Source of the DNA: Promethearchaeota archaeon
GTDB lineage: Archaea; Asgardarchaeota; Lokiarchaeia; Sigyniarchaeales; SOKP01
Length of the DNA: 64,000 bases
Assembly (NCBI GenBank): GCA_016839705.1
Contig: JAEOTR010000017.1
Span: 32,001-96,000, forward strand
Reading direction: 5' to 3'
In this document: piece after piece, positions 1 through 64,000 of the stretch
Position numbering within the stretch: the first letter of the stretch is position 1
Layout of the letters: each line of letters starts with the position of its first letter
Translations under genes and position numbers: made by a program
The notes under the pieces: model-generated
The model's input: the letters and a program-made list of their open reading frames with translations, nothing else
Told to the model about the DNA's origin: nothing
The model's database searches: none

Positions 1-1
1 G

Positions 2-91
2 ACTTATTTTGTAAATAAAGAAAAAATTTCTAAATATGGATTTATTGGAGTAATATTAACGATATTAGGAGTGATTCTAATCCTAATTTAA
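2..91 (+). CDS. 3' end of a membrane protein, probably DMT/EamA family transporter (partial, runs off window start)
   Basis: Manual translation: TYFVNKEKISKYGFIGVILTILGVILILI*; the 'EK...G..L...GV.L' terminal helix is typical of EamA repeats. Confidence 0.55.
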   Translation, partial: TYFVNKEKISKYGFIGVILTILGVILILI

Positions 92-120
92 ATCAGAATT
101 CCCTTAAAGATTAATTTTCT

Positions 121-729
121 TTAATCAATCCGATCATAATCTAATCTATTTTTTTCTAATATCTTGATAACTAACTCTTTAAAAATTTCTTTTATATTAC
201 AATTCTCTTTCGAAGAAGTTCTGAAAAAATCAACTTCTTCATGACGACTCATGAATCTATCTATAACTAATTTATCCACTCTTGTTTTATCATCAACATT
301 TTCGACAAGATCGTTTTTCGCACCAATAAAAATTCTAGGTGTGTTTCCATGATTAAATTCGCCTAATCTCTCATACCACCAGTCTAACCGAAGTAAAGTT
401 TGAAGATCTACCAAATTAAATATCATAAAAATTCCATTGGCACCATTAATATAATACGGAAACAATTTTTTAAATTGCTCTCGTCCACCAAAATCCCAAA
501 TGCTAATTCTTACAAAAGTATCTTCTCCATTCACTATAATAGGGAGATCATAAGTATAAAACTCAATTCCTAACGTTTCTTTAGTGTCAACCTCAAAAGT
601 ATTGAAGCACAAACGCTTGGCAATACAAGTCTTCCCGACTCTTTCCTGCCCGATCAAAACTACCTTAAAAATATAGATAGGTTTGTTATCTGTATTAATT
701 TTAGTAGATGAATTAAATTGTTCAGTCAT
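121..729 (-). CDS. Rab-like small GTPase (Ras superfamily)
   Basis: FKVVLIGQERVGKT (G1), TLGIEF (G2), WDFGG (G3), GAKND (G4), TSSK (G5). Confidence 0.93.
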   Translation of the reverse strand: MTEQFNSSTKINTDNKPIYIFKVVLIGQERVGKTCIAKRLCFNTFEVDTKETLGIEFYTYDLPIIVNGEDTFVRISIWDFGGREQFKKLFPYYINGANGIFMIFNLVDLQTLLRLDWWYERLGEFNHGNTPRIFIGAKNDLVENVDDKTRVDKLVIDRFMSRHEEVDFFRTSSKENCNIKEIFKELVIKILEKNRLDYDRID

Positions 730-883
730 AAATAAAGAAAACTTCTTTTTATTGTATATAATAAATTATAGTTTAATAATAAAAAATACAAGTTGAGATT
801 TATAAATTTTGAACCTTATTTATATACTATGGAAAAGGTGACAAGATTATGAAAGGGGGAGATTTTTTTCCGATTAATTAAAT

Positions 884-1945
884 TCATTTTAGATATATTT
901 TTCCGTCATGATGAATTTCTGCATGAGTCGGTTGTACGTGTTGCCAAGCACCATCATTTACAATTTCTACTTCATGTGACATTATAGTTTCTGTTGAGAC
1001 TCCACTAATATGAGAATGTCCATATATAATATGGTTGATCAAAGTAAAATCGCATTTAGCTTCTTCAAAAAACTCTTTTATACCATTAATATAATAGTTA
1101 GATTCCTTAGCATTTTCCCATTTCTTCATTATTTTTATGTTCAATTTCACTATATTGAATTCAAGGCTACTTAGATCTGAAAAAAGAATATCGATATCAT
1201 CAGAGGATATATTTTTTAATTTTACTAAATCTGATTTCATCTCCTCCATTGTAATTGGTTTAATTTTTCTGTGCTCTTTAACAACCTCATTCCAAAAGTA
1301 ATCAAAGGTTTCCTTTACTTCAGCATTATGATATGAAATCATTGATTTCCATAGGGGGGCTACAAAAAATCGAAACACATCAGAATCAAATTGATAACCA
1401 TGTAACATCAAACATTTATAATCTTCTTTTAAATCAAGTTTATCAACTTTAATTTTATTAATGGGGTGATTATAAATTTGATCCTGTGATTCATATAACA
1501 ATAAGGCACTCTCATTTTCCCATTTACTTAAAATAATATACTGACAAATCATATTGGATGGAAATAACTCCTCAATAATGCTGTTTTTAAATTTCAATAA
1601 AAAAAATTTTTTTCGTTTCTTAAATTTCTCATCATAATTTCCCGAGAAGACACTACTGGTAACAGGAATTTCATGATTTCCTGGGATAAAAATAAGGTTC
1701 ATTTTCTTTTTTATTTCTAACAGTTGGTTAAAAATACTTATAATTTTAATATCTGTTAAAAACGTTTTTTTCACAGATGTACACAAATCAATAAAATCAC
1801 CTAAGATTAAAAGCGCTTGTAGATCATCTCCGAATTCTCCAGCAATAATTTTATTTAAAAAAAAACTAAATTGATCCAAATTACTTTTTAGAGCACTTAG
1901 ATGTATATCAGATACAATTAAAATTCGAGGTTCTAACTCACCCAT
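884..1945 (-). CDS. Calcineurin-like metallophosphoesterase
   Basis: SDIH, LGDFID, PGNHE, HG, GHSH motifs. Confidence 0.88.
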   Translation of the reverse strand: MGELEPRILIVSDIHLSALKSNLDQFSFFLNKIIAGEFGDDLQALLILGDFIDLCTSVKKTFLTDIKIISIFNQLLEIKKKMNLIFIPGNHEIPVTSSVFSGNYDEKFKKRKKFFLLKFKNSIIEELFPSNMICQYIILSKWENESALLLYESQDQIYNHPINKIKVDKLDLKEDYKCLMLHGYQFDSDVFRFFVAPLWKSMISYHNAEVKETFDYFWNEVVKEHRKIKPITMEEMKSDLVKLKNISSDDIDILFSDLSSLEFNIVKLNIKIMKKWENAKESNYYINGIKEFFEEAKCDFTLINHIIYGHSHISGVSTETIMSHEVEIVNDGAWQHVQPTHAEIHHDGKIYLK

Positions 1946-2077
1946 TTTTTACAGTTCCTCTTGAAATTCTTCTATCTAAATTAAATTGTTTTAAAATATT
2001 TTTAATTGTATAATTATTTTATCTTTCAATACAACTCCTATAAGCCTTAACCTATAGAAATTTTTTGATTGGTTATT

Positions 2078-2245
2078 TTAGAAGAGGATTCTGGCTTTTA
2101 TCTTTTTTGCTTTATCAAGATACTCTGTACAATTCTTACAATCAGGGATCTTACATAAAAACTGCAATTTCGGAAGTTCACAGATGTCGATAAACGGACA
2201 AGTCAACAACTCAAATCTTGGTATATCTACAATATTAGTGTCCAT
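2078..2245 (-). CDS. Small Cys-rich hypothetical protein (55 aa), not in ORF track
   Basis: Manual translation MDTNIVDIPRFELLTCPFIDICELPKLQFLCKIPDCKNCTEYLDKAKKIKARILF*; GC-richer than flanking intergenic DNA, 5 Cys. Confidence 0.6.
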   Translation of the reverse strand: MDTNIVDIPRFELLTCPFIDICELPKLQFLCKIPDCKNCTEYLDKAKKIKARILF

Positions 2246-2408
2246 TTGATTCACATTATTATGAAGCTATATAAATAAAAAACAAGACTATGTCCTTTTA
2301 AAATCTCTGAGAGCAAAAAATTTATAATAAATTTCAGAGAATCATGAGTAATTTATCTCTAAATTTAAATTAGTTAACGCTAGAATTACTTTATAATAAG
2401 TATTTTTT

Positions 2409-3188
2409 GTGAGACTAATGAATGATGATGAATTATATGATTTTTTGATTTCTGAATTTGAACATCCATTCTCAGGATGGGATTTCTCGTATATTAATAA
2501 TCGATTTGTGGAATTTCCTTTAACATGGAGTTATTTTAGCAAAGTTTTGCAATTTATAAGAAAATCGGAATCACTCCTTGATATGGGGACTGGTGGAGGA
2601 GAGTTATTAGCAACGCTGGCACCGTTACCTAAATACACGTGTGCAACAGAAGCTTATAAACCAAATGTGTCCATTGCGAAAAAGAATTTAGAACCTCTAG
2701 GTATTACCATTTTTTCTTTAACCGATGAAGAAAAACTACCATTTTTGAATGAAAAATTTGATTTAATTATTAATCGTCATGAAGATTATAACCCAAATGA
2801 GGTGTATAGAATTCTTAAACATGAAGGAAACTTTATTACTCAACAAGTTGGAGATAAAAACAATTCCAAATTAAGGTCCATTTTAACCGAAAGCCAAGTT
2901 TTAGAAAATGAAAGGGAATGGAATTTAGAATATACAAAAAATGAATTAGAAGCTACTGGTTTTGAGGTACTAGAAGGTTTAGAAGATATTACACTAACGC
3001 GAATATTTGATGTGGGAGCCTTAGTATATTATATGAAAGCCATCTCTTTTGATTTTCCAGATTTCACTGTTAAGAAATACTATAAAAAATTAGTGGAGAT
3101 CAATGAAATTATTAATGACAACGGATATTTAGATTTAGAGATGAACACCCATAGATTTATAATTAAAGCAAAAAAATCTAAGATTTAA
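2409..3188 (+). CDS. Class I SAM-dependent methyltransferase
   Basis: LLDMGTGGGE motif I, FDLIINRH, LKxxGxFITQQVG; start may be ATG 2418. Confidence 0.88.
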   Translation: MRLMNDDELYDFLISEFEHPFSGWDFSYINNRFVEFPLTWSYFSKVLQFIRKSESLLDMGTGGGELLATLAPLPKYTCATEAYKPNVSIAKKNLEPLGITIFSLTDEEKLPFLNEKFDLIINRHEDYNPNEVYRILKHEGNFITQQVGDKNNSKLRSILTESQVLENEREWNLEYTKNELEATGFEVLEGLEDITLTRIFDVGALVYYMKAISFDFPDFTVKKYYKKLVEINEIINDNGYLDLEMNTHRFIIKAKKSKI

Positions 3189-3578
3189 TCATACTTTAGG
3201 ATCTGCAAATACAACGCTCTGTTAAGCCTATGTGTGGATTTTTAAGTGGATATTAATCTCTAAATCTTATTTCATAAGAGATTTAATATATATTGGTTAT
3301 GATTTTCAGTGTCTTTATATTGTATTCATTAGTTCAAGATCAACTAGTGCCCCAATCTATTTCAGATATTGATCATTTTATATGATAGGAATTTACTAAT
3401 AAAAACAATAAAAATTTTCTACCCCAATTTTTTTTGTCGACTGGATCTAGTGGATCAAATTACTCTGTTATCATAGATCAAACAACACATTTATATATAA
3501 GAATTAACAATTTAGATATATATACATCAATTTTATAAAAATCTAAAATTTTTGTAGAACAGAATTATTTAAATAAGT

Positions 3579-3583
3579 GGAGG
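3579..3583 (+). promoter_or_regulatory. Shine-Dalgarno site of histone gene
   Basis: GGAGG 9 nt upstream of ATG 3593. Confidence 0.7.
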
Positions 3584-3592
3584 AATAAAAAA

Positions 3593-3799
3593 ATGGCAGC
3601 ATTTGCATGGAGTCCATTACGGGCTCTAATGAAAAAAGCCGGAGCTGAAATAGTAAGTCGAGCAGCAGTTGATAAATTAATGGACTATTTAGAGGAATAT
3701 GCTAAAAATCTAACTGGTTGTGCGCTTGATATTGCTAAACACTCTGGAAGAAAGAAAGTAACCGCAGCTGACATGAAAATTGCTATTGGATTAATTTAA
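3593..3799 (+). CDS. Archaeal histone (single histone fold, HMf-like)
   Basis: 68 aa; PLRALMKKAGAEIVS..A...L...LEEYA......A...AKHSGRKKVTAADM; strong RBS. Confidence 0.93.
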   Translation: MAAFAWSPLRALMKKAGAEIVSRAAVDKLMDYLEEYAKNLTGCALDIAKHSGRKKVTAADMKIAIGLI

Positions 3800-3815
3800 G
3801 CAATTTCATGTTGCT
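3766..3815 (+). other. Inverted repeat / RNA hairpin enclosing the histone stop codon, followed by T-rich terminator-like tract (~3834-3853)
   Basis: ACATGAAAATTGCT (3771-3784) pairs with AGCAATTTCATGT (3799-3811), 13 bp with one bulged A. Confidence 0.6.
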
Positions 3816-3904
3816 CAACTATAAAGAATAAAAATTTTTATTTCTTTTTTTTTATAATTATAAAAAGATATTCAGATCAGATTATTTTCGAGGAAGGATT
3901 TAAT

Positions 3905-4729
3905 TTGGGATATGAAGAATCTATTAATAAGCAATATGGGAAATCGAATCTTGGTGCTCAAATTCTGGATACATTACGAAGTAAAGGAATTGATACTGCT
4001 AAAGAAATCCAAGAAACTCTTGCTCCGATTGAAGAACTCCATCTCCGAGGAATGAGCGCGACTTTAGAACTTATTCAAGAGTCAGGGCTTACTAAAAACA
4101 TGAATGTACTTGATGTGGGGTGTGGTATTGGTGGATCTACAAGGATTTTAGTTTCTAAAGTCGGATGTAAGGTTATAGGCATCGATCTCTGCGAAGAATT
4201 TTGTAGAGCAGCAGGTTTAATTAATGAACACCTAGGATATGCTGACAATATAGAAATTCACCAAGGAGATGCTCTAGATATGCCTTTTGCTAATGGGACT
4301 TTTGATGTCATTTTCATCCAACATGTTTTAATGAATATTGAGAATAAAAATCAATTATTCTCTGAAGTTTACCGTCTTCTTCGGCCAAAAGGTCGATTAG
4401 CACTTAATACAATCTGTGCGGGTTCAATTAGTCCTGTATATTTCCCAGTTATATGGGCTAATAACCCTAGTATCAGCTTCCTTCTTCCACCAAAAAAACT
4501 TCGACAACTCATTAGAAATAGTGGTTTTAAAGAACTTTTATGGAGAGACGATAAAAAAAAAGTCCTCAAAGAAATCGAAGTTAGGAGATCTAAACCTCCC
4601 TCAAATAAACCTAGACCAATAAGTTTGGATTTAATAGTTGCAAATACCCGTGAAAAATGGAAAAATATTGTACTTAACTTAAAAGAAGAGCGAATTGTGG
4701 TGATTCAAGGGGTTTTTGAACGGATTTAA
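3905..4729 (+). CDS. Class I SAM-dependent methyltransferase (sarcosine/dimethylglycine or tocopherol MT-like)
   Basis: VLDVGCGIGG, GDALDMPF..GTFD, LRPKGRL; TTG start after GGAAGG. Confidence 0.88.
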   Translation: MGYEESINKQYGKSNLGAQILDTLRSKGIDTAKEIQETLAPIEELHLRGMSATLELIQESGLTKNMNVLDVGCGIGGSTRILVSKVGCKVIGIDLCEEFCRAAGLINEHLGYADNIEIHQGDALDMPFANGTFDVIFIQHVLMNIENKNQLFSEVYRLLRPKGRLALNTICAGSISPVYFPVIWANNPSISFLLPPKKLRQLIRNSGFKELLWRDDKKKVLKEIEVRRSKPPSNKPRPISLDLIVANTREKWKNIVLNLKEERIVVIQGVFERI

Positions 4730-4782
4730 TTTAAAATAATTTAGTAGGGAATGTAAAATTTATAGATAAACAAGTTAAATTG

Positions 4783-6441
4783 TTATTTTTTCTTCTTTTC
4801 CATTCGTTTCTTTAATGCAGTTGATGATATTCTTGCTCTTTTTTGACCTTTAGCGGCCCAAAAGCTTGATACGGGAGCTTGAGCTACTTCTCTTTCTTCC
4901 AATTCAATTTCTTCTAACTCATCTTCTAAATATGATAATCCCTCTGTAAAATCTTGTTCAGCAAATGTCCTGTTATTCGATTTTAATGATTTCATTTCAT
5001 TTAGAAGTTCAGCTCTCAAGGTTGTCAACTGTACTTTTGATTCTTGAGCTTTCCCAGAATAATATCCTCCCCCAGCAATTTGGATATTCTTCATGACATT
5101 AAATTTCTGATTATATTTAGATTTGAAATCATCCTCATCTTTAGTAACCCCAATCCTGTCGTTAATAACTCTCATCCTTTTATTTCCTTTCTTATCTAAG
5201 TACTCCACTTGTAGCTGTACAGGCACTTCTTCTTGTTCTTCTAATTCTTTAGCAGATTCTAATTCTAGAAATAATTCTCTATCTTCTGTAATTGCACCTA
5301 GAGTTATTTCTGATCCTTCTATCGCTCCTTTAGAGCTGTAAGCTCCAGATATGCTTTTAATTATAATTCGTGGTGGGACAATAACTCTTACTTTTACATC
5401 CCTCCCAATATACTCTTTTTGTCTAAGTTCGGAGAAAATTGCCTCCATCTCTTCACTTGAAATTAAATATAATGTCCCGCCTGTCGTATCAGTTAGTTTC
5501 CCCAATACTTGAAGTCCCATTTCATTATTATCACCTGAAGCAGACACCCCTACAACATCAACTATGATTTTATATTGATTACATGAATCAGCCATATCTT
5601 CATAAAACTTATTTGCTCCAGGACTTGTTCCTGATAAATTTCCAATCCCTTGATTGGCTAAACCGTCGGTTAAAAGAGTTATTCTTCCTGTTGAATTGAA
5701 AAATCCGAATGAAATAATGGCAAAATATAAAGCAGGCCCAAGTGCAGTCATATCCATTGATCTAAGGTCTTCGACTTTTTTGATCCAACCATCTGCGAAT
5801 TCACCAATAGAACCCAGAAATTTTTCTTTCTTTATTGCTTTTTTAAATTGAGACTTCATCCCTTCCAAAGTAAAGAGTATATCTCCACTAAAATTAATTG
5901 GATCTTTATCATGTCTTAAGTAATAGTACACAGTACTTTCAAAAGCTACCAAGATATATTTAGTTGTTGGTGAATTTATTTTAAAATCTTTTAGAGTTTG
6001 AATTAATGATTTTTTCACAGCTTCAATTTTAGCACCACTCATGCTTCCAGAGATATCAATAACTGAAATATACAAATCACCTTCAGTTTTAGATACCTTC
6101 ATTATTTCTGTTTCTTCTTTAGGTTTTTTCGCTTCTAAAGCTGATAGTAAATAATCAACATCATTTGGTAATTTTTTTGTTAATTTAGACTTATCTACGG
6201 AATTATCAGTTCCACAGAACTCGCATATATAGTAGGCACCTTTTTGAGGATCTTCTTTAATCATATCTACATCAGTAAAAACCGCGCCACAATTTTTACA
6301 TTTTATTGGCTCATCCTTTATTTCCCTCTTAGGGTTCCCTAATTCTTTAAAAGTTATTGAGTATAGATAAGGATATAACTCTTTTTTTGAAGGCTTTTTA
6401 GCGAGGAACTTGTTAAATGCTCTATCAAACATAGGTTTCAT
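4783..6441 (-). CDS. Sec23/Sec24-like Zn finger + vWA (trunk) + beta-sandwich protein
   Basis: PIKCKNC...YICEFCGTDN finger; VIDISGSM, TALGPAL, LLTDG, GKLTDTTGG vWA motifs; GRDVKVRV..P..I.IKSISG beta-barrel start. Confidence 0.78.
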   Translation of the reverse strand: MKPMFDRAFNKFLAKKPSKKELYPYLYSITFKELGNPKREIKDEPIKCKNCGAVFTDVDMIKEDPQKGAYYICEFCGTDNSVDKSKLTKKLPNDVDYLLSALEAKKPKEETEIMKVSKTEGDLYISVIDISGSMSGAKIEAVKKSLIQTLKDFKINSPTTKYILVAFESTVYYYLRHDKDPINFSGDILFTLEGMKSQFKKAIKKEKFLGSIGEFADGWIKKVEDLRSMDMTALGPALYFAIISFGFFNSTGRITLLTDGLANQGIGNLSGTSPGANKFYEDMADSCNQYKIIVDVVGVSASGDNNEMGLQVLGKLTDTTGGTLYLISSEEMEAIFSELRQKEYIGRDVKVRVIVPPRIIIKSISGAYSSKGAIEGSEITLGAITEDRELFLELESAKELEEQEEVPVQLQVEYLDKKGNKRMRVINDRIGVTKDEDDFKSKYNQKFNVMKNIQIAGGGYYSGKAQESKVQLTTLRAELLNEMKSLKSNNRTFAEQDFTEGLSYLEDELEEIELEEREVAQAPVSSFWAAKGQKRARISSTALKKRMEKKKK

Positions 6442-6545
6442 AAATTGAATTTTGAGAATGTAATAAAAACTGAATTATAAAAAATTATGGTTAATTTTTT
6501 AAAAAATTAAAAAAAAACCTTTATCCCGTGCCCCTTGCTGAGGTG

Positions 6546-6581
6546 TCTTCGGTCATCTCGCTTTTAATATGCCCGAATCAT
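6546..6581 (-). ncRNA. SECIS-like element (eukaryote-type AUGA...GA core)
   Basis: AUGA-UUCGGGCAUAUU-AAAAGC-GAGAUGACCGAA-GA: two 12-nt arms with 10 pairs, AA-rich loop 12 nt after core; GC-rich island directly 3' of a gene with in-frame UGA. Confidence 0.7.
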
Positions 6582-7108
6582 TCTTTATTGGGATTTTTAA
6601 TATTTTCATCTATAATTGATATCATCATTTCAATCGATGGTCGGTCTGTTTTATCTTTCCCAATATATTTCCATATAATTCTTCCTTCCTTGTTGATTAG
6701 AAATTTACTGGGGACAGCTTGTTTGATGTTTATTTTTTTTCCTGCACCTGGAGCAAACCAGTATACATCATACTCCTTTGCTATTTTTGCACCACGATCA
6801 GAGATTATATCAACAGTAAATTTATTTTCTTCTTTAAATTTCCTGAGAAGTCTAATACTGTCACTAGCTATCGATAAAAGTTTTATTCTTCGCTTTTTGA
6901 ATTTTGATAAATGCTCTGTTAGTAATGTCAAATGTTTTTTACAGTGAGTTCACCAATTCCCTCGGAAAAAATCTATTAATACGCCGTTAAATTCGTTGAG
7001 GAATTTACTTAAATTAATGGGATTATCATAGATATCCACTGTGTTTATTTGAGGTGCTTCTCTGTTTGTACTTATTCCTTTAGGTCTAGGTGGTTCATCA
7101 GCATTCAT
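6578..7108 (-). CDS. AhpC/TSA peroxiredoxin-like selenoprotein (Sec at TGA 6950-6952); joins track ORFs 6950..7213 and 6578..6931
   Basis: One continuous frame DFFRGNW-UGA-THCKKHL = UxxC at the FxRGxWCxxC site; downstream SD.....AKEYDV, AVPSKFLINKEGRIIWKYIG....DRP. Confidence 0.88.
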
Positions 7109-7199
7109 AATATTTAATTTAGTCCTATTAGATTTAAATAATATTATTATAATATGTAAAGAGTTGATGAAAATGAGAAATTTCTTTTCTTTACGTTTC

Positions 7200-7718
7200 T
7201 CAATACTTTTCAAAAAGATTTTCAGTCATAATATTGAATGCTCTTTCAACATTTTCCCCAGTTTTTGAAGATAACTCAATAAAATTAGAGAGGTTGTATT
7301 TTTTAGCAGCTAAAATGCCATCTTCTCTCGGGACTGCACGGAATTGATCTAAATCTTTTTTTGATCCAATTAGCATTATTGGGATGTCTCCAGCCTGTTC
7401 TCTTACAATTTGTGTCCAATCCGGCAAATGATCGATACTTCTCACATTTGTAATATCATAAAGAAAAAATGCTCCATTTGCTCCTTTACAATATTGAGAA
7501 AGGAGAAATCTAAATCTTTCTTCACCCCCAAAATCCCACATTTGCAATTTTACTTTTTTTCCATTGAAAAGAGTTGTTTTAGAATAAAAATCTACGCCAA
7601 TTGTTAATTTCAAATCCTGCATGAAGTATCCAGAAATATATCTTAAGGTGAGGGACGTTTTCCCGACAGATGCATCTCCCAACATCATCAATTTAAATGT
7701 ATAATCGTAATCTGTCAT
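7200..7718 (-). CDS. Rab-like small GTPase
   Basis: YDYTFKLMMLGDASVGKTSL, TIGVDF, KLQMWDFGGEERFR, GSKKD, LSSKTGENVE. Confidence 0.95.
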   Translation of the reverse strand: MTDYDYTFKLMMLGDASVGKTSLTLRYISGYFMQDLKLTIGVDFYSKTTLFNGKKVKLQMWDFGGEERFRFLLSQYCKGANGAFFLYDITNVRSIDHLPDWTQIVREQAGDIPIMLIGSKKDLDQFRAVPREDGILAAKKYNLSNFIELSSKTGENVERAFNIMTENLFEKY

Positions 7719-7870
7719 TCTTTTCTTTACACTGAATATATTTGAAATTTTTCTCGGGTTTAAGGGATAAGAATTTTTAATAATGTAATTTTAAACTTAA
7801 GATATTAATAAACCTAGTATTAATTAATTTTTGTTTAATTTAAAAGTTATATTTCGAGTACATTGAATAA

Positions 7871-8506
7871 TCATAATAATAAAACCAGAATATTAAAGCA
7901 AGAATGTGCCACAGAGCATGGAATTAATGAATAATTAAAATATAAAAAAGTAAGAGCTAATAATACTCCTAAGATAAAATAATAACCAAAAAAAGTTAGT
8001 ATCGTAGTAACAGGTACTATAATAGGAGGAACATGATAGAACGCAAAAAGAACCGAAGAGATTATGACACCATAAACTACCTTTGTTTTGACCTGTAACT
8101 TCTTAATGATAAATACTCGAAAGAATGCTTCTTCACAAGGACCAATAATAATTATTTGCAATATTATTAGAATTGATAATTGGATTACATCGGGTTGTAC
8201 TGGGGTAGTATTTATCGCCCCTTCTTGTCCCTGTTCAATGAATCCACTACCAAACAAATTTTCTACGATTACATTTCTAAAGAATATTATTAGAAAGCTT
8301 CCTAAAAAGAAAAGTAAGATGCCAATACTTATTCCTGCAATGATTTTAATGATTAATTCTTCATTTTTTTGGAATCCCATTTCAGAAAGTAATTTTTTGA
8401 ATTTCTTTTTTTCAATTTTACTTGAAATAAGTGCAGGAATAAAAACCAGAAGTGTTTCAAGGAATATTAGAGTTATTAAAAACCAAGGATTTTCTCCTAG
8501 CTGCAT
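7871..8506 (-). CDS. CPBP (type II CAAX/Abi) intramembrane metalloprotease
   Basis: EEAFFR, FAFYH, AHSCFN motifs; multiple TM segments. Confidence 0.9.
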   Translation of the reverse strand: MQLGENPWFLITLIFLETLLVFIPALISSKIEKKKFKKLLSEMGFQKNEELIIKIIAGISIGILLFFLGSFLIIFFRNVIVENLFGSGFIEQGQEGAINTTPVQPDVIQLSILIILQIIIIGPCEEAFFRVFIIKKLQVKTKVVYGVIISSVLFAFYHVPPIIVPVTTILTFFGYYFILGVLLALTFLYFNYSLIPCSVAHSCFNILVLLL

Positions 8507-8594
8507 TATTTAATTCCTTATGATTTAATTTGGCAAATCAAAAAATTAAATATCTCATTACTATTATTATTATCTCTTTCTCTCACTTCTTTTA

Positions 8595-9875
8595 ATGACA
8601 GTAAGAGAAAATTCAATTGAAATTAAGAGTAAGAAATTAGAATTATCTGACAATGAAAGAGGAGTATTGGATACTAAAGGAGTTACAAGAGAGCAGCTCT
8701 TACTAAAAAACTTAAAAATTATAGCAAAAGATTATCTTGATGTTGAAGAAATAAAGAAATCATTATCAAGAATTATTTTGAAAAATATAAATGAGTTGGA
8801 TTTTAGTAGTTTTAAAAAATTTCCTAGATTTTATATTAAGGAAGACTCAATAAAAAAATCTCTGACCCCCTCAAATATAAGAGGTTTAAATGTTGTTAGT
8901 GTAGATGGAAGTTCAGTAACAAAAAAATTTATGAACGTAGATTTTTCTTTTTTAAAAGCTATTGCTGTAAAATATTACTTTCATCAAAACTATGTGGCGA
9001 ATATTAAACACTTTCCAGATCTAGCTGGTTTTAATAACTATATTGTCGAGGGCAACTTTCTTAATCAGGATGAAACTGCTGTCGATGTTAAGACATCAAT
9101 CGATATGAGATGTATGGAAATTAATTTACTTAATGATTTAATTGAAAGATCAAATGATATAGATTTGATTATTATTGATGGTTCAATTGTGATTACACCA
9201 ATAAACCTGCTATTCTCTAAAGATGCTGAAATATCGAAAAAATATGATATTTTGCTGAAGGAATATCACAAATTATATTTGAATTGTAAGGAGAAGAATA
9301 TAATTTTAATAGGTTCTATAAAGGATACTCGAACTTCTGCTTTATCTAACCTTTTGTGTGGTGCTATACAATTATTAATGCCGAGTTATTCAAATTTAAG
9401 CGACTTTATTAAGATTAATTATAGGCAAGTTTTTAAATATTTCTCCGACATTGATTTATTTAATAGATTATTAAAAAAAACTGAAAGAAGTTGCATTTTC
9501 TATTGTAAAAGAGAAATCGATAAGATAAGGGATACGGGAATAAAGAAAGAAATTTCCTATTATTTTCCACTAGCTTTTTATGCATTCTATCTAAAGACCA
9601 CTAAATTTGACACACCTTGTAGAATTGAATTTTTTATGGATGAGACCCATTCAATTGAAAAAGCGTCTAAAAAAGCAGATTTGATTTCTTCAATACTCTT
9701 GCCGATTTCAAGTTTAAACGAGTATTATGGATTACCAATACCTCAAATCGAAGCCCACAAACGTGCTGTATTTAAGCCAAATGAAGTTGAGCTATTATTA
9801 AATAATTTGACAAGAACCTTTAATTTGTACGGTGTTTCTTTATTGGAAAAAAGAAGAAATCGAAGACCTTTTTAG
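8595..9875 (+). CDS. nurA: NurA-domain nuclease
   Basis: VSVDGS, IIIDGS, IGSIKD, YGLPIPQIEAHKRA. Confidence 0.82.
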   Translation: MTVRENSIEIKSKKLELSDNERGVLDTKGVTREQLLLKNLKIIAKDYLDVEEIKKSLSRIILKNINELDFSSFKKFPRFYIKEDSIKKSLTPSNIRGLNVVSVDGSSVTKKFMNVDFSFLKAIAVKYYFHQNYVANIKHFPDLAGFNNYIVEGNFLNQDETAVDVKTSIDMRCMEINLLNDLIERSNDIDLIIIDGSIVITPINLLFSKDAEISKKYDILLKEYHKLYLNCKEKNIILIGSIKDTRTSALSNLLCGAIQLLMPSYSNLSDFIKINYRQVFKYFSDIDLFNRLLKKTERSCIFYCKREIDKIRDTGIKKEISYYFPLAFYAFYLKTTKFDTPCRIEFFMDETHSIEKASKKADLISSILLPISSLNEYYGLPIPQIEAHKRAVFKPNEVELLLNNLTRTFNLYGVSLLEKRRNRRPF

Positions 9876-9877
9876 CC

Positions 9878-10549
9878 TTAAATAACCTTTATCCTGTTTA
9901 ATAATATGTCCTCGAAGAATATGTGTTTTTTTTCTACTATCTCATTTTCAAATCCGAGCTCATTAATTTGTTTATTTAATTCATCTAAATTTGTCCTATT
10001 TGAACTGATGAAATAGATATAATGAGCTTTTTTAAAATTTAGAAAAATTCTGGCTTCCTTAATAAAGTCAATAATTATTTCATAACCCTTAATCCCTCCA
10101 TTCCAACTATGATCAATCTTCTTTTCATTTTTGTTCTCATTGACTAAAGATGAGGAGGGTAAGTATGGGGGATTAAAAATTATAATATTAAATGAGGATT
10201 TTAGGTATTCTGGAAAATTTTTAAACAAATCTGACTGAAGGAAGACAATTTCATTATTGAAATTGTTTAAGATTTCATTTTTTTTGGCACACATAATTGC
10301 ATCATCTAGGATATCGGAAGCGAATATTTTTGGATTAAAATTTTTGTTTTTTAACTTAAGATAATGAAGGAAAATTGCAATTATCCCGGTTCCTGTTCCT
10401 AAATCTAAAATATATTCAATCTCATTTACATTTATCCCATCAAAATAGCTATTATTAAAAGATTTTGAAAAATAATCAATTATAAGATAAGTATCATCCG
10501 ATGGAAAGTAAATATCCTCAGAATTGCATTCAATTATAGGATCAGATAT
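9878..10549 (-). CDS. hemK: HemK2/Mtq2-type protein-glutamine N5 methyltransferase; extended 85 codons 5' of track start, probable ATA start
   Basis: Extension encodes IYFPSDDTYL and ILDLGTGTG; NPPY in body; in-frame TAA two codons before ATA 10549. Confidence 0.85.
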   Translation of the reverse strand: MSDPIIECNSEDIYFPSDDTYLIIDYFSKSFNNSYFDGINVNEIEYILDLGTGTGIIAIFLHYLKLKNKNFNPKIFASDILDDAIMCAKKNEILNNFNNEIVFLQSDLFKNFPEYLKSSFNIIIFNPPYLPSSSLVNENKNEKKIDHSWNGGIKGYEIIIDFIKEARIFLNFKKAHYIYFISSNRTNLDELNKQINELGFENEIVEKKHIFFEDILLNRIKVI

Positions 10550-10574
10550 TTGTTATCACATCATTGTATTGAGT

Positions 10575-11411
10575 TTAAAGGTAAAACAATCTACTAATTT
10601 CAATAATTTCATCGTTATTAAAGGTAGATACTCTTTTATTTTCATAACCACTTCTGCTCAAAATCTGGAGAATTATATCTTTTGTATAATAATTATTCTT
10701 TATCGCTTTGTAATAAAAAAATAACGCATTGGCTATATTTTTACCTTTATAAGGCATGATTCCCGCAATAAATTTTAAAAAATAGTTCCTAGAATTTATA
10801 TCTACCAAAAAGGGGTTTAAACTTTCATGGGGAATAATTTTTATTAGAAGTAGATCGATTTTTGGAATAGGATAAAAACTGTTTCGTGGTATATTAGATT
10901 TGGAGATTGGCTTCATAAACGCATTTAGAGTCACACTTATTCTTGAGAAGTCTTTGTAATCTTCTGATAAAAAAATGCGGTTTCCTATACTTTTTTCAAT
11001 AGTTAATATTCCTGAAGGAGGATTTTCTTTGAAAAATACTTTTTCTAATATAGGACCTGTTATTGTGTAAGGTAAATTCGAGATAACCTTATCATGCTTA
11101 GGAAGGCTGACTTCTAAAATATCACCATTAATAACTTCAATATTATTATAGATAGAGAAGACTTCTGAGAGGTATCGGCTCAACTTAGGATCAATTTCAA
11201 CTGCATATATTTTTTTTACTTTTTCCACTAAGAATTCAGTTAAAGCTCCTAATCCAGGTCCTATTTCTAAAATGATTTCTTCTCTGGAAATTTCAGATGT
11301 GGTAATTACTTTTCTTACAATGTTTTTATCGGTCAGAAAGTTTTGTCCTAAATGCTTTTTAGGCTTTAAATTCAATCGTTTTAGAGTTAGTAGGACATCT
11401 TTATAATTCAT
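10575..11411 (-). CDS. rsmA: 16S rRNA adenine dimethyltransferase (RsmA/KsgA/Dim1)
   Basis: KKHLGQNFL, LEIGPGLG, VEID, SNLPY. Confidence 0.96.
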   Translation of the reverse strand: MNYKDVLLTLKRLNLKPKKHLGQNFLTDKNIVRKVITTSEISREEIILEIGPGLGALTEFLVEKVKKIYAVEIDPKLSRYLSEVFSIYNNIEVINGDILEVSLPKHDKVISNLPYTITGPILEKVFFKENPPSGILTIEKSIGNRIFLSEDYKDFSRISVTLNAFMKPISKSNIPRNSFYPIPKIDLLLIKIIPHESLNPFLVDINSRNYFLKFIAGIMPYKGKNIANALFFYYKAIKNNYYTKDIILQILSRSGYENKRVSTFNNDEIIEISRLFYL

Positions 11412-11416
11412 TTGAT

Positions 11417-12067
11417 CTATTCATATTTTTGCGTTTTACTAAAAAGATAGTATTTTACATCTCGTTGAAGTTCTTTGATGATTCTTTGAGCAATAAGTTT
11501 GGTTGGAGATGAGATACTCGTTCTATCGGAAATATCTTGAAATGTTACAAATTTTTGCCTTTCTCTTGTTTCAAGGATTTCCCACATATGCTTTTGACCA
11601 ATTCCAGGTAAGAGTTTCAGAGCATGCATTCTAGGGGTTATTGAGGTGGAATTATTAAAAAAATTGATGAATTCTTCTTCATAATTTAAAACCTCTTTTT
11701 CAAGAATAGGCTGAATCAATGCTTTAGAAGTGCTAGTAAGCTCTTTGTAATCAATCTTTTTTAAAACATCTCGTAATTTATCCTCGTTTACAAATTCTTC
11801 ATAAGTTTTATGTTCTTGAACTTGAATATCAGAGTTTTTATTTAGCTTCACTTCATAGAGTACGAAATCAGGAAAAGTAAGAACTTGTGCAATTGGTGTT
11901 TTGGCCCAGCTTGGTTTATCTTCTTCGAGATGCCCATGTATTAAAAGATCTAATATAACTACCTCTCGAAATTTCTTTATAAACTGCTTTTTCTTTCTGG
12001 GACCATTTCGATAACCTCTTCTTCGAGGTGGACCTCTGTATCGATCTCTTCTTTCCATCATTACCAA
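11417..12067 (-). CDS. DUF655 putative RNA-binding protein
   Basis: FINFFN....ITPRMHALKLLPGIGQKHMW.IL..R HhH motif; conserved position between rpo4 and rsmA. Confidence 0.88.
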   Translation of the reverse strand: MVMMERRDRYRGPPRRRGYRNGPRKKKQFIKKFREVVILDLLIHGHLEEDKPSWAKTPIAQVLTFPDFVLYEVKLNKNSDIQVQEHKTYEEFVNEDKLRDVLKKIDYKELTSTSKALIQPILEKEVLNYEEEFINFFNNSTSITPRMHALKLLPGIGQKHMWEILETRERQKFVTFQDISDRTSISSPTKLIAQRIIKELQRDVKYYLFSKTQKYE

Positions 12068-12187
12068 TATTTATGTTATTTACTTTTCCGTGAACCATCT
12101 TACAATTTAATTGTTGATATACTACTCAATGATTTAGGGTAGCACATTAGAATTTAAAACAATTTAGACTTATAAATTCTTCGTAAT

Positions 12188-12553
12188 TTAAGATGATTTA
12201 ATATCTTCTAGTTCTTCTAATATTACTTCTAATTGCTTATCTGAAAACGTCTTCCCGGCGAAAGACTTCTCGAAAATAATTCTAAGCTCTGGAACTGATT
12301 CTGGATTAATATTAATAACATTAATTGCATAAATTTCTTCAATATCATACTTCTCCATAAGAAAATCTTTCACTTTTCTCGCTGTTTTAGTATCCATTTT
12401 CGCAAATTTATTTACATAATTATATGTAATTTCTTGAAAGTGTGACATTCCTTCTTCAGTATCAATTTCTTCCATTTGTTCTTTTACATATTCCATAATT
12501 TCTTTGACTTCTGGAATTGATACTGCTCGTTCATCTTTTTTACGTCCCGACAT
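12188..12553 (-). CDS. rpo4: RNA polymerase subunit Rpo4 (RpoF)
   Basis: VSIPEVKEI...FQEITYNYVNKFAK...AINVININPESVPELRIIF; gene order rpl21e-rpo4-DUF655. Confidence 0.9.
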   Translation of the reverse strand: MSGRKKDERAVSIPEVKEIMEYVKEQMEEIDTEEGMSHFQEITYNYVNKFAKMDTKTARKVKDFLMEKYDIEEIYAINVININPESVPELRIIFEKSFAGKTFSDKQLEVILEELEDIKSS

Positions 12554-12583
12554 GATAAATCTATTGTTTTTTTTTTTAACACT

Positions 12584-12889
12584 TTATTTTACAGAAGTAG
12601 GATTTAATCTCAAATGCTCTCGACCAATTATTAGGGTTTTATTAGATTTTCCTAATTTAACATCAACTAAGTAGCAACGCCCTCTTTCCCCAATGATTGT
12701 ACCCGTCTTACCATAGTACCTTCGGTGAGGAAGTCCACGCTTATGAACTGATGGATTTCCTATGATGTCGACTTTGTCAGAAATATTGTAATCAATTAAA
12801 AATTTTTCAATTGATCCAAGCCCTCTCTTTCTAACTTTCTTTCGATAAAGTTTCCGTGTCTTATTTCTATAACCTTTATGGATTGTAAT
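12584..12889 (-). CDS. rpl21e: 50S ribosomal protein eL21 (missed by ORF track; probable ATT start)
   Basis: Manual translation HKGYRNKTRKLYRK...DKVDIIGNPSVHKRGLPHRRYYGKTGTIIGERGRCYLVDV..G...KTLIIGREHL; GGTG 7 nt upstream of ATT. Confidence 0.93.
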   Translation of the reverse strand: MTIHKGYRNKTRKLYRKKVRKRGLGSIEKFLIDYNISDKVDIIGNPSVHKRGLPHRRYYGKTGTIIGERGRCYLVDVKLGKSNKTLIIGREHLRLNPTSVK

Positions 12890-12981
12890 AATCGAACACC
12901 ATTAAATTTGTAATGAGTGGATTTATGAATAATAACTTATTTATTTTTTGATTTTAGATTGATGAAATACATCTTTTTATT

Positions 12982-14340
12982 TTAATATATGATTTCTATT
13001 ACATCTAATTCTCTACAAACTAAAGGTACTTCAAACACTTCTGAAAAAGAAGGAGAGGTACGACCACTATCTCCGTTTATTAGTTCTTTTATATAAGTTC
13101 CACCTTGTGTTTCAATAATAAATTCAAACAAATTAGAATTAACATATTTTCCTCCTATATTATGAATGATTTTCTTTCTTACTAAATCAGCACGTCGGTG
13201 GGAAACTCTAATGGGAGTTCTTTGATTAATTTTCTTGTTTTCAAATGTGAGTTTTAACTTCTTTATTTTTTCTTCAAATATTTTTTTAGTTATTCTAATT
13301 TCAGGAACAACTAATGCTCTATAGACTTTTTTGGTCTTAGATGCTTCACTTTTCATGTAAATGACTTCTCTTTTATTGCTAAATCTTAGATCTCGAATTT
13401 TTACTTTCTTTTTAGTAATTTTATTCACATTACTCTCCAGTTTAATTAAATCTAAAGTACGAACTTTTGGATTTCTCAATTCAAGAACAAAGGGTCTTCC
13501 CTCACCTAGCATTTTCACATCAATATCTTCTCTACCAGCACCGTGAAACTTGGAATCAGTAGCCTTTGATTCTGCAACGAATTCTGGACTGATTAATTCT
13601 TCCACACTTGTTAAATATTGCTTTCCTGAAAAATCGCATAATGTACATCCTTTTCCCATGCAATTTTTGCATAACCAATGGGTTTGCGGAATACCTCTTA
13701 TAAACTTATTATATCTCCCCTGTACAAAAAGAGATTTTAATTTTAATTTAATATCAGAAGAATCATAATTAAAAAAATATATTAAGGACACGTCTGGAGT
13801 ACTGAACTCTGGAGGTTTATTAAGTTTTATTGATAAAAATTTCCCAACTTCTCGATTGAAATGACTTTTAAAAGATTCTGCTTCTAAAATCTCTAATTGA
13901 GCCTTTAAATCATCTTCCCGATTTATGATTTGAGAATCTGGAGAAGAACCTACTAGGAAATTTTTAAATTCAATTCCGTCGAGGATTTGTATGGCTTTTT
14001 CTCCATATTCATTGATTTTTGAAAAAATATTTTGACATAAATAGCACAATTGATTTGATTTTAATAGAGAGAATTCTATACCCTCATTTTTTAATACTTC
14101 TTGAGCTGGAACATAATTAGCTTTTTCTGCTAATATTTTTAGATTAGATAAAGCAATATTTTGTTGTTCAGTATTATTTGATAAAAATTTTTTATGATTT
14201 TCCATAGTTAAAGAGAGCAATAAAGAATTTCCCCTTTCTTGGTTAGTTGTGTATGACCCTAATAAAGAAAACATTCTACCAAGACAATGAACACAGAGGT
14301 AGTATCGATTGTAAATTTTTAAAACTATGTCAAAAATCAT
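12982..14340 (-). CDS. pus10: tRNA pseudouridine 54/55 synthase Pus10
   Basis: LCVHCLGR, GRYNK..RGIPQT.W, FHGAGREDIDV.MLG.GRPF, QRTP.RV.HRRAD, GGTYIKELI.GD.GRT.PS. Confidence 0.95.
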   Translation of the reverse strand: MIFDIVLKIYNRYYLCVHCLGRMFSLLGSYTTNQERGNSLLLSLTMENHKKFLSNNTEQQNIALSNLKILAEKANYVPAQEVLKNEGIEFSLLKSNQLCYLCQNIFSKINEYGEKAIQILDGIEFKNFLVGSSPDSQIINREDDLKAQLEILEAESFKSHFNREVGKFLSIKLNKPPEFSTPDVSLIYFFNYDSSDIKLKLKSLFVQGRYNKFIRGIPQTHWLCKNCMGKGCTLCDFSGKQYLTSVEELISPEFVAESKATDSKFHGAGREDIDVKMLGEGRPFVLELRNPKVRTLDLIKLESNVNKITKKKVKIRDLRFSNKREVIYMKSEASKTKKVYRALVVPEIRITKKIFEEKIKKLKLTFENKKINQRTPIRVSHRRADLVRKKIIHNIGGKYVNSNLFEFIIETQGGTYIKELINGDSGRTSPSFSEVFEVPLVCRELDVIEIIY

Positions 14341-14514
14341 ATCTACTTAAATTTAGTTTTTCTTTATTTATTGATTTTATTTAGGAAAATAAACATAGTA
14401 AAAAAAAATTTAAAATTACGAGGTATTTTCCTATTTAATTTTAAATAGTAATTCACATTAACATTGAAAACCCTACATTTACCTTGAATTTAGTTAGATA
14501 AAGATATTAGGTAA

Positions 14515-14655
14515 ATAACACAAGGATTAAAAGCGTTTGTTAAGTGGTTTGACGTTGAAAAGGGATACGGGTTCATAACTTCTGAGGGAATGAAGGATAT
14601 ATTCTTCTATTTTCCTAATATTGAGATGTCAGGATAGAAAAGGCTATATAGCTAA
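14515..14655 (+). pseudogene. Degenerate cold-shock protein (CspA family) gene
   Basis: VKWFDVEKGYGFITSEGMKDIFFYFPNIEMSG*KRL: RNP1 intact, RNP2 His lost, TAG at 14635, truncated, no ATG/GTG/TTG start. Confidence 0.75.
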
Positions 14656-14686
14656 TAATTGTAAAGATAAAATCAATTTCATAAAT

Positions 14687-15688
14687 TTAATCTTCATCTT
14701 CGGACCATCCAAGTTCTTTTAGTACGGAACCTAATGTTTCTGATTCTTCTTCCAATACAAATTCTGTATCATATTCTGATGCAGAAGATTCTATATCAAA
14801 ATCAGGAGGCGCTAATTCTTCAAGAGAGGGTAAATCACTCAATGGGGGGAGTACTTCTTCTGTTGGGGTTCTATCAGGAACACTTATTTCTTCTATTGGT
14901 GATATTTTTTCAGAAACGGGCTCATCCTCAATTTCCATTGGAGCATATTCATCAAGAGGGATAGGAGGAACCTCATCATCGTATACTTCAAATTCTGGTT
15001 GAGATTCAGCTATAGGGGTTTTCTCCACTAATAATGGGGTCGTCTCGATAATTTTTGCTTCTTTAACCTCTTTTTCTATCCCCAGTCCAACGGATTTAGG
15101 GATTGAAACAATTTTAGTCGCATGAGTCGGTTCAAGTTCCTCAAATTCTTCGTCTTCCTTTTCCCAATCATCTAAAAAACCCAAAAGATCATCTAAGGCA
15201 GCTTTATCTTGTTCAACTGATGGTTTTTGTAATGTTAAAACTTCTTCCTCTTCGATTTTCTTTAATTCGGATTTTTCCAATGAAAGAACCATTTCTGTTT
15301 CTTTATCACCAGAAATTAATTTATTTAATTTTCGGGCTACTTCTCTTAAATAACCCAGATAATATCCAATTCGATAAACTGCACTTAATCCTCCAAATAC
15401 AATAAATTCATCATTAATCGCCATTAATATGCTATATCCGGAGGAGTTATGCAAAAGGATTTCCGTTAAAGCTCCGTGATCGGTTGCTTGATTTAATCTT
15501 AAACCTAAATCAATTAATGCCGTACTTGAAGCGGATGTCGCATCTGCGTCTAATTCTGAAGAGAAAGCAGTTGCTACCTTCATTCCTACCCGATCTAGAA
15601 CGATTAAATTCTCAAGATCAGTTTTATTTTCTTCCTCTTTTAAAACATACATCATTTTTTCTCTTATCTCTTCTTGAATCGACGACAT
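14687..15688 (-). CDS. Roadblock/LC7-domain protein with long acidic Pro/Glu-rich C-terminal region
   Basis: N-terminal ~125 aa roadblock pattern (IVLDRVGMKVA...SA.S..L......G.L.EILL....GY.ILM.I). Confidence 0.8.
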   Translation of the reverse strand: MSSIQEEIREKMMYVLKEEENKTDLENLIVLDRVGMKVATAFSSELDADATSASSTALIDLGLRLNQATDHGALTEILLHNSSGYSILMAINDEFIVFGGLSAVYRIGYYLGYLREVARKLNKLISGDKETEMVLSLEKSELKKIEEEEVLTLQKPSVEQDKAALDDLLGFLDDWEKEDEEFEELEPTHATKIVSIPKSVGLGIEKEVKEAKIIETTPLLVEKTPIAESQPEFEVYDDEVPPIPLDEYAPMEIEDEPVSEKISPIEEISVPDRTPTEEVLPPLSDLPSLEELAPPDFDIESSASEYDTEFVLEEESETLGSVLKELGWSEDED

Positions 15689-15781
15689 TTTGTTATCACC
15701 TAAAAGGATCGAATAAGATATTTATGTTAAGATTTAAGTATAGATAGATTGTTTCTTTTAATATATTTTTACTTTATTATA

Positions 15782-16489
15782 TTATAAGAACTCAGATAGG
15801 TTCATTTGAGTTGTAGAGGGTTGTTGCATCTTTTCAAAAGAATAATCTGATAGATCACTTATAATATTCTTAATTTTATTAACTACCTCATCTGGAGTTA
15901 ATTTTTCGGTATCGATAGTAAATACATTTGTTCTATCAGTTAAAAACTTCTTATAGAACGCGAGAATTTTTAGCAGATAATTTCTGTCATTTTCATTCCA
16001 TTCTATTCGAATTAAATCTAATGAACCTCTCCGAATTATCCTTTTTAAAATAGTTTCAGGTTTTGCTGTTAAATATATTATATAATCCTCTTTCCATTTA
16101 ATGGATTTGTAAGTGTCGAGGATAAGGTTATAATCTTTTTCTTGGAGATTTAAGCTTTTTGAATAGACCAGCACACATAATGGCGTTCTATCCAAAATTA
16201 TTATTCTTCCATTATATTTATTATCAAAATTAAGAATATTTTGATTTCTTCGAATGAGTTGTTGTAAAAAATGTAACTCACTCCTAAATCCAATTTGTTT
16301 ATCGGAGGATCCAAAAGGAAAGGGGGGTTTCTTGACGTACCTTTCAGGGAAAAACTTAAATTTGTTGTTATCCTTGACACATTTTTTTAAAGAATTGAAG
16401 ACCTTTGTTTTCCCTACACCATGAGCACCAGCAAAAGACAAGATAATGTTGTCTTTAGAACCCTTATTTCTGTAAAAAGTTTTGCTCAA
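15782..16489 (-). CDS. Deoxynucleoside/thymidylate kinase family P-loop kinase
   Basis: GAHGVGKT, IILDR, IIYL.A.PETILKRI..RG. Confidence 0.8.
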   Translation of the reverse strand: MSKTFYRNKGSKDNIILSFAGAHGVGKTKVFNSLKKCVKDNNKFKFFPERYVKKPPFPFGSSDKQIGFRSELHFLQQLIRRNQNILNFDNKYNGRIIILDRTPLCVLVYSKSLNLQEKDYNLILDTYKSIKWKEDYIIYLTAKPETILKRIIRRGSLDLIRIEWNENDRNYLLKILAFYKKFLTDRTNVFTIDTEKLTPDEVVNKIKNIISDLSDYSFEKMQQPSTTQMNLSEFL

Positions 16490-16615
16490 TCCCTTTTACT
16501 CCAATCTAATGATAATTTATCGTGTAAATATAAATATAGTATTTAGTAGATCTAGAGTTTATTGATTTTCCTAATTATTAAAATTTTATATTGAGGGAGT
16601 AATGAAAGGTTTAAA

Positions 16616-17689
16616 TTAAAAAAATATTAAAGAAACTATAAGAATATTATACAAAATATTTGTTATAAGGGTACTATAAATATTCCCATTTGTTACTTCA
16701 AAGATAATCCCAATTATTAGAAAACTAATGAAATTTAGAAAAAAATACACAGGGTTAGGATTTAATACTAACATCAAAATTGTATATGCTAAAGCTACTA
16801 TAACAATTACGTATATCCTATTTTTAAATTTCTGCTTTAATGCGTTATGTAATACGCCCCTGTATGCTATTTCTATTGAGAACGTTCCTATAACCATTAA
16901 CACTATAAGTAAGAAAACCCAGATGAAATCAGCATCTCTTATTATCTGGTTTTGCATAGCGACATCTGAAATCACACTAGATAAGTCTAATCCAATATTC
17001 GCCAAATTGTTAATTAAAGCACTAAAAAGAAAGTCGAAGAGAATTAAAAGTGCAGCGCCAATGGCACCAATAATAATACTAAATAAAATCTTTTTAGAAT
17101 CTTTAAAAAACCCTAATTTTTCAGAGCTGTGTTTCTTAGAATAAATATAATATAGAGGGTAAATACCAAATAATGCTTCAGGAATCTGGCTTATTAAAAA
17201 CATCTGGATATTTAACTCGATAGTCTCACTTCCTCCCTGAGAAACTAATAAAAAGTATATAAGAAAGAAAACAATTATGTAAATATACATACAAGTGCCA
17301 AAAACATTTAAACCTTCTCTTAGATTCCATTGGTCTTTTTTTAGAAGAAATTTTTGTTCAAGTTCCAGTTTTTTATTGGTAAATATTAAACCAGGCTTTT
17401 TTTTGATTACTTCTTTTTTTGCTTCTGAAACTCTTTCTAAAACAGTATCACAAATTGGACATTGATCTAAAATAGTTGAATTGACGAGAGACCCACATCC
17501 TGGACATTTACGAGAAATCTCAGCTTTTTGAATTGAAGTCGGTTTATAGATGATTTGTGGTTCTTTGAGTTCTTTACTCCCATTAAGTTTAATAACAAGT
17601 TTACCGCAATTCGGGCAATAGGTTTTAGTACCAACATCAGTTCCACAATAAACACAGTATTTAATTTTTTTTTCGTTGTTTTTGGACAT
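16616..17689 (-). CDS. Double zinc ribbon + CPBP-like membrane domain (catalytic residues degenerate)
   Basis: Four CxxC pairs; IEIAYRG in place of EExxFRG; NILYN in place of HxxxN. Confidence 0.72.
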   Translation of the reverse strand: MSKNNEKKIKYCVYCGTDVGTKTYCPNCGKLVIKLNGSKELKEPQIIYKPTSIQKAEISRKCPGCGSLVNSTILDQCPICDTVLERVSEAKKEVIKKKPGLIFTNKKLELEQKFLLKKDQWNLREGLNVFGTCMYIYIIVFFLIYFLLVSQGGSETIELNIQMFLISQIPEALFGIYPLYYIYSKKHSSEKLGFFKDSKKILFSIIIGAIGAALLILFDFLFSALINNLANIGLDLSSVISDVAMQNQIIRDADFIWVFLLIVLMVIGTFSIEIAYRGVLHNALKQKFKNRIYVIVIVALAYTILMLVLNPNPVYFFLNFISFLIIGIIFEVTNGNIYSTLITNILYNILIVSLIFF

Positions 17690-17819
17690 TATATACTCAT
17701 TATTTAAAAATTTATATTATCTTAAAGAGCAAGGTTTTTGAAATTTTACTTGGTTTAATATGTAAATTAGAAATTAAATAATTTGTGACTAAATAAAAAT
17801 AATTAAAATTTATGAATTT

Positions 17820-19082
17820 CTATTTATTATTAAAATTGGTTAAATTGCTTTTAGTACTAGTATATATCTCCATAAGCAATAACCCGTGATAATACGATAT
17901 ACTATCAAAATACCCTTCACCTAAATCTGATTTGTTTACATGGACTAATGCCATTTGAGCATTTAGAGCTGCTTGAATTAATAACTCAACACCTTTATAG
18001 ATTAAGTTGGGGCTCCAAGTTCCTCTTTGAATGTTAGCCCACCATGTAGGACATGAATGTAAACCTCTGTTATAAAACCATCGAGCAGTATTATAATAAT
18101 TTTTAACATCCCAACCCTCACTTGCAGTAAGATCATCTATTAGATTCATCAGGTTATTTAAACTTTTCATAATTTTCCAATAATACTTATGAATATTGTT
18201 ATCAGGATGTTTCCATAAAGGATATGGGATGTTATTTTCCAAATCTTTAGATGTTGTACTCCAACTAGATTCTTTTGGTATGATTATTTCTTCACTAACC
18301 GGAAAATGCTGGCCCAAATCAGATATGAAAACTAATTCCATTTCGTCATCGTTATTTATTAACTCTATGGTTTTTCCCAAAAATGTTTTCTCGTAACCAG
18401 GGATATGATGTCCGAATGTTTCTGCATCTTGAGCAATTATAACATAGGTAGAATTATCTTTTTCCTCGTTCTTATGCAGTTTCTTCGCTTCACTAATAAA
18501 TTTCTTCGGTGTGATATCTTTGAAAGAGATTTTGTTGCTTATTATATCATCCCTAAAGAAGAGTTGAAGTCCATTTGGGGAATAATAAATTTGATCAAAT
18601 GGCCATTCTATTGGACAAGCGATACCACTCATAATTACCCATTTATAACCCAATTCACGTATATGTTTTGCTATACTTCCAGATATTGCCAACTCTGGAG
18701 GAAAAAACCCCTTTCTTTTCCATAACTTACCAAACTCATTTTTGTTAGTTTCTTCATTCAAATGGATCTGTTGATGAACCTCTTTTATTGGAATTAAGGG
18801 GAGAATTGGATGAAATTTTGCGGTCCCAACAATCTCAATCTTTCCTTCAGAAACAAGGTTTTTCAAAAATTCAATTGTGTCTGATAAATCGAATTCGCGA
18901 AGTAAATCAATTAAAACACCATTGATGTTTAGGCATATTTTCGCATTTTCATGATAATCCAGTACTTTAAATAAAGGTTTATAGCATTCTCTATCGATCT
19001 TTCTTAATATGTTTAAATCTTGGGTTGGGGGTTGGTACATATGTAGACAAAAACATATGAAGGTACTCACTTTTAAACTCAT
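17820..19082 (-). CDS. Glycoside hydrolase family 57 protein
   Basis: LHMYQP, HPILPL, GFFPPELA, AQDAETFGHH. Confidence 0.9.
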   Translation of the reverse strand: MSLKVSTFICFCLHMYQPPTQDLNILRKIDRECYKPLFKVLDYHENAKICLNINGVLIDLLREFDLSDTIEFLKNLVSEGKIEIVGTAKFHPILPLIPIKEVHQQIHLNEETNKNEFGKLWKRKGFFPPELAISGSIAKHIRELGYKWVIMSGIACPIEWPFDQIYYSPNGLQLFFRDDIISNKISFKDITPKKFISEAKKLHKNEEKDNSTYVIIAQDAETFGHHIPGYEKTFLGKTIELINNDDEMELVFISDLGQHFPVSEEIIIPKESSWSTTSKDLENNIPYPLWKHPDNNIHKYYWKIMKSLNNLMNLIDDLTASEGWDVKNYYNTARWFYNRGLHSCPTWWANIQRGTWSPNLIYKGVELLIQAALNAQMALVHVNKSDLGEGYFDSISYYHGLLLMEIYTSTKSNLTNFNNK

Positions 19083-19398
19083 CTGTCGAAGTTATATCGT
19101 TTTTTTAACGTTTTAATTTAAAATTAGGTTATTTTAATAATATTTGAAGCTGAAGATTAAGACTTCAATAATCACTATAAAACCTACTATTAATATTGAT
19201 CTATATATTATCTTTTCTACGCTTTTATTTACGCATTTTGATTTACTATATTTAATATTCCTCATCGTTTTAAATTTGAGCAATACATATGAATGTAACT
19301 TTTATGATTTTTGAATGATTACATAGGTGAATTCTTAAATTATGTAACAAAGAATATTATTACAAATTAGGAATTTAAATTCTAAAGAGTAAAATTGG

Positions 19399-20313
19399 AT
19401 GAAAATTATGAAAATAGATGATATAAAACGCATTTTAATACTAGGATCAGGAACAATGGGAGTACAAATAGGTATTCAATCAGCAATGCATGGATACCAA
19501 GTTAGTATCTTTGTAAGAAACCCTGCAAAAAATGATATAGTATGGGATGACATAAAAAAGCGCGTTGATTGGATTGTAAGACGGGAGGTAATTAGTAGGG
19601 AAGAAGCCGATCAAACATTAAAAAGAATATATACAACAAACGATCCTGCAGATGCAGCAAAAGATGGTGATTTACTTTCAGAATCGGTACCTGAAATTCC
19701 CTCTTTGAAAAAGGAATTATATGCGAGATTTAATAAATTATGCCCCGAGCACACGATTTTTACATCAAACACCTCAGGGCTTTTACCATCAATGCTAGCT
19801 AAAAGCACAGGACGCCCTGAAAGGTTTTTAGCTGCTCATTTTAATAATCCAGTGTTCATTACTAAGACTGTAGATATTATGGGACACCCTGGTACGTTAA
19901 AAGAAGTACTTGACATAACAATAGAATTTGGTAGGAGGATTGGATTAATTCCTATCATTCTTGAGAAAGAACAGCCAGGATACATAATAAATTCATTGTT
20001 GCGGGGATTAATGGGTAGTGCACTTGAATTAGTTGCAAACGGAGTCGCTACTCCTCAGCAAGTTGACAAATGTTGGATGAGCAATATGAAAATTGGAATC
20101 GGGATTTTTGGGATTATGGATAATAATGGATTGGACGTAGGATGGGAGATGCGAGAAAAATACGCACTATCCTCCGGAGATAAACAAGCAAAAGCAATAT
20201 ATGAGTATCTTAAAACTAATTTTATTGATAAAGGACATCTAGGAAGAAAAACTGGTCAAGGATTTTATAAATACCCTAATCCTGAGTATAAAAATCCAGA
20301 TTTCTTAAAGTAG
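19399..20313 (+). CDS. 3-hydroxyacyl-CoA dehydrogenase
   Basis: GSGTMG, ESVPE, SNTS, HFNNP, PGYIINSL, GHLGRKTGQGFY. Confidence 0.92.
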   Translation: MKIMKIDDIKRILILGSGTMGVQIGIQSAMHGYQVSIFVRNPAKNDIVWDDIKKRVDWIVRREVISREEADQTLKRIYTTNDPADAAKDGDLLSESVPEIPSLKKELYARFNKLCPEHTIFTSNTSGLLPSMLAKSTGRPERFLAAHFNNPVFITKTVDIMGHPGTLKEVLDITIEFGRRIGLIPIILEKEQPGYIINSLLRGLMGSALELVANGVATPQQVDKCWMSNMKIGIGIFGIMDNNGLDVGWEMREKYALSSGDKQAKAIYEYLKTNFIDKGHLGRKTGQGFYKYPNPEYKNPDFLK

Positions 20314-20441
20314 ATTTTTTTATATTGAAGGAAATAGATAAAAATGTATTCAAATCGAAAAGAGGATAACTCTCCTTCGAAGTCAGAAAACACTCCTTTT
20401 AAAAACGCTAACGTCTAAATACCTAAAATTGAATTTATTTT

Positions 20442-21557
20442 TTATTTTTCTATTATTGTTTCTTCTATTGCTGTGCCGAAATGTGTAGCTCCAGGACCTA
20501 TATGAACTAAGACTTCATCCGCTACCTTGATATCAACAACAGATTTCGCCTTACCATCTACTCCTACTAAGCGAATTGTTTCAGCGTTTTGGCATATACA
20601 ACTTATCAAAATCTTTATATCACCTTTTAATCCTTCTAACTCGAATCTCAACATTGGTCGTGTTTCAATTTTAACTCTTCCTATTGATACGGTTCTGACC
20701 ACACCTTTATTTGTAACTGCTAAGACTTTATCCCCACCTTTCAATTCACTTAGATACTTGGTTCTATAGATTTTAGTAGGATCGTCATCCGGCACTAATA
20801 CATATGCAGACACATCCCCGGCATTGACTCTAAAAGGTCTGGATGCCACAAATTGTGTTTCAAACGTTTCAGAATGAACCAAACAGAACCCTACTGCTGT
20901 TGAACCAACCAGAAGTCCTTCTCCTACATTCAAGAGCGATGTGGTATCAACACAAACTCTTTCCGCTTCAGGTATACTCTCAATATTAACAACTTTTGCC
21001 GATGTAAGCTCTATTTGAGATGTCACGTTCACTAGATTTTTTAACTCAATAATTTCATTAACAGTTTTTGGTAAAATAAGAATCCCATCCACACCAATTT
21101 CCATGGTTCTTAACATCAACTCCGCTTCCTTTTTATCATCTACTGCAGCTATTAAATCAGTATCGTTCTTATGCATTTCTGCAATAAGATTTTCAAAAGG
21201 GATTATTTTCCAGTCTTTAGCAGAAACAATAATAAAATCCACTTGATTACCTTTAGAAAGGTTCACAATAGCTCTTTCATCATCTTTTGTTTTTAATTCT
21301 TTATAAAATCCAATATTCCTATCTGAAAAATTCTTGTCAGATAATAACTCGTTTAGTTTCCTTTCAGTTTCAGTTATAAAAGAATTGGCAGGAATACTCA
21401 TATCTTTTGTATAGAGATTAACTCGCTCTATGTTTTTAAATTCAGAAAAAGTTTCTTTCGATACTAAAAAGTTTAAAATATCCTTATTAAATGCTTCTTG
21501 AACTAATTCCTTAAAATTTTCTGATTTCTTTTCAAAATTTAAGATTATTTTTTTCAT
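20442..21557 (-). CDS. aroB': 3-dehydroquinate synthase II (archaeal type)
   Basis: DWKIIPFENLIA, RVCVDT, RPFRVNAG, YLSELK.GD, GRVKIE.RP, QNAETIRL, HFG. Confidence 0.93.
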   Translation of the reverse strand: MKKIILNFEKKSENFKELVQEAFNKDILNFLVSKETFSEFKNIERVNLYTKDMSIPANSFITETERKLNELLSDKNFSDRNIGFYKELKTKDDERAIVNLSKGNQVDFIIVSAKDWKIIPFENLIAEMHKNDTDLIAAVDDKKEAELMLRTMEIGVDGILILPKTVNEIIELKNLVNVTSQIELTSAKVVNIESIPEAERVCVDTTSLLNVGEGLLVGSTAVGFCLVHSETFETQFVASRPFRVNAGDVSAYVLVPDDDPTKIYRTKYLSELKGGDKVLAVTNKGVVRTVSIGRVKIETRPMLRFELEGLKGDIKILISCICQNAETIRLVGVDGKAKSVVDIKVADEVLVHIGPGATHFGTAIEETIIEK

Positions 21558-21714
21558 GACATCAAATTCTTTAACTTTGGACTATGAAAGTTTTTTTATC
21601 GAAATTCTTTTATTATAATGTGTTAGTTTATTATTAAATTTTTAAGTTAGTAAATTCATATAATTCATAATACAGATAATTATAATTGATACAATAAAAC
21701 AGAGAAGAGATAAA

Positions 21715-22365
21715 ATGGGCTTGAAAAAGAAGCTGTTCCCCCGCAAGGGCAAAGAAAAGGATGATTTGATTAGCAAAGCTAAGAGTCATATCCATAGAAT
21801 GAATGTAATTAATAGAAACTTTAGCAAGCGTGCTGAGATAAGTCGGAAAAATGCTAAAATTGCTTTAAAACGCGGTGAAAAAACTCGCGCAAAGAATTAC
21901 CTTATTCAATACAAATCATATACAGCAAAAGTTGATAGAACAAATAATATCAGGGGTAAGATAGAACGTCAGATTCAAGCAATTGAAGAAGGACGATTGA
22001 TCTCACAAACAGGCAATTTATTCAGTGGTATACGTGATGAATTAGAGTTTATTGCCACAAAAGCATCTCCTGCTAAGGTTGCTGAAATTGCAGAAGATTC
22101 TGAAGCATATGTGGCAGAAATTGAAGAAGCCGCAGATATTTTGGCGGGGGATCCTGAAATTGATCTTGCTATTGACGTTACAGAGGAATTGAATCAACTT
22201 GAAACTGAAATGTTGCTTGATCAAGGAGGAACTATGCCCGAAACACCATCAGATGACCTTCAGTACATACCAGAATATGATATACTTGAAGAGGATACAG
22301 AAATTAAGTCAAAGGAAAAGCTTCAAGACGAAATCGATAAATTACGTAAAGAACTTGAAAGTTAG
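21715..22365 (+). CDS. ESCRT-III protein, Snf7 (Vps20/32/60; CHMP4-7-like) family
   Basis: MGLKKKLF amphipathic start, basic N-half/acidic C-half, AK.ALKRGEK.RAK..L, DVTEELNQLE, MPETP (MIM2-like), terminal helix LQDEIDKLRKEL. Confidence 0.85.
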   Translation: MGLKKKLFPRKGKEKDDLISKAKSHIHRMNVINRNFSKRAEISRKNAKIALKRGEKTRAKNYLIQYKSYTAKVDRTNNIRGKIERQIQAIEEGRLISQTGNLFSGIRDELEFIATKASPAKVAEIAEDSEAYVAEIEEAADILAGDPEIDLAIDVTEELNQLETEMLLDQGGTMPETPSDDLQYIPEYDILEEDTEIKSKEKLQDEIDKLRKELES

Positions 22366-22406
22366 ATTATTTTCTTAAATAATTATCAAATTCTTTCATC
22401 TTTTTG

Positions 22407-23426
22407 TTATTTAATTTTGTTCACTGCTTTAACCATATTTCTTACTTTACCTATTGAGATTTCATAGCCTTTATCTTCACCAAAAGTATCTTTTAATGGT
22501 AGAAAACCACAATCAGGTTTGATAATTAAATTTTCCTTTCCATATTGATTGATGGCTTTTTTAATATAAGATTCGAGAAAATCTATTTTTTCAATATAAT
22601 CATTAATATCATTACCATGTTCGGGTCCAAACTGTGATTTTACAGACCCCAGAGCTAAGATTTTATCTGTAGCTTCGAAATGCTCCTTCTGGAAAATCTC
22701 AAAGTTTTTCTCATTTGTTGTAAATTCATGATCTAATATTTTTACGTTAGTTTGAAGAAGAATATCTCGTAAATTTGGGCTTATCCTCCCACATACATGA
22801 ATCGAGGAGAGATTTTTTATTTCTGAAATCGATTTGTTTAAAATTTCGACTAAAAAGTCTTCAGAGTGAAATAGGGGTTTCCGTCCTACTAACACCCCTA
22901 GAAGAGGTTCATCCATAGAAATGATATCGATACCCAGATCATTATATGCTCTTCCCACCTGTTTCATAATTTCTGCAAATTTATCTACCACCCAGTCTAC
23001 CATTATTCCTCTAGGTTCTGAGAATACTCTCGGTTTGATTCCTTGAGCTATTTCTCCTTTTAGGATAATTTCAGAAGCTAATGTCAATGGACCAGTAAGG
23101 CAAGCTTTTGTTCCTTTAATCTTTTCTAAAAGTGATGGTCTCTTATTAAAATATTCATTAATAAATTCCCCGTATTCTACGGCTATAGAATTTTTGGGAA
23201 TTTTAAAATCATCGGATAAATAAAACCTCTCATCCTTTTCTTCTAATTGATTAACGCTTTTGGCTAAAGGGGATAAAAATTGACTAACCATAGAAATTAA
23301 TTGTGGATAGCATGGATAATCAATACCAATATCAATTAAATCACTAAAAATCCTTACCATATTTTCGGTATTGTTACTTAAAGGCCAGCTGCCTACGATG
23401 GTAGTGAATAATCCTTCTTTATCCAT
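22407..23426 (-). CDS. Cobalamin-independent methionine synthase catalytic-domain family (archaeal short MetE)
   Basis: TTIVGSWP, TGPLTLA, SMDEP, IHVCG, IKPDCG Zn ligands. Confidence 0.85.
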   Translation of the reverse strand: MDKEGLFTTIVGSWPLSNNTENMVRIFSDLIDIGIDYPCYPQLISMVSQFLSPLAKSVNQLEEKDERFYLSDDFKIPKNSIAVEYGEFINEYFNKRPSLLEKIKGTKACLTGPLTLASEIILKGEIAQGIKPRVFSEPRGIMVDWVVDKFAEIMKQVGRAYNDLGIDIISMDEPLLGVLVGRKPLFHSEDFLVEILNKSISEIKNLSSIHVCGRISPNLRDILLQTNVKILDHEFTTNEKNFEIFQKEHFEATDKILALGSVKSQFGPEHGNDINDYIEKIDFLESYIKKAINQYGKENLIIKPDCGFLPLKDTFGEDKGYEISIGKVRNMVKAVNKIK

Positions 23427-23470
23427 AGTACTTATAAAAGTTTATAGAATTTAAACATAGATTAGACAGT

Positions 23471-23487
23471 TATGCAGTATCTGCATA
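23471..23487. promoter_or_regulatory. Inverted repeat TATGCAG-TAT-CTGCATA (operator or terminator candidate)
   Basis: Perfect 7-bp arms in the 79-bp gap upstream of the MetE-like gene. Confidence 0.4.
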
Positions 23488-23505
23488 GAATATGCTTAGA
23501 AAGAA

Positions 23506-25521
23506 TTAAGTATAAAATCTTTTATTATCAAAATTCCTACTATTTTGTTTAATTATTTCTAATTCTTCTAAACTTTGCTGTAAGTTTTGTATCTTATTAT
23601 CAATTAAGTAAATCTCTTTATTCAAATTTCTATAAGTTCTAAAATAATCACTCTCTGAGATAGATCCTTGATCAAATTTTGTTTCAAGTTTCTTCAATGT
23701 AGCTTTAAGACTATATCGTTCTTTTTCAAATTCAAGCATTTGTTTTTGTTTTTCTTTATCTAATTTAAATAAGTTTCTTTTATATCCATATGATTGCTGT
23801 GCTGATGAATTTGATAAGTCGAATAAATCTGATAAGTGATTTTTGTTGAATTCTTGAAAAGATTTATCATTAAACAGGTTTTGAATTCCAATATTAGAAG
23901 CTTGTGGATAAATTCCCTGAGCTTGCTCTAAGTTTCTTGTTAGAAGATCTCTTTCATCCGCGTTTAGTAAAAGATCATTTTTATTATTAATAGCTTGAGG
24001 GATGTAATTTTGATACCTATTTGGGTCGCAAATATTTTGCGGGAAAAATTTACTTTGGCTAGGGGGAGGCATTTGATATTGATTTCCATGATTTATAGGA
24101 TTATTCAAACCTTGAGGATGTTGAACCTGAGTAGGTTGATAGTAAGTAGGATTTTGATAATAAGGATTTTGCATTCTGGGTTGGTTTAGTCCATTTTGCC
24201 CTATATGTGGATTTTGATAAAGCATGCTTTGTTGATAATTTTGAGGTACCAGATTTTGGATTTGGTTATGATTACCATAAGCATGTTGTGGTTGAAATTT
24301 ATTAAAATTAACTTTTTCATAACTCTCATTATACTGGCATTTTAGGCTAAAAAAAGAATTAATACTTTCTTCAATGAAATTGGTTAAGGAGTTTAAATCA
24401 ATATCAATTTTCTTTAGATTTGAAGCTGATTTACTGTCATATACCGTAGTCTCATCAAATGTTCTTGCTAATAGAATATATTCGATAACTCTAGAGATTG
24501 ATTTATGGGGTAAGGTGAATTCATATTTACCATACTCAAATTCTAGGTAAAGTTTTTTGAATACTTTTCCTTTATCTTTAATTCTTATTAGATCACGAAC
24601 AGGAGCTTTGAAAGTCAGAGCTTTTTTCTTTTTTCTTACACCATACTCATGAACAAAAGATAGATCTAAATTGGTAATAAATAAAAGCCCTTTATCCTTC
24701 TTAAATTTCTCTTCTATATTTAATCCATTTGTTAATTTAGCGTAAATTGCATATACCGGCTTTTCTTTTTCTGCTAGGTTCAAAAAATTCTTATAAGTTG
24801 AAAAATAAAGACTGATTTTTTCAATGAATTTTAGATTATCCTCAAATGATTTGACGCTACTCTTAAAGGTTGTCACATTATTTAATACGAATTCATTTAT
24901 CGAATTATAACTTCTTAATAAATTATCAAACAAGTTTTCTATGATTATTAAATTGGAATTAGGTTGTTTATAAATATCAAAAAAATATTCTTTATATAAG
25001 ACCATCTGATGAAAATGTGCATTAATTTTGTCAAATAAGGTATTCTGGACATATATGAATAATTTAAAAAGAGCTAGTAAATCAGATTCCATTTTAGGGA
25101 AATGATAACATCTAATAGGGGGATTTCTTGCTTTTTCAATTTCTTGTTGAAGACTAAATAATTTATTGAGAACTTCTCTTAAGGGATTAATAAAAGCACG
25201 AGAGTTTTTAATTAATTCTAAAAATTCTTTCTCTAATTCTTCCTTTTTTTCATATATGTTTATAACTTTATGAGAACCACATTTTGGGCATGATTTTAAA
25301 AGTTGGTTTGTTTTAATGATGTTCTCCTTTCCACATTCTCCACACACTTTTCTCTTATCAGAATCAGAATTCTCAATATTTTTTGAATTGCAATCTTGAC
25401 ATGTATAGAATTCAACTTTTTTTTCATGTAAACAATCAGAGCAACAACTAACACCACATTCTTCACAATAATAAGTTAATTTCACATACCTTTGACAAAA
25501 TCGGCAGACTTGTTCTGACAT
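23506..25521 (-). CDS. Multidomain protein: FYVE-like/Zn-ribbon N-terminus, helical region, PH/GRAM-like domain, Q/N/P-rich linker, steadiness-box-like C-terminus
   Basis: Six CxxC pairs in aa 6-81; KGLLFITNLDLSFV; low complexity aa ~408-560; LKKLETKFDQGSISESDYFRTYRNL. Confidence 0.6.
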   Translation of the reverse strand: MSEQVCRFCQRYVKLTYYCEECGVSCCSDCLHEKKVEFYTCQDCNSKNIENSDSDKRKVCGECGKENIIKTNQLLKSCPKCGSHKVINIYEKKEELEKEFLELIKNSRAFINPLREVLNKLFSLQQEIEKARNPPIRCYHFPKMESDLLALFKLFIYVQNTLFDKINAHFHQMVLYKEYFFDIYKQPNSNLIIIENLFDNLLRSYNSINEFVLNNVTTFKSSVKSFEDNLKFIEKISLYFSTYKNFLNLAEKEKPVYAIYAKLTNGLNIEEKFKKDKGLLFITNLDLSFVHEYGVRKKKKALTFKAPVRDLIRIKDKGKVFKKLYLEFEYGKYEFTLPHKSISRVIEYILLARTFDETTVYDSKSASNLKKIDIDLNSLTNFIEESINSFFSLKCQYNESYEKVNFNKFQPQHAYGNHNQIQNLVPQNYQQSMLYQNPHIGQNGLNQPRMQNPYYQNPTYYQPTQVQHPQGLNNPINHGNQYQMPPPSQSKFFPQNICDPNRYQNYIPQAINNKNDLLLNADERDLLTRNLEQAQGIYPQASNIGIQNLFNDKSFQEFNKNHLSDLFDLSNSSAQQSYGYKRNLFKLDKEKQKQMLEFEKERYSLKATLKKLETKFDQGSISESDYFRTYRNLNKEIYLIDNKIQNLQQSLEELEIIKQNSRNFDNKRFYT

Positions 25522-25727
25522 TTTTAAAAACTAAACCCAACCTAATAAATTCAAAATTCTCTACAAATCGCTTTATCAAAATTAGTACAAAACCCAAAAT
25601 ACAAAAAAGAATATATTATTCAAGTATCATGTAATATCTGGATATCTTAAAAAATATCACGAAGCTACTTAAATGTCTATTTTATAAAATTTATATTAAT
25701 AAAGGAGTAATTTATTTAATAATTGGA

Positions 25728-26027
25728 TTATTTAACTATGATTACTTTTTTCCCAAGGGCTTGACCGGGTACTCCAGCCTTTTTAAAATGAGCTCTAACC
25801 GCACCATGATTTCCATGAGCACGAGTAACTGTACCCTTGAGTTCTTTGCCAGTTGAGCTTTTCCAAACAACTTTTCTACCGATAAGCTTATTTGCCTCTT
25901 TTCGGGTATTTATCCTAGAAAAAACTACTATACAATGTTTCTGGTGTACCGTGTGACGACCTCGTTTGTAATTTGAGATAATCCCCTCCATACCCAAAAC
26001 ATCTAATTTACTCAATGACATAGTCAA
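25728..26027 (-). CDS. rpl35ae: 50S ribosomal protein eL33 (L35Ae)
   Basis: GIISNYKRGRH, EANKLIGRKV.W, G.VTRAHGNHGAVRAHF, PGQALG; true start may be an ATG slightly downstream. Confidence 0.95.
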   Translation of the reverse strand: MTMSLSKLDVLGMEGIISNYKRGRHTVHQKHCIVVFSRINTRKEANKLIGRKVVWKSSTGKELKGTVTRAHGNHGAVRAHFKKAGVPGQALGKKVIIVK

Positions 26028-26109
26028 AAACTTAATAAAAGATTTTAGTGAAATAAATTAATAGATGAAATACTCTTAAACTATTAAGTTTTATTAATAT
26101 TTTTTTGGT

Positions 26110-27342
26110 CTACTTAAGATAGTTTAATGCTGTTAGCGCATAAATTTTAGTTAAATTGATAAGATCTTCAACATACACAAATTCATCAACAGAATGGATG
26201 TTATTATCTCCTCGAATAGTACCAATTAAAATTGTCTCAATTCCTTTCTGATGAAAAAATGTGGCATCTGTTGTCGGTAAAATAATCTTAAATTCTCTTT
26301 CTTCGTTGTAAATAGTTTTATATACATCCTTAACAATTAGTGCAAAATCTGAGTTTATATCGGTTATTTCTGGCTCGATGTAAATAGGGATTTGTACTCT
26401 TATATCTAAATCAGGATCTTTTTTCTTTAAATCTTCAATAAATTTTAAGATCCTTGACTTCAATGCTGCCATATCTTGTTCAGGTATTGTATTTATTAAG
26501 CAGTGTAAAACACATTTATCAGGTACAGAATTAACAGAGACTCCCCCTTCCATTAATGTAAGGTTAACACTACTAATTTTAGACGGCATATCTGGATGAA
26601 TAGGATATTTGGTTTCTTTATATTTTAATTCTTCCTGTAACTCCATTAAGAAATTCATAATTGGAAGCATTTTGTTAATTGCATTGATTCCTGAATATTT
26701 ATTGCGATTAGGAGACGGCAAATCTGGCCACCCTTGTGCATGTCTACGTATTCCTTTAATTATAAAACTTATCTGAAATGTCCCTGCTCGATAAGCAACG
26801 GGGTAATCGCATAAAGAATCACCTATTAAACATGCATCTCCCTTTACTAATCCTTTATTAACTATATAATCCGCTCCGAGTATACCTCCAATCTCTTCAT
26901 TTATTACCGCCGTTACAAATAATTTTCCATTAAAATTAAATCCAGAATCTTGTAAAGCTTTCACAGCATATATTTCAGCAGCAATACACGACTTATCATC
27001 ACATGCACCTCTTCCATATATCTTATTATCTATTTTTTCCCCACCATAAGGATTTTTCGTCCAGCCATTAAAAGGGGCATCCGTATCAAGGTGAGCATAG
27101 AAAATTAAACTGGGCCCCGTTTCATTCCCAATCTCGCCAATCACATTATTTTTCTTCCTTTGAGTTTTTATTCCAACTTCTAACATTTTAGATTCTATAA
27201 ATTTTGAGATTTCCCTATATTTACCTGGTGGAACTTCCGACGGCATTTTTACTAAATTTTGAAGAAACTCTACAATTTCTTCTCTCATGTTTTCAATTTT
27301 CTCGATTACTATTTTTTCTTCTGGTATCAAAATTCGTATCAA
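26110..27342 (-). CDS. M20 family peptidase/deacylase (ArgE/DapE-like)
   Basis: AHLDT, YGRGACDDK, NEEIGG, NIHSVDE. Confidence 0.9.
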   Translation of the reverse strand: MIRILIPEEKIVIEKIENMREEIVEFLQNLVKMPSEVPPGKYREISKFIESKMLEVGIKTQRKKNNVIGEIGNETGPSLIFYAHLDTDAPFNGWTKNPYGGEKIDNKIYGRGACDDKSCIAAEIYAVKALQDSGFNFNGKLFVTAVINEEIGGILGADYIVNKGLVKGDACLIGDSLCDYPVAYRAGTFQISFIIKGIRRHAQGWPDLPSPNRNKYSGINAINKMLPIMNFLMELQEELKYKETKYPIHPDMPSKISSVNLTLMEGGVSVNSVPDKCVLHCLINTIPEQDMAALKSRILKFIEDLKKKDPDLDIRVQIPIYIEPEITDINSDFALIVKDVYKTIYNEEREFKIILPTTDATFFHQKGIETILIGTIRGDNNIHSVDEFVYVEDLINLTKIYALTALNYLK

Positions 27343-27456
27343 CTAATCTTTTTATAAATATAATTTAGGAAAATATGATCGAAACTTAAGTTTAATTATT
27401 ATGTATTTATTCTTCTGTTTATTCATTGTTACAAAGTTAATTGTAGTAAGTACCTT

Positions 27457-27831
27457 TTATATTGCTGCTATTGCATCTATTTCAACTAAAGCAGTTGACA
27501 TTGGACAAGTTGCTTCAACTGTACTTCTTGTGGGAAAGATTTCATTAACTCCGTTTTCTTCAAAAAATTCTTTATATGCTTGATTCATATTTACAAAATC
27601 ATCCATATTTTTAAGAAAAACGCTTATCTTAACAATATTTGATACTTTTGCTCCGGATGCACTTAAGATTGATTTTATCTTTTCAAGAACAGAAAATGTT
27701 TGTTCTCTTATCCCCTTTTTTTCTGGATTAGGAACTTGACCTGAAATAAAAATAAGATTACCCGCTTTTATCCCAAGGCTATAGGGACCAGCTTTAGGGG
27801 ATCCCGTGTCAATCATTTCTATATTAACCAT
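27457..27831 (-). CDS. ridA: RidA/YjgF/UK114 enamine deaminase
   Basis: GPYS, FISGQ, F..MN..Y..FF, PTRSTV, VEIDAIA; AAGGTGA RBS favours ATG 27831. Confidence 0.92.
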   Translation of the reverse strand: MVNIEMIDTGSPKAGPYSLGIKAGNLIFISGQVPNPEKKGIREQTFSVLEKIKSILSASGAKVSNIVKISVFLKNMDDFVNMNQAYKEFFEENGVNEIFPTRSTVEATCPMSTALVEIDAIAAI

Positions 27832-28072
27832 ATCTATAATCACCTTTGTTTAATTTAATAGTTTGCAGACATTAATAAAATTATCAATTTTACTTTCATT
27901 AGTTTTTAATATCTTTATCATAAATATTTGTTTATTGTCGTATTTGAATCAAACTAATCAACTTTTAATTAAGTTTTAATAAAATTCTTTTTTTAATGAC
28001 TTAGATTAAACAATTATAGCTCTTTAATAAAATCTTGATTACTAACTGTGCCATAAAAAGAATTGAAGCACT

Positions 28073-29872
28073 GTGAATAAGGAAAAAGATAAAATTTGGA
28101 TATTCACATTTGAATATGCGGGGATTGTTAAAGTCGGAGGTTTAGGAGAAGTCCCTGCAAATCAGGCTAAACACATTAATAAAGATTATGAAATAACTGT
28201 TTTTATTCCTTCTCATGGTCAACTTAATAATCTTAGGGAGATACACGATTGGGAGAAATTATCATTTAATTGTGTAGGGCAAATAAATCCATCAATTTTA
28301 GGATTAAGTGATCCTATTAGTTATTATCATATTTCCTTTTACAAATCTAAAATTAATAATGTAAATATCGTTTTATTAGTTGGTGAAAATTATTTTGCAA
28401 GCAAATTTCTAGATGATAGTGCTGTATATAATCCAGATACTCTCAATGGAAAGATTTGTCTTTTTAGTATTGGGATGCGATCTTTAGTAAGTCATATGAT
28501 TGAAGATCAAAAAGAAAATGTACCAGATATCATCCATTTACATGATTATCATGCGGTAATCCCTTTTATTGGCATAAAACAGGAACTGATCAACAATGGT
28601 TTAGACGTACACTCTCTAATTACCATACATCTACTCACTTGGCCGAGACACAGCATCGAATTCTATTATGGGTGTGGAATTGATAAAACCCCAATTAAAA
28701 TATTGTTAGAAAATGGTTATAAGTTGTTTTCTATAGATGAAATCTTCAATTTATGTAAAACATCAAGTAGTTATGATGAAATAAATCAACCTCCGACTGT
28801 AGAAAAAATTGGTGCGGTCATTTGTGATTTAGTCACAACTGTAAGCCAATCTTATCTTATATCTGATATAATTCTAAATTGTGGCAACCATTTAATTGAA
28901 TTTAAGTCTGATTTTTTATGGGATGGATGTGATTGGGATTATGATGAGATTAAATTAGAAGTTTTAAGAAAACATGGAGAAGATATGCATAAAGTTTTAG
29001 ACATTCCTCATGAGATAGATTTAACATTTTCAGATATGAAACGATACCTTTTAACTCACAAGATTGCTCATTTGGCCAGAAGTCCCTTAATCAGGTCAGA
29101 AAAAGTTCTTAAAGTAATAAGTGAAATATCGAATGGAAACCAGTTTATCAAAAATGGGAATATCAAAGCATTTAATGAACCTGGGCCATTAGTTATTACT
29201 ACAGGAAGAATATCACATCAAAAAGGATTCGAAACTATTTTTGAAGCCATCCCAGAGGTAATTCAAGCAATACCTACTGCGAAGTTTTTATTTATGATTT
29301 TACCAACGGATTATAGTTTAGAAGAAATCAAATCTTACTCTCATATAGTAAAAAGATATCCAGATAATCTGAGAATTATCTTCGGGGTAGCAAAGGACAT
29401 ATTTTATTTGGCTCATATCTCTGCAGATGTCTACTGTGCTTTATCAAGATGGGAACCATTTGGTATTATCGCTTTGGAAGCGATGGCTTCAAAGCTTCCA
29501 ATTATTGCTACGCGTGTAGGGGGCTTTCAAGAGACAATAATCGATATCAGAAATTCCCCTGAAATAGGTACGGGTATTTTAATTGATAAAGATAATCCTT
29601 CTCAATTTGCCAATGCCTTGATTTCTCTTTTTTTGTTGTCAGAGATTGCCAAAAAGGCAAAATTGAAAGAATCTATTTATGAAACGGAAGTATTAAATTT
29701 AGTTAATCAAATACCTGACGAAATTATTAAATCGTTAGTTTTACTCGATCCTGACGTGTATCAAAAGATTAAAGAAAACTGCTATAAAAGAGTAGAAAAT
29801 AACTTTAGGTGGAGCATCGTATCGAAAAAATTGAGAGAACTATATACTAGAATAAGAGATTTAGATAAATAG
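28073..29872 (+). CDS. glgA: Glycogen/starch synthase (GT5-like)
   Basis: KVGGLG, HLHDYH, TTVS..Y, GRISHQKG, SRWEPFGI.ALEAM. Confidence 0.88.
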   Translation: MNKEKDKIWIFTFEYAGIVKVGGLGEVPANQAKHINKDYEITVFIPSHGQLNNLREIHDWEKLSFNCVGQINPSILGLSDPISYYHISFYKSKINNVNIVLLVGENYFASKFLDDSAVYNPDTLNGKICLFSIGMRSLVSHMIEDQKENVPDIIHLHDYHAVIPFIGIKQELINNGLDVHSLITIHLLTWPRHSIEFYYGCGIDKTPIKILLENGYKLFSIDEIFNLCKTSSSYDEINQPPTVEKIGAVICDLVTTVSQSYLISDIILNCGNHLIEFKSDFLWDGCDWDYDEIKLEVLRKHGEDMHKVLDIPHEIDLTFSDMKRYLLTHKIAHLARSPLIRSEKVLKVISEISNGNQFIKNGNIKAFNEPGPLVITTGRISHQKGFETIFEAIPEVIQAIPTAKFLFMILPTDYSLEEIKSYSHIVKRYPDNLRIIFGVAKDIFYLAHISADVYCALSRWEPFGIIALEAMASKLPIIATRVGGFQETIIDIRNSPEIGTGILIDKDNPSQFANALISLFLLSEIAKKAKLKESIYETEVLNLVNQIPDEIIKSLVLLDPDVYQKIKENCYKRVENNFRWSIVSKKLRELYTRIRDLDK

Positions 29873-29883
29873 GAGAACATAAT

Positions 29884-31065
29884 TTGACACTTTCGAAACG
29901 ATCTGTAATTCTTATTCTATTCTCTATTTTAGTTTTAAACACTGCGGGAATAGGATTAGTTACATATTTACCAAAGTATTTATTATACTTAGGTATAGAA
30001 AATCCCGTTATCCAATTAGTAATGACTATTTTTCCATTAACTTTATTTGTATTTCCACCAATTTTAGGAAAGCTTTCTGATAAATTTCAGAATAGGATTC
30101 TTTTTATAATTATTGGAGCTTTAGGGATTGTTTTATCATTTGTGTTGTTTCTATTTACTCAAAATTTATTCCTAATTATAGCATTATCACTATTATATGG
30201 TTTTTTTGGAGCTGCTTTTCGAATTATTTTCACTCTCTATGCCGAATTAGTAGATAATGATACGAGATATATCTCTTATTACAATGCCGTAAGCACATGC
30301 GGATGGTTTTTGGGAAGCCAGTTAGGAGGAATTTTTATTGATGTATATGGGATTCAAAATATCTTCTTATTTCTAATTTTATTTTCAACAATAAATCTAG
30401 GCTCCATTCTTCTCATAAAGGAGAATAGAACTTTAATTTTAAGTCATTATGATAATAAAACTAATGAATCCCGTAACAACATAAATGAAGTAAAAACAAT
30501 TTCAATTTCGGTATATCTTGGATTATTTTTCAGAAATTTCGGCATAAAGCCAATCATGGTTGTTCTCTCAATAATTATGGGTTTTCATATTTCCAGTGAT
30601 ACACAAGTAGGATTTTTAATAGGTTTAAATTTCTTAATTCAAGTTGCCTTAATGCTATTAATAGGACATATTATTTCAGAAAAAAATGAAAAATTGATAC
30701 TTATCCTCGGATATTTTTTTAGCACAATCGCAATATTAGGATATATTTTTTCAAATAGTTTTTTCAGCTTTTTAATATCCCAGATTTTTATTGCGTTCAG
30801 TTATTCAATGTTTTGGTCTGCTACCGTTATGTATATCGCACAAAATTCTACCCCAAAAAATAAAGGTCGATATATGGGATATGCAAACTCAAGCACTTTT
30901 TCTGGTGGCTTTTTAGGAGGACTCCTATTTAGTTATCTATTAGTGGTGTTTAATTCAAATTATTATAGTGCAATGTATTTTATGATTATATTTCCCGTAC
31001 TTTCTTCTATAAGTATATTATTGAAGTTTAAACAACATTCAAAGCCAAAACTAATTAATAAATAA
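29884..31065 (+). CDS. MFS transporter
   Basis: 12 TM pattern, GKLSDKFQNR motif A. Confidence 0.9.
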   Translation: MTLSKRSVILILFSILVLNTAGIGLVTYLPKYLLYLGIENPVIQLVMTIFPLTLFVFPPILGKLSDKFQNRILFIIIGALGIVLSFVLFLFTQNLFLIIALSLLYGFFGAAFRIIFTLYAELVDNDTRYISYYNAVSTCGWFLGSQLGGIFIDVYGIQNIFLFLILFSTINLGSILLIKENRTLILSHYDNKTNESRNNINEVKTISISVYLGLFFRNFGIKPIMVVLSIIMGFHISSDTQVGFLIGLNFLIQVALMLLIGHIISEKNEKLILILGYFFSTIAILGYIFSNSFFSFLISQIFIAFSYSMFWSATVMYIAQNSTPKNKGRYMGYANSSTFSGGFLGGLLFSYLLVVFNSNYYSAMYFMIIFPVLSSISILLKFKQHSKPKLINK

Positions 31066-31109
31066 AAAATTTGGGATTTATAATTTTAATCCACATCAAA
31101 TTGATTAAA

Positions 31110-32291
31110 TTGGTTTTATTAAAAAGATCTGTTATTTTAATTTTAATCTCGGCATTTATTATTTTTTTAGCAGCTTGGATGGTTATGGCGTTTTTACCTC
31201 AATATCTTCAAGTATTAGGTACTCCAGGTCCGATTATACAAATAATAATAACAATTTTCCTCTCTACATTATTCATATTCCCATATATTTTAGGTAAGTA
31301 CTCAGATAAAATCCAGAATCGAAAGTATTTTATAATAATTGGAACTGCGGGTATGATTTTAACTCCATTTCTATTACTATTTACAACAAATTTAATCCTA
31401 ATCACTATAATATTATTTTTTTTTGGAATGTTTGCATCTACTTCTTCGATTATATTTACATTATATTCAGAGTTAGTTCAAAATAATTCCAAATGGATAT
31501 CTTACTATAATGCCCTAACAGCTTTGGGATGGTTTGTGGGAGCGCAAATAGCAGGTGTATTTATCGAGATTTATGGGTTTAATCTTGTATTTTTACTTTC
31601 TTTAATTGGTATGGTGATAGGTATGATATTTGTTGTTTTTATTAAGGAAGATAGGCAAATTATCGTGAATTCTGCGAAAGAGAATAGAATAATAGATGTG
31701 AATAATTCTCAAAATGATGAACTTTTAGTATCTAAATCAATTTATTATGGTGTATTTTTTAGAAGTTTTGGAATTCAACCAATTTTGGCTGTGCTTGTGG
31801 TAATCATGGGTTTTCATTTAAATAGTGATATAGAAATGGGATTTTTACTTGGGTTAAACCCCCTACTACAATTTTTTCTTATGATTTTATTGGGAAGGTT
31901 AATAACTGACAAAAATTTTAAGCTTTTTATGTTTAGCGGTTATCTATTAAGCATTTTGGTCATTTTGGGATTTCTTCTCGCCGCAGATTTCTGGGGTTTT
32001 TTATTATCTCAATTTCTAGTAGCATTTAGCTTCTCAGTATATTGGATGACAACACTGACTTATATTTCAAAAAACACAACTCCTCAAAATAAAGGATTGT
32101 ATATAGGTTATGTAAATACTAGTGCATTTGCGGGAAATGCAATTGGTGGTTTGTTTTTAGGTTTGTTATTAATTTTCGTTAATTCAGATTATTATATCGC
32201 TATGTATTTCATGATAGGTTTTCCTATAATAGCATCAATACTCATTCTATTAGGTAGAAAAAAGTTATTTACTATCCCAAAAAGGATTTAA
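31110..32291 (+). CDS. MFS transporter (tandem paralog)
   Basis: GKYSDKIQNR; TTG 31110 aligns N-terminus (KRSVILIL) with upstream paralog. Confidence 0.9.
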   Translation: MVLLKRSVILILISAFIIFLAAWMVMAFLPQYLQVLGTPGPIIQIIITIFLSTLFIFPYILGKYSDKIQNRKYFIIIGTAGMILTPFLLLFTTNLILITIILFFFGMFASTSSIIFTLYSELVQNNSKWISYYNALTALGWFVGAQIAGVFIEIYGFNLVFLLSLIGMVIGMIFVVFIKEDRQIIVNSAKENRIIDVNNSQNDELLVSKSIYYGVFFRSFGIQPILAVLVVIMGFHLNSDIEMGFLLGLNPLLQFFLMILLGRLITDKNFKLFMFSGYLLSILVILGFLLAADFWGFLLSQFLVAFSFSVYWMTTLTYISKNTTPQNKGLYIGYVNTSAFAGNAIGGLFLGLLLIFVNSDYYIAMYFMIGFPIIASILILLGRKKLFTIPKRI

Positions 32292-34232
32292 GGTTTGAAT
32301 CAGAGCGTTGGGTTTATCAGGAATAATTTCTATTTCATCTCTTATCCACTCAGAAATCCATTTATTTTTAGCTTTAAAACGACTATCAAGAAATATTATC
32401 GCTCCTTTATCCGTAATTTTTCGTATTGGTCTACCAGAAGCTTGATTTGCTCTTTGAACTGCGGGATATAAGTAGGCAAAGTTCCACCCTTGTCGATAAA
32501 AAACTTTATCATAATATTTAATTTTTGCATTAACTCGTGGAGTAGGTAAATGATAAGGGAAGCCAGCAATGACCACAGAGTTCATGTGATTTCCCGGATA
32601 ATCTTCCCCCTCTGAATTTCTCCCCCCACATACACCAAGTAAAACCGCACCTCCATTTGAGGACATTGTTTTAAATTGATCAACCATTGCATTGTTCTCG
32701 GAAGCTGATAATCCAGGAGCTTCTTTAAAAAAGCTCTTGTTGTTTCTTTCTACAATTTTATCTATCCCATTAGAAAGAAGTCCTTTAAGTATTTGATATG
32801 AGGCACAAAAGATACCAACGTTCGCAGGCGTACAAGCCAATACTTCATTGATTTTATTAATTATTTTCTCAAACATTTCAGGAGTTCTATTTTCGCGCTT
32901 AGTATCTACTCCCTCAACAATAACAGCCTTAATATTTTTCTTTTGGAAAGGAGAATTTGCAATTATTTCATTGAAACTTTTACCACTCTCATTTAATCCC
33001 ATTAGATTTTTATACACAAAAGAGTTTACTGTCCCAGAAAGATTTAAGGAAGTATAAACTGATTTTAAGATAGGAATTACGATTTCTCTTGGATCTAAAG
33101 CCACAATCTCTAAAGAAATTGATTTTTTTCCTTTAACTAGCTTAACTGTAAAACAGAAAAAATAATTTTCGAGGTTGTATGTTTTTAGCCATTTTAACCA
33201 AAACTCAGAGAAGGAACCTAAGAAATCTCTTGAAATTTTCCCATCTGAGATTTTCTCATCATGCACTGAAATACTGAATTCCTGCATTTCTTCAATTAAA
33301 TTCTTAAATTCATTTAAATCACTAAAATCTAATTCTTTAAAAAGGAGTTTTAAATATTGAATTGGATCCAGTGCTTGCTCCCCTAAATATAATTTATTTT
33401 TTTTCTCATCGAAGTGATCTAATAAAGTACTCACAAATCTTTGCATCGATCGTGGTGATCTATACATTTCTAGGTCCTTCAAACATAATCTCAATGAATA
33501 TGGTGTTATTCTATTAGAATTCACTTCTGTTGCTACGTCAATTATATTATGACATTCATCGAGAACTAAAATACAATTTTTAAGTTCTTGATCAACAAAT
33601 TGTAAAAAAAGATCTCGAATGAAGGGATTGAATATCCATTGATAATTACAAATAATCACTCTCATTTCTTTTAATAAAAATTTACATAAAAAATAAGGAC
33701 AGATTTTCTCATCCTTACAAAATCCTATTAGTTCCTCAGCATCAATTGGTTTGTTGAATATCTCTGGGGCAATTTTTATTGGATTCTCTACTTTTCCTTT
33801 TTTTTTTATTAAGGTTAAAAAGTGAGAACAATTTCTGTTTTGCCTTAAATCTTTACAAACTGACATAGACTCTTTTGGATTCAATTTTAGGCTTAATAAA
33901 GTATGATTAAGGCACATTTCATTTCTCCCTCTAATTGAAACTCCATTTAGTTTCAATCCAAGGTTATCACTCTCCAATTTTTGTGAGATTTTTATTAGTT
34001 CTTTAATAACCCTTCTATTTTGAGAGTGTGTACGGCACATGTAAATGATTTTTAAATTTTTCTCAAATGCTAAAGACAGTAGTCCACTTAAGGCAATAAT
34101 TGTTTTTCCAGCACCATTCGGTGCTACTAATAAAATATTTTTCCTTGATTTTGAGTCTACCTCAATTTGTTTGATAATTTTTTCTTGTTCTCTTCTAAAT
34201 TGATCGTACGGAAAAAAAGATAAGTAATTTAT
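32265..34232 (-). CDS. xpd: XPD/Rad3/DinG Fe-S DNA helicase; extended 64 codons 5' of track start, probable ATA start
   Basis: Extension has Q motif FFPYDQFRREQ and Walker A APNGAGKT; body has four Fe-S Cys, DECHN, SGT, SEGEDY, QASGRPIR. Confidence 0.9.
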   Translation of the reverse strand: MNYLSFFPYDQFRREQEKIIKQIEVDSKSRKNILLVAPNGAGKTIIALSGLLSLAFEKNLKIIYMCRTHSQNRRVIKELIKISQKLESDNLGLKLNGVSIRGRNEMCLNHTLLSLKLNPKESMSVCKDLRQNRNCSHFLTLIKKKGKVENPIKIAPEIFNKPIDAEELIGFCKDEKICPYFLCKFLLKEMRVIICNYQWIFNPFIRDLFLQFVDQELKNCILVLDECHNIIDVATEVNSNRITPYSLRLCLKDLEMYRSPRSMQRFVSTLLDHFDEKKNKLYLGEQALDPIQYLKLLFKELDFSDLNEFKNLIEEMQEFSISVHDEKISDGKISRDFLGSFSEFWLKWLKTYNLENYFFCFTVKLVKGKKSISLEIVALDPREIVIPILKSVYTSLNLSGTVNSFVYKNLMGLNESGKSFNEIIANSPFQKKNIKAVIVEGVDTKRENRTPEMFEKIINKINEVLACTPANVGIFCASYQILKGLLSNGIDKIVERNNKSFFKEAPGLSASENNAMVDQFKTMSSNGGAVLLGVCGGRNSEGEDYPGNHMNSVVIAGFPYHLPTPRVNAKIKYYDKVFYRQGWNFAYLYPAVQRANQASGRPIRKITDKGAIIFLDSRFKAKNKWISEWIRDEIEIIPDKPNALIQTLNPFWDSK

Positions 34233-34330
34233 TTTCTACACCTAAATTCTAATTAACTAAGCGTTGCATTTTTAAATATTTTTAAATTTTATATTGCCAA
34301 AGGGTATAAAAATTTATTCAATTATCGATA

Positions 34331-35761
34331 TTAATCGTGTAATACTGGTTTTCTAGCAGCTAGAACCGCATCCAAACGTTTAATTGGAGTATTATGAGGA
34401 GAGGTTTTTAGTGTATTTGGATCTGATTCTGCTTCATAGTATATTTTATCCATTACTTCAATAAAATGATCCAAAGAGGCTTTTGATTCAGTTTCAGTGG
34501 GTTCTATCATTAATGCTCCCTGAACCACTAGAGGAAAGTAAACCGTTGGGGCATATATTCCATAATCAAGCATTCTTTTAGCAACATCTTCGGTAGTTAT
34601 ATTATTAGGTAAATTGCGATCAGTGATAACGAATTCGTGTTGACAAGTACGCTTATATGGTAAAAAGTAATTATCTTTCAAAAGTACTCTTAAATAATTG
34701 GCATTTAAAACGGATATCTGTCCAACTCTTTTTAATCCCTCAGCACCTAATGCTAATATATAAGCGTAAGCCCGAACTATTATCCCAAAATTTCCCCAAA
34801 ACGCTTTAATTCGGCCTATAGAATTATCATTGTTTTCTTGGCAAGCTAAACCATTTTCAGTTGATATTATACATGGTCCTGGAAGATATGGGACAAGTTC
34901 ATCTATCACTCCTAATGGTCCTGAACCTGGACCTCCACCTCCATGTGGTGTTGAAAAAGTTTTATGCAAATTCAGATGGACAATATCAAATCCCATATCT
35001 CCGGGTCTACAAATACCCAATATGGGATTCAAATTTGCACCATCATAATAGCATAAACCCCCATTTTCATGAACAATTTTGGTGATTTTTTTAATTTGCC
35101 GATCAAATATTCCTAATGTATTAGGATTCGTTAACATAATTCCTGCTACATCACCATCTGCCATAGCATATTCTAAATGATCAAGCGGTACTTCCCCAAA
35201 TTTATTCGATTTTAATTCTATAATTGAGAATCCTGCCATTTTAGCTGAAGCAGGATTAGTTCCGTGAGCTGAATCGGGTACAATAATTTTATGTTTTTGA
35301 ATTCCTTTTGATTCAAAAAACTTTTTTATAATCAATAATCCTGCTAATTCTCCATGCGCCCCAGCTGCAGGTTGAAGTGAAAAACCATCCATACCTGTTA
35401 TTTCCCCTAATAATTTTGAGATGCCATATAATAATTCAATCGAACCATGATTTTCTTCTTGAAGGGGATGTACTTGGGAAAATCCTTTTAACCTTTCTAC
35501 AACTTCATTAATTTTCGGGTTATATTTCATGGTACAAGAACCAAGAGGATATATTCCTGTATCCACACCATAATTATGTTGGCTTAACTTGACAAAATGA
35601 CGAATAATTTCAATTTCTGGAATATTCGGAATAGGAATTTTTTCTCTAATTAAAGATTTAGGAAGTATTTCATTGAGATCAACGACTTCTATGTCCATAT
35701 TTGGTATGTAATTACTCTGGGCTCCATTGATTCCTCTATCGAATATTAAATCAGATTTTAT
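34331..35761 (-). CDS. gcvPB: Glycine dehydrogenase (decarboxylating) subunit 2; extended 21 codons, probable ATA/ATC start
   Basis: YPLGSCTMKYNP, HLNLHKTF.TPHGGGGPG; extension contains conserved LIF(D/E) N-terminus. Confidence 0.95.
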   Translation of the reverse strand: MKSDLIFDRGINGAQSNYIPNMDIEVVDLNEILPKSLIREKIPIPNIPEIEIIRHFVKLSQHNYGVDTGIYPLGSCTMKYNPKINEVVERLKGFSQVHPLQEENHGSIELLYGISKLLGEITGMDGFSLQPAAGAHGELAGLLIIKKFFESKGIQKHKIIVPDSAHGTNPASAKMAGFSIIELKSNKFGEVPLDHLEYAMADGDVAGIMLTNPNTLGIFDRQIKKITKIVHENGGLCYYDGANLNPILGICRPGDMGFDIVHLNLHKTFSTPHGGGGPGSGPLGVIDELVPYLPGPCIISTENGLACQENNDNSIGRIKAFWGNFGIIVRAYAYILALGAEGLKRVGQISVLNANYLRVLLKDNYFLPYKRTCQHEFVITDRNLPNNITTEDVAKRMLDYGIYAPTVYFPLVVQGALMIEPTETESKASLDHFIEVMDKIYYEAESDPNTLKTSPHNTPIKRLDAVLAARKPVLHD

Positions 35762-37104
35762 GATGATCTACCCTCCATATTATTTTCTAATGCCTTTTGA
35801 GCAGCAGAAATAAATCTATTGATTGAATTCTTTGAATTCATTTCAGTAACGCATACTAATGCGATATTTTGCATATCAGGATAATACTTTGAAATTTCCA
35901 ATGGAGGTAATAAATCGTGTTTCTTACACTCTACAATCAAAGAATTAATATTTGGACATTTAACTATAAACTCATTATATGTTGGTTTCTGATTTAAAAT
36001 TGTGTATCCCGGAACTTTAGAGAGTTTTTGCTTGAGATAATGAACTTTTTGAAGATTTTGGAGGGCTATTTCCTTTAATCCTGTCTCACCCATTGCTAAA
36101 AGATAGGTTAATGCTGCCAATGCACATAATGCTTGATTCGTACATATATTTGAACTGGCTTTTTCACGTCGAATATGTTGTTCGCGTGCTTGTAAAGTTA
36201 AAATAAAACCTTCTCTTGAACCATTAATCTCTTTAGTTTTTCCAACCAATCTTCCGGGCATTTTTCTTAAATATTTCTGTCTTGCAGTAAATATTCCTAA
36301 TCCTGGTCCTCCAAAAGAAGGATGAATCCCGAAAGATTGGCCTTCAGACACAAAAATATCAATCCCCATTGACCCAGGGGGTTTTAAAATACCCAAACAA
36401 GTTGGATCTGTCATTATTTGGATTACTAAACAACTTGGTGATACATCCTTGATATTTTTAACTAAGTCAGATATATCTTCGATATCACCAAAGAAATTAG
36501 GACTCTGGAATAATACTGCAGCCACATCTTCGTCTAATTGGGCAATTAAAGTATTTTCTTTTGCTAGTTTGATATTAATATTTTGACCCCAACAATAGGT
36601 TTTAACAACTTCGATATACTCTGGATGAATTCCATCAAGCAGAACTATAGTTTTTTTATTAGTAATTAGACTAGACATAACTGCTGCTTCAGCAAGGGCA
36701 GTAGAACCATCATACATGCTTGCATTAGCGACATCCATTTGAGTTAGTCGGGAGATTATCGTTTGATACTCATAAATAGCTTGCAAATATCCTTGGCTTG
36801 CTTCTGCTTGATAGGGGGTGTAGGAAGTGTAAAATTCTGATCTTGAAATTACGAAATTAACCAAAGAAGGTATGTAATGGTAATAACATCCTGCACCTAA
36901 GAATGAATTAGAATAAATTTTGTTTTTTTTTGAAATTCCTTCCATGAGTTGTAAAAGATCAGGCTCAGATAAACCAGGAGGTAAATCTAATTTCTCTATG
37001 ATTAGATCTTTCGGTATATCGTGAAAAAATTCTTCCAAACTAGAAACACCAGTTACTTTTAGCATCTCGGCAATGGTTTTATTATCCTGTGGGACAAAAT
37101 CCAT
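35758..37104 (-). CDS. gcvPA: Glycine dehydrogenase subunit 1
   Basis: FLGAG.Y, YTPYQAEASQG.LQ, NASMYDG, QAREQHIRREKA.SNICTNQAL. Confidence 0.96.
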   Translation of the reverse strand: MDFVPQDNKTIAEMLKVTGVSSLEEFFHDIPKDLIIEKLDLPPGLSEPDLLQLMEGISKKNKIYSNSFLGAGCYYHYIPSLVNFVISRSEFYTSYTPYQAEASQGYLQAIYEYQTIISRLTQMDVANASMYDGSTALAEAAVMSSLITNKKTIVLLDGIHPEYIEVVKTYCWGQNINIKLAKENTLIAQLDEDVAAVLFQSPNFFGDIEDISDLVKNIKDVSPSCLVIQIMTDPTCLGILKPPGSMGIDIFVSEGQSFGIHPSFGGPGLGIFTARQKYLRKMPGRLVGKTKEINGSREGFILTLQAREQHIRREKASSNICTNQALCALAALTYLLAMGETGLKEIALQNLQKVHYLKQKLSKVPGYTILNQKPTYNEFIVKCPNINSLIVECKKHDLLPPLEISKYYPDMQNIALVCVTEMNSKNSINRFISAAQKALENNMEGRSS

Positions 37105-37169
37105 ATGAACTATTTCAACTCAGTTGTTTACATTTAAAAATTAATTTAACGAATAAAAGAAAAAAAATA

Positions 37170-37565
37170 TTATTGTTCTTCTGATTTGACATATTCTTTA
37201 TAATCTTCAACAGATATAAGTTCTTCAATTTCATTTGGATGAGAAATTTTAATCTTCATCATCCATCCACTATCATAAGGAGAATTATTTGCAAGTTCGG
37301 GATTATCAACAAGTCGCTTATTTATTTCAATAACTTCCCCAGATAGAGGCATTATTAGATCTCCTACTGCTTTCACCGATTCAATTTCACCGGCGTGACT
37401 TTCTTTTTCAAAAACCATTCCGACATCTGGGAGTTCAATAAAGACAATATCACCTAAATTATGTTGAGCGTAATCCGTTATCCCAACAACAGTAACACTA
37501 TTCTCAAATCTTACCCATTCATGAGTTGTTGTGTACATCAATTCACTTGGAAATTCATAACTCAT
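37170..37565 (-). CDS. gcvH: Glycine cleavage system H protein
   Basis: HEWV, GITDYAQ..LGDIVF, ESVKA lipoyl-Lys, N.SPY..GW. Confidence 0.97.
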   Translation of the reverse strand: MSYEFPSELMYTTTHEWVRFENSVTVVGITDYAQHNLGDIVFIELPDVGMVFEKESHAGEIESVKAVGDLIMPLSGEVIEINKRLVDNPELANNSPYDSGWMMKIKISHPNEIEELISVEDYKEYVKSEEQ

Positions 37566-37598
37566 TTTTTTTCACATTTTTCTATGATTCTTTATTAT

Positions 37599-38696
37599 TT
37601 ACACATTTCGATAAAAAGGTGTAGAAACTATGATACCCTGTACAACCTTCCCACGGATTTCAATTTCTAACTCAGTCCCAACTTCATTAAACGGAATTTT
37701 TACCAATCCTAAACCGATAGTCTTCTTAAGTGTAGGTGAATATCCACCAGAAGTTACATATCCTATTTCATTACCGTCTTTAAAGATTTTACAATTCTGA
37801 CGAATAATACCTTTACCCCGTAAATTAAGGCCAACTAAGATTCTCTCTGTACCTTCAGATTTCTGTTTCAATAAATTTTCTTTTCCAATATACTCAACAC
37901 TTTTTTTAGGTTTTACTAGCCAGTTCAATCCTGCTTCAATTGGAGTGATAGTGTCATTAATTTCGTGCCCATATAATGAATAAGCTGCTTCTAATCTTAA
38001 TGAATCTCTCGCACCTAAACCAGCAGGACTAGCTCCTGTCTTTAATAAATCATTCCAGATTTTCTCTGAATTTTCTTTATCAAAAGAAATTTCAAATCCT
38101 CTTTCTCCTGTGTATCCCGTTCTAGCTAAAAAGATAGGTATATTGTTCAGTTTACAATGTTTGAAATAAAACCTTTTAATATCAGATAGATCAATATCAA
38201 CAAGCGGTTGAAGTAGATCGTCTGATTTAGGCCCTTGTAATGCTAAACGACTTCGTTTTGAAGTTAGATCTTGAATTTTCACGTCTTTTCCCTTAATATG
38301 TTCATTTAACCACTGAAAATCCTTTTGAATATTTACAGCATTTACGATTATTCTAAAAAGTTCAACATTCTCTTCATAGTAGAACAAATCATCAACAACG
38401 GTTCCATTCTCATAGCACATGCAAGAATATTGTCCTTTAGATTCTTCCAGTAAATTTAAATCATTTACCATGATATATTGAAGAAAAGGGAATACATCCT
38501 TACCATTGAGTAAAAATTCTCCCATATGAGATATATCAAAAACTCCTGCGTTGGAGCGAACGTTCTCGTGTTCCTTAATTATACTCTGATATTGAACTGG
38601 CATCAACCATCCAGAAAAGTTAACTATTCGTGCACCGAGATTTTTGTGAATCTCGTAAAGGGGTGTTCTTTTATTACCGTTTTTTTCAATATCCAC
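37599..38696 (-). CDS. gcvT: Glycine cleavage aminomethyltransferase T
   Basis: RTPLY, FDISHMG, RTGYTGE.GFE, GLGARDSLRLEA, GYVTSG..SP. Confidence 0.97.
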   Translation of the reverse strand: MDIEKNGNKRTPLYEIHKNLGARIVNFSGWLMPVQYQSIIKEHENVRSNAGVFDISHMGEFLLNGKDVFPFLQYIMVNDLNLLEESKGQYSCMCYENGTVVDDLFYYEENVELFRIIVNAVNIQKDFQWLNEHIKGKDVKIQDLTSKRSRLALQGPKSDDLLQPLVDIDLSDIKRFYFKHCKLNNIPIFLARTGYTGERGFEISFDKENSEKIWNDLLKTGASPAGLGARDSLRLEAAYSLYGHEINDTITPIEAGLNWLVKPKKSVEYIGKENLLKQKSEGTERILVGLNLRGKGIIRQNCKIFKDGNEIGYVTSGGYSPTLKKTIGLGLVKIPFNEVGTELEIEIRGKVVQGIIVSTPFYRNV

Positions 38697-38898
38697 TTTA
38701 TCTACCCTGTTTTTACATTATTAAATGTGCATTAGGTATCTTGTAGAATAAAATAGTATGAAAAATTTAAATTTTTAGAGTTTAGGTTATTAGGTGCCAT
38801 AGCAATTAATAGAATATGATGGAACCATTAGTAATAAACTAAATCTTTTAATCATATATTCATAAAAGTTTAATTATTAGGTTGATTTTACTAAAAAA

Positions 38899-39801
38899 AT
38901 GAGCGAGGATAATAATAAGGATTTTTTTTTACCATTAAGGAATTTGTTCCAAGAAAGTTTAATTCGTGATATTATCATCTTTACTTTCATTTTTATATTA
39001 GTGAACACACAAGGATGGGTTGATATATTTCTTCTATTATTTCCACTCGTGACTTTTGGATTTTCACTTTTCTTTAGAATAATCAATTCAAATAAATGGA
39101 GAACCGAATTTGAAAACAGTTATATTATTTATAATCCTTTGGGCTTAGAAAAAAAACATGCAAATCGTCTAACTTTTTCTGCTCTCGTTCAATTAATATT
39201 AATATTTTGGTTAGGTGCGGAATCCCTCTACAATCCACATTTGGTAGAAGGATATTTTATATACTTTAATTTGTTATTCTTCTTCTCATTTTCATTTGGT
39301 TTTTTTTGGGTTTTTATTGATGTGTGGAAATATTCAAGAATAGAGATCATTTCCGATGAGGATAATAATGGAAATATCCCAAAATATAAATCTAATAATA
39401 GAAGTAATAAAGGGAATGTAATATCTTCTCTTAATATTCAAAATGTAAGGATTATCAGTATAACTAATTTCTTAGGATTCATCATCTTAAACATTATAAA
39501 TACTATATTAACCCTCTTTATATTCTTTAATCCATCTCTAGGAATCCCCTTGATCCTTCCTGGAACTGGAAGTTTGGGCTCAGAACCTATAAAAATATCT
39601 CTGATTTTCTACATATTACTCATAATTTCTCCTTTATTAACTGCTATTTCACTTTTTTTAAACTACCGAGACATCAATAAATTTCAAAAAGAAAAATTAG
39701 ATAAAATTATTAAATCCTTTCCACCGAATATTCAAATACAAATTATGGAAAATCTGAAGGGAATAAATGAAAAAATAAAAAAACAAATGAAAATTGAATG
39801 A
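38899..39801 (+). CDS. Hypothetical integral membrane protein
   Basis: About six hydrophobic segments; no recognised motif. Confidence 0.7.
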   Translation: MSEDNNKDFFLPLRNLFQESLIRDIIIFTFIFILVNTQGWVDIFLLLFPLVTFGFSLFFRIINSNKWRTEFENSYIIYNPLGLEKKHANRLTFSALVQLILIFWLGAESLYNPHLVEGYFIYFNLLFFFSFSFGFFWVFIDVWKYSRIEIISDEDNNGNIPKYKSNNRSNKGNVISSLNIQNVRIISITNFLGFIILNIINTILTLFIFFNPSLGIPLILPGTGSLGSEPIKISLIFYILLIISPLLTAISLFLNYRDINKFQKEKLDKIIKSFPPNIQIQIMENLKGINEKIKKQMKIE

Positions 39802-39847
39802 AGAATTAAGAAAATCAAATTAAGAATTGAAAAAATGTGTAAAAAAC

Positions 39848-40381
39848 TTAATCTATAATTCCCTGTTTTTTCAAGATTAACTTTGTTAAAGTTTCAAATA
39901 TCCTTTTGTTATTCTCCCCACTCTTTGAGGAAGTCTCATAAAACCGGTCAATCTTGTGTTTCTCTTTAAATTCTTGAGCTTGTGTAGTTTCTACACTTCG
40001 ACGGATATCTGCCAAATCTAACTTTTCTCCAACCAGAATAAAAACGGGATTAACTGCGTTATTCTTTACAATATTATACCATTCTTCTAAACTTTCAAAA
40101 CTTGTATGACGAGTTATGTCATAACATAATAAACATCCTGTAGCCCCTCGAGCATAGTTAGGAAGAAATATTCGAAAACGCCTTTCCCCAGCAAAATCCC
40201 AGATCTGGAGGTTAGCTGTTGTTTTCTCATCTATTTGGATATTTTCAACAGCTAAATCTGTTCCTATGGTTATTTTCTGCGGAATGAACTGCCCCGTCGA
40301 TAACCTCTGCACCATAGTGCTTTTTCCGACGCCCCCGTCTCCCACAACAACTATTTTGAACAAAAGTTTACGCGATGCCAT
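39848..40381 (-). CDS. Rab-like small GTPase
   Basis: FKIVVVGDGGVGKS, TIGTD, WDFAGERRFR, GEKLD, ETSSKSGEN. Confidence 0.94.
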   Translation of the reverse strand: MASRKLLFKIVVVGDGGVGKSTMVQRLSTGQFIPQKITIGTDLAVENIQIDEKTTANLQIWDFAGERRFRIFLPNYARGATGCLLCYDITRHTSFESLEEWYNIVKNNAVNPVFILVGEKLDLADIRRSVETTQAQEFKEKHKIDRFYETSSKSGENNKRIFETLTKLILKKQGIID

Positions 40382-40597
40382 TATTGTTTATTTTTGGGGA
40401 GTTTTTTTAATATATTATTATTTTCTCTGTAAAAAATTTTTCTTACATTAATTATCGAATAGACCTTTTTTATATTTAAATTACATGATAATTACTTAAA
40501 TAATGCATGAATTTGCAATTAATGAAGAATTTCGATCTTTCAACTAAGAATCTAATTTTTCAAATATAAAAAGAAATAATAATAAAAAATTAAAGGT

Positions 40598-41542
40598 TTA
40601 TTCTTCCAGAATATCTTTCAGCTCATCTACATTAAGATTTAAATAGTTAGCTTTTATTAAACTTTTACCGAGAAGAGTTAAGAAATTCTTTTTACGCTTT
40701 TTATTAAGAAATTTCTTCATTTCAGATAAATCAGGATTTGGGTCAGTAATTTCAATCAATTTTTTTTCAACAGCGCTATCAACAACTTTTTGACCTACAT
40801 CAGTTCTAATTATTAAGAATGCTTCACCAGAGCCTTTTGGGGCACCCCAAGGAGAATAGGAAATGTCTGAGAATTCTCCAGAAAAATCGGTACAATATTT
40901 ACAACCAGTCATCCCTCCTGATGAACAAGCATAAGCTATCCGTAAAGATGTTCTCTCTGCTCCTGTATTGAAATCCGAAACAAGAATCTTTCCTAATCCT
41001 TGGAAATGACAAGGATTACCAATGATTCCAATGTCACGTTTGTAATCTTTATAGGCTTGACCAATACCCGTGATTAATGGTCCTGCATTATCCATTGTGG
41101 ATTTTGGAATATATTTTTTTGCGTCTTTCGCATTATCAACTACCACTGGAAAAGCTACAGGAGGTTTTTTACTTTTTGGTTCACTTAAAACCATGTGTTT
41201 TACAACTCCCGACTCAAAAGCAGCTGAAACGAGATTGTATAATATATCATCCTTATTTTTAGATTTTACTTGGATGATGTCTTTATAAACGCCAGTACCT
41301 AGATCTATTCGTGTTTTACCAAATAATTTCTGCTCAATTTCAGATATCGGTAGAAAAGATCTTGGGCAAGCATTATAACATAATCCTACAGTTTCAGCAC
41401 ATTCATCTACAACATACGCTTCTCCAGTATCATGGTTAAAGTCCATATGTGGGCAAAAAGCATTACAACTTCCACAGTGAATGCATAAACCGGAATATAT
41501 TACTTCATTTTCGAGATCTTGACTTGATTTTTCAATTTTCAT
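40598..41542 (-). CDS. Coenzyme F420 hydrogenase/dehydrogenase beta-subunit family (FrhB/FdhB-like) with N-terminal ferredoxin motif
   Basis: CIHCGSCNAFCP, GLCYNACPR, IGNPCH, GCKYCTDFSGEFSDIS; ATG 41542 preferred. Confidence 0.85.
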   Translation of the reverse strand: MKIEKSSQDLENEVIYSGLCIHCGSCNAFCPHMDFNHDTGEAYVVDECAETVGLCYNACPRSFLPISEIEQKLFGKTRIDLGTGVYKDIIQVKSKNKDDILYNLVSAAFESGVVKHMVLSEPKSKKPPVAFPVVVDNAKDAKKYIPKSTMDNAGPLITGIGQAYKDYKRDIGIIGNPCHFQGLGKILVSDFNTGAERTSLRIAYACSSGGMTGCKYCTDFSGEFSDISYSPWGAPKGSGEAFLIIRTDVGQKVVDSAVEKKLIEITDPNPDLSEMKKFLNKKRKKNFLTLLGKSLIKANYLNLNVDELKDILEE

Positions 41543-41575
41543 TTGATTCTTCCATAATGTATAATATATTTTTAT

Positions 41576-41634
41576 GTGTGAAACTTCACACGATAATTGC
41601 ATAAATAGATAATTGCTTTTAATAATTGCTTTTA
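41576..41634. promoter_or_regulatory. Palindrome GTGTGAA-AC-TTCACAC plus three ATAATTGC direct repeats in divergent promoter region
   Basis: Palindrome 41576-41591; ATAATTGC at 41593, 41609, 41622 (last two form a 13-bp tandem). Confidence 0.5.
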
Positions 41635-41769
41635 ATGATATTTGCTAGAAAATTAAAAAATTTTTTAGCATCTCAAAAGGTAGTAATAGATTATGGAACA
41701 TATCCTATAGAAATCAATTGATGATTACACTGATATTTTAAAAATTAAGAAATATATCTAGATCTAGAA

Positions 41770-43035
41770 ATGAATGCTAAAATAGTGGACGCCTATTCTC
41801 TGGCTTCTAAAAAATATGATGATTTGGGTGTAAATATCGAAAAAATCTTAAATAAATTAGTAGAAATCCCGATCTCAATTCATGCATGGCAAGGTGATGA
41901 TGTTAGTGGCTTCGAAAGACCTAACTCAAAGTTAAATGGGGGTGGGATCATAGCTACGGGAAATTATCCTGGAAAAGCAAGTAATATAAAACAACTCCAA
42001 ATGGATTTAGATACAGCATTATCTCTAATTCCAGGTACTCATCGTGTAAATCTACATTCTTTTCATGGTGATTTTGGTGGAAAATTTGTGGAGAGAAATC
42101 TTTATACACCAGAATATTTCCAAAGCTGGATAGAATGGGCTAAGGAAAGGAATTTAAAATTAGATATGAATAGCACCCTTTTTTCTCATCCTAAAGCAGA
42201 TGATGGTTTTACTTTGAGTAGTAAATCAAATGAAATCCGTCAATTTTGGATTGAACATGTTTGTAGATGTCGTGAAATAAGTGCTGAAATAGGGAAGCAG
42301 CTAAAAAGCCCCTGTATACACAATATATGGATCCCTGATGGTTTTAAAGATACACCCGTAGATAGAAAAGGATATAGAGAACTATTAAAAAATTCTTTAG
42401 ATGAAATACTCCAAGAAAAATATTCTACTTCACTAATGAAAGATACGGTTGAGGGAAAACTTTTCGGTATCGGTAGTGAAGCCTTCGTAGTTGGTAGTCA
42501 TGAATTTTATTTAAGTTATGCAATTACCAATCAAGTCATGTTAACTCTTGATACAGGACACTTTCACCCAACTGAATCTGTAGGAGATAAAATATCTTCT
42601 ATTCTTCCCTTTATCCCAGAATTATTAATTCATATTAGTCGTGGGATAAGATGGGATAGTGATCATGTAGTTATACTCAGTGACGAATTGATTCAATTAA
42701 TTGAAGAAATTGTAAGGAGTGATGCCATGGACAGAATTCATTTAGGATTAGATTATTTTGATGCTTCAATTAATCGTATTGGAGCTTGGGTGATTGGTAC
42801 TCGGGGGGTTCAAAAGGCTTTACTATGTGCTTTGATTCAACCATGGCAGATTTTAAAGGAATTTGAAGAAAACGGACAGTACTTCCAACGACTTGCCTTT
42901 CTAGAAGAGTTAAAAACACTTCCATTTGGTTCTGTGTGGGACTATTTCTGTTTAATAAATAATGTTCCTATAGGATTTTCTTGGATTAATGAAATTGAGA
43001 AATATGAAAAGGAAGTTTTAAGAAAAAGAAGCTGA
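41770..43035 (+). CDS. rhaA: L-rhamnose isomerase
   Basis: ISIHAWQGDDV.GFE, GGI.ATGNYPGKA, NIWIPDG.KD, KLFGIG.E..VVGSHEFY, LD.GHFHPTE, RWDSDHV, GLDYFDASINR. Confidence 0.95.
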   Translation: MNAKIVDAYSLASKKYDDLGVNIEKILNKLVEIPISIHAWQGDDVSGFERPNSKLNGGGIIATGNYPGKASNIKQLQMDLDTALSLIPGTHRVNLHSFHGDFGGKFVERNLYTPEYFQSWIEWAKERNLKLDMNSTLFSHPKADDGFTLSSKSNEIRQFWIEHVCRCREISAEIGKQLKSPCIHNIWIPDGFKDTPVDRKGYRELLKNSLDEILQEKYSTSLMKDTVEGKLFGIGSEAFVVGSHEFYLSYAITNQVMLTLDTGHFHPTESVGDKISSILPFIPELLIHISRGIRWDSDHVVILSDELIQLIEEIVRSDAMDRIHLGLDYFDASINRIGAWVIGTRGVQKALLCALIQPWQILKEFEENGQYFQRLAFLEELKTLPFGSVWDYFCLINNVPIGFSWINEIEKYEKEVLRKRS

Positions 43036-43045
43036 AGAAAAGAAT

Positions 43046-43336
43046 TTAACACTCTTTTTCGGTTTCATCTAGAAAACGAGAACATGTCTCATCTAGTTTT
43101 TGAATTATGCGTTCACGATCCTTCCACGTTATCCAAGTATTTCCCGATTTTTCAAAATGAAACCCATCGTATTCTTCTTTGACTTTGGCTAAAGTTTTTT
43201 TAATAAAACTCCAGGAAAAGCCCGTATCTTCAACTACTTTAGCAATAGCAACAGGATGATTGATTTGCAGTTTATTATTAAAATACTCAATAATTTTTTC
43301 GAATCCTGTTTTTGGAGTTTTTTCTATCTTTGACAT
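43046..43336 (-). CDS. Small hypothetical protein, possible winged-helix DNA-binding domain
   Basis: IAKVVEDTGFSWSFIKKTL helix-turn-helix-like segment followed by beta hairpin. Confidence 0.55.
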   Translation of the reverse strand: MSKIEKTPKTGFEKIIEYFNNKLQINHPVAIAKVVEDTGFSWSFIKKTLAKVKEEYDGFHFEKSGNTWITWKDRERIIQKLDETCSRFLDETEKEC

Positions 43337-43396
43337 ACAATAGAATTTTAATTAATATTTCTATATAAAATAGATTAATATTTATTTAAAGTGTAA

Positions 43397-44434
43397 TCAG
43401 TCATTTTCTGTAATTTCAACATCTTTCTTACCTTCTTTATGTACGATAATCGAATGGATGCCAAAAAGTAACGTAAAAAATATAAATATTATCAGTATAA
43501 ACACATCTAATCTATCAACAAGAGGGACATCTAATCCCTGGAAATTAGGAAAAACTTTGGTAAATTGAGCAACTAATTTCATTAGAATTACAAATATTGA
43601 AATTGTTTCAGCTCTGATGATCTTTAGTTTTTTCTCTAAATACTCTATTTTATCAAAAATAGACCCTATGATATAAATAAATAGAATAAGGTCAATTAAA
43701 AAGCTGGACCACTCAAATCCTACAGTATCGGGAAATATCGCTTCGGCAATTAAGTCTATTATGATATAGAGAATATAGAAAAAGGTTAAGACAAAAAATA
43801 ATGTGATGTAAGCTGCAAACTTTTTTATTACTACTAGTCTAGTTATTACAATTATAATTAAAATAACATTAATCCAAAAAATAATCCGAAAGATATCAGC
43901 GCTATTTCTGGCTGCTAATTGAAAATGGTTACTTAAAAAATTCCACGTAAAAATGAAAATCAAGCCTGTAAGCAGTCCAAAACTTATAAATTCAATAATT
44001 CTTGTGTATTTGTTATACTTTTTATTTTTATAGAGTATATCATCAAATTTCGTTGAGGAATCCATACAAAGCTTGAAAGCAAAGAAGGCCGTAAGGAGTG
44101 TATTAGCTATTAAACAAACCAAGGAAAATAAAATAAGAAATCCTCTAAAAATTATTATTGTAGGTATTGAGATGGCGAAAACAATTAAAATGATGACATA
44201 GGGCAATTTTTCAATTGACTTAAATAAAGAAATCGCAAGCAATAGAAAGTTAAATCCGGCTAATATCCCTATGAATATAAAAAGAAATTGAAAATATTGA
44301 GGTGCTGAAGTAAAGGTACGGCCAAATATAATTAAAAACCATGAAATGATAAAAGAAATTAAAATTAATACATAAAGAGGTTTTCTAAAAAATTCCTTTA
44401 GTCCATTTATAAAAGACATAGTATAATTAACCAT
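43397..44434 (-). CDS. Hypothetical polytopic membrane protein
   Basis: About ten hydrophobic segments. Confidence 0.7.
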   Translation of the reverse strand: MVNYTMSFINGLKEFFRKPLYVLILISFIISWFLIIFGRTFTSAPQYFQFLFIFIGILAGFNFLLLAISLFKSIEKLPYVIILIVFAISIPTIIIFRGFLILFSLVCLIANTLLTAFFAFKLCMDSSTKFDDILYKNKKYNKYTRIIEFISFGLLTGLIFIFTWNFLSNHFQLAARNSADIFRIIFWINVILIIIVITRLVVIKKFAAYITLFFVLTFFYILYIIIDLIAEAIFPDTVGFEWSSFLIDLILFIYIIGSIFDKIEYLEKKLKIIRAETISIFVILMKLVAQFTKVFPNFQGLDVPLVDRLDVFILIIFIFFTLLFGIHSIIVHKEGKKDVEITEND

Positions 44435-44517
44435 TCACTTGTTTTAAATTACTTATGGTAAATTTTATAAAAGCTTTTTGGAATTAATAACATGAAAAAA
44501 GGTTAAAACATTCATTT

Positions 44518-45705
44518 TTATCTCCTCATCTGGAGAAATTTTCCTGTTTTTAGTAAATTACACGGTTTTACATAAGTGATATCTGAATCTTCAACAAAAT
44601 CTTCTAACAACCCAATCCATTTATTATAATTTCTTTTTCCTGGCCCAAAAGGTCCTGGTATATTCATACCCGCCATAATTGTGTCATCAATTGTTTTATA
44701 CCCCTTTACAGTCCCTTCCTCTAAAAGTTTGCATCCTTCATTCAATTGGATTGCCATAAAAAGCTCAATATTAAAAAGACCGGCTTTTTTTTCTTTTGAT
44801 ATAATTGGTTTCCCTTGCTTCCACTCAAATAGTCCTCTCCCCGATTTTCTTCCTAGATTCCCTTGCTTGACTAGTCGCGTTAAGGTTTTTCCAGGAGAAA
44901 ATTCTGGGGAAAGAACTTCTGCAAAATATTTCATAGTATTATAAACTACATCAAGTCCTAAATAATCCAATTTAGCAAAAGGTCCTATTTCTGCTATAAA
45001 GTCTGCATCTGCATCTATCTCCTCTAGCGGAATTCCATTTTCAATCGAAAAATCAAGAAGCCATTGTAAATAAATACTTGTTGAGAGCATTAACCTATTT
45101 ACAATAAAACCGGGACTTTCCTTATGAAGAACTGGTAAAAAGCGTTTTCCTTGAATTGCAGGAAATCTATTACATACTTCTCTAGTAGTATTTACTGTAT
45201 TATCTGAAGTTTCTGTTCCTCTTATAATTTCAATCAATCGAAGAACAACAATAGGAGTAAAAAAATGACATCCAATGACTTTCTCTGGCTTTCTGGATGA
45301 GGTAGCGATTCCAGTTATGCTCATAGTGGAGGTGTTTGTTGCTAATATTGTATGTTCTGGACTCAATACTCCCAATCTTTTAAAAAGATCCTGTTTAAGA
45401 TCCATAATTTCAGGGATTGCCTCGATAACATAATCTGCATGAGAGACTGCTTTCTTCAGATCAGTTTCTTTTATCAGATTTTCTATCAAATTAGGATTTG
45501 TGTAGGTGGGATTTAATAGACCTTTTTCAGCGAGATTTTTAAGGTTCTTAGTGATTTTTATTGATGCTACTTCTAAGATATCTTCAGTTAAATCATGTAA
45601 AATCACTTTGTTAAATCCTCCCATTAATGCAACCTGGGCAATTTCATGTCCCATTGTTCCAGCTCCGACAACCGTAATTGTCTTAATATTTTCTATATCA
45701 ACCAT
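44518..45705 (-). CDS. 3-hydroxyacyl-CoA dehydrogenase with extra C-terminal dimerisation repeat
   Basis: GAGTMG, EAIPE, TNTS, HFF.P, PGFIVNRL, GRKSGRG, second NEG.KLLEEG..IDD repeat. Confidence 0.92.
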   Translation of the reverse strand: MVDIENIKTITVVGAGTMGHEIAQVALMGGFNKVILHDLTEDILEVASIKITKNLKNLAEKGLLNPTYTNPNLIENLIKETDLKKAVSHADYVIEAIPEIMDLKQDLFKRLGVLSPEHTILATNTSTMSITGIATSSRKPEKVIGCHFFTPIVVLRLIEIIRGTETSDNTVNTTREVCNRFPAIQGKRFLPVLHKESPGFIVNRLMLSTSIYLQWLLDFSIENGIPLEEIDADADFIAEIGPFAKLDYLGLDVVYNTMKYFAEVLSPEFSPGKTLTRLVKQGNLGRKSGRGLFEWKQGKPIISKEKKAGLFNIELFMAIQLNEGCKLLEEGTVKGYKTIDDTIMAGMNIPGPFGPGKRNYNKWIGLLEDFVEDSDITYVKPCNLLKTGKFLQMRR

Positions 45706-45789
45706 AGCACAGAACCTCTTGTTTAATCCAGAATAAACTTGTCTAAGTAGGTAATTAGGATTAATAGTAAAAAAAAATTTATATCTTTA

Positions 45790-46794
45790 TTATATTAAAA
45801 TTGAAATCAAATACCACGAGAGTAGCATTGTTCCGATTCCAAGAAAAATTGATATAGGTAACCCTGGTAATATTTTATTTCTTTTTAATCCGATAATTGT
45901 AATTCCCGTCCCAATTATTATTGCTACTGAGGTTAATATCATAACAATTAAATTGTTAGTTTGTACAAGAGCGCTTGATGTCAGCATACTATAAAAAGCT
46001 AAATCTCCAATACCGATCTCTAATTTTGAAGTGTCGTATGTAAGTTCTCCTCTTTCAATTTTATCACTGATATCTTTTTCAGAATAAGAATTTCTTTTGT
46101 CATTCGGTTCTGATACGATATCTATTAATTCCTTTATTGGACCATGTTTATATAAAACAGCAAACATATCCCAAAAGGAGATTCCTATTAAAATTGCCAG
46201 TGTAGTCCAAAGTGGCATTAAAACACCCATGGAGGCACCAATTAGAAGTCCAATATATAATACAATGAAATTTTTTACTTTAATTGATTTAGAAGTGAAA
46301 TATTTGTAAATTATGAGTACAGTAAACACCACAGTAAAAAATATTAATTCAAAATCAAATAAATAGAATAATCTAGCATTACTGCTAAAAACTAAAAATA
46401 ATATAACCTCCCCAAAAAACCAGGTTTGAAAAAATGCTACCATACCAAAACCAGCTCCAAATATATACATTAAGGTACTAATCCCCTTTCTTTTTATTAC
46501 AAAAATAATAATAAATGCTGAAAGAGCAGCTATTGCTGTATAGATTAATCCATTAAGTATTCCACCAACCACTCCGAATTCGCTTTCTGAGATGTAACCC
46601 CCATCTATTTGCACTCCCGCTTCAATATATGTTAAGTATGATAAAATGCCCGCAATTAAAACGACTAAAATAATTGGGATTGGATAAATTCTTCGTCTAA
46701 CCCGGTAAGTTGGAAAAAAATGAGGGATAGTATCTTTTTCAACTAGAGTTTGATCATCTTCCAATTTATCTGAGTTTCCATGATTTTCTGTCAT
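45790..46794 (-). CDS. Presenilin-like GxGD intramembrane aspartyl protease
   Basis: ISFWDMFAVL..HGPIKELI, EIGIGDLAFYSML, LPGLPISI. Confidence 0.92.
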   Translation of the reverse strand: MTENHGNSDKLEDDQTLVEKDTIPHFFPTYRVRRRIYPIPIILVVLIAGILSYLTYIEAGVQIDGGYISESEFGVVGGILNGLIYTAIAALSAFIIIFVIKRKGISTLMYIFGAGFGMVAFFQTWFFGEVILFLVFSSNARLFYLFDFELIFFTVVFTVLIIYKYFTSKSIKVKNFIVLYIGLLIGASMGVLMPLWTTLAILIGISFWDMFAVLYKHGPIKELIDIVSEPNDKRNSYSEKDISDKIERGELTYDTSKLEIGIGDLAFYSMLTSSALVQTNNLIVMILTSVAIIIGTGITIIGLKRNKILPGLPISIFLGIGTMLLSWYLISILI

Positions 46795-46940
46795 GATTTT
46801 AAATGTGGTTCTACATAATTTTGGTAATTTATTTTATAATATAATTAATGATTTAAATACCTATTAATAATGAATTTAGACTCATTTAATATTAATAGAA
46901 TACTTATTATAGATAATTTAAATAAAATCTACCGTGATTT

Positions 46941-47687
46941 ATGTCTAAATTCCATAAGATCGAGCATAAAATCAGGAAAAATATTAGGAAATTAAAGAAA
47001 TTTGTAACAAGAATTGGCATCTCTTATCCAGAAGCAATCGAATTACTCAACGACGCCCCCGAAAAGCTGGTTTTACCCTGCCATTTGGGAATTTTTTTTT
47101 ATGGTGACTTTAATTCTAAATTATTTGAGCAAATTGAGTTTTTCTTAAATGATATTTATGATTCATTCTTTTTCGAAATTAGAAATTTGGGTTGGTTTAG
47201 TTTCTCAAAAGAACTTTATCCGAGAGGTATAAAAAAAGAATTTAAAGAACTAAGAAAATCTAATAGCAAAATAAGTATTCATCCCACAAATAAATTTTAT
47301 CAATTGCTAATAGATAAAAGAATTGAAGAAAATCTCGGTATGATAATTGCTCTTACAGATCTTCCAATTTATTCAAGTAATGATATAAATATATTATTTT
47401 TATTTGGGGAAACTAATTTAAAACATCGAACGAGTATAGTTTCTACACTAAAGTTAAAAGAAAGTTTTTACTCTAGAAAACATAATCAAGACCTTTTTTT
47501 TCAGAGATTAATTAAAGAGATTATTCATGAGATTGGTCATATTATATTGGATTCAAATCATTGCAGTGAGAATTCTTGCGTCATGAGATACTCTGAAACT
47601 ATTGAAGAAATTGATGAAAAAACATACAAATTCTGCTCAACTTGCCAAAGAAAACTAGATGATGTAAGAAAGTTATTTAATTTCTAA
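46941..47687 (+). CDS. Archaemetzincin-like zinc metalloprotease (M54)
   Basis: KEIIHEIGH.....NHC....CVM.YS....EID.K...FC..C. Confidence 0.85.
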   Translation: MSKFHKIEHKIRKNIRKLKKFVTRIGISYPEAIELLNDAPEKLVLPCHLGIFFYGDFNSKLFEQIEFFLNDIYDSFFFEIRNLGWFSFSKELYPRGIKKEFKELRKSNSKISIHPTNKFYQLLIDKRIEENLGMIIALTDLPIYSSNDINILFLFGETNLKHRTSIVSTLKLKESFYSRKHNQDLFFQRLIKEIIHEIGHIILDSNHCSENSCVMRYSETIEEIDEKTYKFCSTCQRKLDDVRKLFNF

Positions 47688-47699
47688 AGAGGATAAAAA

Positions 47700-48950
47700 T
47701 CAAAATTTAACAGTTGGTAATTTATTTATAAATTCTTTCACTAACTTAACTCTTTCCTTCCTTTCTTTTTTGTAATATCTAAGAGGATAAAGTTCATTAA
47801 TAAGAAACTTATAAAGATCTACCCAAATTTTTGCAATAGAGCTAATCCGATAACTCTCAGCAACTTTTCTTGCATTATTTCCCATTTCTATTCGAAGATC
47901 ATCATCTTTGAGTAATTTTACAGTTTTTTCCTGGAAATCGCTTAAATCATTACTCAAATATCCCGTATGTCCATGTCTAATTACATCTGAAATTCCAATA
48001 CTGTTAGCACCTATGCATGGGGTCCCCTGCGCCATACTTTCTAGTAAAACCAACCCTTCCGCTTCAATCCAAGACCAAAGACAAGAAATATCGGCAGTAT
48101 TGTAGAGTTTTAGCAAATCAATAAAAGGCACTTTTCCCAAATATGATACAAAATCACTATAATCCTTCTTTTTAATCAACTTTAAGACATGCGATGTTGA
48201 TGGTCCATCACTCCCAACCAGAACTAAATGTGAGTTTGGTACTTCTTTGTGGATTTTTTTAAATGATTTGATAATACTTAGTTGATGTTTCTCGGGAGAA
48301 AGTCTTGAAGCGTAAAGTAGAATCTTTTTATTATCCAAATTATATTTTTCTCGTATTCCGTTTTCCCTTACATCGGTATAATAACTATCATTAATTCCAT
48401 TTGAAAGACAGATAATTGGTTCCTTAAATCGCTGTTTTCTGAGTAAATTTTTCTTAGATTTTGTTGGTACGGAAACGAGGTCATATTTATCTAAGATATG
48501 TCTTTCATATCGCCAAACCCAATCCATTCTTGATAATAATTTGCCTACAACAGGAATATATTGTGAAGTGTAAAATGAAAGAGGTGAATTATGGGTACCG
48601 CACATTGGAATTCCAATATATTTAGCCCAATTAATAGCCATTGAACCAAAACTAGCATGGGTGTGGATATGTGCTATATCCAGATAATCATGCTTACAAA
48701 AAAAATACCTATGTATGGGAACACTGAGAACGAAACCAGTTTTGGGTGAAATTTTTGCACCAAGAAAGTTATGTAAACAGAGGTTTTTAGGTTTGTTATT
48801 TGTTCTTTGAATGCCAGGAGCATAAACATGAACATTATGGTCAGTGTTTTCTGCGATTGATTCTGCAAGATTTCTACATGCAATAGCTGTACCATTAACT
48901 TGTGAGTACATACTAGTGAAAAATCCAATATCCAACTTCTGCTTTACCAT
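47700..48950 (-). CDS. Glycosyltransferase family 4
   Basis: HIHT, SNGI, SRLSPEK, EAEGLVLLESMAQGTP. Confidence 0.9.
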   Translation of the reverse strand: MVKQKLDIGFFTSMYSQVNGTAIACRNLAESIAENTDHNVHVYAPGIQRTNNKPKNLCLHNFLGAKISPKTGFVLSVPIHRYFFCKHDYLDIAHIHTHASFGSMAINWAKYIGIPMCGTHNSPLSFYTSQYIPVVGKLLSRMDWVWRYERHILDKYDLVSVPTKSKKNLLRKQRFKEPIICLSNGINDSYYTDVRENGIREKYNLDNKKILLYASRLSPEKHQLSIIKSFKKIHKEVPNSHLVLVGSDGPSTSHVLKLIKKKDYSDFVSYLGKVPFIDLLKLYNTADISCLWSWIEAEGLVLLESMAQGTPCIGANSIGISDVIRHGHTGYLSNDLSDFQEKTVKLLKDDDLRIEMGNNARKVAESYRISSIAKIWVDLYKFLINELYPLRYYKKERKERVKLVKEFINKLPTVKF

Positions 48951-49434
48951 AGTGATTAAGAGAGGATAAATTTATAAACTACATAACTTAGTTTTTTGTT
49001 TAAATATACTTTAATAAAATACTCGTTTATATAAATAATTGATTATTAAAAAAAACACCAATTTTTAATAAAGCGATTAATTTACTTCTTTTATTAAATA
49101 GAAGGAATCTCAGATTTAATTTTTCTATTTGGGTTATAGTTTTTTGCTTTTTGGTCTCAATAAAGTCGATATTCTTAGATTAGGATCAATTATTTAATAA
49201 GAAGATCTACTATTCCTCTAATATAATTTAATTAAACATTAAGTTTTTATCCGTTTGAGTTAGTTGGTTTGTTTGGGATTAAGATATCATTCTGGTATTT
49301 GCAGATCTAAAAATAATCATTAATAAGGTTGAGGTTTATCAAAAATAATTTATTTATTTTCATTTTTTTACAATGAATATTTAATAAAAAAGTAAATGAT
49401 AAAATTTTTTTGTTTTAAAAGTTATATCTTAATT

Positions 49435-49617
49435 ATGGATTCAAAAGAAGAGAAAAAAATAATTGAAGAGATCCTAAATCAAAGGAAATTATCATATTCA
49501 ATAGAAATACTAGATGTTCAAGGAGATAAGTATACTGTTCGCAACAACTTTGGTTCTACGATTGTGTTTAGAAAAATAGACAATTCTTATTTGTTAGAAG
49601 ACGAAATAAATAGATAA
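49435..49617 (+). CDS. Small hypothetical protein (60 aa)
   Basis: Protein-like composition from ATG 49435; no motif. Confidence 0.6.
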   Translation: MDSKEEKKIIEEILNQRKLSYSIEILDVQGDKYTVRNNFGSTIVFRKIDNSYLLEDEINR

Positions 49618-49894
49618 ATTATTTGGTTGTAGGGGTATTTTATTTTTTATTTAAATGTAGTTATTTTTTACTTTAGTTAAGAATTTAAGATAAAAATTTT
49701 ATACATACATTAAAGAGAAATAAATAAAAATAATAATTAGTTGATTCAAAATTCGAAGAAGAGGAGTAAGTACAGAGAATACAGAGAATAAAATCATTGA
49801 AAAATTTCGAGCAGTAATCGATGATAATAATTCAGTTTCATTTTATAATAAAAAAAAGAGATCCGTATGTGTCATCAGAAGAGACTTAGCAAAA

Positions 49895-50884
49895 ATGTAT
49901 GAAATTGAAGTAGAAGCCTCAGAAGCTCCAGTTTTAAATAAGATATTAAACGATCCTGAACCATATGAAAGCTCTATGGCAGATGTAAAAATTCTTGAAG
50001 AGGAAATATTTCCAATAAACGAGGCATTCCAGAAAGTTTTTGGTGTGGACAAAGAATTTAAATTGAACTCTATAAAATTAGCTATTGGTAGCAATTATAA
50101 TGATTATGTCACTATTGGGGAAAACGACTTAATTCGCTTTGATGTAAAGCCCACACTTACAGGATTAAATACATTTATTGAAGAAAATAAAGAAAGTATT
50201 CTAGGTTTTTTAGACTGTGAATATGTTAGTGAAGAAGGAAATGTTTTCTATTTAAATTGTAGCAAGAAAAATGTTTCTGAAAATATATTTTCCATTAAGT
50301 TATTAATTCTTGCATCAATGCAACAGAGAGGTTTTTTCCTTCAACAAGAGCATAAGTATTATGGTTTACAACTCTATATTGTTATAGAATCAAGACACCC
50401 AAATGAAAACAAATTACTTGAATTTCTAAAAGAATTGGGATTTGATTGGGAGTTAATATTCTTTCGAAGGGAATTAGCTATTCATGATTGGACTGAAATT
50501 GAATGTGAGAAAAATTCTGAAAATCTTAAAAGTTTTCTACGAACAAAATATGAAACATTGAATTACTTTGATGTAAATAATATCCTTCGTTTAGTTGTTA
50601 AGAACCAATTACCTTTTAAAGTAGCTGATAAAATGGCATCTTTATTGTATAAAATGAAAAATGAAAGAGTTTCTCGATTTCAAGATCGTCGATATCAAGA
50701 AAATGCATATCAAGAAGAACAAGTTCAGCAAGATGAGTACTCAATTACTCTTAAAAAAGCTGAAGTTGCTGCTTCTGCTAAACTTGCCTGTGCCTATTTA
50801 GGAATACAAAAGAAAATTAACTTTGATAGAGATATCTCTATCGAGGAAATTTCGAAGTATGAAGATGAATTAACAAATATATAG
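49895..50884 (+). CDS. Hypothetical protein (frame is open from 49745)
   Basis: Long ORF without recognised motif. Confidence 0.7.
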   Translation: MYEIEVEASEAPVLNKILNDPEPYESSMADVKILEEEIFPINEAFQKVFGVDKEFKLNSIKLAIGSNYNDYVTIGENDLIRFDVKPTLTGLNTFIEENKESILGFLDCEYVSEEGNVFYLNCSKKNVSENIFSIKLLILASMQQRGFFLQQEHKYYGLQLYIVIESRHPNENKLLEFLKELGFDWELIFFRRELAIHDWTEIECEKNSENLKSFLRTKYETLNYFDVNNILRLVVKNQLPFKVADKMASLLYKMKNERVSRFQDRRYQENAYQEEQVQQDEYSITLKKAEVAASAKLACAYLGIQKKINFDRDISIEEISKYEDELTNI

Positions 50885-50936
50885 TGTTTTTTAAAATCTT
50901 CAATTTTAAAAAAAAAAAGAAATTTCCTATTTTTTT

Positions 50937-51932
50937 CTATTCTAATCCATAAGATTGCTTTAATAAAGAATGATTTAGTTTTCCAACAGTTATACTTTTT
51001 CCAGTTATGGTATTAGTAACTGTATATTTTGCAGGAGCAAATAAGCCTGGATCAATGTCGTAAAAGTTATAATTTGCTTCTTTAAACGTTTCTATAAAGG
51101 GTTTTCCATAACTGGAAGATGTGTTAGCTGGAGCTTTCTTAATAAGTTCAAATAATTCCCCCTCTTTTTCTTTTTCAACCTCAATTGTATAATACGTCAT
51201 CCCCGCGGCACTAATAGAATCATTTGTGCGACCCATCGCTCCTAAATCATCTTTAGCAATTGGTGCGATTGTTGTGGTTCCAAAACCATCCTTTATTATA
51301 TCAATCGGAAATTTTATTTCATGTAATTTATGGATTCCAGTTTCTACAATTCTGGCAGCCACTTGAATAGAGCCAGTTAAACACGCTGTTGGGGCACAAA
51401 CAGCATAAGTCTTGTTTGTATCAACTCCACATTTTTCTGCCACAAACTCCATTACTTCTTCATTTGGTAATTTGGAGGTTTCAAAAACGATAACAGCATA
51501 TTCTGAATTATCAGAATAGTTAATTTCATCAAAAAGTTTCTCGACTCTGCTTTTGGCTCGAGCGGGTCCCGAACCTAATGATTGAAAAATTACTTTTTTT
51601 TTCAATTCCCCATTTTTTTCTACTTCCTTTTTCAATTTTACACTCCATCCTGCTAATTGAGAAGCCATACATGATATTAACGGTTCTGAAGTATAGACAT
51701 TAACGCTTGGTATGAAATTATTATCTAAGTTATAATGTGAAAATCTAATAGTCCCTAAACCGCCCATACATATTTCTCCAACTAGTTTTCCGCCTATCCA
51801 TGAAGCTCTTGTTAGATCCAGAACAATGGAGTTATTGCCTAGGGTATGAACCCCAACATTATAAATCTCTTTATGATTAATTATTTTTTCGACAATATTT
51901 TTAGCAAGTTCGTTAATTTGTACATGATGCAC
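50937..51932 (-). CDS. mch: Methenyltetrahydromethanopterin cyclohydrolase
   Basis: EICMGGLG, CMASQLAGW, GSGPARA, APTA.L.GSIQVAARIVETG.HK, MGRTND, FY.IDP.LFAPA. Confidence 0.95.
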   Translation of the reverse strand: MHHVQINELAKNIVEKIINHKEIYNVGVHTLGNNSIVLDLTRASWIGGKLVGEICMGGLGTIRFSHYNLDNNFIPSVNVYTSEPLISCMASQLAGWSVKLKKEVEKNGELKKKVIFQSLGSGPARAKSRVEKLFDEINYSDNSEYAVIVFETSKLPNEEVMEFVAEKCGVDTNKTYAVCAPTACLTGSIQVAARIVETGIHKLHEIKFPIDIIKDGFGTTTIAPIAKDDLGAMGRTNDSISAAGMTYYTIEVEKEKEGELFELIKKAPANTSSSYGKPFIETFKEANYNFYDIDPGLFAPAKYTVTNTITGKSITVGKLNHSLLKQSYGLE

Positions 51933-52056
51933 TTATTTTCACCTTGTTAAATTTACTTTTTTAATTGAGTATTTATTATTATTTTGATATTTTATTTTAT
52001 TATAGTATAGTATATTTTCAATTTTGAATTTATGATTATTTTATTTTATCAAAAAA

Positions 52057-53577
52057 ATGAATGATGAAAATAGCAAATTAGAAAAATTGAATGTTGATCT
52101 TAGAAGGATTAAACATTCATTTTTAAGCTATGTTAAGAATTTAAAAGCTCCTATTCAGGTATATACTCATCTAGATGCTGATGGTATTAGCTCAGGAGCC
52201 ATTCTTGGTAAAATGTTATATCGAGAAAACATTCCCTTTCAAATTACTGTACTAAGACAATTAGAAAGAAGGGAAATTGAAAAAATTTCAGATAAACTTA
52301 AGGATTATAATAATTACTTAATCTTTTCTGATTTTGGAAGTGGTCAATATCAAGAATTACAATCAGAATTGATTCAAAATAGCAATAGCAAGGACTTCTT
52401 AATTTTAGACCATCATATTCCTCAGAATGTTTCTTCAAAAGAAGATCTTAATTTAATTGAAGAAATCCATGAACTAACAAAAGAGTGGCATATTAATCCT
52501 TATTTTTTTGGGATTGACGGAAGTTTAGAAATTTCTGGTGCGGGTTTATCTTATTTTTTTGCTAAATGTGTAAATCCCGAAAACATAGATTTATCTCCCA
52601 TTGCTTTAATTGGAGCTGTCGGAGACATCCAAAATCAAGGATTAAATAAATCATTTCTCGGAGTAAACAAATTGATTTTAGAAGATGCTATGAACTCTGG
52701 AAATATTGAAGTTGTAAATGACTTAAATTTTTCAACATTAAAGCCACTAAATGAAGCAATTGCCTATTCAAAAGAAATTAATCTGCCGGGGTTATCTAAA
52801 GATGTAAATAGAACATTGATTTTTTTAAAGACTAAAGGAATTCTAATGGAAAATTCTGAAGGTAAGGTGAAAACATTGAATGAATTAGATCAAGATGAAA
52901 AACAAAAGATTTCCTCAGCAATTATTGAATATGCCTCTATAAAGCTAGATCTAGAACCTAAAAAAATCATAAAAAAATTAGTTGTGAATAGATATCTCTT
53001 AAAAAATGAGTTGATTGGCTCAGAAATTCATGATATTAAAGAGTTTTCCAATCTTCTAAATGCTTGTGGTCGGACTCATAATGCCTCCTTAGGGATTGCA
53101 ATTGCAATGGGAGATAGAAAGGATATTTATCAGCAATCTAAGGATGTGTTAAACTTATACAGAAAATCACTAGTTGAAAGCCTTTCTTGGATTGAAACCA
53201 ATGATAAAATCCAACATAAAGAATCAATACAATATTTTTTTGGAGAAGATGTAATACCTGAAAGTATTATAGGTACAATAACTTCTATACTAATTTTTGA
53301 ACATGGTAAGGGAGTTGATATTTCAAAACCCATATTTGGATTAGCTAAAAGAAACGATGAGAACGTATATAAGGTTTCAGCAAGAGCGCATGAAAAAATA
53401 GTTAAAGAAGGGGTAAACCTTTCAATAGTCATTAGAAAGGCAAGTAATCTTTCTAATATTGATAGCTTAGGTGGCGGACACCCTCCCGCAGCAGGAACAA
53501 AGATTCCTATTGATAAAGTAGATGAATTTCTAGAAAATTGTAACAAAATAACTCGAAATCAATTACAGAAGGATTAA
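52057..53577 (+). CDS. Archaeal RecJ-like DHH phosphoesterase/exonuclease
   Basis: HLDADG, DFGSG, LDHH, GAVGD, LNACGR, KVSAR, GGGHPPAAG. Confidence 0.92.
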   Translation: MNDENSKLEKLNVDLRRIKHSFLSYVKNLKAPIQVYTHLDADGISSGAILGKMLYRENIPFQITVLRQLERREIEKISDKLKDYNNYLIFSDFGSGQYQELQSELIQNSNSKDFLILDHHIPQNVSSKEDLNLIEEIHELTKEWHINPYFFGIDGSLEISGAGLSYFFAKCVNPENIDLSPIALIGAVGDIQNQGLNKSFLGVNKLILEDAMNSGNIEVVNDLNFSTLKPLNEAIAYSKEINLPGLSKDVNRTLIFLKTKGILMENSEGKVKTLNELDQDEKQKISSAIIEYASIKLDLEPKKIIKKLVVNRYLLKNELIGSEIHDIKEFSNLLNACGRTHNASLGIAIAMGDRKDIYQQSKDVLNLYRKSLVESLSWIETNDKIQHKESIQYFFGEDVIPESIIGTITSILIFEHGKGVDISKPIFGLAKRNDENVYKVSARAHEKIVKEGVNLSIVIRKASNLSNIDSLGGGHPPAAGTKIPIDKVDEFLENCNKITRNQLQKD

Positions 53578-53616
53578 TTTCACATTCTGTTAATCAAACT
53601 GATAAAAGAGATAAAC

Positions 53617-54924
53617 TTAAATGTGATACACCTCTCCCGTTTCAGGAGCTACTGAATTGTAATTTTTAGAAGTTAATTCACTTGCTAAACTAGTTGTTGA
53701 TTTATTATCTCCATGGATACAGAAAATGTCCTTATTTGATTTCCTTTCAAAATTCAATTTTTGAATATAACTATGTATATTTTCGTTATCAGAATGACTT
53801 GAGAAGTCAAAATACTTATAATCACACAATGCTTCGATATGTAAATCCACAGATTTATTTCGATTTCTTTTCAATTCTTTAAATTCAAAAAAACCATTAT
53901 CTATTAATGCTCTTCCCGGTGACCCTTCAACTTGATACCCTACCAGATAAACTGCCGATGTGGTATCAGTTAATATCGATGGGATATAGTCAAGAGCAGC
54001 ACCCCCTTTTAACATACCAGATGGTGATATTATTACCCCATTAGATTGTTTAGCATTATGTCTTATTTTCCGTGTTGATACAAACTGTGCTTTTCGTATA
54101 GCTCTTCTAAATAATTTAATATTTCTTATGAAATCAGGGAAATCTAAATATATTGTGGAAATTTTTCTGGCTAAACCGTCAATAAATATTTTTCCTTTAA
54201 AATTATATTTCTCTAATATTAGTAATGCTTCCTGGGAACGGGCAACACCAAACGCAGGTATTAATACTGTACCTCCATTATCTATGATATTTGTAATTTT
54301 CTCTACAAATTCTATCTCAAGCTGTTCTCGAGGAGGATGCTTCCTAAGGGCATAGGTGGATTCCATAATTAAGGCATCAATTTCAGGGATTTCGGTTGGA
54401 TTTGCAGGATTAATCAAATTAGTTGTTTGAGTATTTATATCTCCTGTATATAGAATCTTTTTGTTATCTACTTCAAGCAAAATAGAGACACTTCCTGGAA
54501 TGTGACCCGCATCCATAAAAGTTATATAAAAATCATCCTCTATTCTCTGACGTGTTTTATTTTTAAGAAAATATGAATTTTGTCGTAAATAATCTAATTC
54601 CCTATATCCAAAAGGATAGGGATAATTTGAGATCTTTATCATATCCCTAATTAAAACTTCTGCTATCGCAAGGGATATTGAATTTGTAAAGAAAGGAACT
54701 GTTTCAGTCTTGTATAAAAAAGGTAATCCCCCTGAATGATCGATATGACTATGAGTTAATGCTATAGCCTTAAGATTATTGATGTGAGCTTTGTGTGGTA
54801 ATCTATCTTCTCCATTAAATCCTATACCATAATCTAAAATGCATTGAGCTCCACTCTTCGATTCTACTAATATTCCAGAACGTCCTATTTCCCTACAACT
54901 TCCTAAGAATGAGATCTTAACCAT
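53617..54924 (-). CDS. Metallo-beta-lactamase beta-CASP ribonuclease (aCPSF2-like)
   Basis: EIGRS, THSHIDHSG, AGHIPG, YTGD, MESTY, PAFGVARSQE, GML.GG, FSSH, IHGD. Confidence 0.92.
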   Translation of the reverse strand: MVKISFLGSCREIGRSGILVESKSGAQCILDYGIGFNGEDRLPHKAHINNLKAIALTHSHIDHSGGLPFLYKTETVPFFTNSISLAIAEVLIRDMIKISNYPYPFGYRELDYLRQNSYFLKNKTRQRIEDDFYITFMDAGHIPGSVSILLEVDNKKILYTGDINTQTTNLINPANPTEIPEIDALIMESTYALRKHPPREQLEIEFVEKITNIIDNGGTVLIPAFGVARSQEALLILEKYNFKGKIFIDGLARKISTIYLDFPDFIRNIKLFRRAIRKAQFVSTRKIRHNAKQSNGVIISPSGMLKGGAALDYIPSILTDTTSAVYLVGYQVEGSPGRALIDNGFFEFKELKRNRNKSVDLHIEALCDYKYFDFSSHSDNENIHSYIQKLNFERKSNKDIFCIHGDNKSTTSLASELTSKNYNSVAPETGEVYHI

Positions 54925-55076
54925 AATAGCTTTAAAAATTATAAAATATCTTAATTTTAAAAACAATTAAATGAATATCAATTTTTTTATAAAATTTCAA
55001 TTGTTGATTTAATTCTTTAAATTTACACGGTTTATTTTTGTATTTAGGTAAAAAAAGGTTAGGTGAAAAAGAGAAG

Positions 55077-55826
55077 TTATTTTATTTTAGTTATAGTTTT
55101 TGTCAATAAGGCGATTACATTATTTACATTTTTACCAAAAATTTCTAGAATTTCTTCCCATGTAACCGGTTCTTCATCTTCTTTCCAACAGTCATAATCT
55201 GTGGACATTGCAATCGCAGCATAGGGGATGCCAGCTTCATTCGCTAAAATTGTTTCGGGAGTTATACTCATATTTATCACGTCTGCACCCCATATTCTAA
55301 ACATTTTTGATTCAGCTCGAGTAGAAAATCTTGGACCTTCAATAGTAACCACTGTTCCTGTTTTATGATACTTAAGACTTAATTCGTTTGCAGTTTCAAT
55401 AAGAATTTCTCTTAATTCTTTAGAATAAGGATCTGCCATTGGAGTATGTTTCATATCCCCAGGAGCAAATTCTTCAAAAAAAGATATTTTTCGGAATCGA
55501 GTAAAATCTATAAACTGATCAAGGATAACGAGATCGCCTCTTTCGATCTCTTCTCTTAAACTTCCACATGCTGTTGTTGCAAGAATATGGGAACACCCTT
55601 GATCTTTTAATGCTTGTATATTAGCTCTATAATTTATTTGCGTTGGGGGGATTGTATGCTCTCTTCCATGCCTAGCTAAGAGGATAACCTCAACATCATT
55701 AATCTTTCCTAGTTTTAAAGGAGAACTAGGCTTTCCATAAGGAGTGTCAACTGCTATATCTTTAGCATCCTTTAAAATTTCCGGATCATCCAATCCAGAG
55801 CCACCAATAATACCTATTTTAACCAT
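55077..55826 (-). CDS. mtaP: S-methyl-5'-thioadenosine phosphorylase
   Basis: [38 protein letters not shown]. Confidence 0.95.
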
Positions 55827-55979
55827 AACTATTCAACAATTTAGAGTTTTTAACTTATAAAATTTAAAATTTAATAAATTATTTTTTAAAAAACATACCC
55901 AATACTGCTAAATATTAAAAAGTTTTAACTTAATATTGATTAGTGCAAAATATATCTCTAAATTTTAATTGATGGTTTT

Positions 55980-56978
55980 ATGAAAAAAAACAAAGTGCTC
56001 GTACTTGGATCATTGGCTTTTGACTATATTATGAGTTTTAAAGAGAATTTCATTAATGCTGTGTCGATCGACCATGATAAAGAAGAATATCAAAGTACTG
56101 TCACTGCTGATAGTCGTCATAAATTTTTTGGTGGAACCGCTGGTAATATTGCTTATAATCTAGGATTACTCAATATAGCAGAAGTTTCTCTGTTTGGATC
56201 TGTTGGAAACGATTTTGAAACATTGGGATATAAAGACCATATCAAAAAGTTTAGAAATATAAACCTTAAAGTCGATAAGTACGATGAACTTTTCACTGCA
56301 GCTTGTTACATCGTGAATGATATTAAATCTAATCAAATGATTATTTTTCATGGTGGAGCTTTAGATAGGTGTACAGATATCGACTTAACTGCAAAAATCT
56401 CAAATCCAGAAGAGTTCATTTACGCAATAAATTCAACACAAAGTGTAGAAGCTATGACGAATTTTACTATTCAATTAAATAAATTAAATATTCCCTCGAT
56501 ATTTGATCCTGGCCAAGTTACACCTCTTTTCCAGAGAAAAAATCTAAATGATATTCTAAAAAAATCAAATATTTTGATAGGGAATAATCATGAGATAAAA
56601 CAAATTAAAAATAAATCAGGATTATCTGAAGAAACTATACTTGAATATGTTAAAGCAATTATTACTACAAAAGGATCTGAGGGTTCGGAGTTAACCTATA
56701 AAGATCAAAATAAAACAATATATAAAACACAAATTCCTATTGCAACCCCTATAAAAGTTGAAGATACTACTGGGGCGGGAGATGGATATCGGGCAGGAAT
56801 ACTCACAGGTTTAGTGCTTAATATGACATTGTTAGATTCCTGTAGATTAGGTGCTATTATTGGCTCATTTGTAGTTGAAACTATAGGAGCTCAAACACAA
56901 AATTTTAATGTTGAGCAAGTTAGAAAGAGGTTTTTTACTACATTTGGTTATACTCCTACTGAATTGGAAAATGTATAA
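55980..56978 (+). CDS. PfkB family nucleoside/carbohydrate kinase
   Basis: GSLAFD, GGTAGNIA, FDPGQ, TKGSEG, DTTGAGDGY. Confidence 0.92.
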   Translation: MKKNKVLVLGSLAFDYIMSFKENFINAVSIDHDKEEYQSTVTADSRHKFFGGTAGNIAYNLGLLNIAEVSLFGSVGNDFETLGYKDHIKKFRNINLKVDKYDELFTAACYIVNDIKSNQMIIFHGGALDRCTDIDLTAKISNPEEFIYAINSTQSVEAMTNFTIQLNKLNIPSIFDPGQVTPLFQRKNLNDILKKSNILIGNNHEIKQIKNKSGLSEETILEYVKAIITTKGSEGSELTYKDQNKTIYKTQIPIATPIKVEDTTGAGDGYRAGILTGLVLNMTLLDSCRLGAIIGSFVVETIGAQTQNFNVEQVRKRFFTTFGYTPTELENV

Positions 56979-57024
56979 AAAAAAAGGAAGTTCTATTAAT
57001 TGGTTTTTTAAGTATAAATAATCT

Positions 57025-57552
57025 TTATTCTTCAACAGGAATTTTAATTAGGGAAAGAACATTATAGCCGTCTAATTTATCTCTTCCGTGTAAACTTCCT
57101 GTTAATTCTATTACAAAAGCAACACCGTTAACTACTCCCCCTGCTTTTTCAACCAAAGTACATGCCGCTTTTGCTGTACCACCAGTTGCTAATAAATCAT
57201 CAAAAACTAATACTTTTTCTCCTTTTTCAATTGCATCTTTATGCATTTCAATGGTGTCTGTACCATATTCTAGTTCATAAGTTTCACTCAACGTCTCAGC
57301 AGGTAATTTTCCAGGTTTTCTAATTAAAACAAATCCTGCCCCTAATTTGTATGCGATTACTCCCCCCCAAATATACCCTCTTGCTTCAATTGCTGTAACT
57401 TTAGATATCCCCCTATCTTTAAACTGATTTATTATATTGTCGCAAGATTCTTTAAATGGTGCATGAATCTTAGCTAAAGTGGTAATATCTTTAAATTGAA
57501 TTCCTTTAATTGGAAAATCAGGAACATTACGTATATATTTTAAAAGATCCAT
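57025..57552 (-). CDS. apt: Adenine phosphoribosyltransferase
   Basis: PDFP..GI.FKDITT, EARG, RKPGKLP, YELEYG, DDLLATGGT. Confidence 0.97.
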   Translation of the reverse strand: MDLLKYIRNVPDFPIKGIQFKDITTLAKIHAPFKESCDNIINQFKDRGISKVTAIEARGYIWGGVIAYKLGAGFVLIRKPGKLPAETLSETYELEYGTDTIEMHKDAIEKGEKVLVFDDLLATGGTAKAACTLVEKAGGVVNGVAFVIELTGSLHGRDKLDGYNVLSLIKIPVEE

Positions 57553-57803
57553 TTTTTTCTTAAACCTTTAAATTTTTTTTTTTTGTATATTTTCATTTAA
57601 ATTATACTAAATTAAAAATTATGTTTAATTGAATTAAATCATCATTAGATCTTTTTACTCATATACTAAATTCTCTTTTTAAGAATTAGAAAAAATTAAA
57701 TAAAGAAAAAATTATAAAGATTATATAAAATCAATTAATTTAATAGAAAATAATATTAAATTATTAATCTCTTAATTAAAATCCAAAACTAACACACACA
57801 ACG

Positions 57804-58760
57804 ATGAAAGTTCTTCTATTTGGACCTGCAGGTGCAGGTAAAACAAGTTTGATGAGGACAACTTGCTTAGGATATAACTTTATGAAAGTTCTTAATTTAA
57901 AACCAACCAAGGGTGTTTCTAGAGAAAATTTCATTTTCCGAGGCATCTTAGAACTTTCTCTATGGGATTTAGGCGGGCAAGAAAGATATATAGAGCGTTA
58001 CTTTTCAGAATCTCAACGTGAATTGATATTTTCAGAGGTAACAACAGCTGTTTTTATGGTTGATTCTGCAGTTGTAGAGGAGAGTGTTCGTGAGATCTTC
58101 GATAACTTCTTAAAATATTTATTTGAATTTTCCCCAAAAATCGATCGTGCATACGTGTTGTTAAACAAGATTGATTTGCATGATTCAAATGAAGACAAAT
58201 ATTATGAAATTTTATCTAAAGGATTAAATGGGAACTATAAAGATAAAATTTCATTTACACCTGTTTCTGTAAAGGAAGGGAGTGCCCAACATAGACTAAT
58301 TGAGATTTTAGATTTTGAAATCCAAAAGAATACTCTATCAATGCAACGTTTAGGAAAGATTCGACATCTATTAGATGAATTGAAAATTTATACTTTATCT
58401 GAATATATTCTATTTAATCAACCCGATGGTTTAATAATTGCTTCTACTTTTGGTAAATTCGAATCAAAACCTTTACAATTTATGAAATTTGAGATTGGAA
58501 CTTTAGATTCTAATATATACAGCATTTATCAGCAAATTATGGAGTTCCAGAATGTAACCAACCTTTCACCTTTAACTCTATCCACTGTTGTTTATGAATC
58601 AGAGGAATGTTGGATATTGGTGAAAGAAATCATTAATGGTGCAGTTTTAATGGCAGTGACAAGAAATAAACAACCTGAAGTGTTTTCCAGCGTAATGAAT
58701 GCTCTTACGGGGGAAATTTTTGAAAATTTAAAGATCTATTTAAAATCTTCTGAGATTTAG
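57804..58760 (+). CDS. Rag/Gtr1-like GTPase with C-terminal roadblock-like domain
   Basis: KVLLFGPAGAGKTSL, L.PT, F.G.L.L.LWDLGGQERYIERYF..QRELIFSEV, NKID; C-terminal DGLIIAS. Confidence 0.85.
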   Translation: MKVLLFGPAGAGKTSLMRTTCLGYNFMKVLNLKPTKGVSRENFIFRGILELSLWDLGGQERYIERYFSESQRELIFSEVTTAVFMVDSAVVEESVREIFDNFLKYLFEFSPKIDRAYVLLNKIDLHDSNEDKYYEILSKGLNGNYKDKISFTPVSVKEGSAQHRLIEILDFEIQKNTLSMQRLGKIRHLLDELKIYTLSEYILFNQPDGLIIASTFGKFESKPLQFMKFEIGTLDSNIYSIYQQIMEFQNVTNLSPLTLSTVVYESEECWILVKEIINGAVLMAVTRNKQPEVFSSVMNALTGEIFENLKIYLKSSEI

Positions 58761-58813
58761 AAAAAAAAATAGAGATACAAAGAAAATTACTAATTTTCTC
58801 TTATATTTATTAA

Positions 58814-59650
58814 TTATTGTTCTTTATCATGAAGACCAATTTTAGTTAAGAAATGCTGTTTTGCATGATGAGGTCTTCTAACTACGGTATCATTATATTT
58901 TTCAATTTCTCTAGCTTCATCACACATTAATGCTGCAGTTCTCATCATTTCATGGGCAGCAGCTAATAAAGGCATATACTCAGATCGCTCTTTCAATTGA
59001 AAACAAGCTTTCCCTGTAACATTAGATACTGATGCTGCTAGTTCAAAAGCAGCAATAGCCTTAGCTTTTGCATAAGGATTAGAAAATTTAGCAGCTTCTG
59101 TTGCGATGTTCGAATCAATAAGAACTTGAGGTAATGTTGGTGATCTACCTTCGAGCATGTCAAGAATAACTTTATTTAATTCCTCAGCAATAACCTGAAG
59201 TGCTCCAGTGATCGCAAGAACCTTTAATAAATCGGAATTGAATATACTCATCTCAACTATGTCAAGAAAAGGTCTACGTGCCCCAATCATACTGTCACAA
59301 TTTACCAAAAGATAACCCATGTTCTTTTCTTTTATTTCATCTACAGCCTTTTTAGCAGGAGCATCAGAAATTATAATTGTAGGAATACTACCCGCCATTT
59401 CTCGTGCAGATTTTGGTCCGGGCAAAGCGGCATTAGGACTTGACATTATTATCAATTCAGGTCCCCATTTTAACAAATCTTCCATCGTGTTAGTACACAT
59501 CTCTGGAGGGTGCATTTTTGCTCCTGAGGTAACTTCATGTACATTGATTCTAGTAGCTTCAGCGCGCTCATCCATTAAAAAAGCCAACAATAGTGATGAT
59601 CCTATAGTACCATTCTTCAAAATTCCAATCTTAAGTACTTTTTCGCTCAT
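58814..59650 (-). CDS. mtd: F420-dependent methylene-H4MPT dehydrogenase
   Basis: DERA, SGAKM, SPNAALPGP..ARE, DSMIGARR.FLD..EM..FN.D. Confidence 0.95.
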   Translation of the reverse strand: MSEKVLKIGILKNGTIGSSLLLAFLMDERAEATRINVHEVTSGAKMHPPEMCTNTMEDLLKWGPELIIMSSPNAALPGPKSAREMAGSIPTIIISDAPAKKAVDEIKEKNMGYLLVNCDSMIGARRPFLDIVEMSIFNSDLLKVLAITGALQVIAEELNKVILDMLEGRSPTLPQVLIDSNIATEAAKFSNPYAKAKAIAAFELAASVSNVTGKACFQLKERSEYMPLLAAAHEMMRTAALMCDEAREIEKYNDTVVRRPHHAKQHFLTKIGLHDKEQ

Positions 59651-59821
59651 TTTATACAACTCTATTAAATATATTTGATTTAAAATTAAAGAATTAATAC
59701 CTTACAATTTTTCAATGTTTTTATTTTTTTTTTAAAATTTTATATTAAATAGAACGCTATAAGTTAATACGAACTATAAAAATTTCTTATAAAAATAACA
59801 ATTGAAAGGAGTTAAATTAAA

Positions 59822-60733
59822 ATGGAATTAAATGGTGTAGAAATTGAAGACACATTCTGTGAAGCCTTTGGAGGATTCTTCACACGAATATTAATAACAG
59901 CAAAAAATGAAAAATGGGCAAGAATAGCAGCACAGATCTCAACAGGATATGGAACCTCAACCATCCATTGTGATGCGGAAGCGGGAATAGATGTTTTAAT
60001 CCCATCAGAAAAAACTCCAGATAACCGTCCAGGAATTGTTGTTATGTTCTTCAAAACGAAAAAAGATGAGATGAGCAATGTAGTTATGAATCGGTTAGGG
60101 CAATGTGTCCTGACCTGTCCTACAACTGCTTGTTTTGATGCATTAGGAGGTTCACTAGTTCCCGATAAAGAATTTGAAATAAAAATTGGGGCAAATCTGA
60201 AGTTTTTCGGTGATGGATTTCAAGAAAAAATTGAAGGGAAATTCCCTTTTGAAGCATGGAAAATCCCTGTAATGGATGGTGAATTTGTAGTTCAAAGTGT
60301 GGCAAAAGTAGGGAAAGGAATTGCAGGAGGTAATTTCTTAATTATTGGAAGTGATCAAGATTCTACTTTAGAGGCAGCTGAGAAATCAATTGAAGCTATA
60401 AGCGATATTCCTAACGTAATCGCACCATTCCCTGGCGGGATAGCGCGTTCTGGGTCAAAAGTCGGCTCGAAATATAGTTTCCTTAATGCTAGTACTAACG
60501 ATCCTCTTTGTCCCACTTTAAGAGATAATATTGAAAATTCTGAATTAAGGGAAGGAGATAATTGTGTTTATGAGATTATTTTAGATGGAGCTTCTGAAGA
60601 ATCAATAAAAGCCGCAATGAAATTAGGAATTGAAGCAGCAGTAAAAGTACCTGGAATAAATCGAATTTCAGCAGGGAACTATGGAGGAAAACTTGGTAAA
60701 TTTCAATACAGTCTTCATGACGTTTTAAAATGA
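59822..60733 (+). CDS. ftr: Formylmethanofuran--H4MPT formyltransferase
   Basis: NGVEIEDTF.EAF, TPDNRPG, R.GQCVLTCPTTA, FPGGI.RSGSKVGS, ISAGNYGG.LG. Confidence 0.97.
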   Translation: MELNGVEIEDTFCEAFGGFFTRILITAKNEKWARIAAQISTGYGTSTIHCDAEAGIDVLIPSEKTPDNRPGIVVMFFKTKKDEMSNVVMNRLGQCVLTCPTTACFDALGGSLVPDKEFEIKIGANLKFFGDGFQEKIEGKFPFEAWKIPVMDGEFVVQSVAKVGKGIAGGNFLIIGSDQDSTLEAAEKSIEAISDIPNVIAPFPGGIARSGSKVGSKYSFLNASTNDPLCPTLRDNIENSELREGDNCVYEIILDGASEESIKAAMKLGIEAAVKVPGINRISAGNYGGKLGKFQYSLHDVLK

Positions 60734-60762
60734 AAAATACGGAAAGACTCTATTAGTATTAT

Positions 60763-62436
60763 TTATAATTTTCTTTTTATTTTACGTTTTGGAGCGGGTT
60801 CTTTTTCTGGTTTTATATCTTCAACTTCTTTCTCTGGTATTTTTGTAACTGATTCCTTTTTTTGTTGCTTCTTTATTGAAGTTTTTTCTTTAGGAGGAGT
60901 AACTTTAGTTTCAGCGAATTTTGATTTATAGTGCCTATATGCAAGTCCAACACCAACGAGAATTCCGATAAACGCACCAATAATGAAAAGTACCCACGGT
61001 AGAAAATTAGTAAGAATATCGGGGATAATCCTTATTGATTGAGGTGCAAAATCGTAATCACTAATAAGGCTAATAGTTGCCCCATCAGAATCAGTAACAT
61101 AAATATACACATACCAGACCCCCGTTATTAATTCAGCAGTGCGAATGGTTATTTTTGTATTAATACCCGTATAAGCTTTACTAACATTATACCATTCATC
61201 ATTTTCATCTATAAGTGCTACTCTAATATATGCAACATTTTCTACATCAGAAACATTAAACGAAAAAGTTAAATCATTTCCATAGAAAATGGATATTGCT
61301 TCATCCATTGATTTCCCGTTAATTTCATAGCTGTGAATTTCCGGAAAATTATTTTTTACTGTAATAAATTTAAGAAAAGAGCTGATACCACCATTCTGAT
61401 CTTCTGCGTTAATGGTAATGCGATATTTTCCAGTTGGTCTCTCCGCAGGAACTGAAAATAATTTAGTGAAATTATTCTCACTATTAAAGTCGATAGATGT
61501 GGTAGTAACTAAATTACCTTCTGGATCTTCAATGGTCATGCTGACATCAATATCTTCTGAAGTATTCTCTAGATCTGTTACATTTAATGAAATTTCACAT
61601 TCTTCAGTTCTAAATATGTTTGATGGAGATAATCTTATTGAAGAGGTGTCTATATTTGGATTTGAATTCAACACTTTAAATGGAAAATAGGCTGCGGCTA
61701 TTTGTCCAGAAGTTTTATTCGTTATGTTAAGTTTAATATAAAAAGTTTGATCAACATAATCATGAAAACTTTCATTAGTAATTTTATAAGTAAACTGAAA
61801 AAGATTATTTTCAAGGTTAAAAATATTTTGTTGTAATGATTCGATTGTACTATCAACAATAGTAAGATTCCATTCAAATTGAGAACTATAGTTGTCCCAA
61901 ACACTTAAATCTGCATAAATATCATCCCCAATGTAATATTCAGAATTATTTGTAGTTAAATAATAACAAGGAATTGTTGTAAAATTAGTAAATGTTGTAT
62001 GGGCATTCTGGAGATGATTAGAACTGTTATAAAGTAAGAAACTTACGTTTTGAAAGCCCAGAGGATCATTATATAGTGGTTTATATTCATAACGGTACTC
62101 ATTAGGACCCCAGTATATCATATTATAATTGTTAGTTGAGCTGTTAGTAAAGGAAATTTGCAGAAGAACATAATCAACATCAGTATAGCTAAAAGTATTA
62201 AGTGTGAAATTAATAGATTGAAATAGTCGATAAACTGTTGTTGCATTCCTAGTTATAGCCGAATAAGCTATAGGTGGACCCGTAGCTAACTTTGGATTGT
62301 TGGGTAATGATTGATCATCTTCACCTTTAATGTTTAAAGCGAGATTATTATTAAAATGAATTAACAGAATACCAAAAAAAGTACTCATAATAATAAAAAA
62401 GATTAAAATAGTGCTGAAGTATTTTCTAACTTTCAA
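60763..62436 (-). CDS. Membrane-anchored cell-surface protein with Ig-like/beta-sandwich repeats
   Basis: N-terminal hydrophobic segment, many NxS/T sequons, G.Y.I.I.A.D..G motifs, C-terminal TM and basic tail. Confidence 0.75.
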   Translation of the reverse strand: MKVRKYFSTILIFFIIMSTFFGILLIHFNNNLALNIKGEDDQSLPNNPKLATGPPIAYSAITRNATTVYRLFQSINFTLNTFSYTDVDYVLLQISFTNSSTNNYNMIYWGPNEYRYEYKPLYNDPLGFQNVSFLLYNSSNHLQNAHTTFTNFTTIPCYYLTTNNSEYYIGDDIYADLSVWDNYSSQFEWNLTIVDSTIESLQQNIFNLENNLFQFTYKITNESFHDYVDQTFYIKLNITNKTSGQIAAAYFPFKVLNSNPNIDTSSIRLSPSNIFRTEECEISLNVTDLENTSEDIDVSMTIEDPEGNLVTTTSIDFNSENNFTKLFSVPAERPTGKYRITINAEDQNGGISSFLKFITVKNNFPEIHSYEINGKSMDEAISIFYGNDLTFSFNVSDVENVAYIRVALIDENDEWYNVSKAYTGINTKITIRTAELITGVWYVYIYVTDSDGATISLISDYDFAPQSIRIIPDILTNFLPWVLFIIGAFIGILVGVGLAYRHYKSKFAETKVTPPKEKTSIKKQQKKESVTKIPEKEVEDIKPEKEPAPKRKIKRKL

Positions 62437-62442
62437 AAATTC

Positions 62443-63999
62443 TCATCTTCTCAATTTTTTATGTTTTATCTCTTTACTTAAAAAATATAAAATAATGCCA
62501 ATTGGGATGACACTCGGTAATAGATAGAATATCATTAAATTAAATGTTGATAGTTCTAAAACCACTTCAAAGTAAAACCGTGCAATTTCACCATTTTCAC
62601 TATTCTTTAAGACTATTCGATATGTTTTTGTCCCAAATTCATATGGATTATTTGTAGGGATGAAATTCTTCGTAATCCAGTTCTTTCCTGGACTCAACTG
62701 GTCAATATTTGCTTGAACGTCTTTCCCATTAATGGATAGCGAAAAGCTTTCGAAAACATTTTTATTATTTTGGATTATGATTATTAAAGAAGCGGATGCT
62801 CCTTGTGGAATCTGATCTGGGAAGAAAATGCTGATGATTTCAAACTCCGGTATTATATCAATTATTAATTCTTCAGTATAATACACTGTAGCATTTTGAA
62901 GAATATTCATTTCGATTCTAATTGTATCATTTTTAAGATCCTCTAGAGTTTTAAGATAATAAGAAACGGACTTAGTCTCGTCTTGATTAATAGTTTCCTC
63001 TTGAATAAATGTTTCAATTGTATTTTCTAATAATCCACTAAAACTAATATTTAATGATTGAGTTGCATTAGGTAAGAAATTAATTAGATCTAAAGAAACT
63101 AGTATATCTTGATCACTCACAACTTTACTTTGATAAATTAGGTGTTTATAATTAAATGAGTAACCTATTTCTATTAGCTTTATTATGCTCAAATATGTTA
63201 CATTACCTCTCTTAAAGTTAAAAGTAATTTCACTAGGGCCAAGACCGACACCAAACTTTGCAGTAAGATCAAAACTCACATTTAATTCGATTGATGCTGT
63301 AAAATTGAGTTCCTGTGAGGGATATTCTATTATATCTACACCTTCTAAAGAAGCAGTTAATGTTAAATCATCAATCCTAGTGTAATTCAGTAAGATTGTT
63401 ACATTTATAATCTGTCCCTGAAAAAGTATATCAGGTAACCCTTCAATTTTCTCATTTATTAAACCTGATATAATATTGAAACGTGCAAGAGTTTCAGCCA
63501 TATTGAAATAAGTTTTATTTGCCCAGATATAAATATAATAACCATTTCCTATTGGTACAGATTCTTCTATTGGGTGTATGAGAGTATGTGATGCTTCAGG
63601 AGCTTTAGTTTGGTTCTCAAATTGATATAAAAAGGTACTATTTGGGTATTTAAACAAGTATTTAATATCGGCATCAATAATATCATAACTAACAGTAAAC
63701 GGTACATAGGAATCATTCCCAGGATTGTAATATTGATTTTCTTTAAGAAATGAATAAGTTGAGGTGAGATTCATGACATCTTGGGCAAAAATATAATTAG
63801 GAATTATTTCAGTTACGTTATACTCAGATTTTAAAAATGTACTACTAAAAATTTCTGATGCCTTTAAATAGGACTTTTGAAGGTATAAATTAGAGTTAAG
63901 ATTTTTAGTACTGTTTGTGAGAGAAAAATCATAGGAATTATTCACACCATCATAAAAACCATTTTCTATTGACTCGAAAATTTCAACAGCTCTATCATA
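62443..63999 (-). CDS. Large surface protein, C-terminal part (runs off window end)
   Basis: Frame open to window edge; beta-rich, many sequons, C-terminal TM + KHKKLRR. Confidence 0.72.
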   Translation of the reverse strand, partial: YDRAVEIFESIENGFYDGVNNSYDFSLTNSTKNLNSNLYLQKSYLKASEIFSSTFLKSEYNVTEIIPNYIFAQDVMNLTSTYSFLKENQYYNPGNDSYVPFTVSYDIIDADIKYLFKYPNSTFLYQFENQTKAPEASHTLIHPIEESVPIGNGYYIYIWANKTYFNMAETLARFNIISGLINEKIEGLPDILFQGQIINVTILLNYTRIDDLTLTASLEGVDIIEYPSQELNFTASIELNVSFDLTAKFGVGLGPSEITFNFKRGNVTYLSIIKLIEIGYSFNYKHLIYQSKVVSDQDILVSLDLINFLPNATQSLNISFSGLLENTIETFIQEETINQDETKSVSYYLKTLEDLKNDTIRIEMNILQNATVYYTEELIIDIIPEFEIISIFFPDQIPQGASASLIIIIQNNKNVFESFSLSINGKDVQANIDQLSPGKNWITKNFIPTNNPYEFGTKTYRIVLKNSENGEIARFYFEVVLELSTFNLMIFYLLPSVIPIGIILYFLSKEIKHKKLRR

Positions 64000-64000
64000 A

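Follow-up and report, generated by a model that had tools for sequence, protein, structure and literature searches.

A probable lokiSECIS-type hairpin whose AUGA core contains the stop codon of a Lokiarchaeal PrxL selenoprotein gene

The closest known counterparts of the structure considered here are the lokiSECIS elements described in the main text of Mariotti 2016 (PMC4989117). As presented there, they consist of an AUGA, a stem of 9 bp, an A-rich loop of 11 nt whose last G is ultraconserved and usually follows an A, and a GA, and they lie right after the coding sequences of PrxL, VhuU and HdrA-VhuD genes. The same text reports an AUGA that doubles as the stop codon in VhuU.1, argues from a minimal distance that a UGA so near the SECIS is not recodable, and notes that SBP2 is not known in these archaea. 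The text of a later survey (Huang, Xiao and Zhang 2024, PMC11227280) defines an Asgard eSECIS-like type I by a GA_[G/A]A core, an upper stem of 7-15 bp with at most two mismatches and an apical loop of 8-20 nt, and according to it the UGA stops of Lokiarchaeia "often overlap" the AUGA motif. An overlap between stop codon and SECIS core is, in other words, already a published phenomenon.

The window, the whole stretch of DNA analysed here, is 64 kb long and comes from a Lokiarchaeum-family genome. On its minus strand it carries a gene for a Prx-like (PrxL) selenoprotein, followed at its very end by the element of interest. A sequence-only reading of this region had proposed a hairpin with eukaryote-style SECIS geometry whose AUGA contains the gene's own stop codon, together with a second, mutually exclusive hairpin and a regulatory role for the overlap. 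All the letters on which that proposal drew are present on the minus strand, namely AUGA, 12 nt, AAAAGC, 12 nt and GA, as well as a second AUGA at 6556-6553, CCG at 6552-6550 and CGG-GA at 6528-6524. The start assigned to the element, 6581, has to be moved, since the structure begins inside the coding sequence at 6594. The features of the locus are as follows.

7108-6578, minus strand: Prx-like (PrxL) selenoprotein gene, 176 codons when translated with TGA as U, ending at the stop UGA 6580-6578
6952-6950, minus strand: recoded Sec UGA, U52 of the product and first position of W-U-T-H-C, 371 nt upstream of the SECIS core
6594-6590, minus strand: 5' strand of helix I (the lower helix), AUCCC, within the last codons of PrxL; minimum-free-energy (MFE) fold, pair probabilities 0.9-1.0
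6583-6578, minus strand: G-N-AUGA, with G(-3) at 6583 and the core AUGA at 6581-6578, of which UGA 6580-6578 is the PrxL stop
6577-6569, minus strand: 5' strand of SECIS helix II, 9 nt; RNAalifold consensus and compensatory changes
6568-6557, minus strand: apical loop of 12 nt, with AAAAGC at 6565-6560 and ending in AG; sequence and 71 orthologs
6556-6548, minus strand: 3' strand of SECIS helix II, 9 nt, pairing with the 5' arm save for one G6572.A6553 mismatch
6547-6545, minus strand: GA-C, the 3' side of the core; 70 of 71 orthologs have GA here and one has AA, with A60 and C61 of the alignment invariant
6543-6531, minus strand: small 3' hairpin CCUC-AGCAA-GGGG; MFE fold, 86.2% of cells paired in 71 orthologs
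6527-6523, minus strand: 3' strand of helix I, GGGAU, which includes the CGG-GA previously assigned to the alternative fold
6517-6509, minus strand: T9 run directly after the element, from its sequence a likely archaeal transcription terminator

Two neighbouring open frames of the minus strand, 7213-6950 and 6931-6578, fuse into one gene once the TGA at 6952-6950 is taken as Sec, and it is at this codon that gene callers break the PrxL gene. Judging from the N-termini of orthologs, translation probably starts at the ATG at 7108-7106. The product has the thioredoxin-fold AhpC/TSA domain of PrxL proteins (Pfam AhpC-TSA, PF00578, E 3.3e-21; Redoxin, E 4.8e-16) and their U/C-x-x-C/U redox box, here W-U-T-H-C. 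PrxL orthologs with 58-78% identity were found across 90 genomes of the same order. A TGA occupies the redox Sec position in every one of 71 orthologs (58 UxxC and 13 UxxU), and the suggestion that one UGA of this gene is recoded is supported by this conservation, the codon in question being that of the W-U-x-x-C box. The window genome also holds the Sec machinery, with tRNA-Sec on contig C18, SepSecS on contig C87 and a Sec-containing SelD on contig C5.

PrxL lies between a Ras-family GTPase gene (7718-7200) and a gene for a Sec23/24-like vWA protein (6441-4783), in DNA with a G+C content of ~30%, a setting indicative of an Asgard genome. Together with an ORF resembling CPBP-type membrane proteases (8506-7871), these make up four co-directional minus-strand genes spanning 8506-4783. 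PrxL appears to be the last gene of its transcript, to judge by the T9 run behind the SECIS; a terminator role for this run is assumed from what is known of archaeal oligo-T termination. A run of at least five T begins 20-39 nt past the core GA in 67 of the 71 orthologs. In many relatives (L004, L005, L032, L034, L046 and L049), PrxL genes occur as tandem pairs, a UxxC copy being followed ~200 nt downstream by a UxxU copy with two Sec, and each copy comes with a separate SECIS. At its PrxL locus, the window genome carries the UxxC copy alone. Two-Sec PrxL is itself already known, as PrxL.1 in the main text of Mariotti 2016 (PMC4989117).

The comparative evidence comes from a sample of 71 distinct PrxL elements of relatives. 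A first search with a single protein had returned eight orthologs along with unrelated bacterial redoxins, and a broader genome search was used instead. A covariance model, R1, was built from 48 orthologous elements of other genomes, with the window left out. It matched the window at 6516-6605 on the minus strand with 69.6 bits (E 2.4e-15), far beyond chance, and over the 64 kb of the window no further match was obtained below E=1. In the same genome, R1 also picked out the elements that follow SelD, PrxL2 and two VhuD genes, and it matched all 30 of the 30 VhuD loci of relatives. In the 71 orthologs, the main helix is recovered by RNAalifold, and seven of its eight predicted pairs show compensatory changes. 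When the full nine-pair helix II is considered, compensatory changes affect eight of the nine pairs, with 88.7% of cells paired. The three-helix structure as a whole is paired in 82.8% of cells, compared with 26-50% when the partners are slid, and its covariation score is 0.417 versus 0.234 in shuffled alignments, none of 500 reaching the observed value. The model match and the compensatory changes bear out the earlier view that this is a eukaryote-style SECIS of a selenoprotein gene. On these comparisons, the hairpin is very probably a SECIS of the eukaryote-like "lokiSECIS" type for Lokiarchaeal PrxL mRNA, with the stop/core overlap as a by-product. It would occupy the extreme 3' end of the transcript, and would direct the UGA at 6952-6950, 371 nt upstream, to be read as Sec.

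G23, A25, T26, G27 and A28 of the alignment, which correspond to G(-3) and the AUGA, do not vary in the 71 sequences, and the closing U-A of helix II and the AAA of the loop are likewise invariant across PrxL elements. All 71 orthologs end the apical loop with G, which follows an A in 63 of them; the loop measures 11 nt in 61 orthologs and 12 nt in 10. The window element departs slightly from the consensus through its 12-nt loop, its A run, which begins at loop position 4, and the one G.A in helix II. Two orthologs (L066 and L080) that a pattern search had missed were found by the covariance model; one has two stem mismatches and the other an AGGA. The latter (L080:803-890) has AGGA as its core instead of AUGA, keeps the GA, and is otherwise intact (55.8 bits).

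A strict pattern scan of the whole genome yielded 15 hairpins, compared with 2-5 in six Markov-simulated genomes. Among these matches, the loops are cleanest after SelD, after two VhuD genes, after a small protein with two adjacent Sec, and after a PrxL paralog and the PrxL of the window. Further hairpins fell within ordinary coding regions (C23, C25, C42, C50, C70 and C82) and were rejected as false positives, there being no in-frame UGA upstream of them; they are treated as chance, in line with the 2-5 matches per simulated genome. In single-sequence folding, the window element is no more stable than its shuffles (z = -0.14); such thermodynamics alone is not significant, and the support for the element is comparative. 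An Rfam scan of 6000-7400 at E<=10 matched no SECIS family, in agreement with the published report that standard SECIS tools miss Loki elements. The scan did return C/D-box snoRNA families at 6511-6639 on the minus strand (19-24 bits, E 6-10), across the end of the gene and the SECIS, which were treated as chance matches far below their gathering scores; they are probably due to UGAUGA-like and kink-turn-like words.

Several of the other selenoprotein loci of this genome deserve a description of their own. On contig C13 (69409-69990; L015/L088) there is a second PrxL (UxxC) gene, split into two frames by a frameshift or an assembly error, with a full three-helix SECIS (52.9 bits) after its TAA and a core UGA that is out of frame. 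Contig C73 (~86760-87360; L090:1752-1840) encodes a protein of ~170 aa with two adjacent Sec (...A-D-U-U-A-D...), whose SECIS lies three codons past the stop and scores 24 bits with the PrxL-trained model. The SelD SECIS on contig C5 (~4702-4615; L087:1139-1225) is a simple type I element with a 9-bp helix and an 11-nt loop, scoring 54.5 bits with the PrxL model. In the texts of PMC4989117 and PMC11227280, Loki SPS/selD elements are described as mainly of a distinct type II.

An architecture wider than the AUGA/GA hairpin itself emerges alike from the MFE fold of the RNA in the window and from the alignment of orthologs: it consists of helix I, helix II and the small hairpin, followed by the T9 run. 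The junction closed by helix I (6594-6590/6527-6523) encloses the AUGA/GA core together with the 9-bp SECIS helix and the small 3' hairpin. All eight helix I columns vary on both sides in the orthologs, and helix I and the small hairpin, taken alone, beat both the shuffles (0/500) and the slid controls. Support for these two parts is more modest than for helix II. For helix I, this is because MAFFT misaligns some rows: in the alignment used (A1), which was left without hand-editing, its pairing is lowered to 73.8% through misalignment of the lower helix in rows with shifted stops. The 30 VhuD loci lend independent support: they share the layout, their helix I has another sequence, 86.7% of cells pair, and both-sided changes occur at 20 of 22 pairs, in an alignment that was fitted to the model and hence leans towards the structure. 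The small hairpin recurs in the SelD, VhuD and PrxL2 elements of the same genome and in the 30 VhuD loci.

The core of this junction may form a kink-turn, which in eukaryotic SECIS elements has tandem sheared G.A pairs and is bound by an L7Ae-domain protein (SBP2). Its sequence is compatible with one, having the invariant G(-3), a 3-nt N-A-U bulge, GA opposite GA, and the invariant C; these invariant bases presumably supply what a standard kink-turn needs, which is tandem G.A, a bulge of 3 nt and a G-C pair to close it. The bases G(-3) (6583) and C (6545), invariant in the 71 PrxL elements, also occur in the VhuD, SelD and two-Sec-protein elements. These two could pair with each other and so close a canonical kink-turn that has a 3-nt bulge. 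In full, the element would then be a junction of three helices. Its lower helix would pair the last codons with the bases that immediately precede the T-tract terminator; its other parts would be the kink-turn-like core, in which G-N-AUGA faces GA-C, the SECIS helix, and the small 3' hairpin. The identity of the element, its conservation, its covariation and the spread of stop positions are read from the data, and from these patterns we infer that it is active in Sec insertion, that its core has kink-turn geometry and that translation ends at the core UGA. A further proposal, which we advance tentatively and hold to be somewhat doubtful, is that the functional Loki SECIS is not the simple AUGA-stem-loop-GA hairpin of earlier descriptions but a three-helix junction common to PrxL, VhuD and SelD, in which the small hairpin may serve as a second protein-contact site that takes over part of the eukaryotic role of SBP2.

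The core UGA at 6580-6578 is the first in-frame stop of PrxL, and in this genome the same triplet is thus stop and SECIS core at once, as had been proposed. The comparison of orthologs that the sequence-only reading had called for shows how common this is. The core UGA itself is the stop in eight of the 71; in 36 the gene is terminated by a TAA or TAG that lies exactly 6 nt upstream of the core and in frame with it, and in the remaining 27 by other upstream stops, 9-24 nt before the core. The window has AAA at 6586-6584, where most relatives carry TAA, and the other orthologs with the overlap have TAT, ATA, GAA, AAA or TTT at the same codon. On a maximum-likelihood protein tree, the eight overlap rows need seven changes, at least six of which are forced by well-supported branches, and they are no more clustered than shuffled labels.

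Since some seven separate changes are needed, the overlap is best described as a derived and recurrent state. Its scattered distribution indicates that the primary stop has been lost repeatedly, with the in-frame core UGA ending the protein two residues later. In the window genome, the TAA 6 nt before the core UGA would have become AAA (6586-6584), so that translation would run two codons further and halt at the core UGA, which would be too near the SECIS for recoding. The overlap is very probably a by-product that is tolerated because the SECIS is packed tightly against the end of the gene. It appears to be a recurrent, neutral accident and not a regulatory device. The idea of a designed feature fares poorly against these data, with an overlap in so few and such scattered orthologs and with most of them stopping at a TAA or TAG 6-24 nt upstream.

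A different explanation is that selection keeps the core UGA in frame as a fail-safe tandem stop, such that loss or read-through of the primary TAA adds just two residues. The core UGA is indeed in frame with the gene in 50 of the 71 orthologs, the exact layout of stop, one codon and UGA recurs in 36, and the primary stop has been lost about 6-7 times in genes that are otherwise intact. Against these counts stand the 21 orthologs with the core out of frame, whose stops lie at -10, -14, -16 or -17. Moreover, the in-frame cases come largely from one related group and the counts are therefore not independent, and the spacing is constrained by the lower helix in the last codons as well. Selection for a tandem stop is for these reasons unlikely, and a tolerated by-product of tight packing remains the preferred account of the overlap.

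The regulatory model put forward for this locus combined the stop/core overlap with the second hairpin. According to it, ribosomes terminating at the core would melt the SECIS and tune Sec insertion. If true, a regulatory stop built into the SECIS core would constitute a new layer of recoding control; the comparative data point elsewhere. All the sequence elements that it invokes exist, and a ribosome halted at 6580-6578 would have to unwind the core physically. The melting, however, does not depend on the overlap. In every ortholog the stop lies within or beside the lower helix, which makes unwinding at termination generic to these elements; ribosomes at the usual TAA 6 nt upstream would also unwind the lower helix and the core. 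Considering ribosome footprint sizes, a terminating ribosome would open the element whether or not its stop is the core UGA.

The second hairpin, AUGA-CCG...CGG-GA, does not rescue this model. Its AUGA (6556-6553) arises from the same substitution as the G.A mismatch of helix II (6572/6553) and is found at this position in only two of the 71 orthologs. The CCG/CGG stem pairs in 71% of cells, a value that 322 of 500 shuffles reach, and over the 71 orthologs it has no excess covariation. The alternative fold has a free energy of -5.3 kcal/mol and the best structure containing it -8.1, compared with -15.1 for the conserved structure, and its pair probabilities are near 0. Furthermore, its bases are those of conserved helices: the CCUC/GGGG in its upper part makes up the conserved small hairpin, and the CGG is part of helix I. 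Classification as an RNA switch with mutually exclusive folds was rejected, the alternative being neither covarying nor energetically competitive (9.8 kcal/mol worse). Regulation by the combined overlap and second fold is very improbable in view of the 8 orthologs, out of 71, that have the overlap and the 2 that have the second AUGA.

The frame does stay open past the stop, for 18 codons up to the TAA at 6523-6521, and the organism decodes UGA as Sec elsewhere, which might suggest that the terminal UGA is sometimes decoded to give a C-terminal Sec with an 18-residue tail. As a reading of the letters, the open frame stands; as a coding sequence, it is excluded by an upstream stop in 63 of the 71 orthologs. 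The read-through tails vary in length and sequence among three of the overlap orthologs (the window, L001 and L008), and substitutions in the tail region track RNA pairing and not codons. In addition, this UGA is inside the SECIS core, where the minimal UGA-SECIS distance given in the main text of PMC4989117 applies. Decoding of the terminal UGA is highly improbable on these grounds. That the hairpins are nothing but a 3'-end or terminator structure unrelated to Sec, as the T9 run directly after them and the location at the transcript end in all orthologs might suggest, is hardly credible, given that an element of this architecture, its AUGA...GA-C invariant and its loop A-rich, also lies behind the unrelated SelD, VhuD, two-adjacent-Sec protein and PrxL2 genes of this genome, and that the 64-kb window has one significant model match.

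The element at the end of PrxL is a real and well-supported SECIS, and its kind, its selenoprotein family and its quirk are all known already. The first interpretation was partly correct: it was right about the identity of the element and about the dual role of the UGA in this genome, and wrong about the switch. Correct annotation matters here because the class of this element links archaeal and eukaryotic selenocysteine decoding. The sole detail that may be new is the conserved lower helix with the small 3' hairpin, a description of which was not found in the running text of the published lokiSECIS papers, figures and supplements aside; it could guide searches for the archaeal SECIS-binding protein.

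Among the known systems, the euryarchaeal SECIS of Methanococcus and Methanopyrus shares with the window element a 3'-UTR location near the stop of an archaeal selenoprotein gene. It differs in architecture, as the covariation-supported structure of the window lacks the asymmetric GAA_A bulge that separates a GC-rich lower stem of ~10 bp from a GC upper stem of 3 bp. Resemblance to the eukaryotic type I SECIS (Rfam SECIS_1) is closer and includes the 3'-UTR location, the AUGA/GA core, unpaired A's of the apical loop ~10-12 nt from the core, and a lower helix with an internal loop. Unlike that type, the window element has a shorter helix II (9 bp) and an extra hairpin on the 3' side of the internal loop, and the Rfam covariance models of eukaryotic SECIS do not recognise it even at E<=10.

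The Asgard eSECIS-like type I is a model that the window element fits, and prxL is among the five widespread families surveyed according to the text of PMC11227280. AUGA lies 5' of the stem and GA 3' of it, the nine stem positions comprise eight standard pairs and one G.A, and the A-rich loop, which ends in AG, falls within 8-20 nt while departing from the strict 11-nt form. The element is located just past a coding sequence with an in-frame UGA at the catalytic Cys position, in a genome with Sec machinery, and it is recognised by the profile of orthologous elements. The text of that survey reports no conserved lower-stem or internal-loop nucleotides across families and describes no internal-loop hairpin, whereas here both the lower helix and the 3' hairpin are conserved in PrxL, VhuD and SelD.

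The lokiSECIS itself, as described in the main text of PMC4989117, is the nearest match. Differences lie in the loop, which measures 12 nt in the window and not 11, in one stem mismatch, and in the overlap, which concerns PrxL here and VhuU there; the lower helix and the small 3' hairpin of the window element do not figure in that main text. What the two have in common is the AUGA before a 9-bp stem, the A-rich loop ending in (A)G, the GA, the place after the coding sequence and the PrxL host with its UxxC box.

Follow-up and report, generated by a model that had tools for sequence, protein, structure and literature searches.

Almost certainly, ~3-6% of the genes in the Loki-type Asgard genome analyzed here (G000) start at AUA, AUU or similar codons rather than at AUG, and these genes include a ribosomal protein, a DNA-repair helicase and aIF1, the factor that polices start-codon choice. 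The genome is a 3.36-Mb MAG (97 contigs, ~31% GC) that holds the 64,000-nucleotide stretch of DNA referred to below as the window (contig C88:32001-96000). The best explanation overall, to which we assign a probability of about 0.78, is that the genes are intact, that their near-cognate starts are led by a Shine-Dalgarno (SD) motif and fall into two classes, and that aIF1 would act in feedback.

Putative near-cognate starts in the window

The first-pass annotation of the window had described four genes, hemK, eL21, XPD and gcvPB, as lacking an early canonical start codon (ATG, GTG or TTG), as having an in-frame stop closely upstream of an Ile codon, and as carrying an SD-like motif shortly before it, and each part of this description was recovered for all four. 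The HemK2/MTQ2-type methyltransferase (positions 9878-10549, minus strand; 223 aa; hemK_rel_arch, TIGR00537) has its putative start at ATA 10549-10547, 5 nt behind the SD GTGAT (10555-10559, minus strand), which overlaps an in-frame ATG-ATG-TGA mini-frame found in this genome only. The first in-frame canonical codon is codon 86 of the stop-to-stop frame, the upstream stop lies 1 codon before the Ile codon, and a protein begun at the first ATG loses the MTS, Methyltransf_31 and PrmA matches. The start column of the sister genomes, five codons before a conserved Asp-Pro, holds ATT, ATA, ATC or ATG in nearly all of them, and most orthologues read GTGAT, 4 nt and then one of these four codons; the N-terminus in G000 is 3 residues shorter than in the sisters. 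Because the GTG of the SD is often in frame, many copies are ambiguous, and three genomes (G000, L098 and L109) have no canonical option at all.

Ribosomal protein eL21 (12584-12889, minus strand; 101 aa; L21e, NF003303) has its putative start, ATT 12889-12887, 7 nt behind GGTG (12897-12900, minus strand) and 3-4 codons behind in-frame stops, and the first ATG, GTG or TTG is codon 96 of 105, so that almost the entire protein is lost from a canonical start. Among 30 genomes of the same genus, the aligned first codon was ATA in 12, ATC in 6, ATT in 5, TTG in 3, CTG in 3 and ATG in 1, with a GGTG-like motif 6-7 nt upstream in nearly all; this codon changed at least 14 times on the tree and remained start-capable in 30 of 30. 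All six Leu codons in the column are TTG or CTG, which make up 16% of Leu codons genome-wide, and TTA, CTT, CTA and CTC (84%) were absent from the column in these 30 genomes. Since the column is confined to start-capable triplets, what is conserved is the codon class and not the amino acid. The gene is single-copy and its frame is intact.

The XPD/Rad3 helicase (32265-34232, minus strand; 655 aa; rad3, TIGR00604) has its putative start at ATA 34232-34230, 6 nt behind AGGTG (34239-34243, minus strand; TGGTG in most sisters), with a stop 1 codon upstream and the first canonical codon at codon 65; begun at the first ATG, it loses the DEAD and ResIII matches, including the Q motif and Walker A. 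The start is ATA in 26 of 29 genomes. Two relatives have ATG: in L068 it stands in the start column and the SD has decayed from TGGTG to TGCTG, and in L414 there is no SD. The earlier expectation that standard annotation truncates such genes was partly upheld, in that the database entry for this XPD is 591 aa long, begins at Met66 and lacks Walker A, and 43 of the best 120 XPD homologue entries lack the Q motif, 20 of these also lacking Walker A, although some truncated entries may be cut by contig ends. The expectation did not hold throughout, as two NCBI records start XPD at ATA, indicating that the NCBI pipeline already accepts some such starts.

Glycine decarboxylase subunit GcvPB (34331-35761, minus strand; 476 aa; NF003346) begins putatively at ATA 35761-35759, 10 nt behind GGAGG (35772-35776, minus strand), a motif that lies inside the end of gcvPA and has the identical spacing in ATG-starting sisters. 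The first canonical codon is codon 23 and the upstream stops lie 0-2 codons before the Ile codon. Sister genomes mostly start the gene at ATG or GTG, with ATA in 7 of 30, and all six Val codons in the column are GTG, which accounts for 13% of Val codons. The start overlaps the TAA stop of gcvPA by 4 nt (ATAA, 35758-35761, minus strand), the sole 4-nt start/stop overlap among the four genes; the junction reads ATAA or ATAG in L061, L062, L078 and L090, and ATGA in L072 and L083.

In addition to these four, a 377-aa protein (49751-50884, plus strand) has a putative ATT start (49751-49753) behind AGTTGAT. It gave no Pfam or NCBIfam match; its orthologue in G022 also has ATT, behind GGTTGAT, and 36 of the 50 residues before the first ATG are identical. 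The window thus contains five putative near-cognate starts in 57 genes, slightly over the genome estimate yet compatible with it (P=0.08 at 4%). The first-pass annotation had called four such genes in ~55 far more than is usual, and this remains apt beside the annotated near-cognate rate in bacteria of 0.004-0.024% per codon, a figure that its authors think too low (PMC5499595).

Frequency across the genome and the probable role of the Shine-Dalgarno

Homology-anchored start mapping extended the pattern to the genome. Comparison of G000 with 1.2 Mb of G022 gave 666 orthologue pairs, of which 19 (2.9%, 95% interval 1.7-4.4%) left G000 without a canonical codon before well-conserved coding sequence; on the G022 side, 16 near-cognate starts were forced in this way. 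The 19 pairs set a strict lower bound, because a chance GTG, TTG or ATG nearby hides a case, and we estimate a rate of 3-6% of genes, the upper end of which we infer. Before this count, 14 of 33 flagged pairs were removed by rule: eight share an ATG close by (mostly conserved leaders, one probably real), five show homology that continues past a TGA, two of these looking like selenocysteine codons, and one is a broken gene.

A count from sequence only found ~48 excess strong-SD near-cognate starts in G000 alongside 332 canonical ones, a 13% share of the strong-SD starts. The share was likewise ~13% in G022 and fell to 7% in G044, from another Loki family, in which 3 of 153 starts were near-cognate (ATT, ATT and CTG). 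As controls, the 31%-GC Clostridium plasmid pSOL1 showed a 1.5% excess (158 genes, a small sample; Fisher P=0.03), and M. jannaschii plasmid genes (n=41, also small) showed no excess of near-cognate starts; the archaeal control outside Loki consisting of plasmid genes, the trait may be common to other archaea and have gone unnoticed. In G000, 79 near-cognate candidates have an SD with 4 or more matches, eS28 being one. One locus with an ACG start, C18:58475-59017, was first taken for uL5; it is not uL5, and by eye it resembles HdrC. Exact look-up of full-length eL21 and aIF1, with queries beginning with Ile, matched no database entry.

ATA is among the commonest near-cognate starts in G000, and CTG and ACG are used besides ATA, ATT and ATC. 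The earlier proposal of SD-dependent initiation at AUH codons was therefore right about the SD-led AUH starts and too narrow in its codons, CTG and ACG being used too. Among 268 genes whose first canonical codon lies at least 20 codons in, a strong SD was four times as frequent at ATA, ATT, ATC, CTG or ACG (56/636) as at other codons (81/3425; P=4e-13). An SD of at least 4 matches preceded 16 of the 19 forced starts, a fraction somewhat inflated by picking the best codon, compared with 35% of ATG genes, which indicates that weak codons are mostly tolerated behind an SD. At near-cognate starts the SD is complementary to the 16S 3' end of the lineage and has the usual spacing; the tail, GAUCACCUCC, is normal in two members of the genus (the 16S is unassembled in G000). 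A strong SD allows efficient translation from AUA in E. coli extracts (PMC5499595). From these sequence patterns, SD compensation is probably the step that enables near-cognate starts. Coupling through stop overlap was rejected as a general cause, only 12 ATAA or ATAG overlaps lacking a nearby canonical codon and 2 of these having a strong SD.

The start of aIF1 and the weighing of explanations

There is no general loss of fidelity in this genome, and start selection is not relaxed across it as the first-pass annotation had supposed: 256 of 308 orthologous starts retain ATG (83%), change from ATG to an Ile codon occurs at ~2% of starts versus 8.9% of internal Met codons, and the starts of aIF1 and XPD do not drift, each being held on one weak codon. 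Inspection of the initiation machinery, which the first-pass annotation had recommended, likewise uncovered no visible defect. The initiator tRNA (C76:9715) is interrupted by an intron after position 37 and carries the A1-U72 pair and three G-C pairs in its anticodon stem; aIF1, two copies of aIF1A, aIF2-beta and aIF2-gamma are present, and all except aIF1 start with ATG. As far as sequence can tell, the initiator tRNA, the anti-SD and aIF1/1A/2 look normal.

The aIF1 gene (L055; C76:32251-31934, minus strand), which lies outside the window, has an ATT start directly behind two stops. It is single-copy, belongs to the SUI1 family and has an intact frame. Across 79 related genomes its start was ATT in 76 and ATC in 3 and never ATG, GTG or TTG, no canonical codon occurred ahead of codon 15, and the start was preceded by an almost invariant AGGTTGTGA element. 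An in-frame TTG-TGA in the leader was discarded as an invariant feature, being absent in L268. Outside this group, aIF1 has ATA without a canonical alternative in Asgard families f7, f14 and f20; several further Asgard families, that of G044 among them, have a canonical codon there (ATG, GTG or TTG), although the G044 genome has near-cognate starts at other genes. The 5' end of aIF1 is also nearly fixed at synonymous sites (Cys TGT in 77 of 79, Lys AAA in 78 of 79), and fixation of ATT may reflect general constraint on the region; selection acting on the weak codon itself is no more than likely.

Like that of bacterial infC, the start pattern of aIF1 suggests a feedback loop, and by this analogy it is somewhat more probable than an even chance that aIF1 feeds back on its own synthesis through its weak start. 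Initiation at near-cognate codons (AUA, AUU and AUC, less often CUG or ACG) is very probable, with the ordinary initiator tRNA: Met-tRNAi would probably decode a one-mismatch codon in the P site while the mRNA is kept in register by its SD, paired to the normal 16S tail, and at gcvPB a restart after the overlapping gcvPA stop probably assists. There are two classes of gene. In most, such as eL21, GcvPB, HemK2 and the EF-2 paralogue, the codon switches among start-capable triplets given a good SD; in a few, namely aIF1 at AUU and XPD at AUA, the start remains on one weak codon. The EF-2 paralogue, also outside the window, starts at ATA in G000, and its 52 orthologous metagenome loci on independent contigs have ATG in 38, ATA in 5, GTG in 3, TTG in 3, ATT in 2 and ACG in 1. 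Because aIF1 of S. solfataricus discriminates against AUU in vitro (PMC4705826), an AUU-started aIF1 would limit its own synthesis, which would set stringency loose enough for other SD-led near-cognate genes and tie their output to the aIF1 level. More tentatively, Lokiarchaeia and, separately, several other Asgard lineages could possess a start-stringency circuit in which aIF1 is self-limiting through its AUU or AUA start and ~100-170 SD-led near-cognate genes follow its level; an equally speculative membership of this set would include eL21, eS28, an L7Ae-like protein, the EF-2 paralogue, HemK2, XPD and others.

The main rival is neutral drift only, in which seven codons work about equally well behind a strong SD, ATG mutates to ATA under AT bias, and selection favours a weak start in no gene, not even aIF1. 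The ~31% GC of the genome, the switching of GcvPB and the EF-2 paralogue between ATG and ATA, and eL21 codon counts close to those expected from composition (P=0.04 by Monte Carlo, the tips not being independent) all accord with it, and it fits these three genes. It fits aIF1 and XPD poorly, given the lack of ATG, GTG or TTG at aIF1 in 79 genomes and ATA at XPD in 26 of 29 (P<1e-4, the same-genus genomes not being independent), as well as weak aIF1 starts in several separate Asgard families. We regard drift as a sufficient account of the whole pattern as possible rather than probable; drift and selection for a weak codon may both hold, for different genes.

Errors in the assembly consensus, with ATG as the true codon, would be conceivable in a 97-contig MAG, but the same near-cognate columns recur in metagenome contigs and in other assemblies made independently (30-79 genomes), and the start columns of related genomes are almost always start-capable, which in practice excludes the consensus error against which the first-pass annotation had cautioned; dead genes conflict with the single copies and intact frames of eL21 and aIF1, and we give consensus errors or pseudogenes a negligible probability. 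Recoding to a canonical start, by stop read-through from an upstream GTG or ATG, frameshift, mini-intron splicing or RNA editing to AUG, draws on the in-frame GTG-TAG that precedes XPD and the ATG-ATG-TGA-TAA that precedes HemK2 in G000, on the in-frame GTG of many HemK2 orthologues, and on the occurrence of mini-introns in this genome, a BHB-type insert being present in the EF-2 paralogue. Yet XPD sisters lack the stop and have the GTG in another frame, ATG-bearing orthologues (L019, L068 and most GcvPB) place their ATG in that very column, equally far from the SD and free of any insert, and editing would have to convert ATA, ATT, ATC, CTG and ACG alike. For these genes, the confined start columns in relatives leave very little probability for read-through, splicing, consensus error or pseudogenes, and recoding of any kind is highly improbable. 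It is also unlikely that the code has changed, with AUA decoded as Met, or that the machinery is damaged through an aberrant initiator tRNA or a missing aIF1: ATA is indeed prominent among the near-cognate starts, but ATT, ATC, CTG and ACG serve too, internal Met pairs about equally with ATA and ATT (126 vs 142), and the tRNA pairs, 16S tail and initiation factors described above are all in place.

Relation to known systems

Near-cognate starts and autoregulation of a fidelity factor are kinds of phenomena already known; what is new here is near-cognate main starts in a few percent of an archaeon's core genes, aIF1 included, which is absent from the literature that we found. A search of titles and abstracts, covering few subscription papers, returned nothing on non-AUG starts in Asgard, Lokiarchaeota or Promethearchaeota, and reviews of archaeal initiation give AUG, GUG and UUG as starts and leave open a control role for weak archaeal starts (PMC4705826). 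Such control becomes testable in cultured Lokiarchaeia, close relatives of eukaryotes; G044, whose genome is a single contig, also carries near-cognate starts. Gene callers restricted to ATG, GTG and TTG leave truncated or missing proteins in Asgard sets, for example XPD and eL21, and these can distort gene-content, phylogenomic and expression studies.

Several systems resemble parts of this pattern. Translation is coupled by termination-reinitiation at ATGA overlaps (PMC6728339), and the gcvPA stop and gcvPB start likewise overlap by 4 nt with the SD inside the upstream gene, although the junction reads ATAA and such overlaps explain few near-cognate starts. In Haloferax volcanii, Ribo-seq placed ~30% of putative alternative initiation sites at near-cognate codons (PMC7261190), so that archaeal ribosomes are found at such codons there; those sites were alternative ones, put aside as potential false positives, in an organism that is mostly leaderless, whereas conserved core genes here have no other main start available. 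Frequent AUU and AUC starts are stated in PMC5499595 for Mycoplasma gallisepticum, likewise a low-GC prokaryote with many near-cognate starts, but its genome is a reduced bacterial one with IF3-based control, in contrast to a 3.4-Mb archaeon whose initiator tRNA looks canonical and whose factors are of the eukaryotic type.

The closest parallels concern the fidelity factors themselves. Bacterial infC, encoding IF3, has an AUU or AUC start and is translationally autorepressed (Butler et al. 1987, as cited in PMC4705826; PMC5499595), and in both infC and aIF1 the gene of a start-fidelity factor begins at a conserved AUU or AUC behind an SD-like element. The window genes share with infC and pcnB the lack of an upstream canonical codon, alignment with canonical starts of orthologues, and an SD. 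However, IF3 is not homologous to aIF1 (PMC7531240), and E. coli has two confirmed starts of this type (infC and pcnB; 10.1101/063800) compared with 3-6% of genes here. In eukaryotes, eIF1 autoregulates through an AUG in poor context (Ivanov 2010, as cited in PMC6237735 and PMC4705826). If true, the aIF1 circuit would supply the archaeal equivalent, so far missing, of the autoregulation of IF3 and eIF1, and could have foreshadowed the loop of eukaryotes. Like aIF1, eIF1 is an orthologous SUI1-family factor with a weak start on its own gene, but eukaryotes keep the AUG and weaken its context, whereas in Loki aIF1 the SD-led codon is itself near-cognate.

Candidate GTT starts and start-stop mini-frames

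Two genes of the Lokiarchaeia source genome, a 318-aa frame on the plus strand of contig C76 and a 164-aa frame on the minus strand of contig C88, may begin at GTT behind a Shine-Dalgarno (SD) motif; the comparison genome G022 has ATT at the candidate start of one of the two. Because ATG comes within the next 14 codons, both were excluded from the near-cognate start counts.

Mini-frames that overlap the SD in frame were found on the minus strand upstream of HemK2 (ATG-ATG-TGA, window 10564-10556) and of XPD (GTG-TAG, window 34241-34236). Neither showed conservation in sister genomes, and both are probably incidental. The aIF1 leader carries TTG-TGA in 78 of 79 genomes.

N-terminal extensions and a conserved 377-aa protein

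Both aIF1A paralogues (C97:32668-32874, minus strand; C38:3142-3348, plus strand) start at ATG and carry a basic N-terminal extension. aIF2-gamma (C97:40758-41984, plus strand) lies within a 539-aa frame that adds about 120 aa at the N-terminus; by eye, the added part opens with a helix-hairpin-helix-like segment, and a linker rich in Lys and Ser comes next. A Zn-ribbon-like N-terminal extension (C-x2-C, 75-90 aa) is found in many of the more distant XPD homologues, including P0044, P0051 and P0053, but is lacking from XPD of the source genome's genus. A conserved 377-aa protein in the window (49751-50884, plus strand) had no matches in Pfam or NCBIfam.

Genes interrupted by stop codons

Outside the window, the EF-2 paralogue (C82:10998-13280, plus strand) contains, 3' of its MTDSD motif, a 30-nt insert with a stop codon that forms two 3-nt bulges flanking a 4-bp helix. 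Excision at the bulge cut sites yields the sequence of orthologues without the insert, and several metagenome copies among loci L356-L409 have similar inserts at the MTDSD site and at other sites. The insert is probably a BHB-type mRNA intron.

In an AhpC/TSA (peroxiredoxin-like) gene, identified by Pfam match (window 6578-7225, minus strand), the reading frame is interrupted at 6952-6950 by a TGA that lies in frame within a W-stop-T-H-C motif. tRNA-Sec was found in the source genome, and this TGA is likely a selenocysteine codon. On contigs C15 and C3, four genes have an in-frame TGA whose position is matched in G022 or in G044, a genome of another Loki family; these genes are likely selenoproteins and, by eye, appear to resemble Hdr and Mvh.

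Follow-up and report, generated by a model that had tools for sequence, protein, structure and literature searches.

The closest described counterpart of the gene analysed here is the protein family Znr_CC_PH_SB (cog.011556), which Makarova et al. (2024; PMC10936438) described as a protein of three zinc ribbons, a PH domain, a coiled coil and a steadiness box, absent in eukaryotes and likely ancestral in Asgards. The same authors considered it a likely ESCRT-I component and expected its membrane association by analogy with Vps36. In their Table S2 the representative in Lokiarchaeum GC14_75 is a 650-aa gene located between L35Ae and metE and followed by Vps20 and DHQS, and a 2018 review gave Lokiarch_16740 as the Asgard Vps23 homologue (PMC5840170). 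Hatano et al. (2022; PMC9192718) used ThorAB25_08990, an 'SB' protein of Thorarchaeota, in two-hybrid tests; for the freestanding box protein they stated that it 'may interact with Vps28', and they reported a two-hybrid interaction of a Lokiarchaeota box protein with Vps22; their data file lists no Lokiarchaeum 'SB' sequence. Lipid-binding data on the family were not found in the literature searched.

The window (the whole 64,000-nucleotide stretch of Promethearchaeota archaeon DNA that was analysed) contains an intact open reading frame for a protein of 671 aa (Table 1). This protein is the orthologue of the listed family member Lokiarch_16740 (KKK44603.1), with 63% identity over the full length (673 columns). 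We equated Lokiarch_16740 with the entry As_004-p_01543 of Makarova et al. by organism, 650-aa length and neighbour order; the Table S2 order of L35Ae, cog.011556, metE, Vps20 and DHQS agrees with both the Lokiarch_16740 cluster contig and the window. The two orthologues share domain order, neighbours (L35Ae, metE, a Vps20-class ESCRT-III and DHQS) and proposed role, the 671-aa protein being 21 aa longer, mostly in its linker. ThorAB25_08990, though distant in sequence, belongs to the same family by profile (41-aa segment, E 1.5e-14), and the Thorarchaeota member that was checked has a short linker (61 aa) and a gene within the main ESCRT cluster. Because Makarova et al. list the family of Lokiarch_16740 and Hatano et al. 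used a Thorarchaeota member of it, the statement in the preliminary description that no account of this architecture was known is wrong. Gene, architecture, neighbourhood and ESCRT-I interpretation are all published, and the discovery value is therefore small. The family remains a good experimental target, and the present work makes small additions: a zinc region modelled as a cross-brace finger with a nested ribbon, the lineage-specific nature of the linker, and a box modelled onto Vps28 via aa 623-642.

Table 1. Position of the gene, its neighbours and its protein segments in the window, and of related genes elsewhere (prefix L, locus).
Feature	Position	Strand	Basis or remark
Whole gene, 671 aa	23506..25521	-	Lokiarch_16740 orthologue, family Znr_CC_PH_SB (cog.011556); identity and gene order
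Zinc module, aa 6-88, modelled as cross-brace two-zinc finger	25258..25506	-	Invariant Cys, model, VIA, Pfam zf-B_box
Nested zinc ribbon, aa 34-76 (C41/44, C60/63), on long beta hairpin	25294..25422	-	Strands, structural matches, Pfam
Three long helices, aa 89-242 (published 'coiled coil')	24796..25257	-	AlphaFold2 model, pLDDT >90
PH-fold domain, aa 243-360, PH-GRAM-like, net basic	24442..24795	-	VIA, Pfam, net charge
Two helices after PH domain, aa 363-399, conserved	24325..24435	-	Model; absent from the preliminary description
Low-complexity Q/N/P/Y linker, ~aa 400-584	23770..24324	-	Lineage-specific
Steadiness box, Vps23-type helical hairpin, aa 585-655	23557..23769	-	Pfam, profile, co-fold
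metE-core gene between the two ESCRT genes	22407..23426	-	Pfam Meth_synt_2; missing here in many relatives
ESCRT-III gene, Snf7/Vps20 class	21715..22365	+	Pfam Snf7 E 7.9e-9; conserved neighbour
Protein with box-like C-terminus	L037:5547-7091	-	
Protein with box-like C-terminus	L038:5399-7249	+	
Protein with box-like C-terminus	L039:5146-6528	+	
Protein with box-like C-terminus	L040:5485-7515	-	
601-aa fused homologue, zinc-helix-PH-WH-WH (G112)	L087:8401-10206	+	
Fused homologue (G103)	L103		
Fused homologue, truncated (G120)	L104		

The gene is single copy in its own genome, and 58 of the 61 relatives had a full-length homologue. With a profile of aa 1-400, matches were obtained in 246 of the 301 Asgard genomes, with very few exceptions one per genome; since the non-matching genomes include incomplete ones and several small families, they are best described as genomes in which the family was not found among those searched. 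L35Ae lies upstream of the gene, and downstream of it stands the metE-core gene and then the convergent Snf7 gene, the positional counterpart of Lokiarch_16760. The preliminary description thus correctly placed the gene one gene away from Snf7; the intervening metE is restricted to some members of the window's own family. Among 60 loci hand-picked across the phylum, some of them incomplete, with related loci non-independent and one or two adjacent Snf7 matches being short ORFs, 47 had Snf7 encoded within 5 kb and 28 had it no further than 250 bp away, so that the conserved ESCRT linkage on which the preliminary description had staked its reading is present. In several distant lineages, the gene is located inside the main Vps22/Vps25/Vps4/ESCRT-III cluster. 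With the queries used, the 93%-complete own assembly yielded no Vps22, Vps25, Vps4, second ESCRT-III or UEV-Vps23; because two flanking housekeeping genes are missing as well, the missing main ESCRT locus is probably an assembly gap rather than a loss. Two other genes of the window may be mentioned here. One at 14687-15688 (-), 6 kb from Snf7, codes for a Roadblock/LC7-like domain (E 0.009) and a long tail rich in acidic residues and proline. In the product of the other, at 16616-17689 (-), a double zinc ribbon is joined to a membrane domain resembling CAAX proteases (Rce1), and Table S2 of PMC10936438 has a zinc ribbon-Rce1 protein near the Lokiarchaeum GC14_75 locus also.

As in the published family, the protein carries three zinc sites (six CxxC pairs) at its N-terminus, a helical region followed by a PH domain, and a C-terminal steadiness box. 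For the box, Pfam Vps23_core gave E 8.6e-4, with a score under the curated cut-off, while the family C-terminal profile searched against the PDB returned yeast Vps23 first (E 7.6e-7) and TSG101 fifth (7e-5), with weak matches to Vps37B and Vps28; the same profile also matched ribophorin 8whn (1.7e-5) and designed coiled coils. The steadiness box proposed from the sequence alone is therefore upheld, with the boxes of Vps23/TSG101 as its best counterparts, and a generic coiled coil or SHOCT domain was rejected for this region because Vps23 structures lead the profile list. Scores of at least 25 bits were obtained in 51 of the 60 sampled homologues. Distant members of 472-553 aa (in L083, L084, L085, L094 and L066) have a helical C-terminus with a weak or no box-profile score, and the hairpin may be degenerate in their lineages.

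The box profile also found the N-terminal hairpin of the own genome's Vps28 (E 3.5e-4), a protein identified by Pfam VPS28 at E 1.3e-8. Co-folding two box copies with aa 1-112 of this Vps28 gave 0.66, compared to 0.27 for the best control. This passes the mark, which 58 of 80 solved pairs and 2 of 110 mismatched ones had attained and which is rough here given the use of own alignments and two copies. At least 75% of contacts were common to the runs, the partner pLDDT was at least 71, and in the predicted interface box aa 623-642 face Vps28 aa 10-26. Since similar ESCRT-I headpieces have been solved (2f66, 2caz and 6vme, all matched by the C-terminal profile) and the co-fold may pass by reproducing them, we take this result, which the preliminary description had asked for, as one of likeness rather than of proven binding. 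At the Vps28 locus (L036:9729-11353, contig C87) there are no other ESCRT genes; the gene directly upstream, on the same strand, encodes a zinc-ribbon Yip1-like membrane protein. A box-like hairpin also terminates four more proteins of the genome (profile E 3e-8 to 3e-3), one of which begins with a helix-hairpin-helix, another with an IFT52/GIFT domain, while a third has a weak nucleotidyltransferase match; these could be competitors for Vps28.

At the N-terminus, the six CxxC pairs are C6/9, C19/22, C27/30, C41/44, C60/63 and C78/81, and all 12 of these Cys are invariant across 71 homologues. Modelled alone, the zinc module reached a pLDDT of 85.6 with strands at 32-41 and 68-77. In VIA, cross-brace fingers (TRIM B-boxes, RINGs and ZZ) aligned to residues 1 to ~100 with the middle skipped and 40-60 residues matched, whereas simple zinc ribbons aligned to residues 34-76 only, a segment in which Pfam A2L_zn_ribbon also matched (E 9e-4). 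We infer that C6/9, C19/22, C27/30 and C78/81 are the cross-brace ligands. Taken together, the model and the matches suggest one cross-brace finger into which a ribbon is inserted, instead of three ribbons in tandem, which departs from the three zinc ribbons of the published family description (PMC10936438) and agrees with the preliminary description as far as a CxxC..CxxC ribbon inserted into a FYVE-like spacing is concerned (cross-brace 1 to ~91, ribbons 34-76). The most frequent Pfam matches of the module were B-box families, namely zf-B_box in 15 and a second family in 9 of 66 members. The B-box pattern is CxxC-x7-12-CxxC-x4-CxxC followed by two His ligands; the first six ligands of the module agree with it, whereas the two His are replaced by a CxxC located behind the inserted ribbon. 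An eight-Cys FYVE-type cross-brace likewise fits the spacing and the nested model, yet every structural match of the module had a VIA Z below 5 and most were to B-boxes or RINGs, with nothing at E <0.001 in Foldseek and no FYVE chain among the VIA top 50, the latter being no argument against FYVE by itself. A weak profile match to the EEA1 FYVE domain was obtained (E 0.054). The R(R/K)HHCR patch, already noted as missing from this copy, was absent from all 73 homologues, as was RVC at the corresponding positions, and WxxD is impossible before C6 in the 671-aa copy because only five residues precede the first Cys. With R(R/K)HHCR and RVC lacking in the 73 homologues and B-box matches dominating, the FYVE label cannot be upheld as a functional one.

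An AlphaFold2 model of aa 1-400 built from 73 sequences (pLDDT 92, pTM 0.80) resolved, in order, a beta-rich zinc region (1-88), helices (89-242), a PH domain (243-360) and two further helices. The long helices span 89-132, 144-181 and 188-242, where a helical or coiled-coil segment at aa ~90-245 had been predicted. The best VIA match of the PH domain was the MTMR2 PH-GRAM domain (Z 13.3, rmsd 2.9, 107 aa), and a Leishmania domain (Z 13.1) and Lam6 (12.9) were also matched. GLUE structures aligned at Z 10.3-11.5, human EAP45 GLUE (2hth_B) giving Z 11.5 and rmsd 3.4 over 103 aa, so that PH-GRAM stands ~2 Z units higher. Pfam matches across 66 members were to bPH_3 (23), GRAM (7) and Vps36 GLUE (2). 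VIA and Pfam thus agree on a PH-GRAM/GLUE type that is not specifically GLUE; the PH-GRAM-like fold expected of a Vps36 GLUE domain is there. Of the PH/GRAM/GLUE-like pattern with a basic loop that had been proposed for aa ~249-353, the PH fold, on which the reading of the middle domain was to stand or fall, and the basic loop (~aa 292-303) were found, and the specific GLUE identity was not. The domain has a net charge of +11 and is positively charged in most members and neutral or acidic in a few. A DH-PH RhoGEF, which nearly all Foldseek top 50 entries for aa 1-400 represent, was rejected given TM 0.22-0.29, an rmsd of ~20 A and a VIA alignment mostly to the PH part; BAR-PH, considered because of the three long helices, had no entry in the VIA top 50.

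The linker between these 400 residues and the box has 52% Q/N/P/Y over residues 406-560, in accordance with the ~150-aa Q/N/P/Y-rich segment described previously. Its length varies from 7 to 437 aa across 66 homologues (7-61 aa in distant members). No P(S/T)AP, PPxY or YPxL was present in the linkers of ten copies checked (the 671-aa copy and nine others), nor GPYP in that of the 671-aa copy. A region that is not conserved and has no PTAP in the copies checked gives no support to an Hrs-like P/Q part of an ESCRT-0.

In comparison with eukaryotic subunits, the 671-aa protein resembles Vps23/TSG101 and Vps37 in having a C-terminal steadiness box behind a proline-rich tether, and differs from them in carrying a zinc module and PH domain instead of a UEV and in placing its long helices before the linker, where those subunits have a stalk adjoining the box. 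In the model, the zinc module, the helices and the PH domain take up residues 1-400, and no UEV was found among the 25 Pfam families shown for 66 members. With Vps36/EAP45 it shares a PH-fold domain and zinc fingers in an upstream ESCRT subunit; its PH is, however, unsplit and closer to GRAM types, without NZF inserts, and the zinc sites are N-terminal. The tandem winged helices of Vps36 are not in the 671-aa protein, whose C-terminus is the box; the only homologue with an EAP30 match is the fused one of another genus. Hrs/Vps27 is comparable in its cross-brace Cys spacing and P/Q-rich region, and differs in its VHS domain (none was found here in the fold or the Pfam scan), its PI3P-binding motifs, its P(S/T)AP and the linker, which is not conserved here.

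We consider it likely that the gene, the Lokiarchaeia orthologue of this pan-Asgard family, encodes a non-UEV archaeal ESCRT-I subunit whose box plugs into the Vps28 headpiece and whose tethered N-terminal unit is probably membrane-bound. The membrane-targeting ESCRT-I-type subunit of the preliminary description is in this sense well supported and equals the published reading, given the Vps23/TSG101-like box, the Vps28 co-fold, the PH domain and the Snf7 linkage. In the modelled arrangement the box would insert into an ESCRT-I-type headpiece together with the N-terminal hairpin of Vps28, and a rigid N-terminal unit of 400 residues (zinc module, helical bundle and basic PH) would sit at the end of a flexible tether. 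The PH domain most likely binds an anionic membrane lipid, which the PH fold alone is not enough to show, and the zinc module most likely binds a protein partner or cargo; lipid, cargo and cellular process are all inferred. In eukaryotes this job falls to other subunits, e.g., the Vps36 GLUE domain. A family this widespread is the obvious candidate for bringing Asgard ESCRT-I/II to the membrane in organisms that have neither a GLUE-bearing Vps36 nor an ESCRT-0.

Four other readings were weighed against this. The preliminary description had united ESCRT-0 (FYVE and an Hrs-like P/Q region), ESCRT-II (GLUE) and ESCRT-I (box) in one chain of undescribed architecture, and three observations speak for such a combination: FYVE-like cross-brace fingers could have this Cys spacing and this nested topology, EEA1 was matched weakly, and GLUE structures aligned. 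It is largely refuted and now scarcely credible: the architecture was already published, the FYVE lipid motifs are missing and B-box families prevail, PH-GRAM outscores GLUE, and the linker shrinks in distant members and lacks PTAP; the ESCRT-0 component is unsupported in view of these motifs, VHS and the unconserved linker. Less improbable, though still unlikely, is a reading in which the box has the N-terminal hairpin of Asgard Vps22 as its main partner, the protein anchoring ESCRT-II as a stand-in in trans for Vps36 GLUE and not being core ESCRT-I. Asgard Vps22 proteins fused to a steadiness box are on record (PMC10936438), the two-hybrid interaction with Vps22 (PMC9192718) points the same way, the box-bearing neighbour in Thorarchaeota-type loci is Vps22, and one genus fuses the N-terminal unit directly to a Vps22-type core; the co-fold with Vps28 and the closeness of the box to Vps23/TSG101 argue against it. 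The Vps22 and ESCRT-I readings are not exclusive.

The structural neighbours of the zinc module, TRIM B-box-coiled coils and RINGs, would also suit a RING/B-box ubiquitin ligase or ubiquitin sensor, a TRIM-like scaffold that marks or catches ESCRT cargo, and the legend of Fig. S8 in PMC9192718 names RING, CC and PH among the domains of Asgard ESCRT-I-like proteins. We regard this as distinctly unlikely, as none of those neighbours reaches Z 5 and as 73 of the 76 genomes of family f12 have retained the gene, a family that contains a record from Thorarchaeota, a group reported to be without ubiquitin. Very unlikely, in our estimation, is a CdvA-like role, in which a self-assembling membrane marker would recruit ESCRT-III directly for cell division without ESCRT-I. 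CdvA hairpins are relatives of the steadiness box and Zn ribbon-coiled coil-CdvA proteins exist in Thermoproteales (PMC10936438), and the most constant neighbour of the gene is an ESCRT-III, often directly convergent; that same convergent orientation argues against co-transcription, and Vps23 is the best match of the box, which is modelled onto Vps28.

Regarding the ESCRT-I subunit that we prefer, its N-terminal unit is found in a further context. In the genus of G103, G112 and G120, the homologue lacks the box and ends in a Vps22-type pair of winged helices (EAP30 E 1.8e-11) that matches eukaryotic Vps22 (5.5e-6) better than Vps36 (3.4e-3), and these genomes keep a separate 248-aa Vps22 beside the fused gene. 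Only three clusters, all of this one genus, carried the fusion in the searches made, and it looks like a local fusion mimicking the Vps36 plan; joining the N-terminal unit to a Vps22-type core supports a role of that unit in upstream ESCRT. We also considered, as an unlikely scenario, that archaeal upstream ESCRT is anchored to the membrane mainly by this near-universal single-copy subunit and that the PH domain of the subunit was the source of Vps36 GLUE, joined to a Vps22 duplicate in eukaryogenesis. The PH-winged-helix join of one genus makes such a step feasible and not thereby ancestral. Searches of the ESM Atlas with the aa 1-400 model additionally returned a Chloroflexota cluster of 295 aa (TM 0.53/0.68 over aa 84-356), a further Chloroflexota cluster of 572 aa with GRAM/Vps36 Pfam matches and a Bathyarchaeia cluster of 351 aa, and thus the helical-bundle-plus-PH unit may exist outside Asgards without the box.
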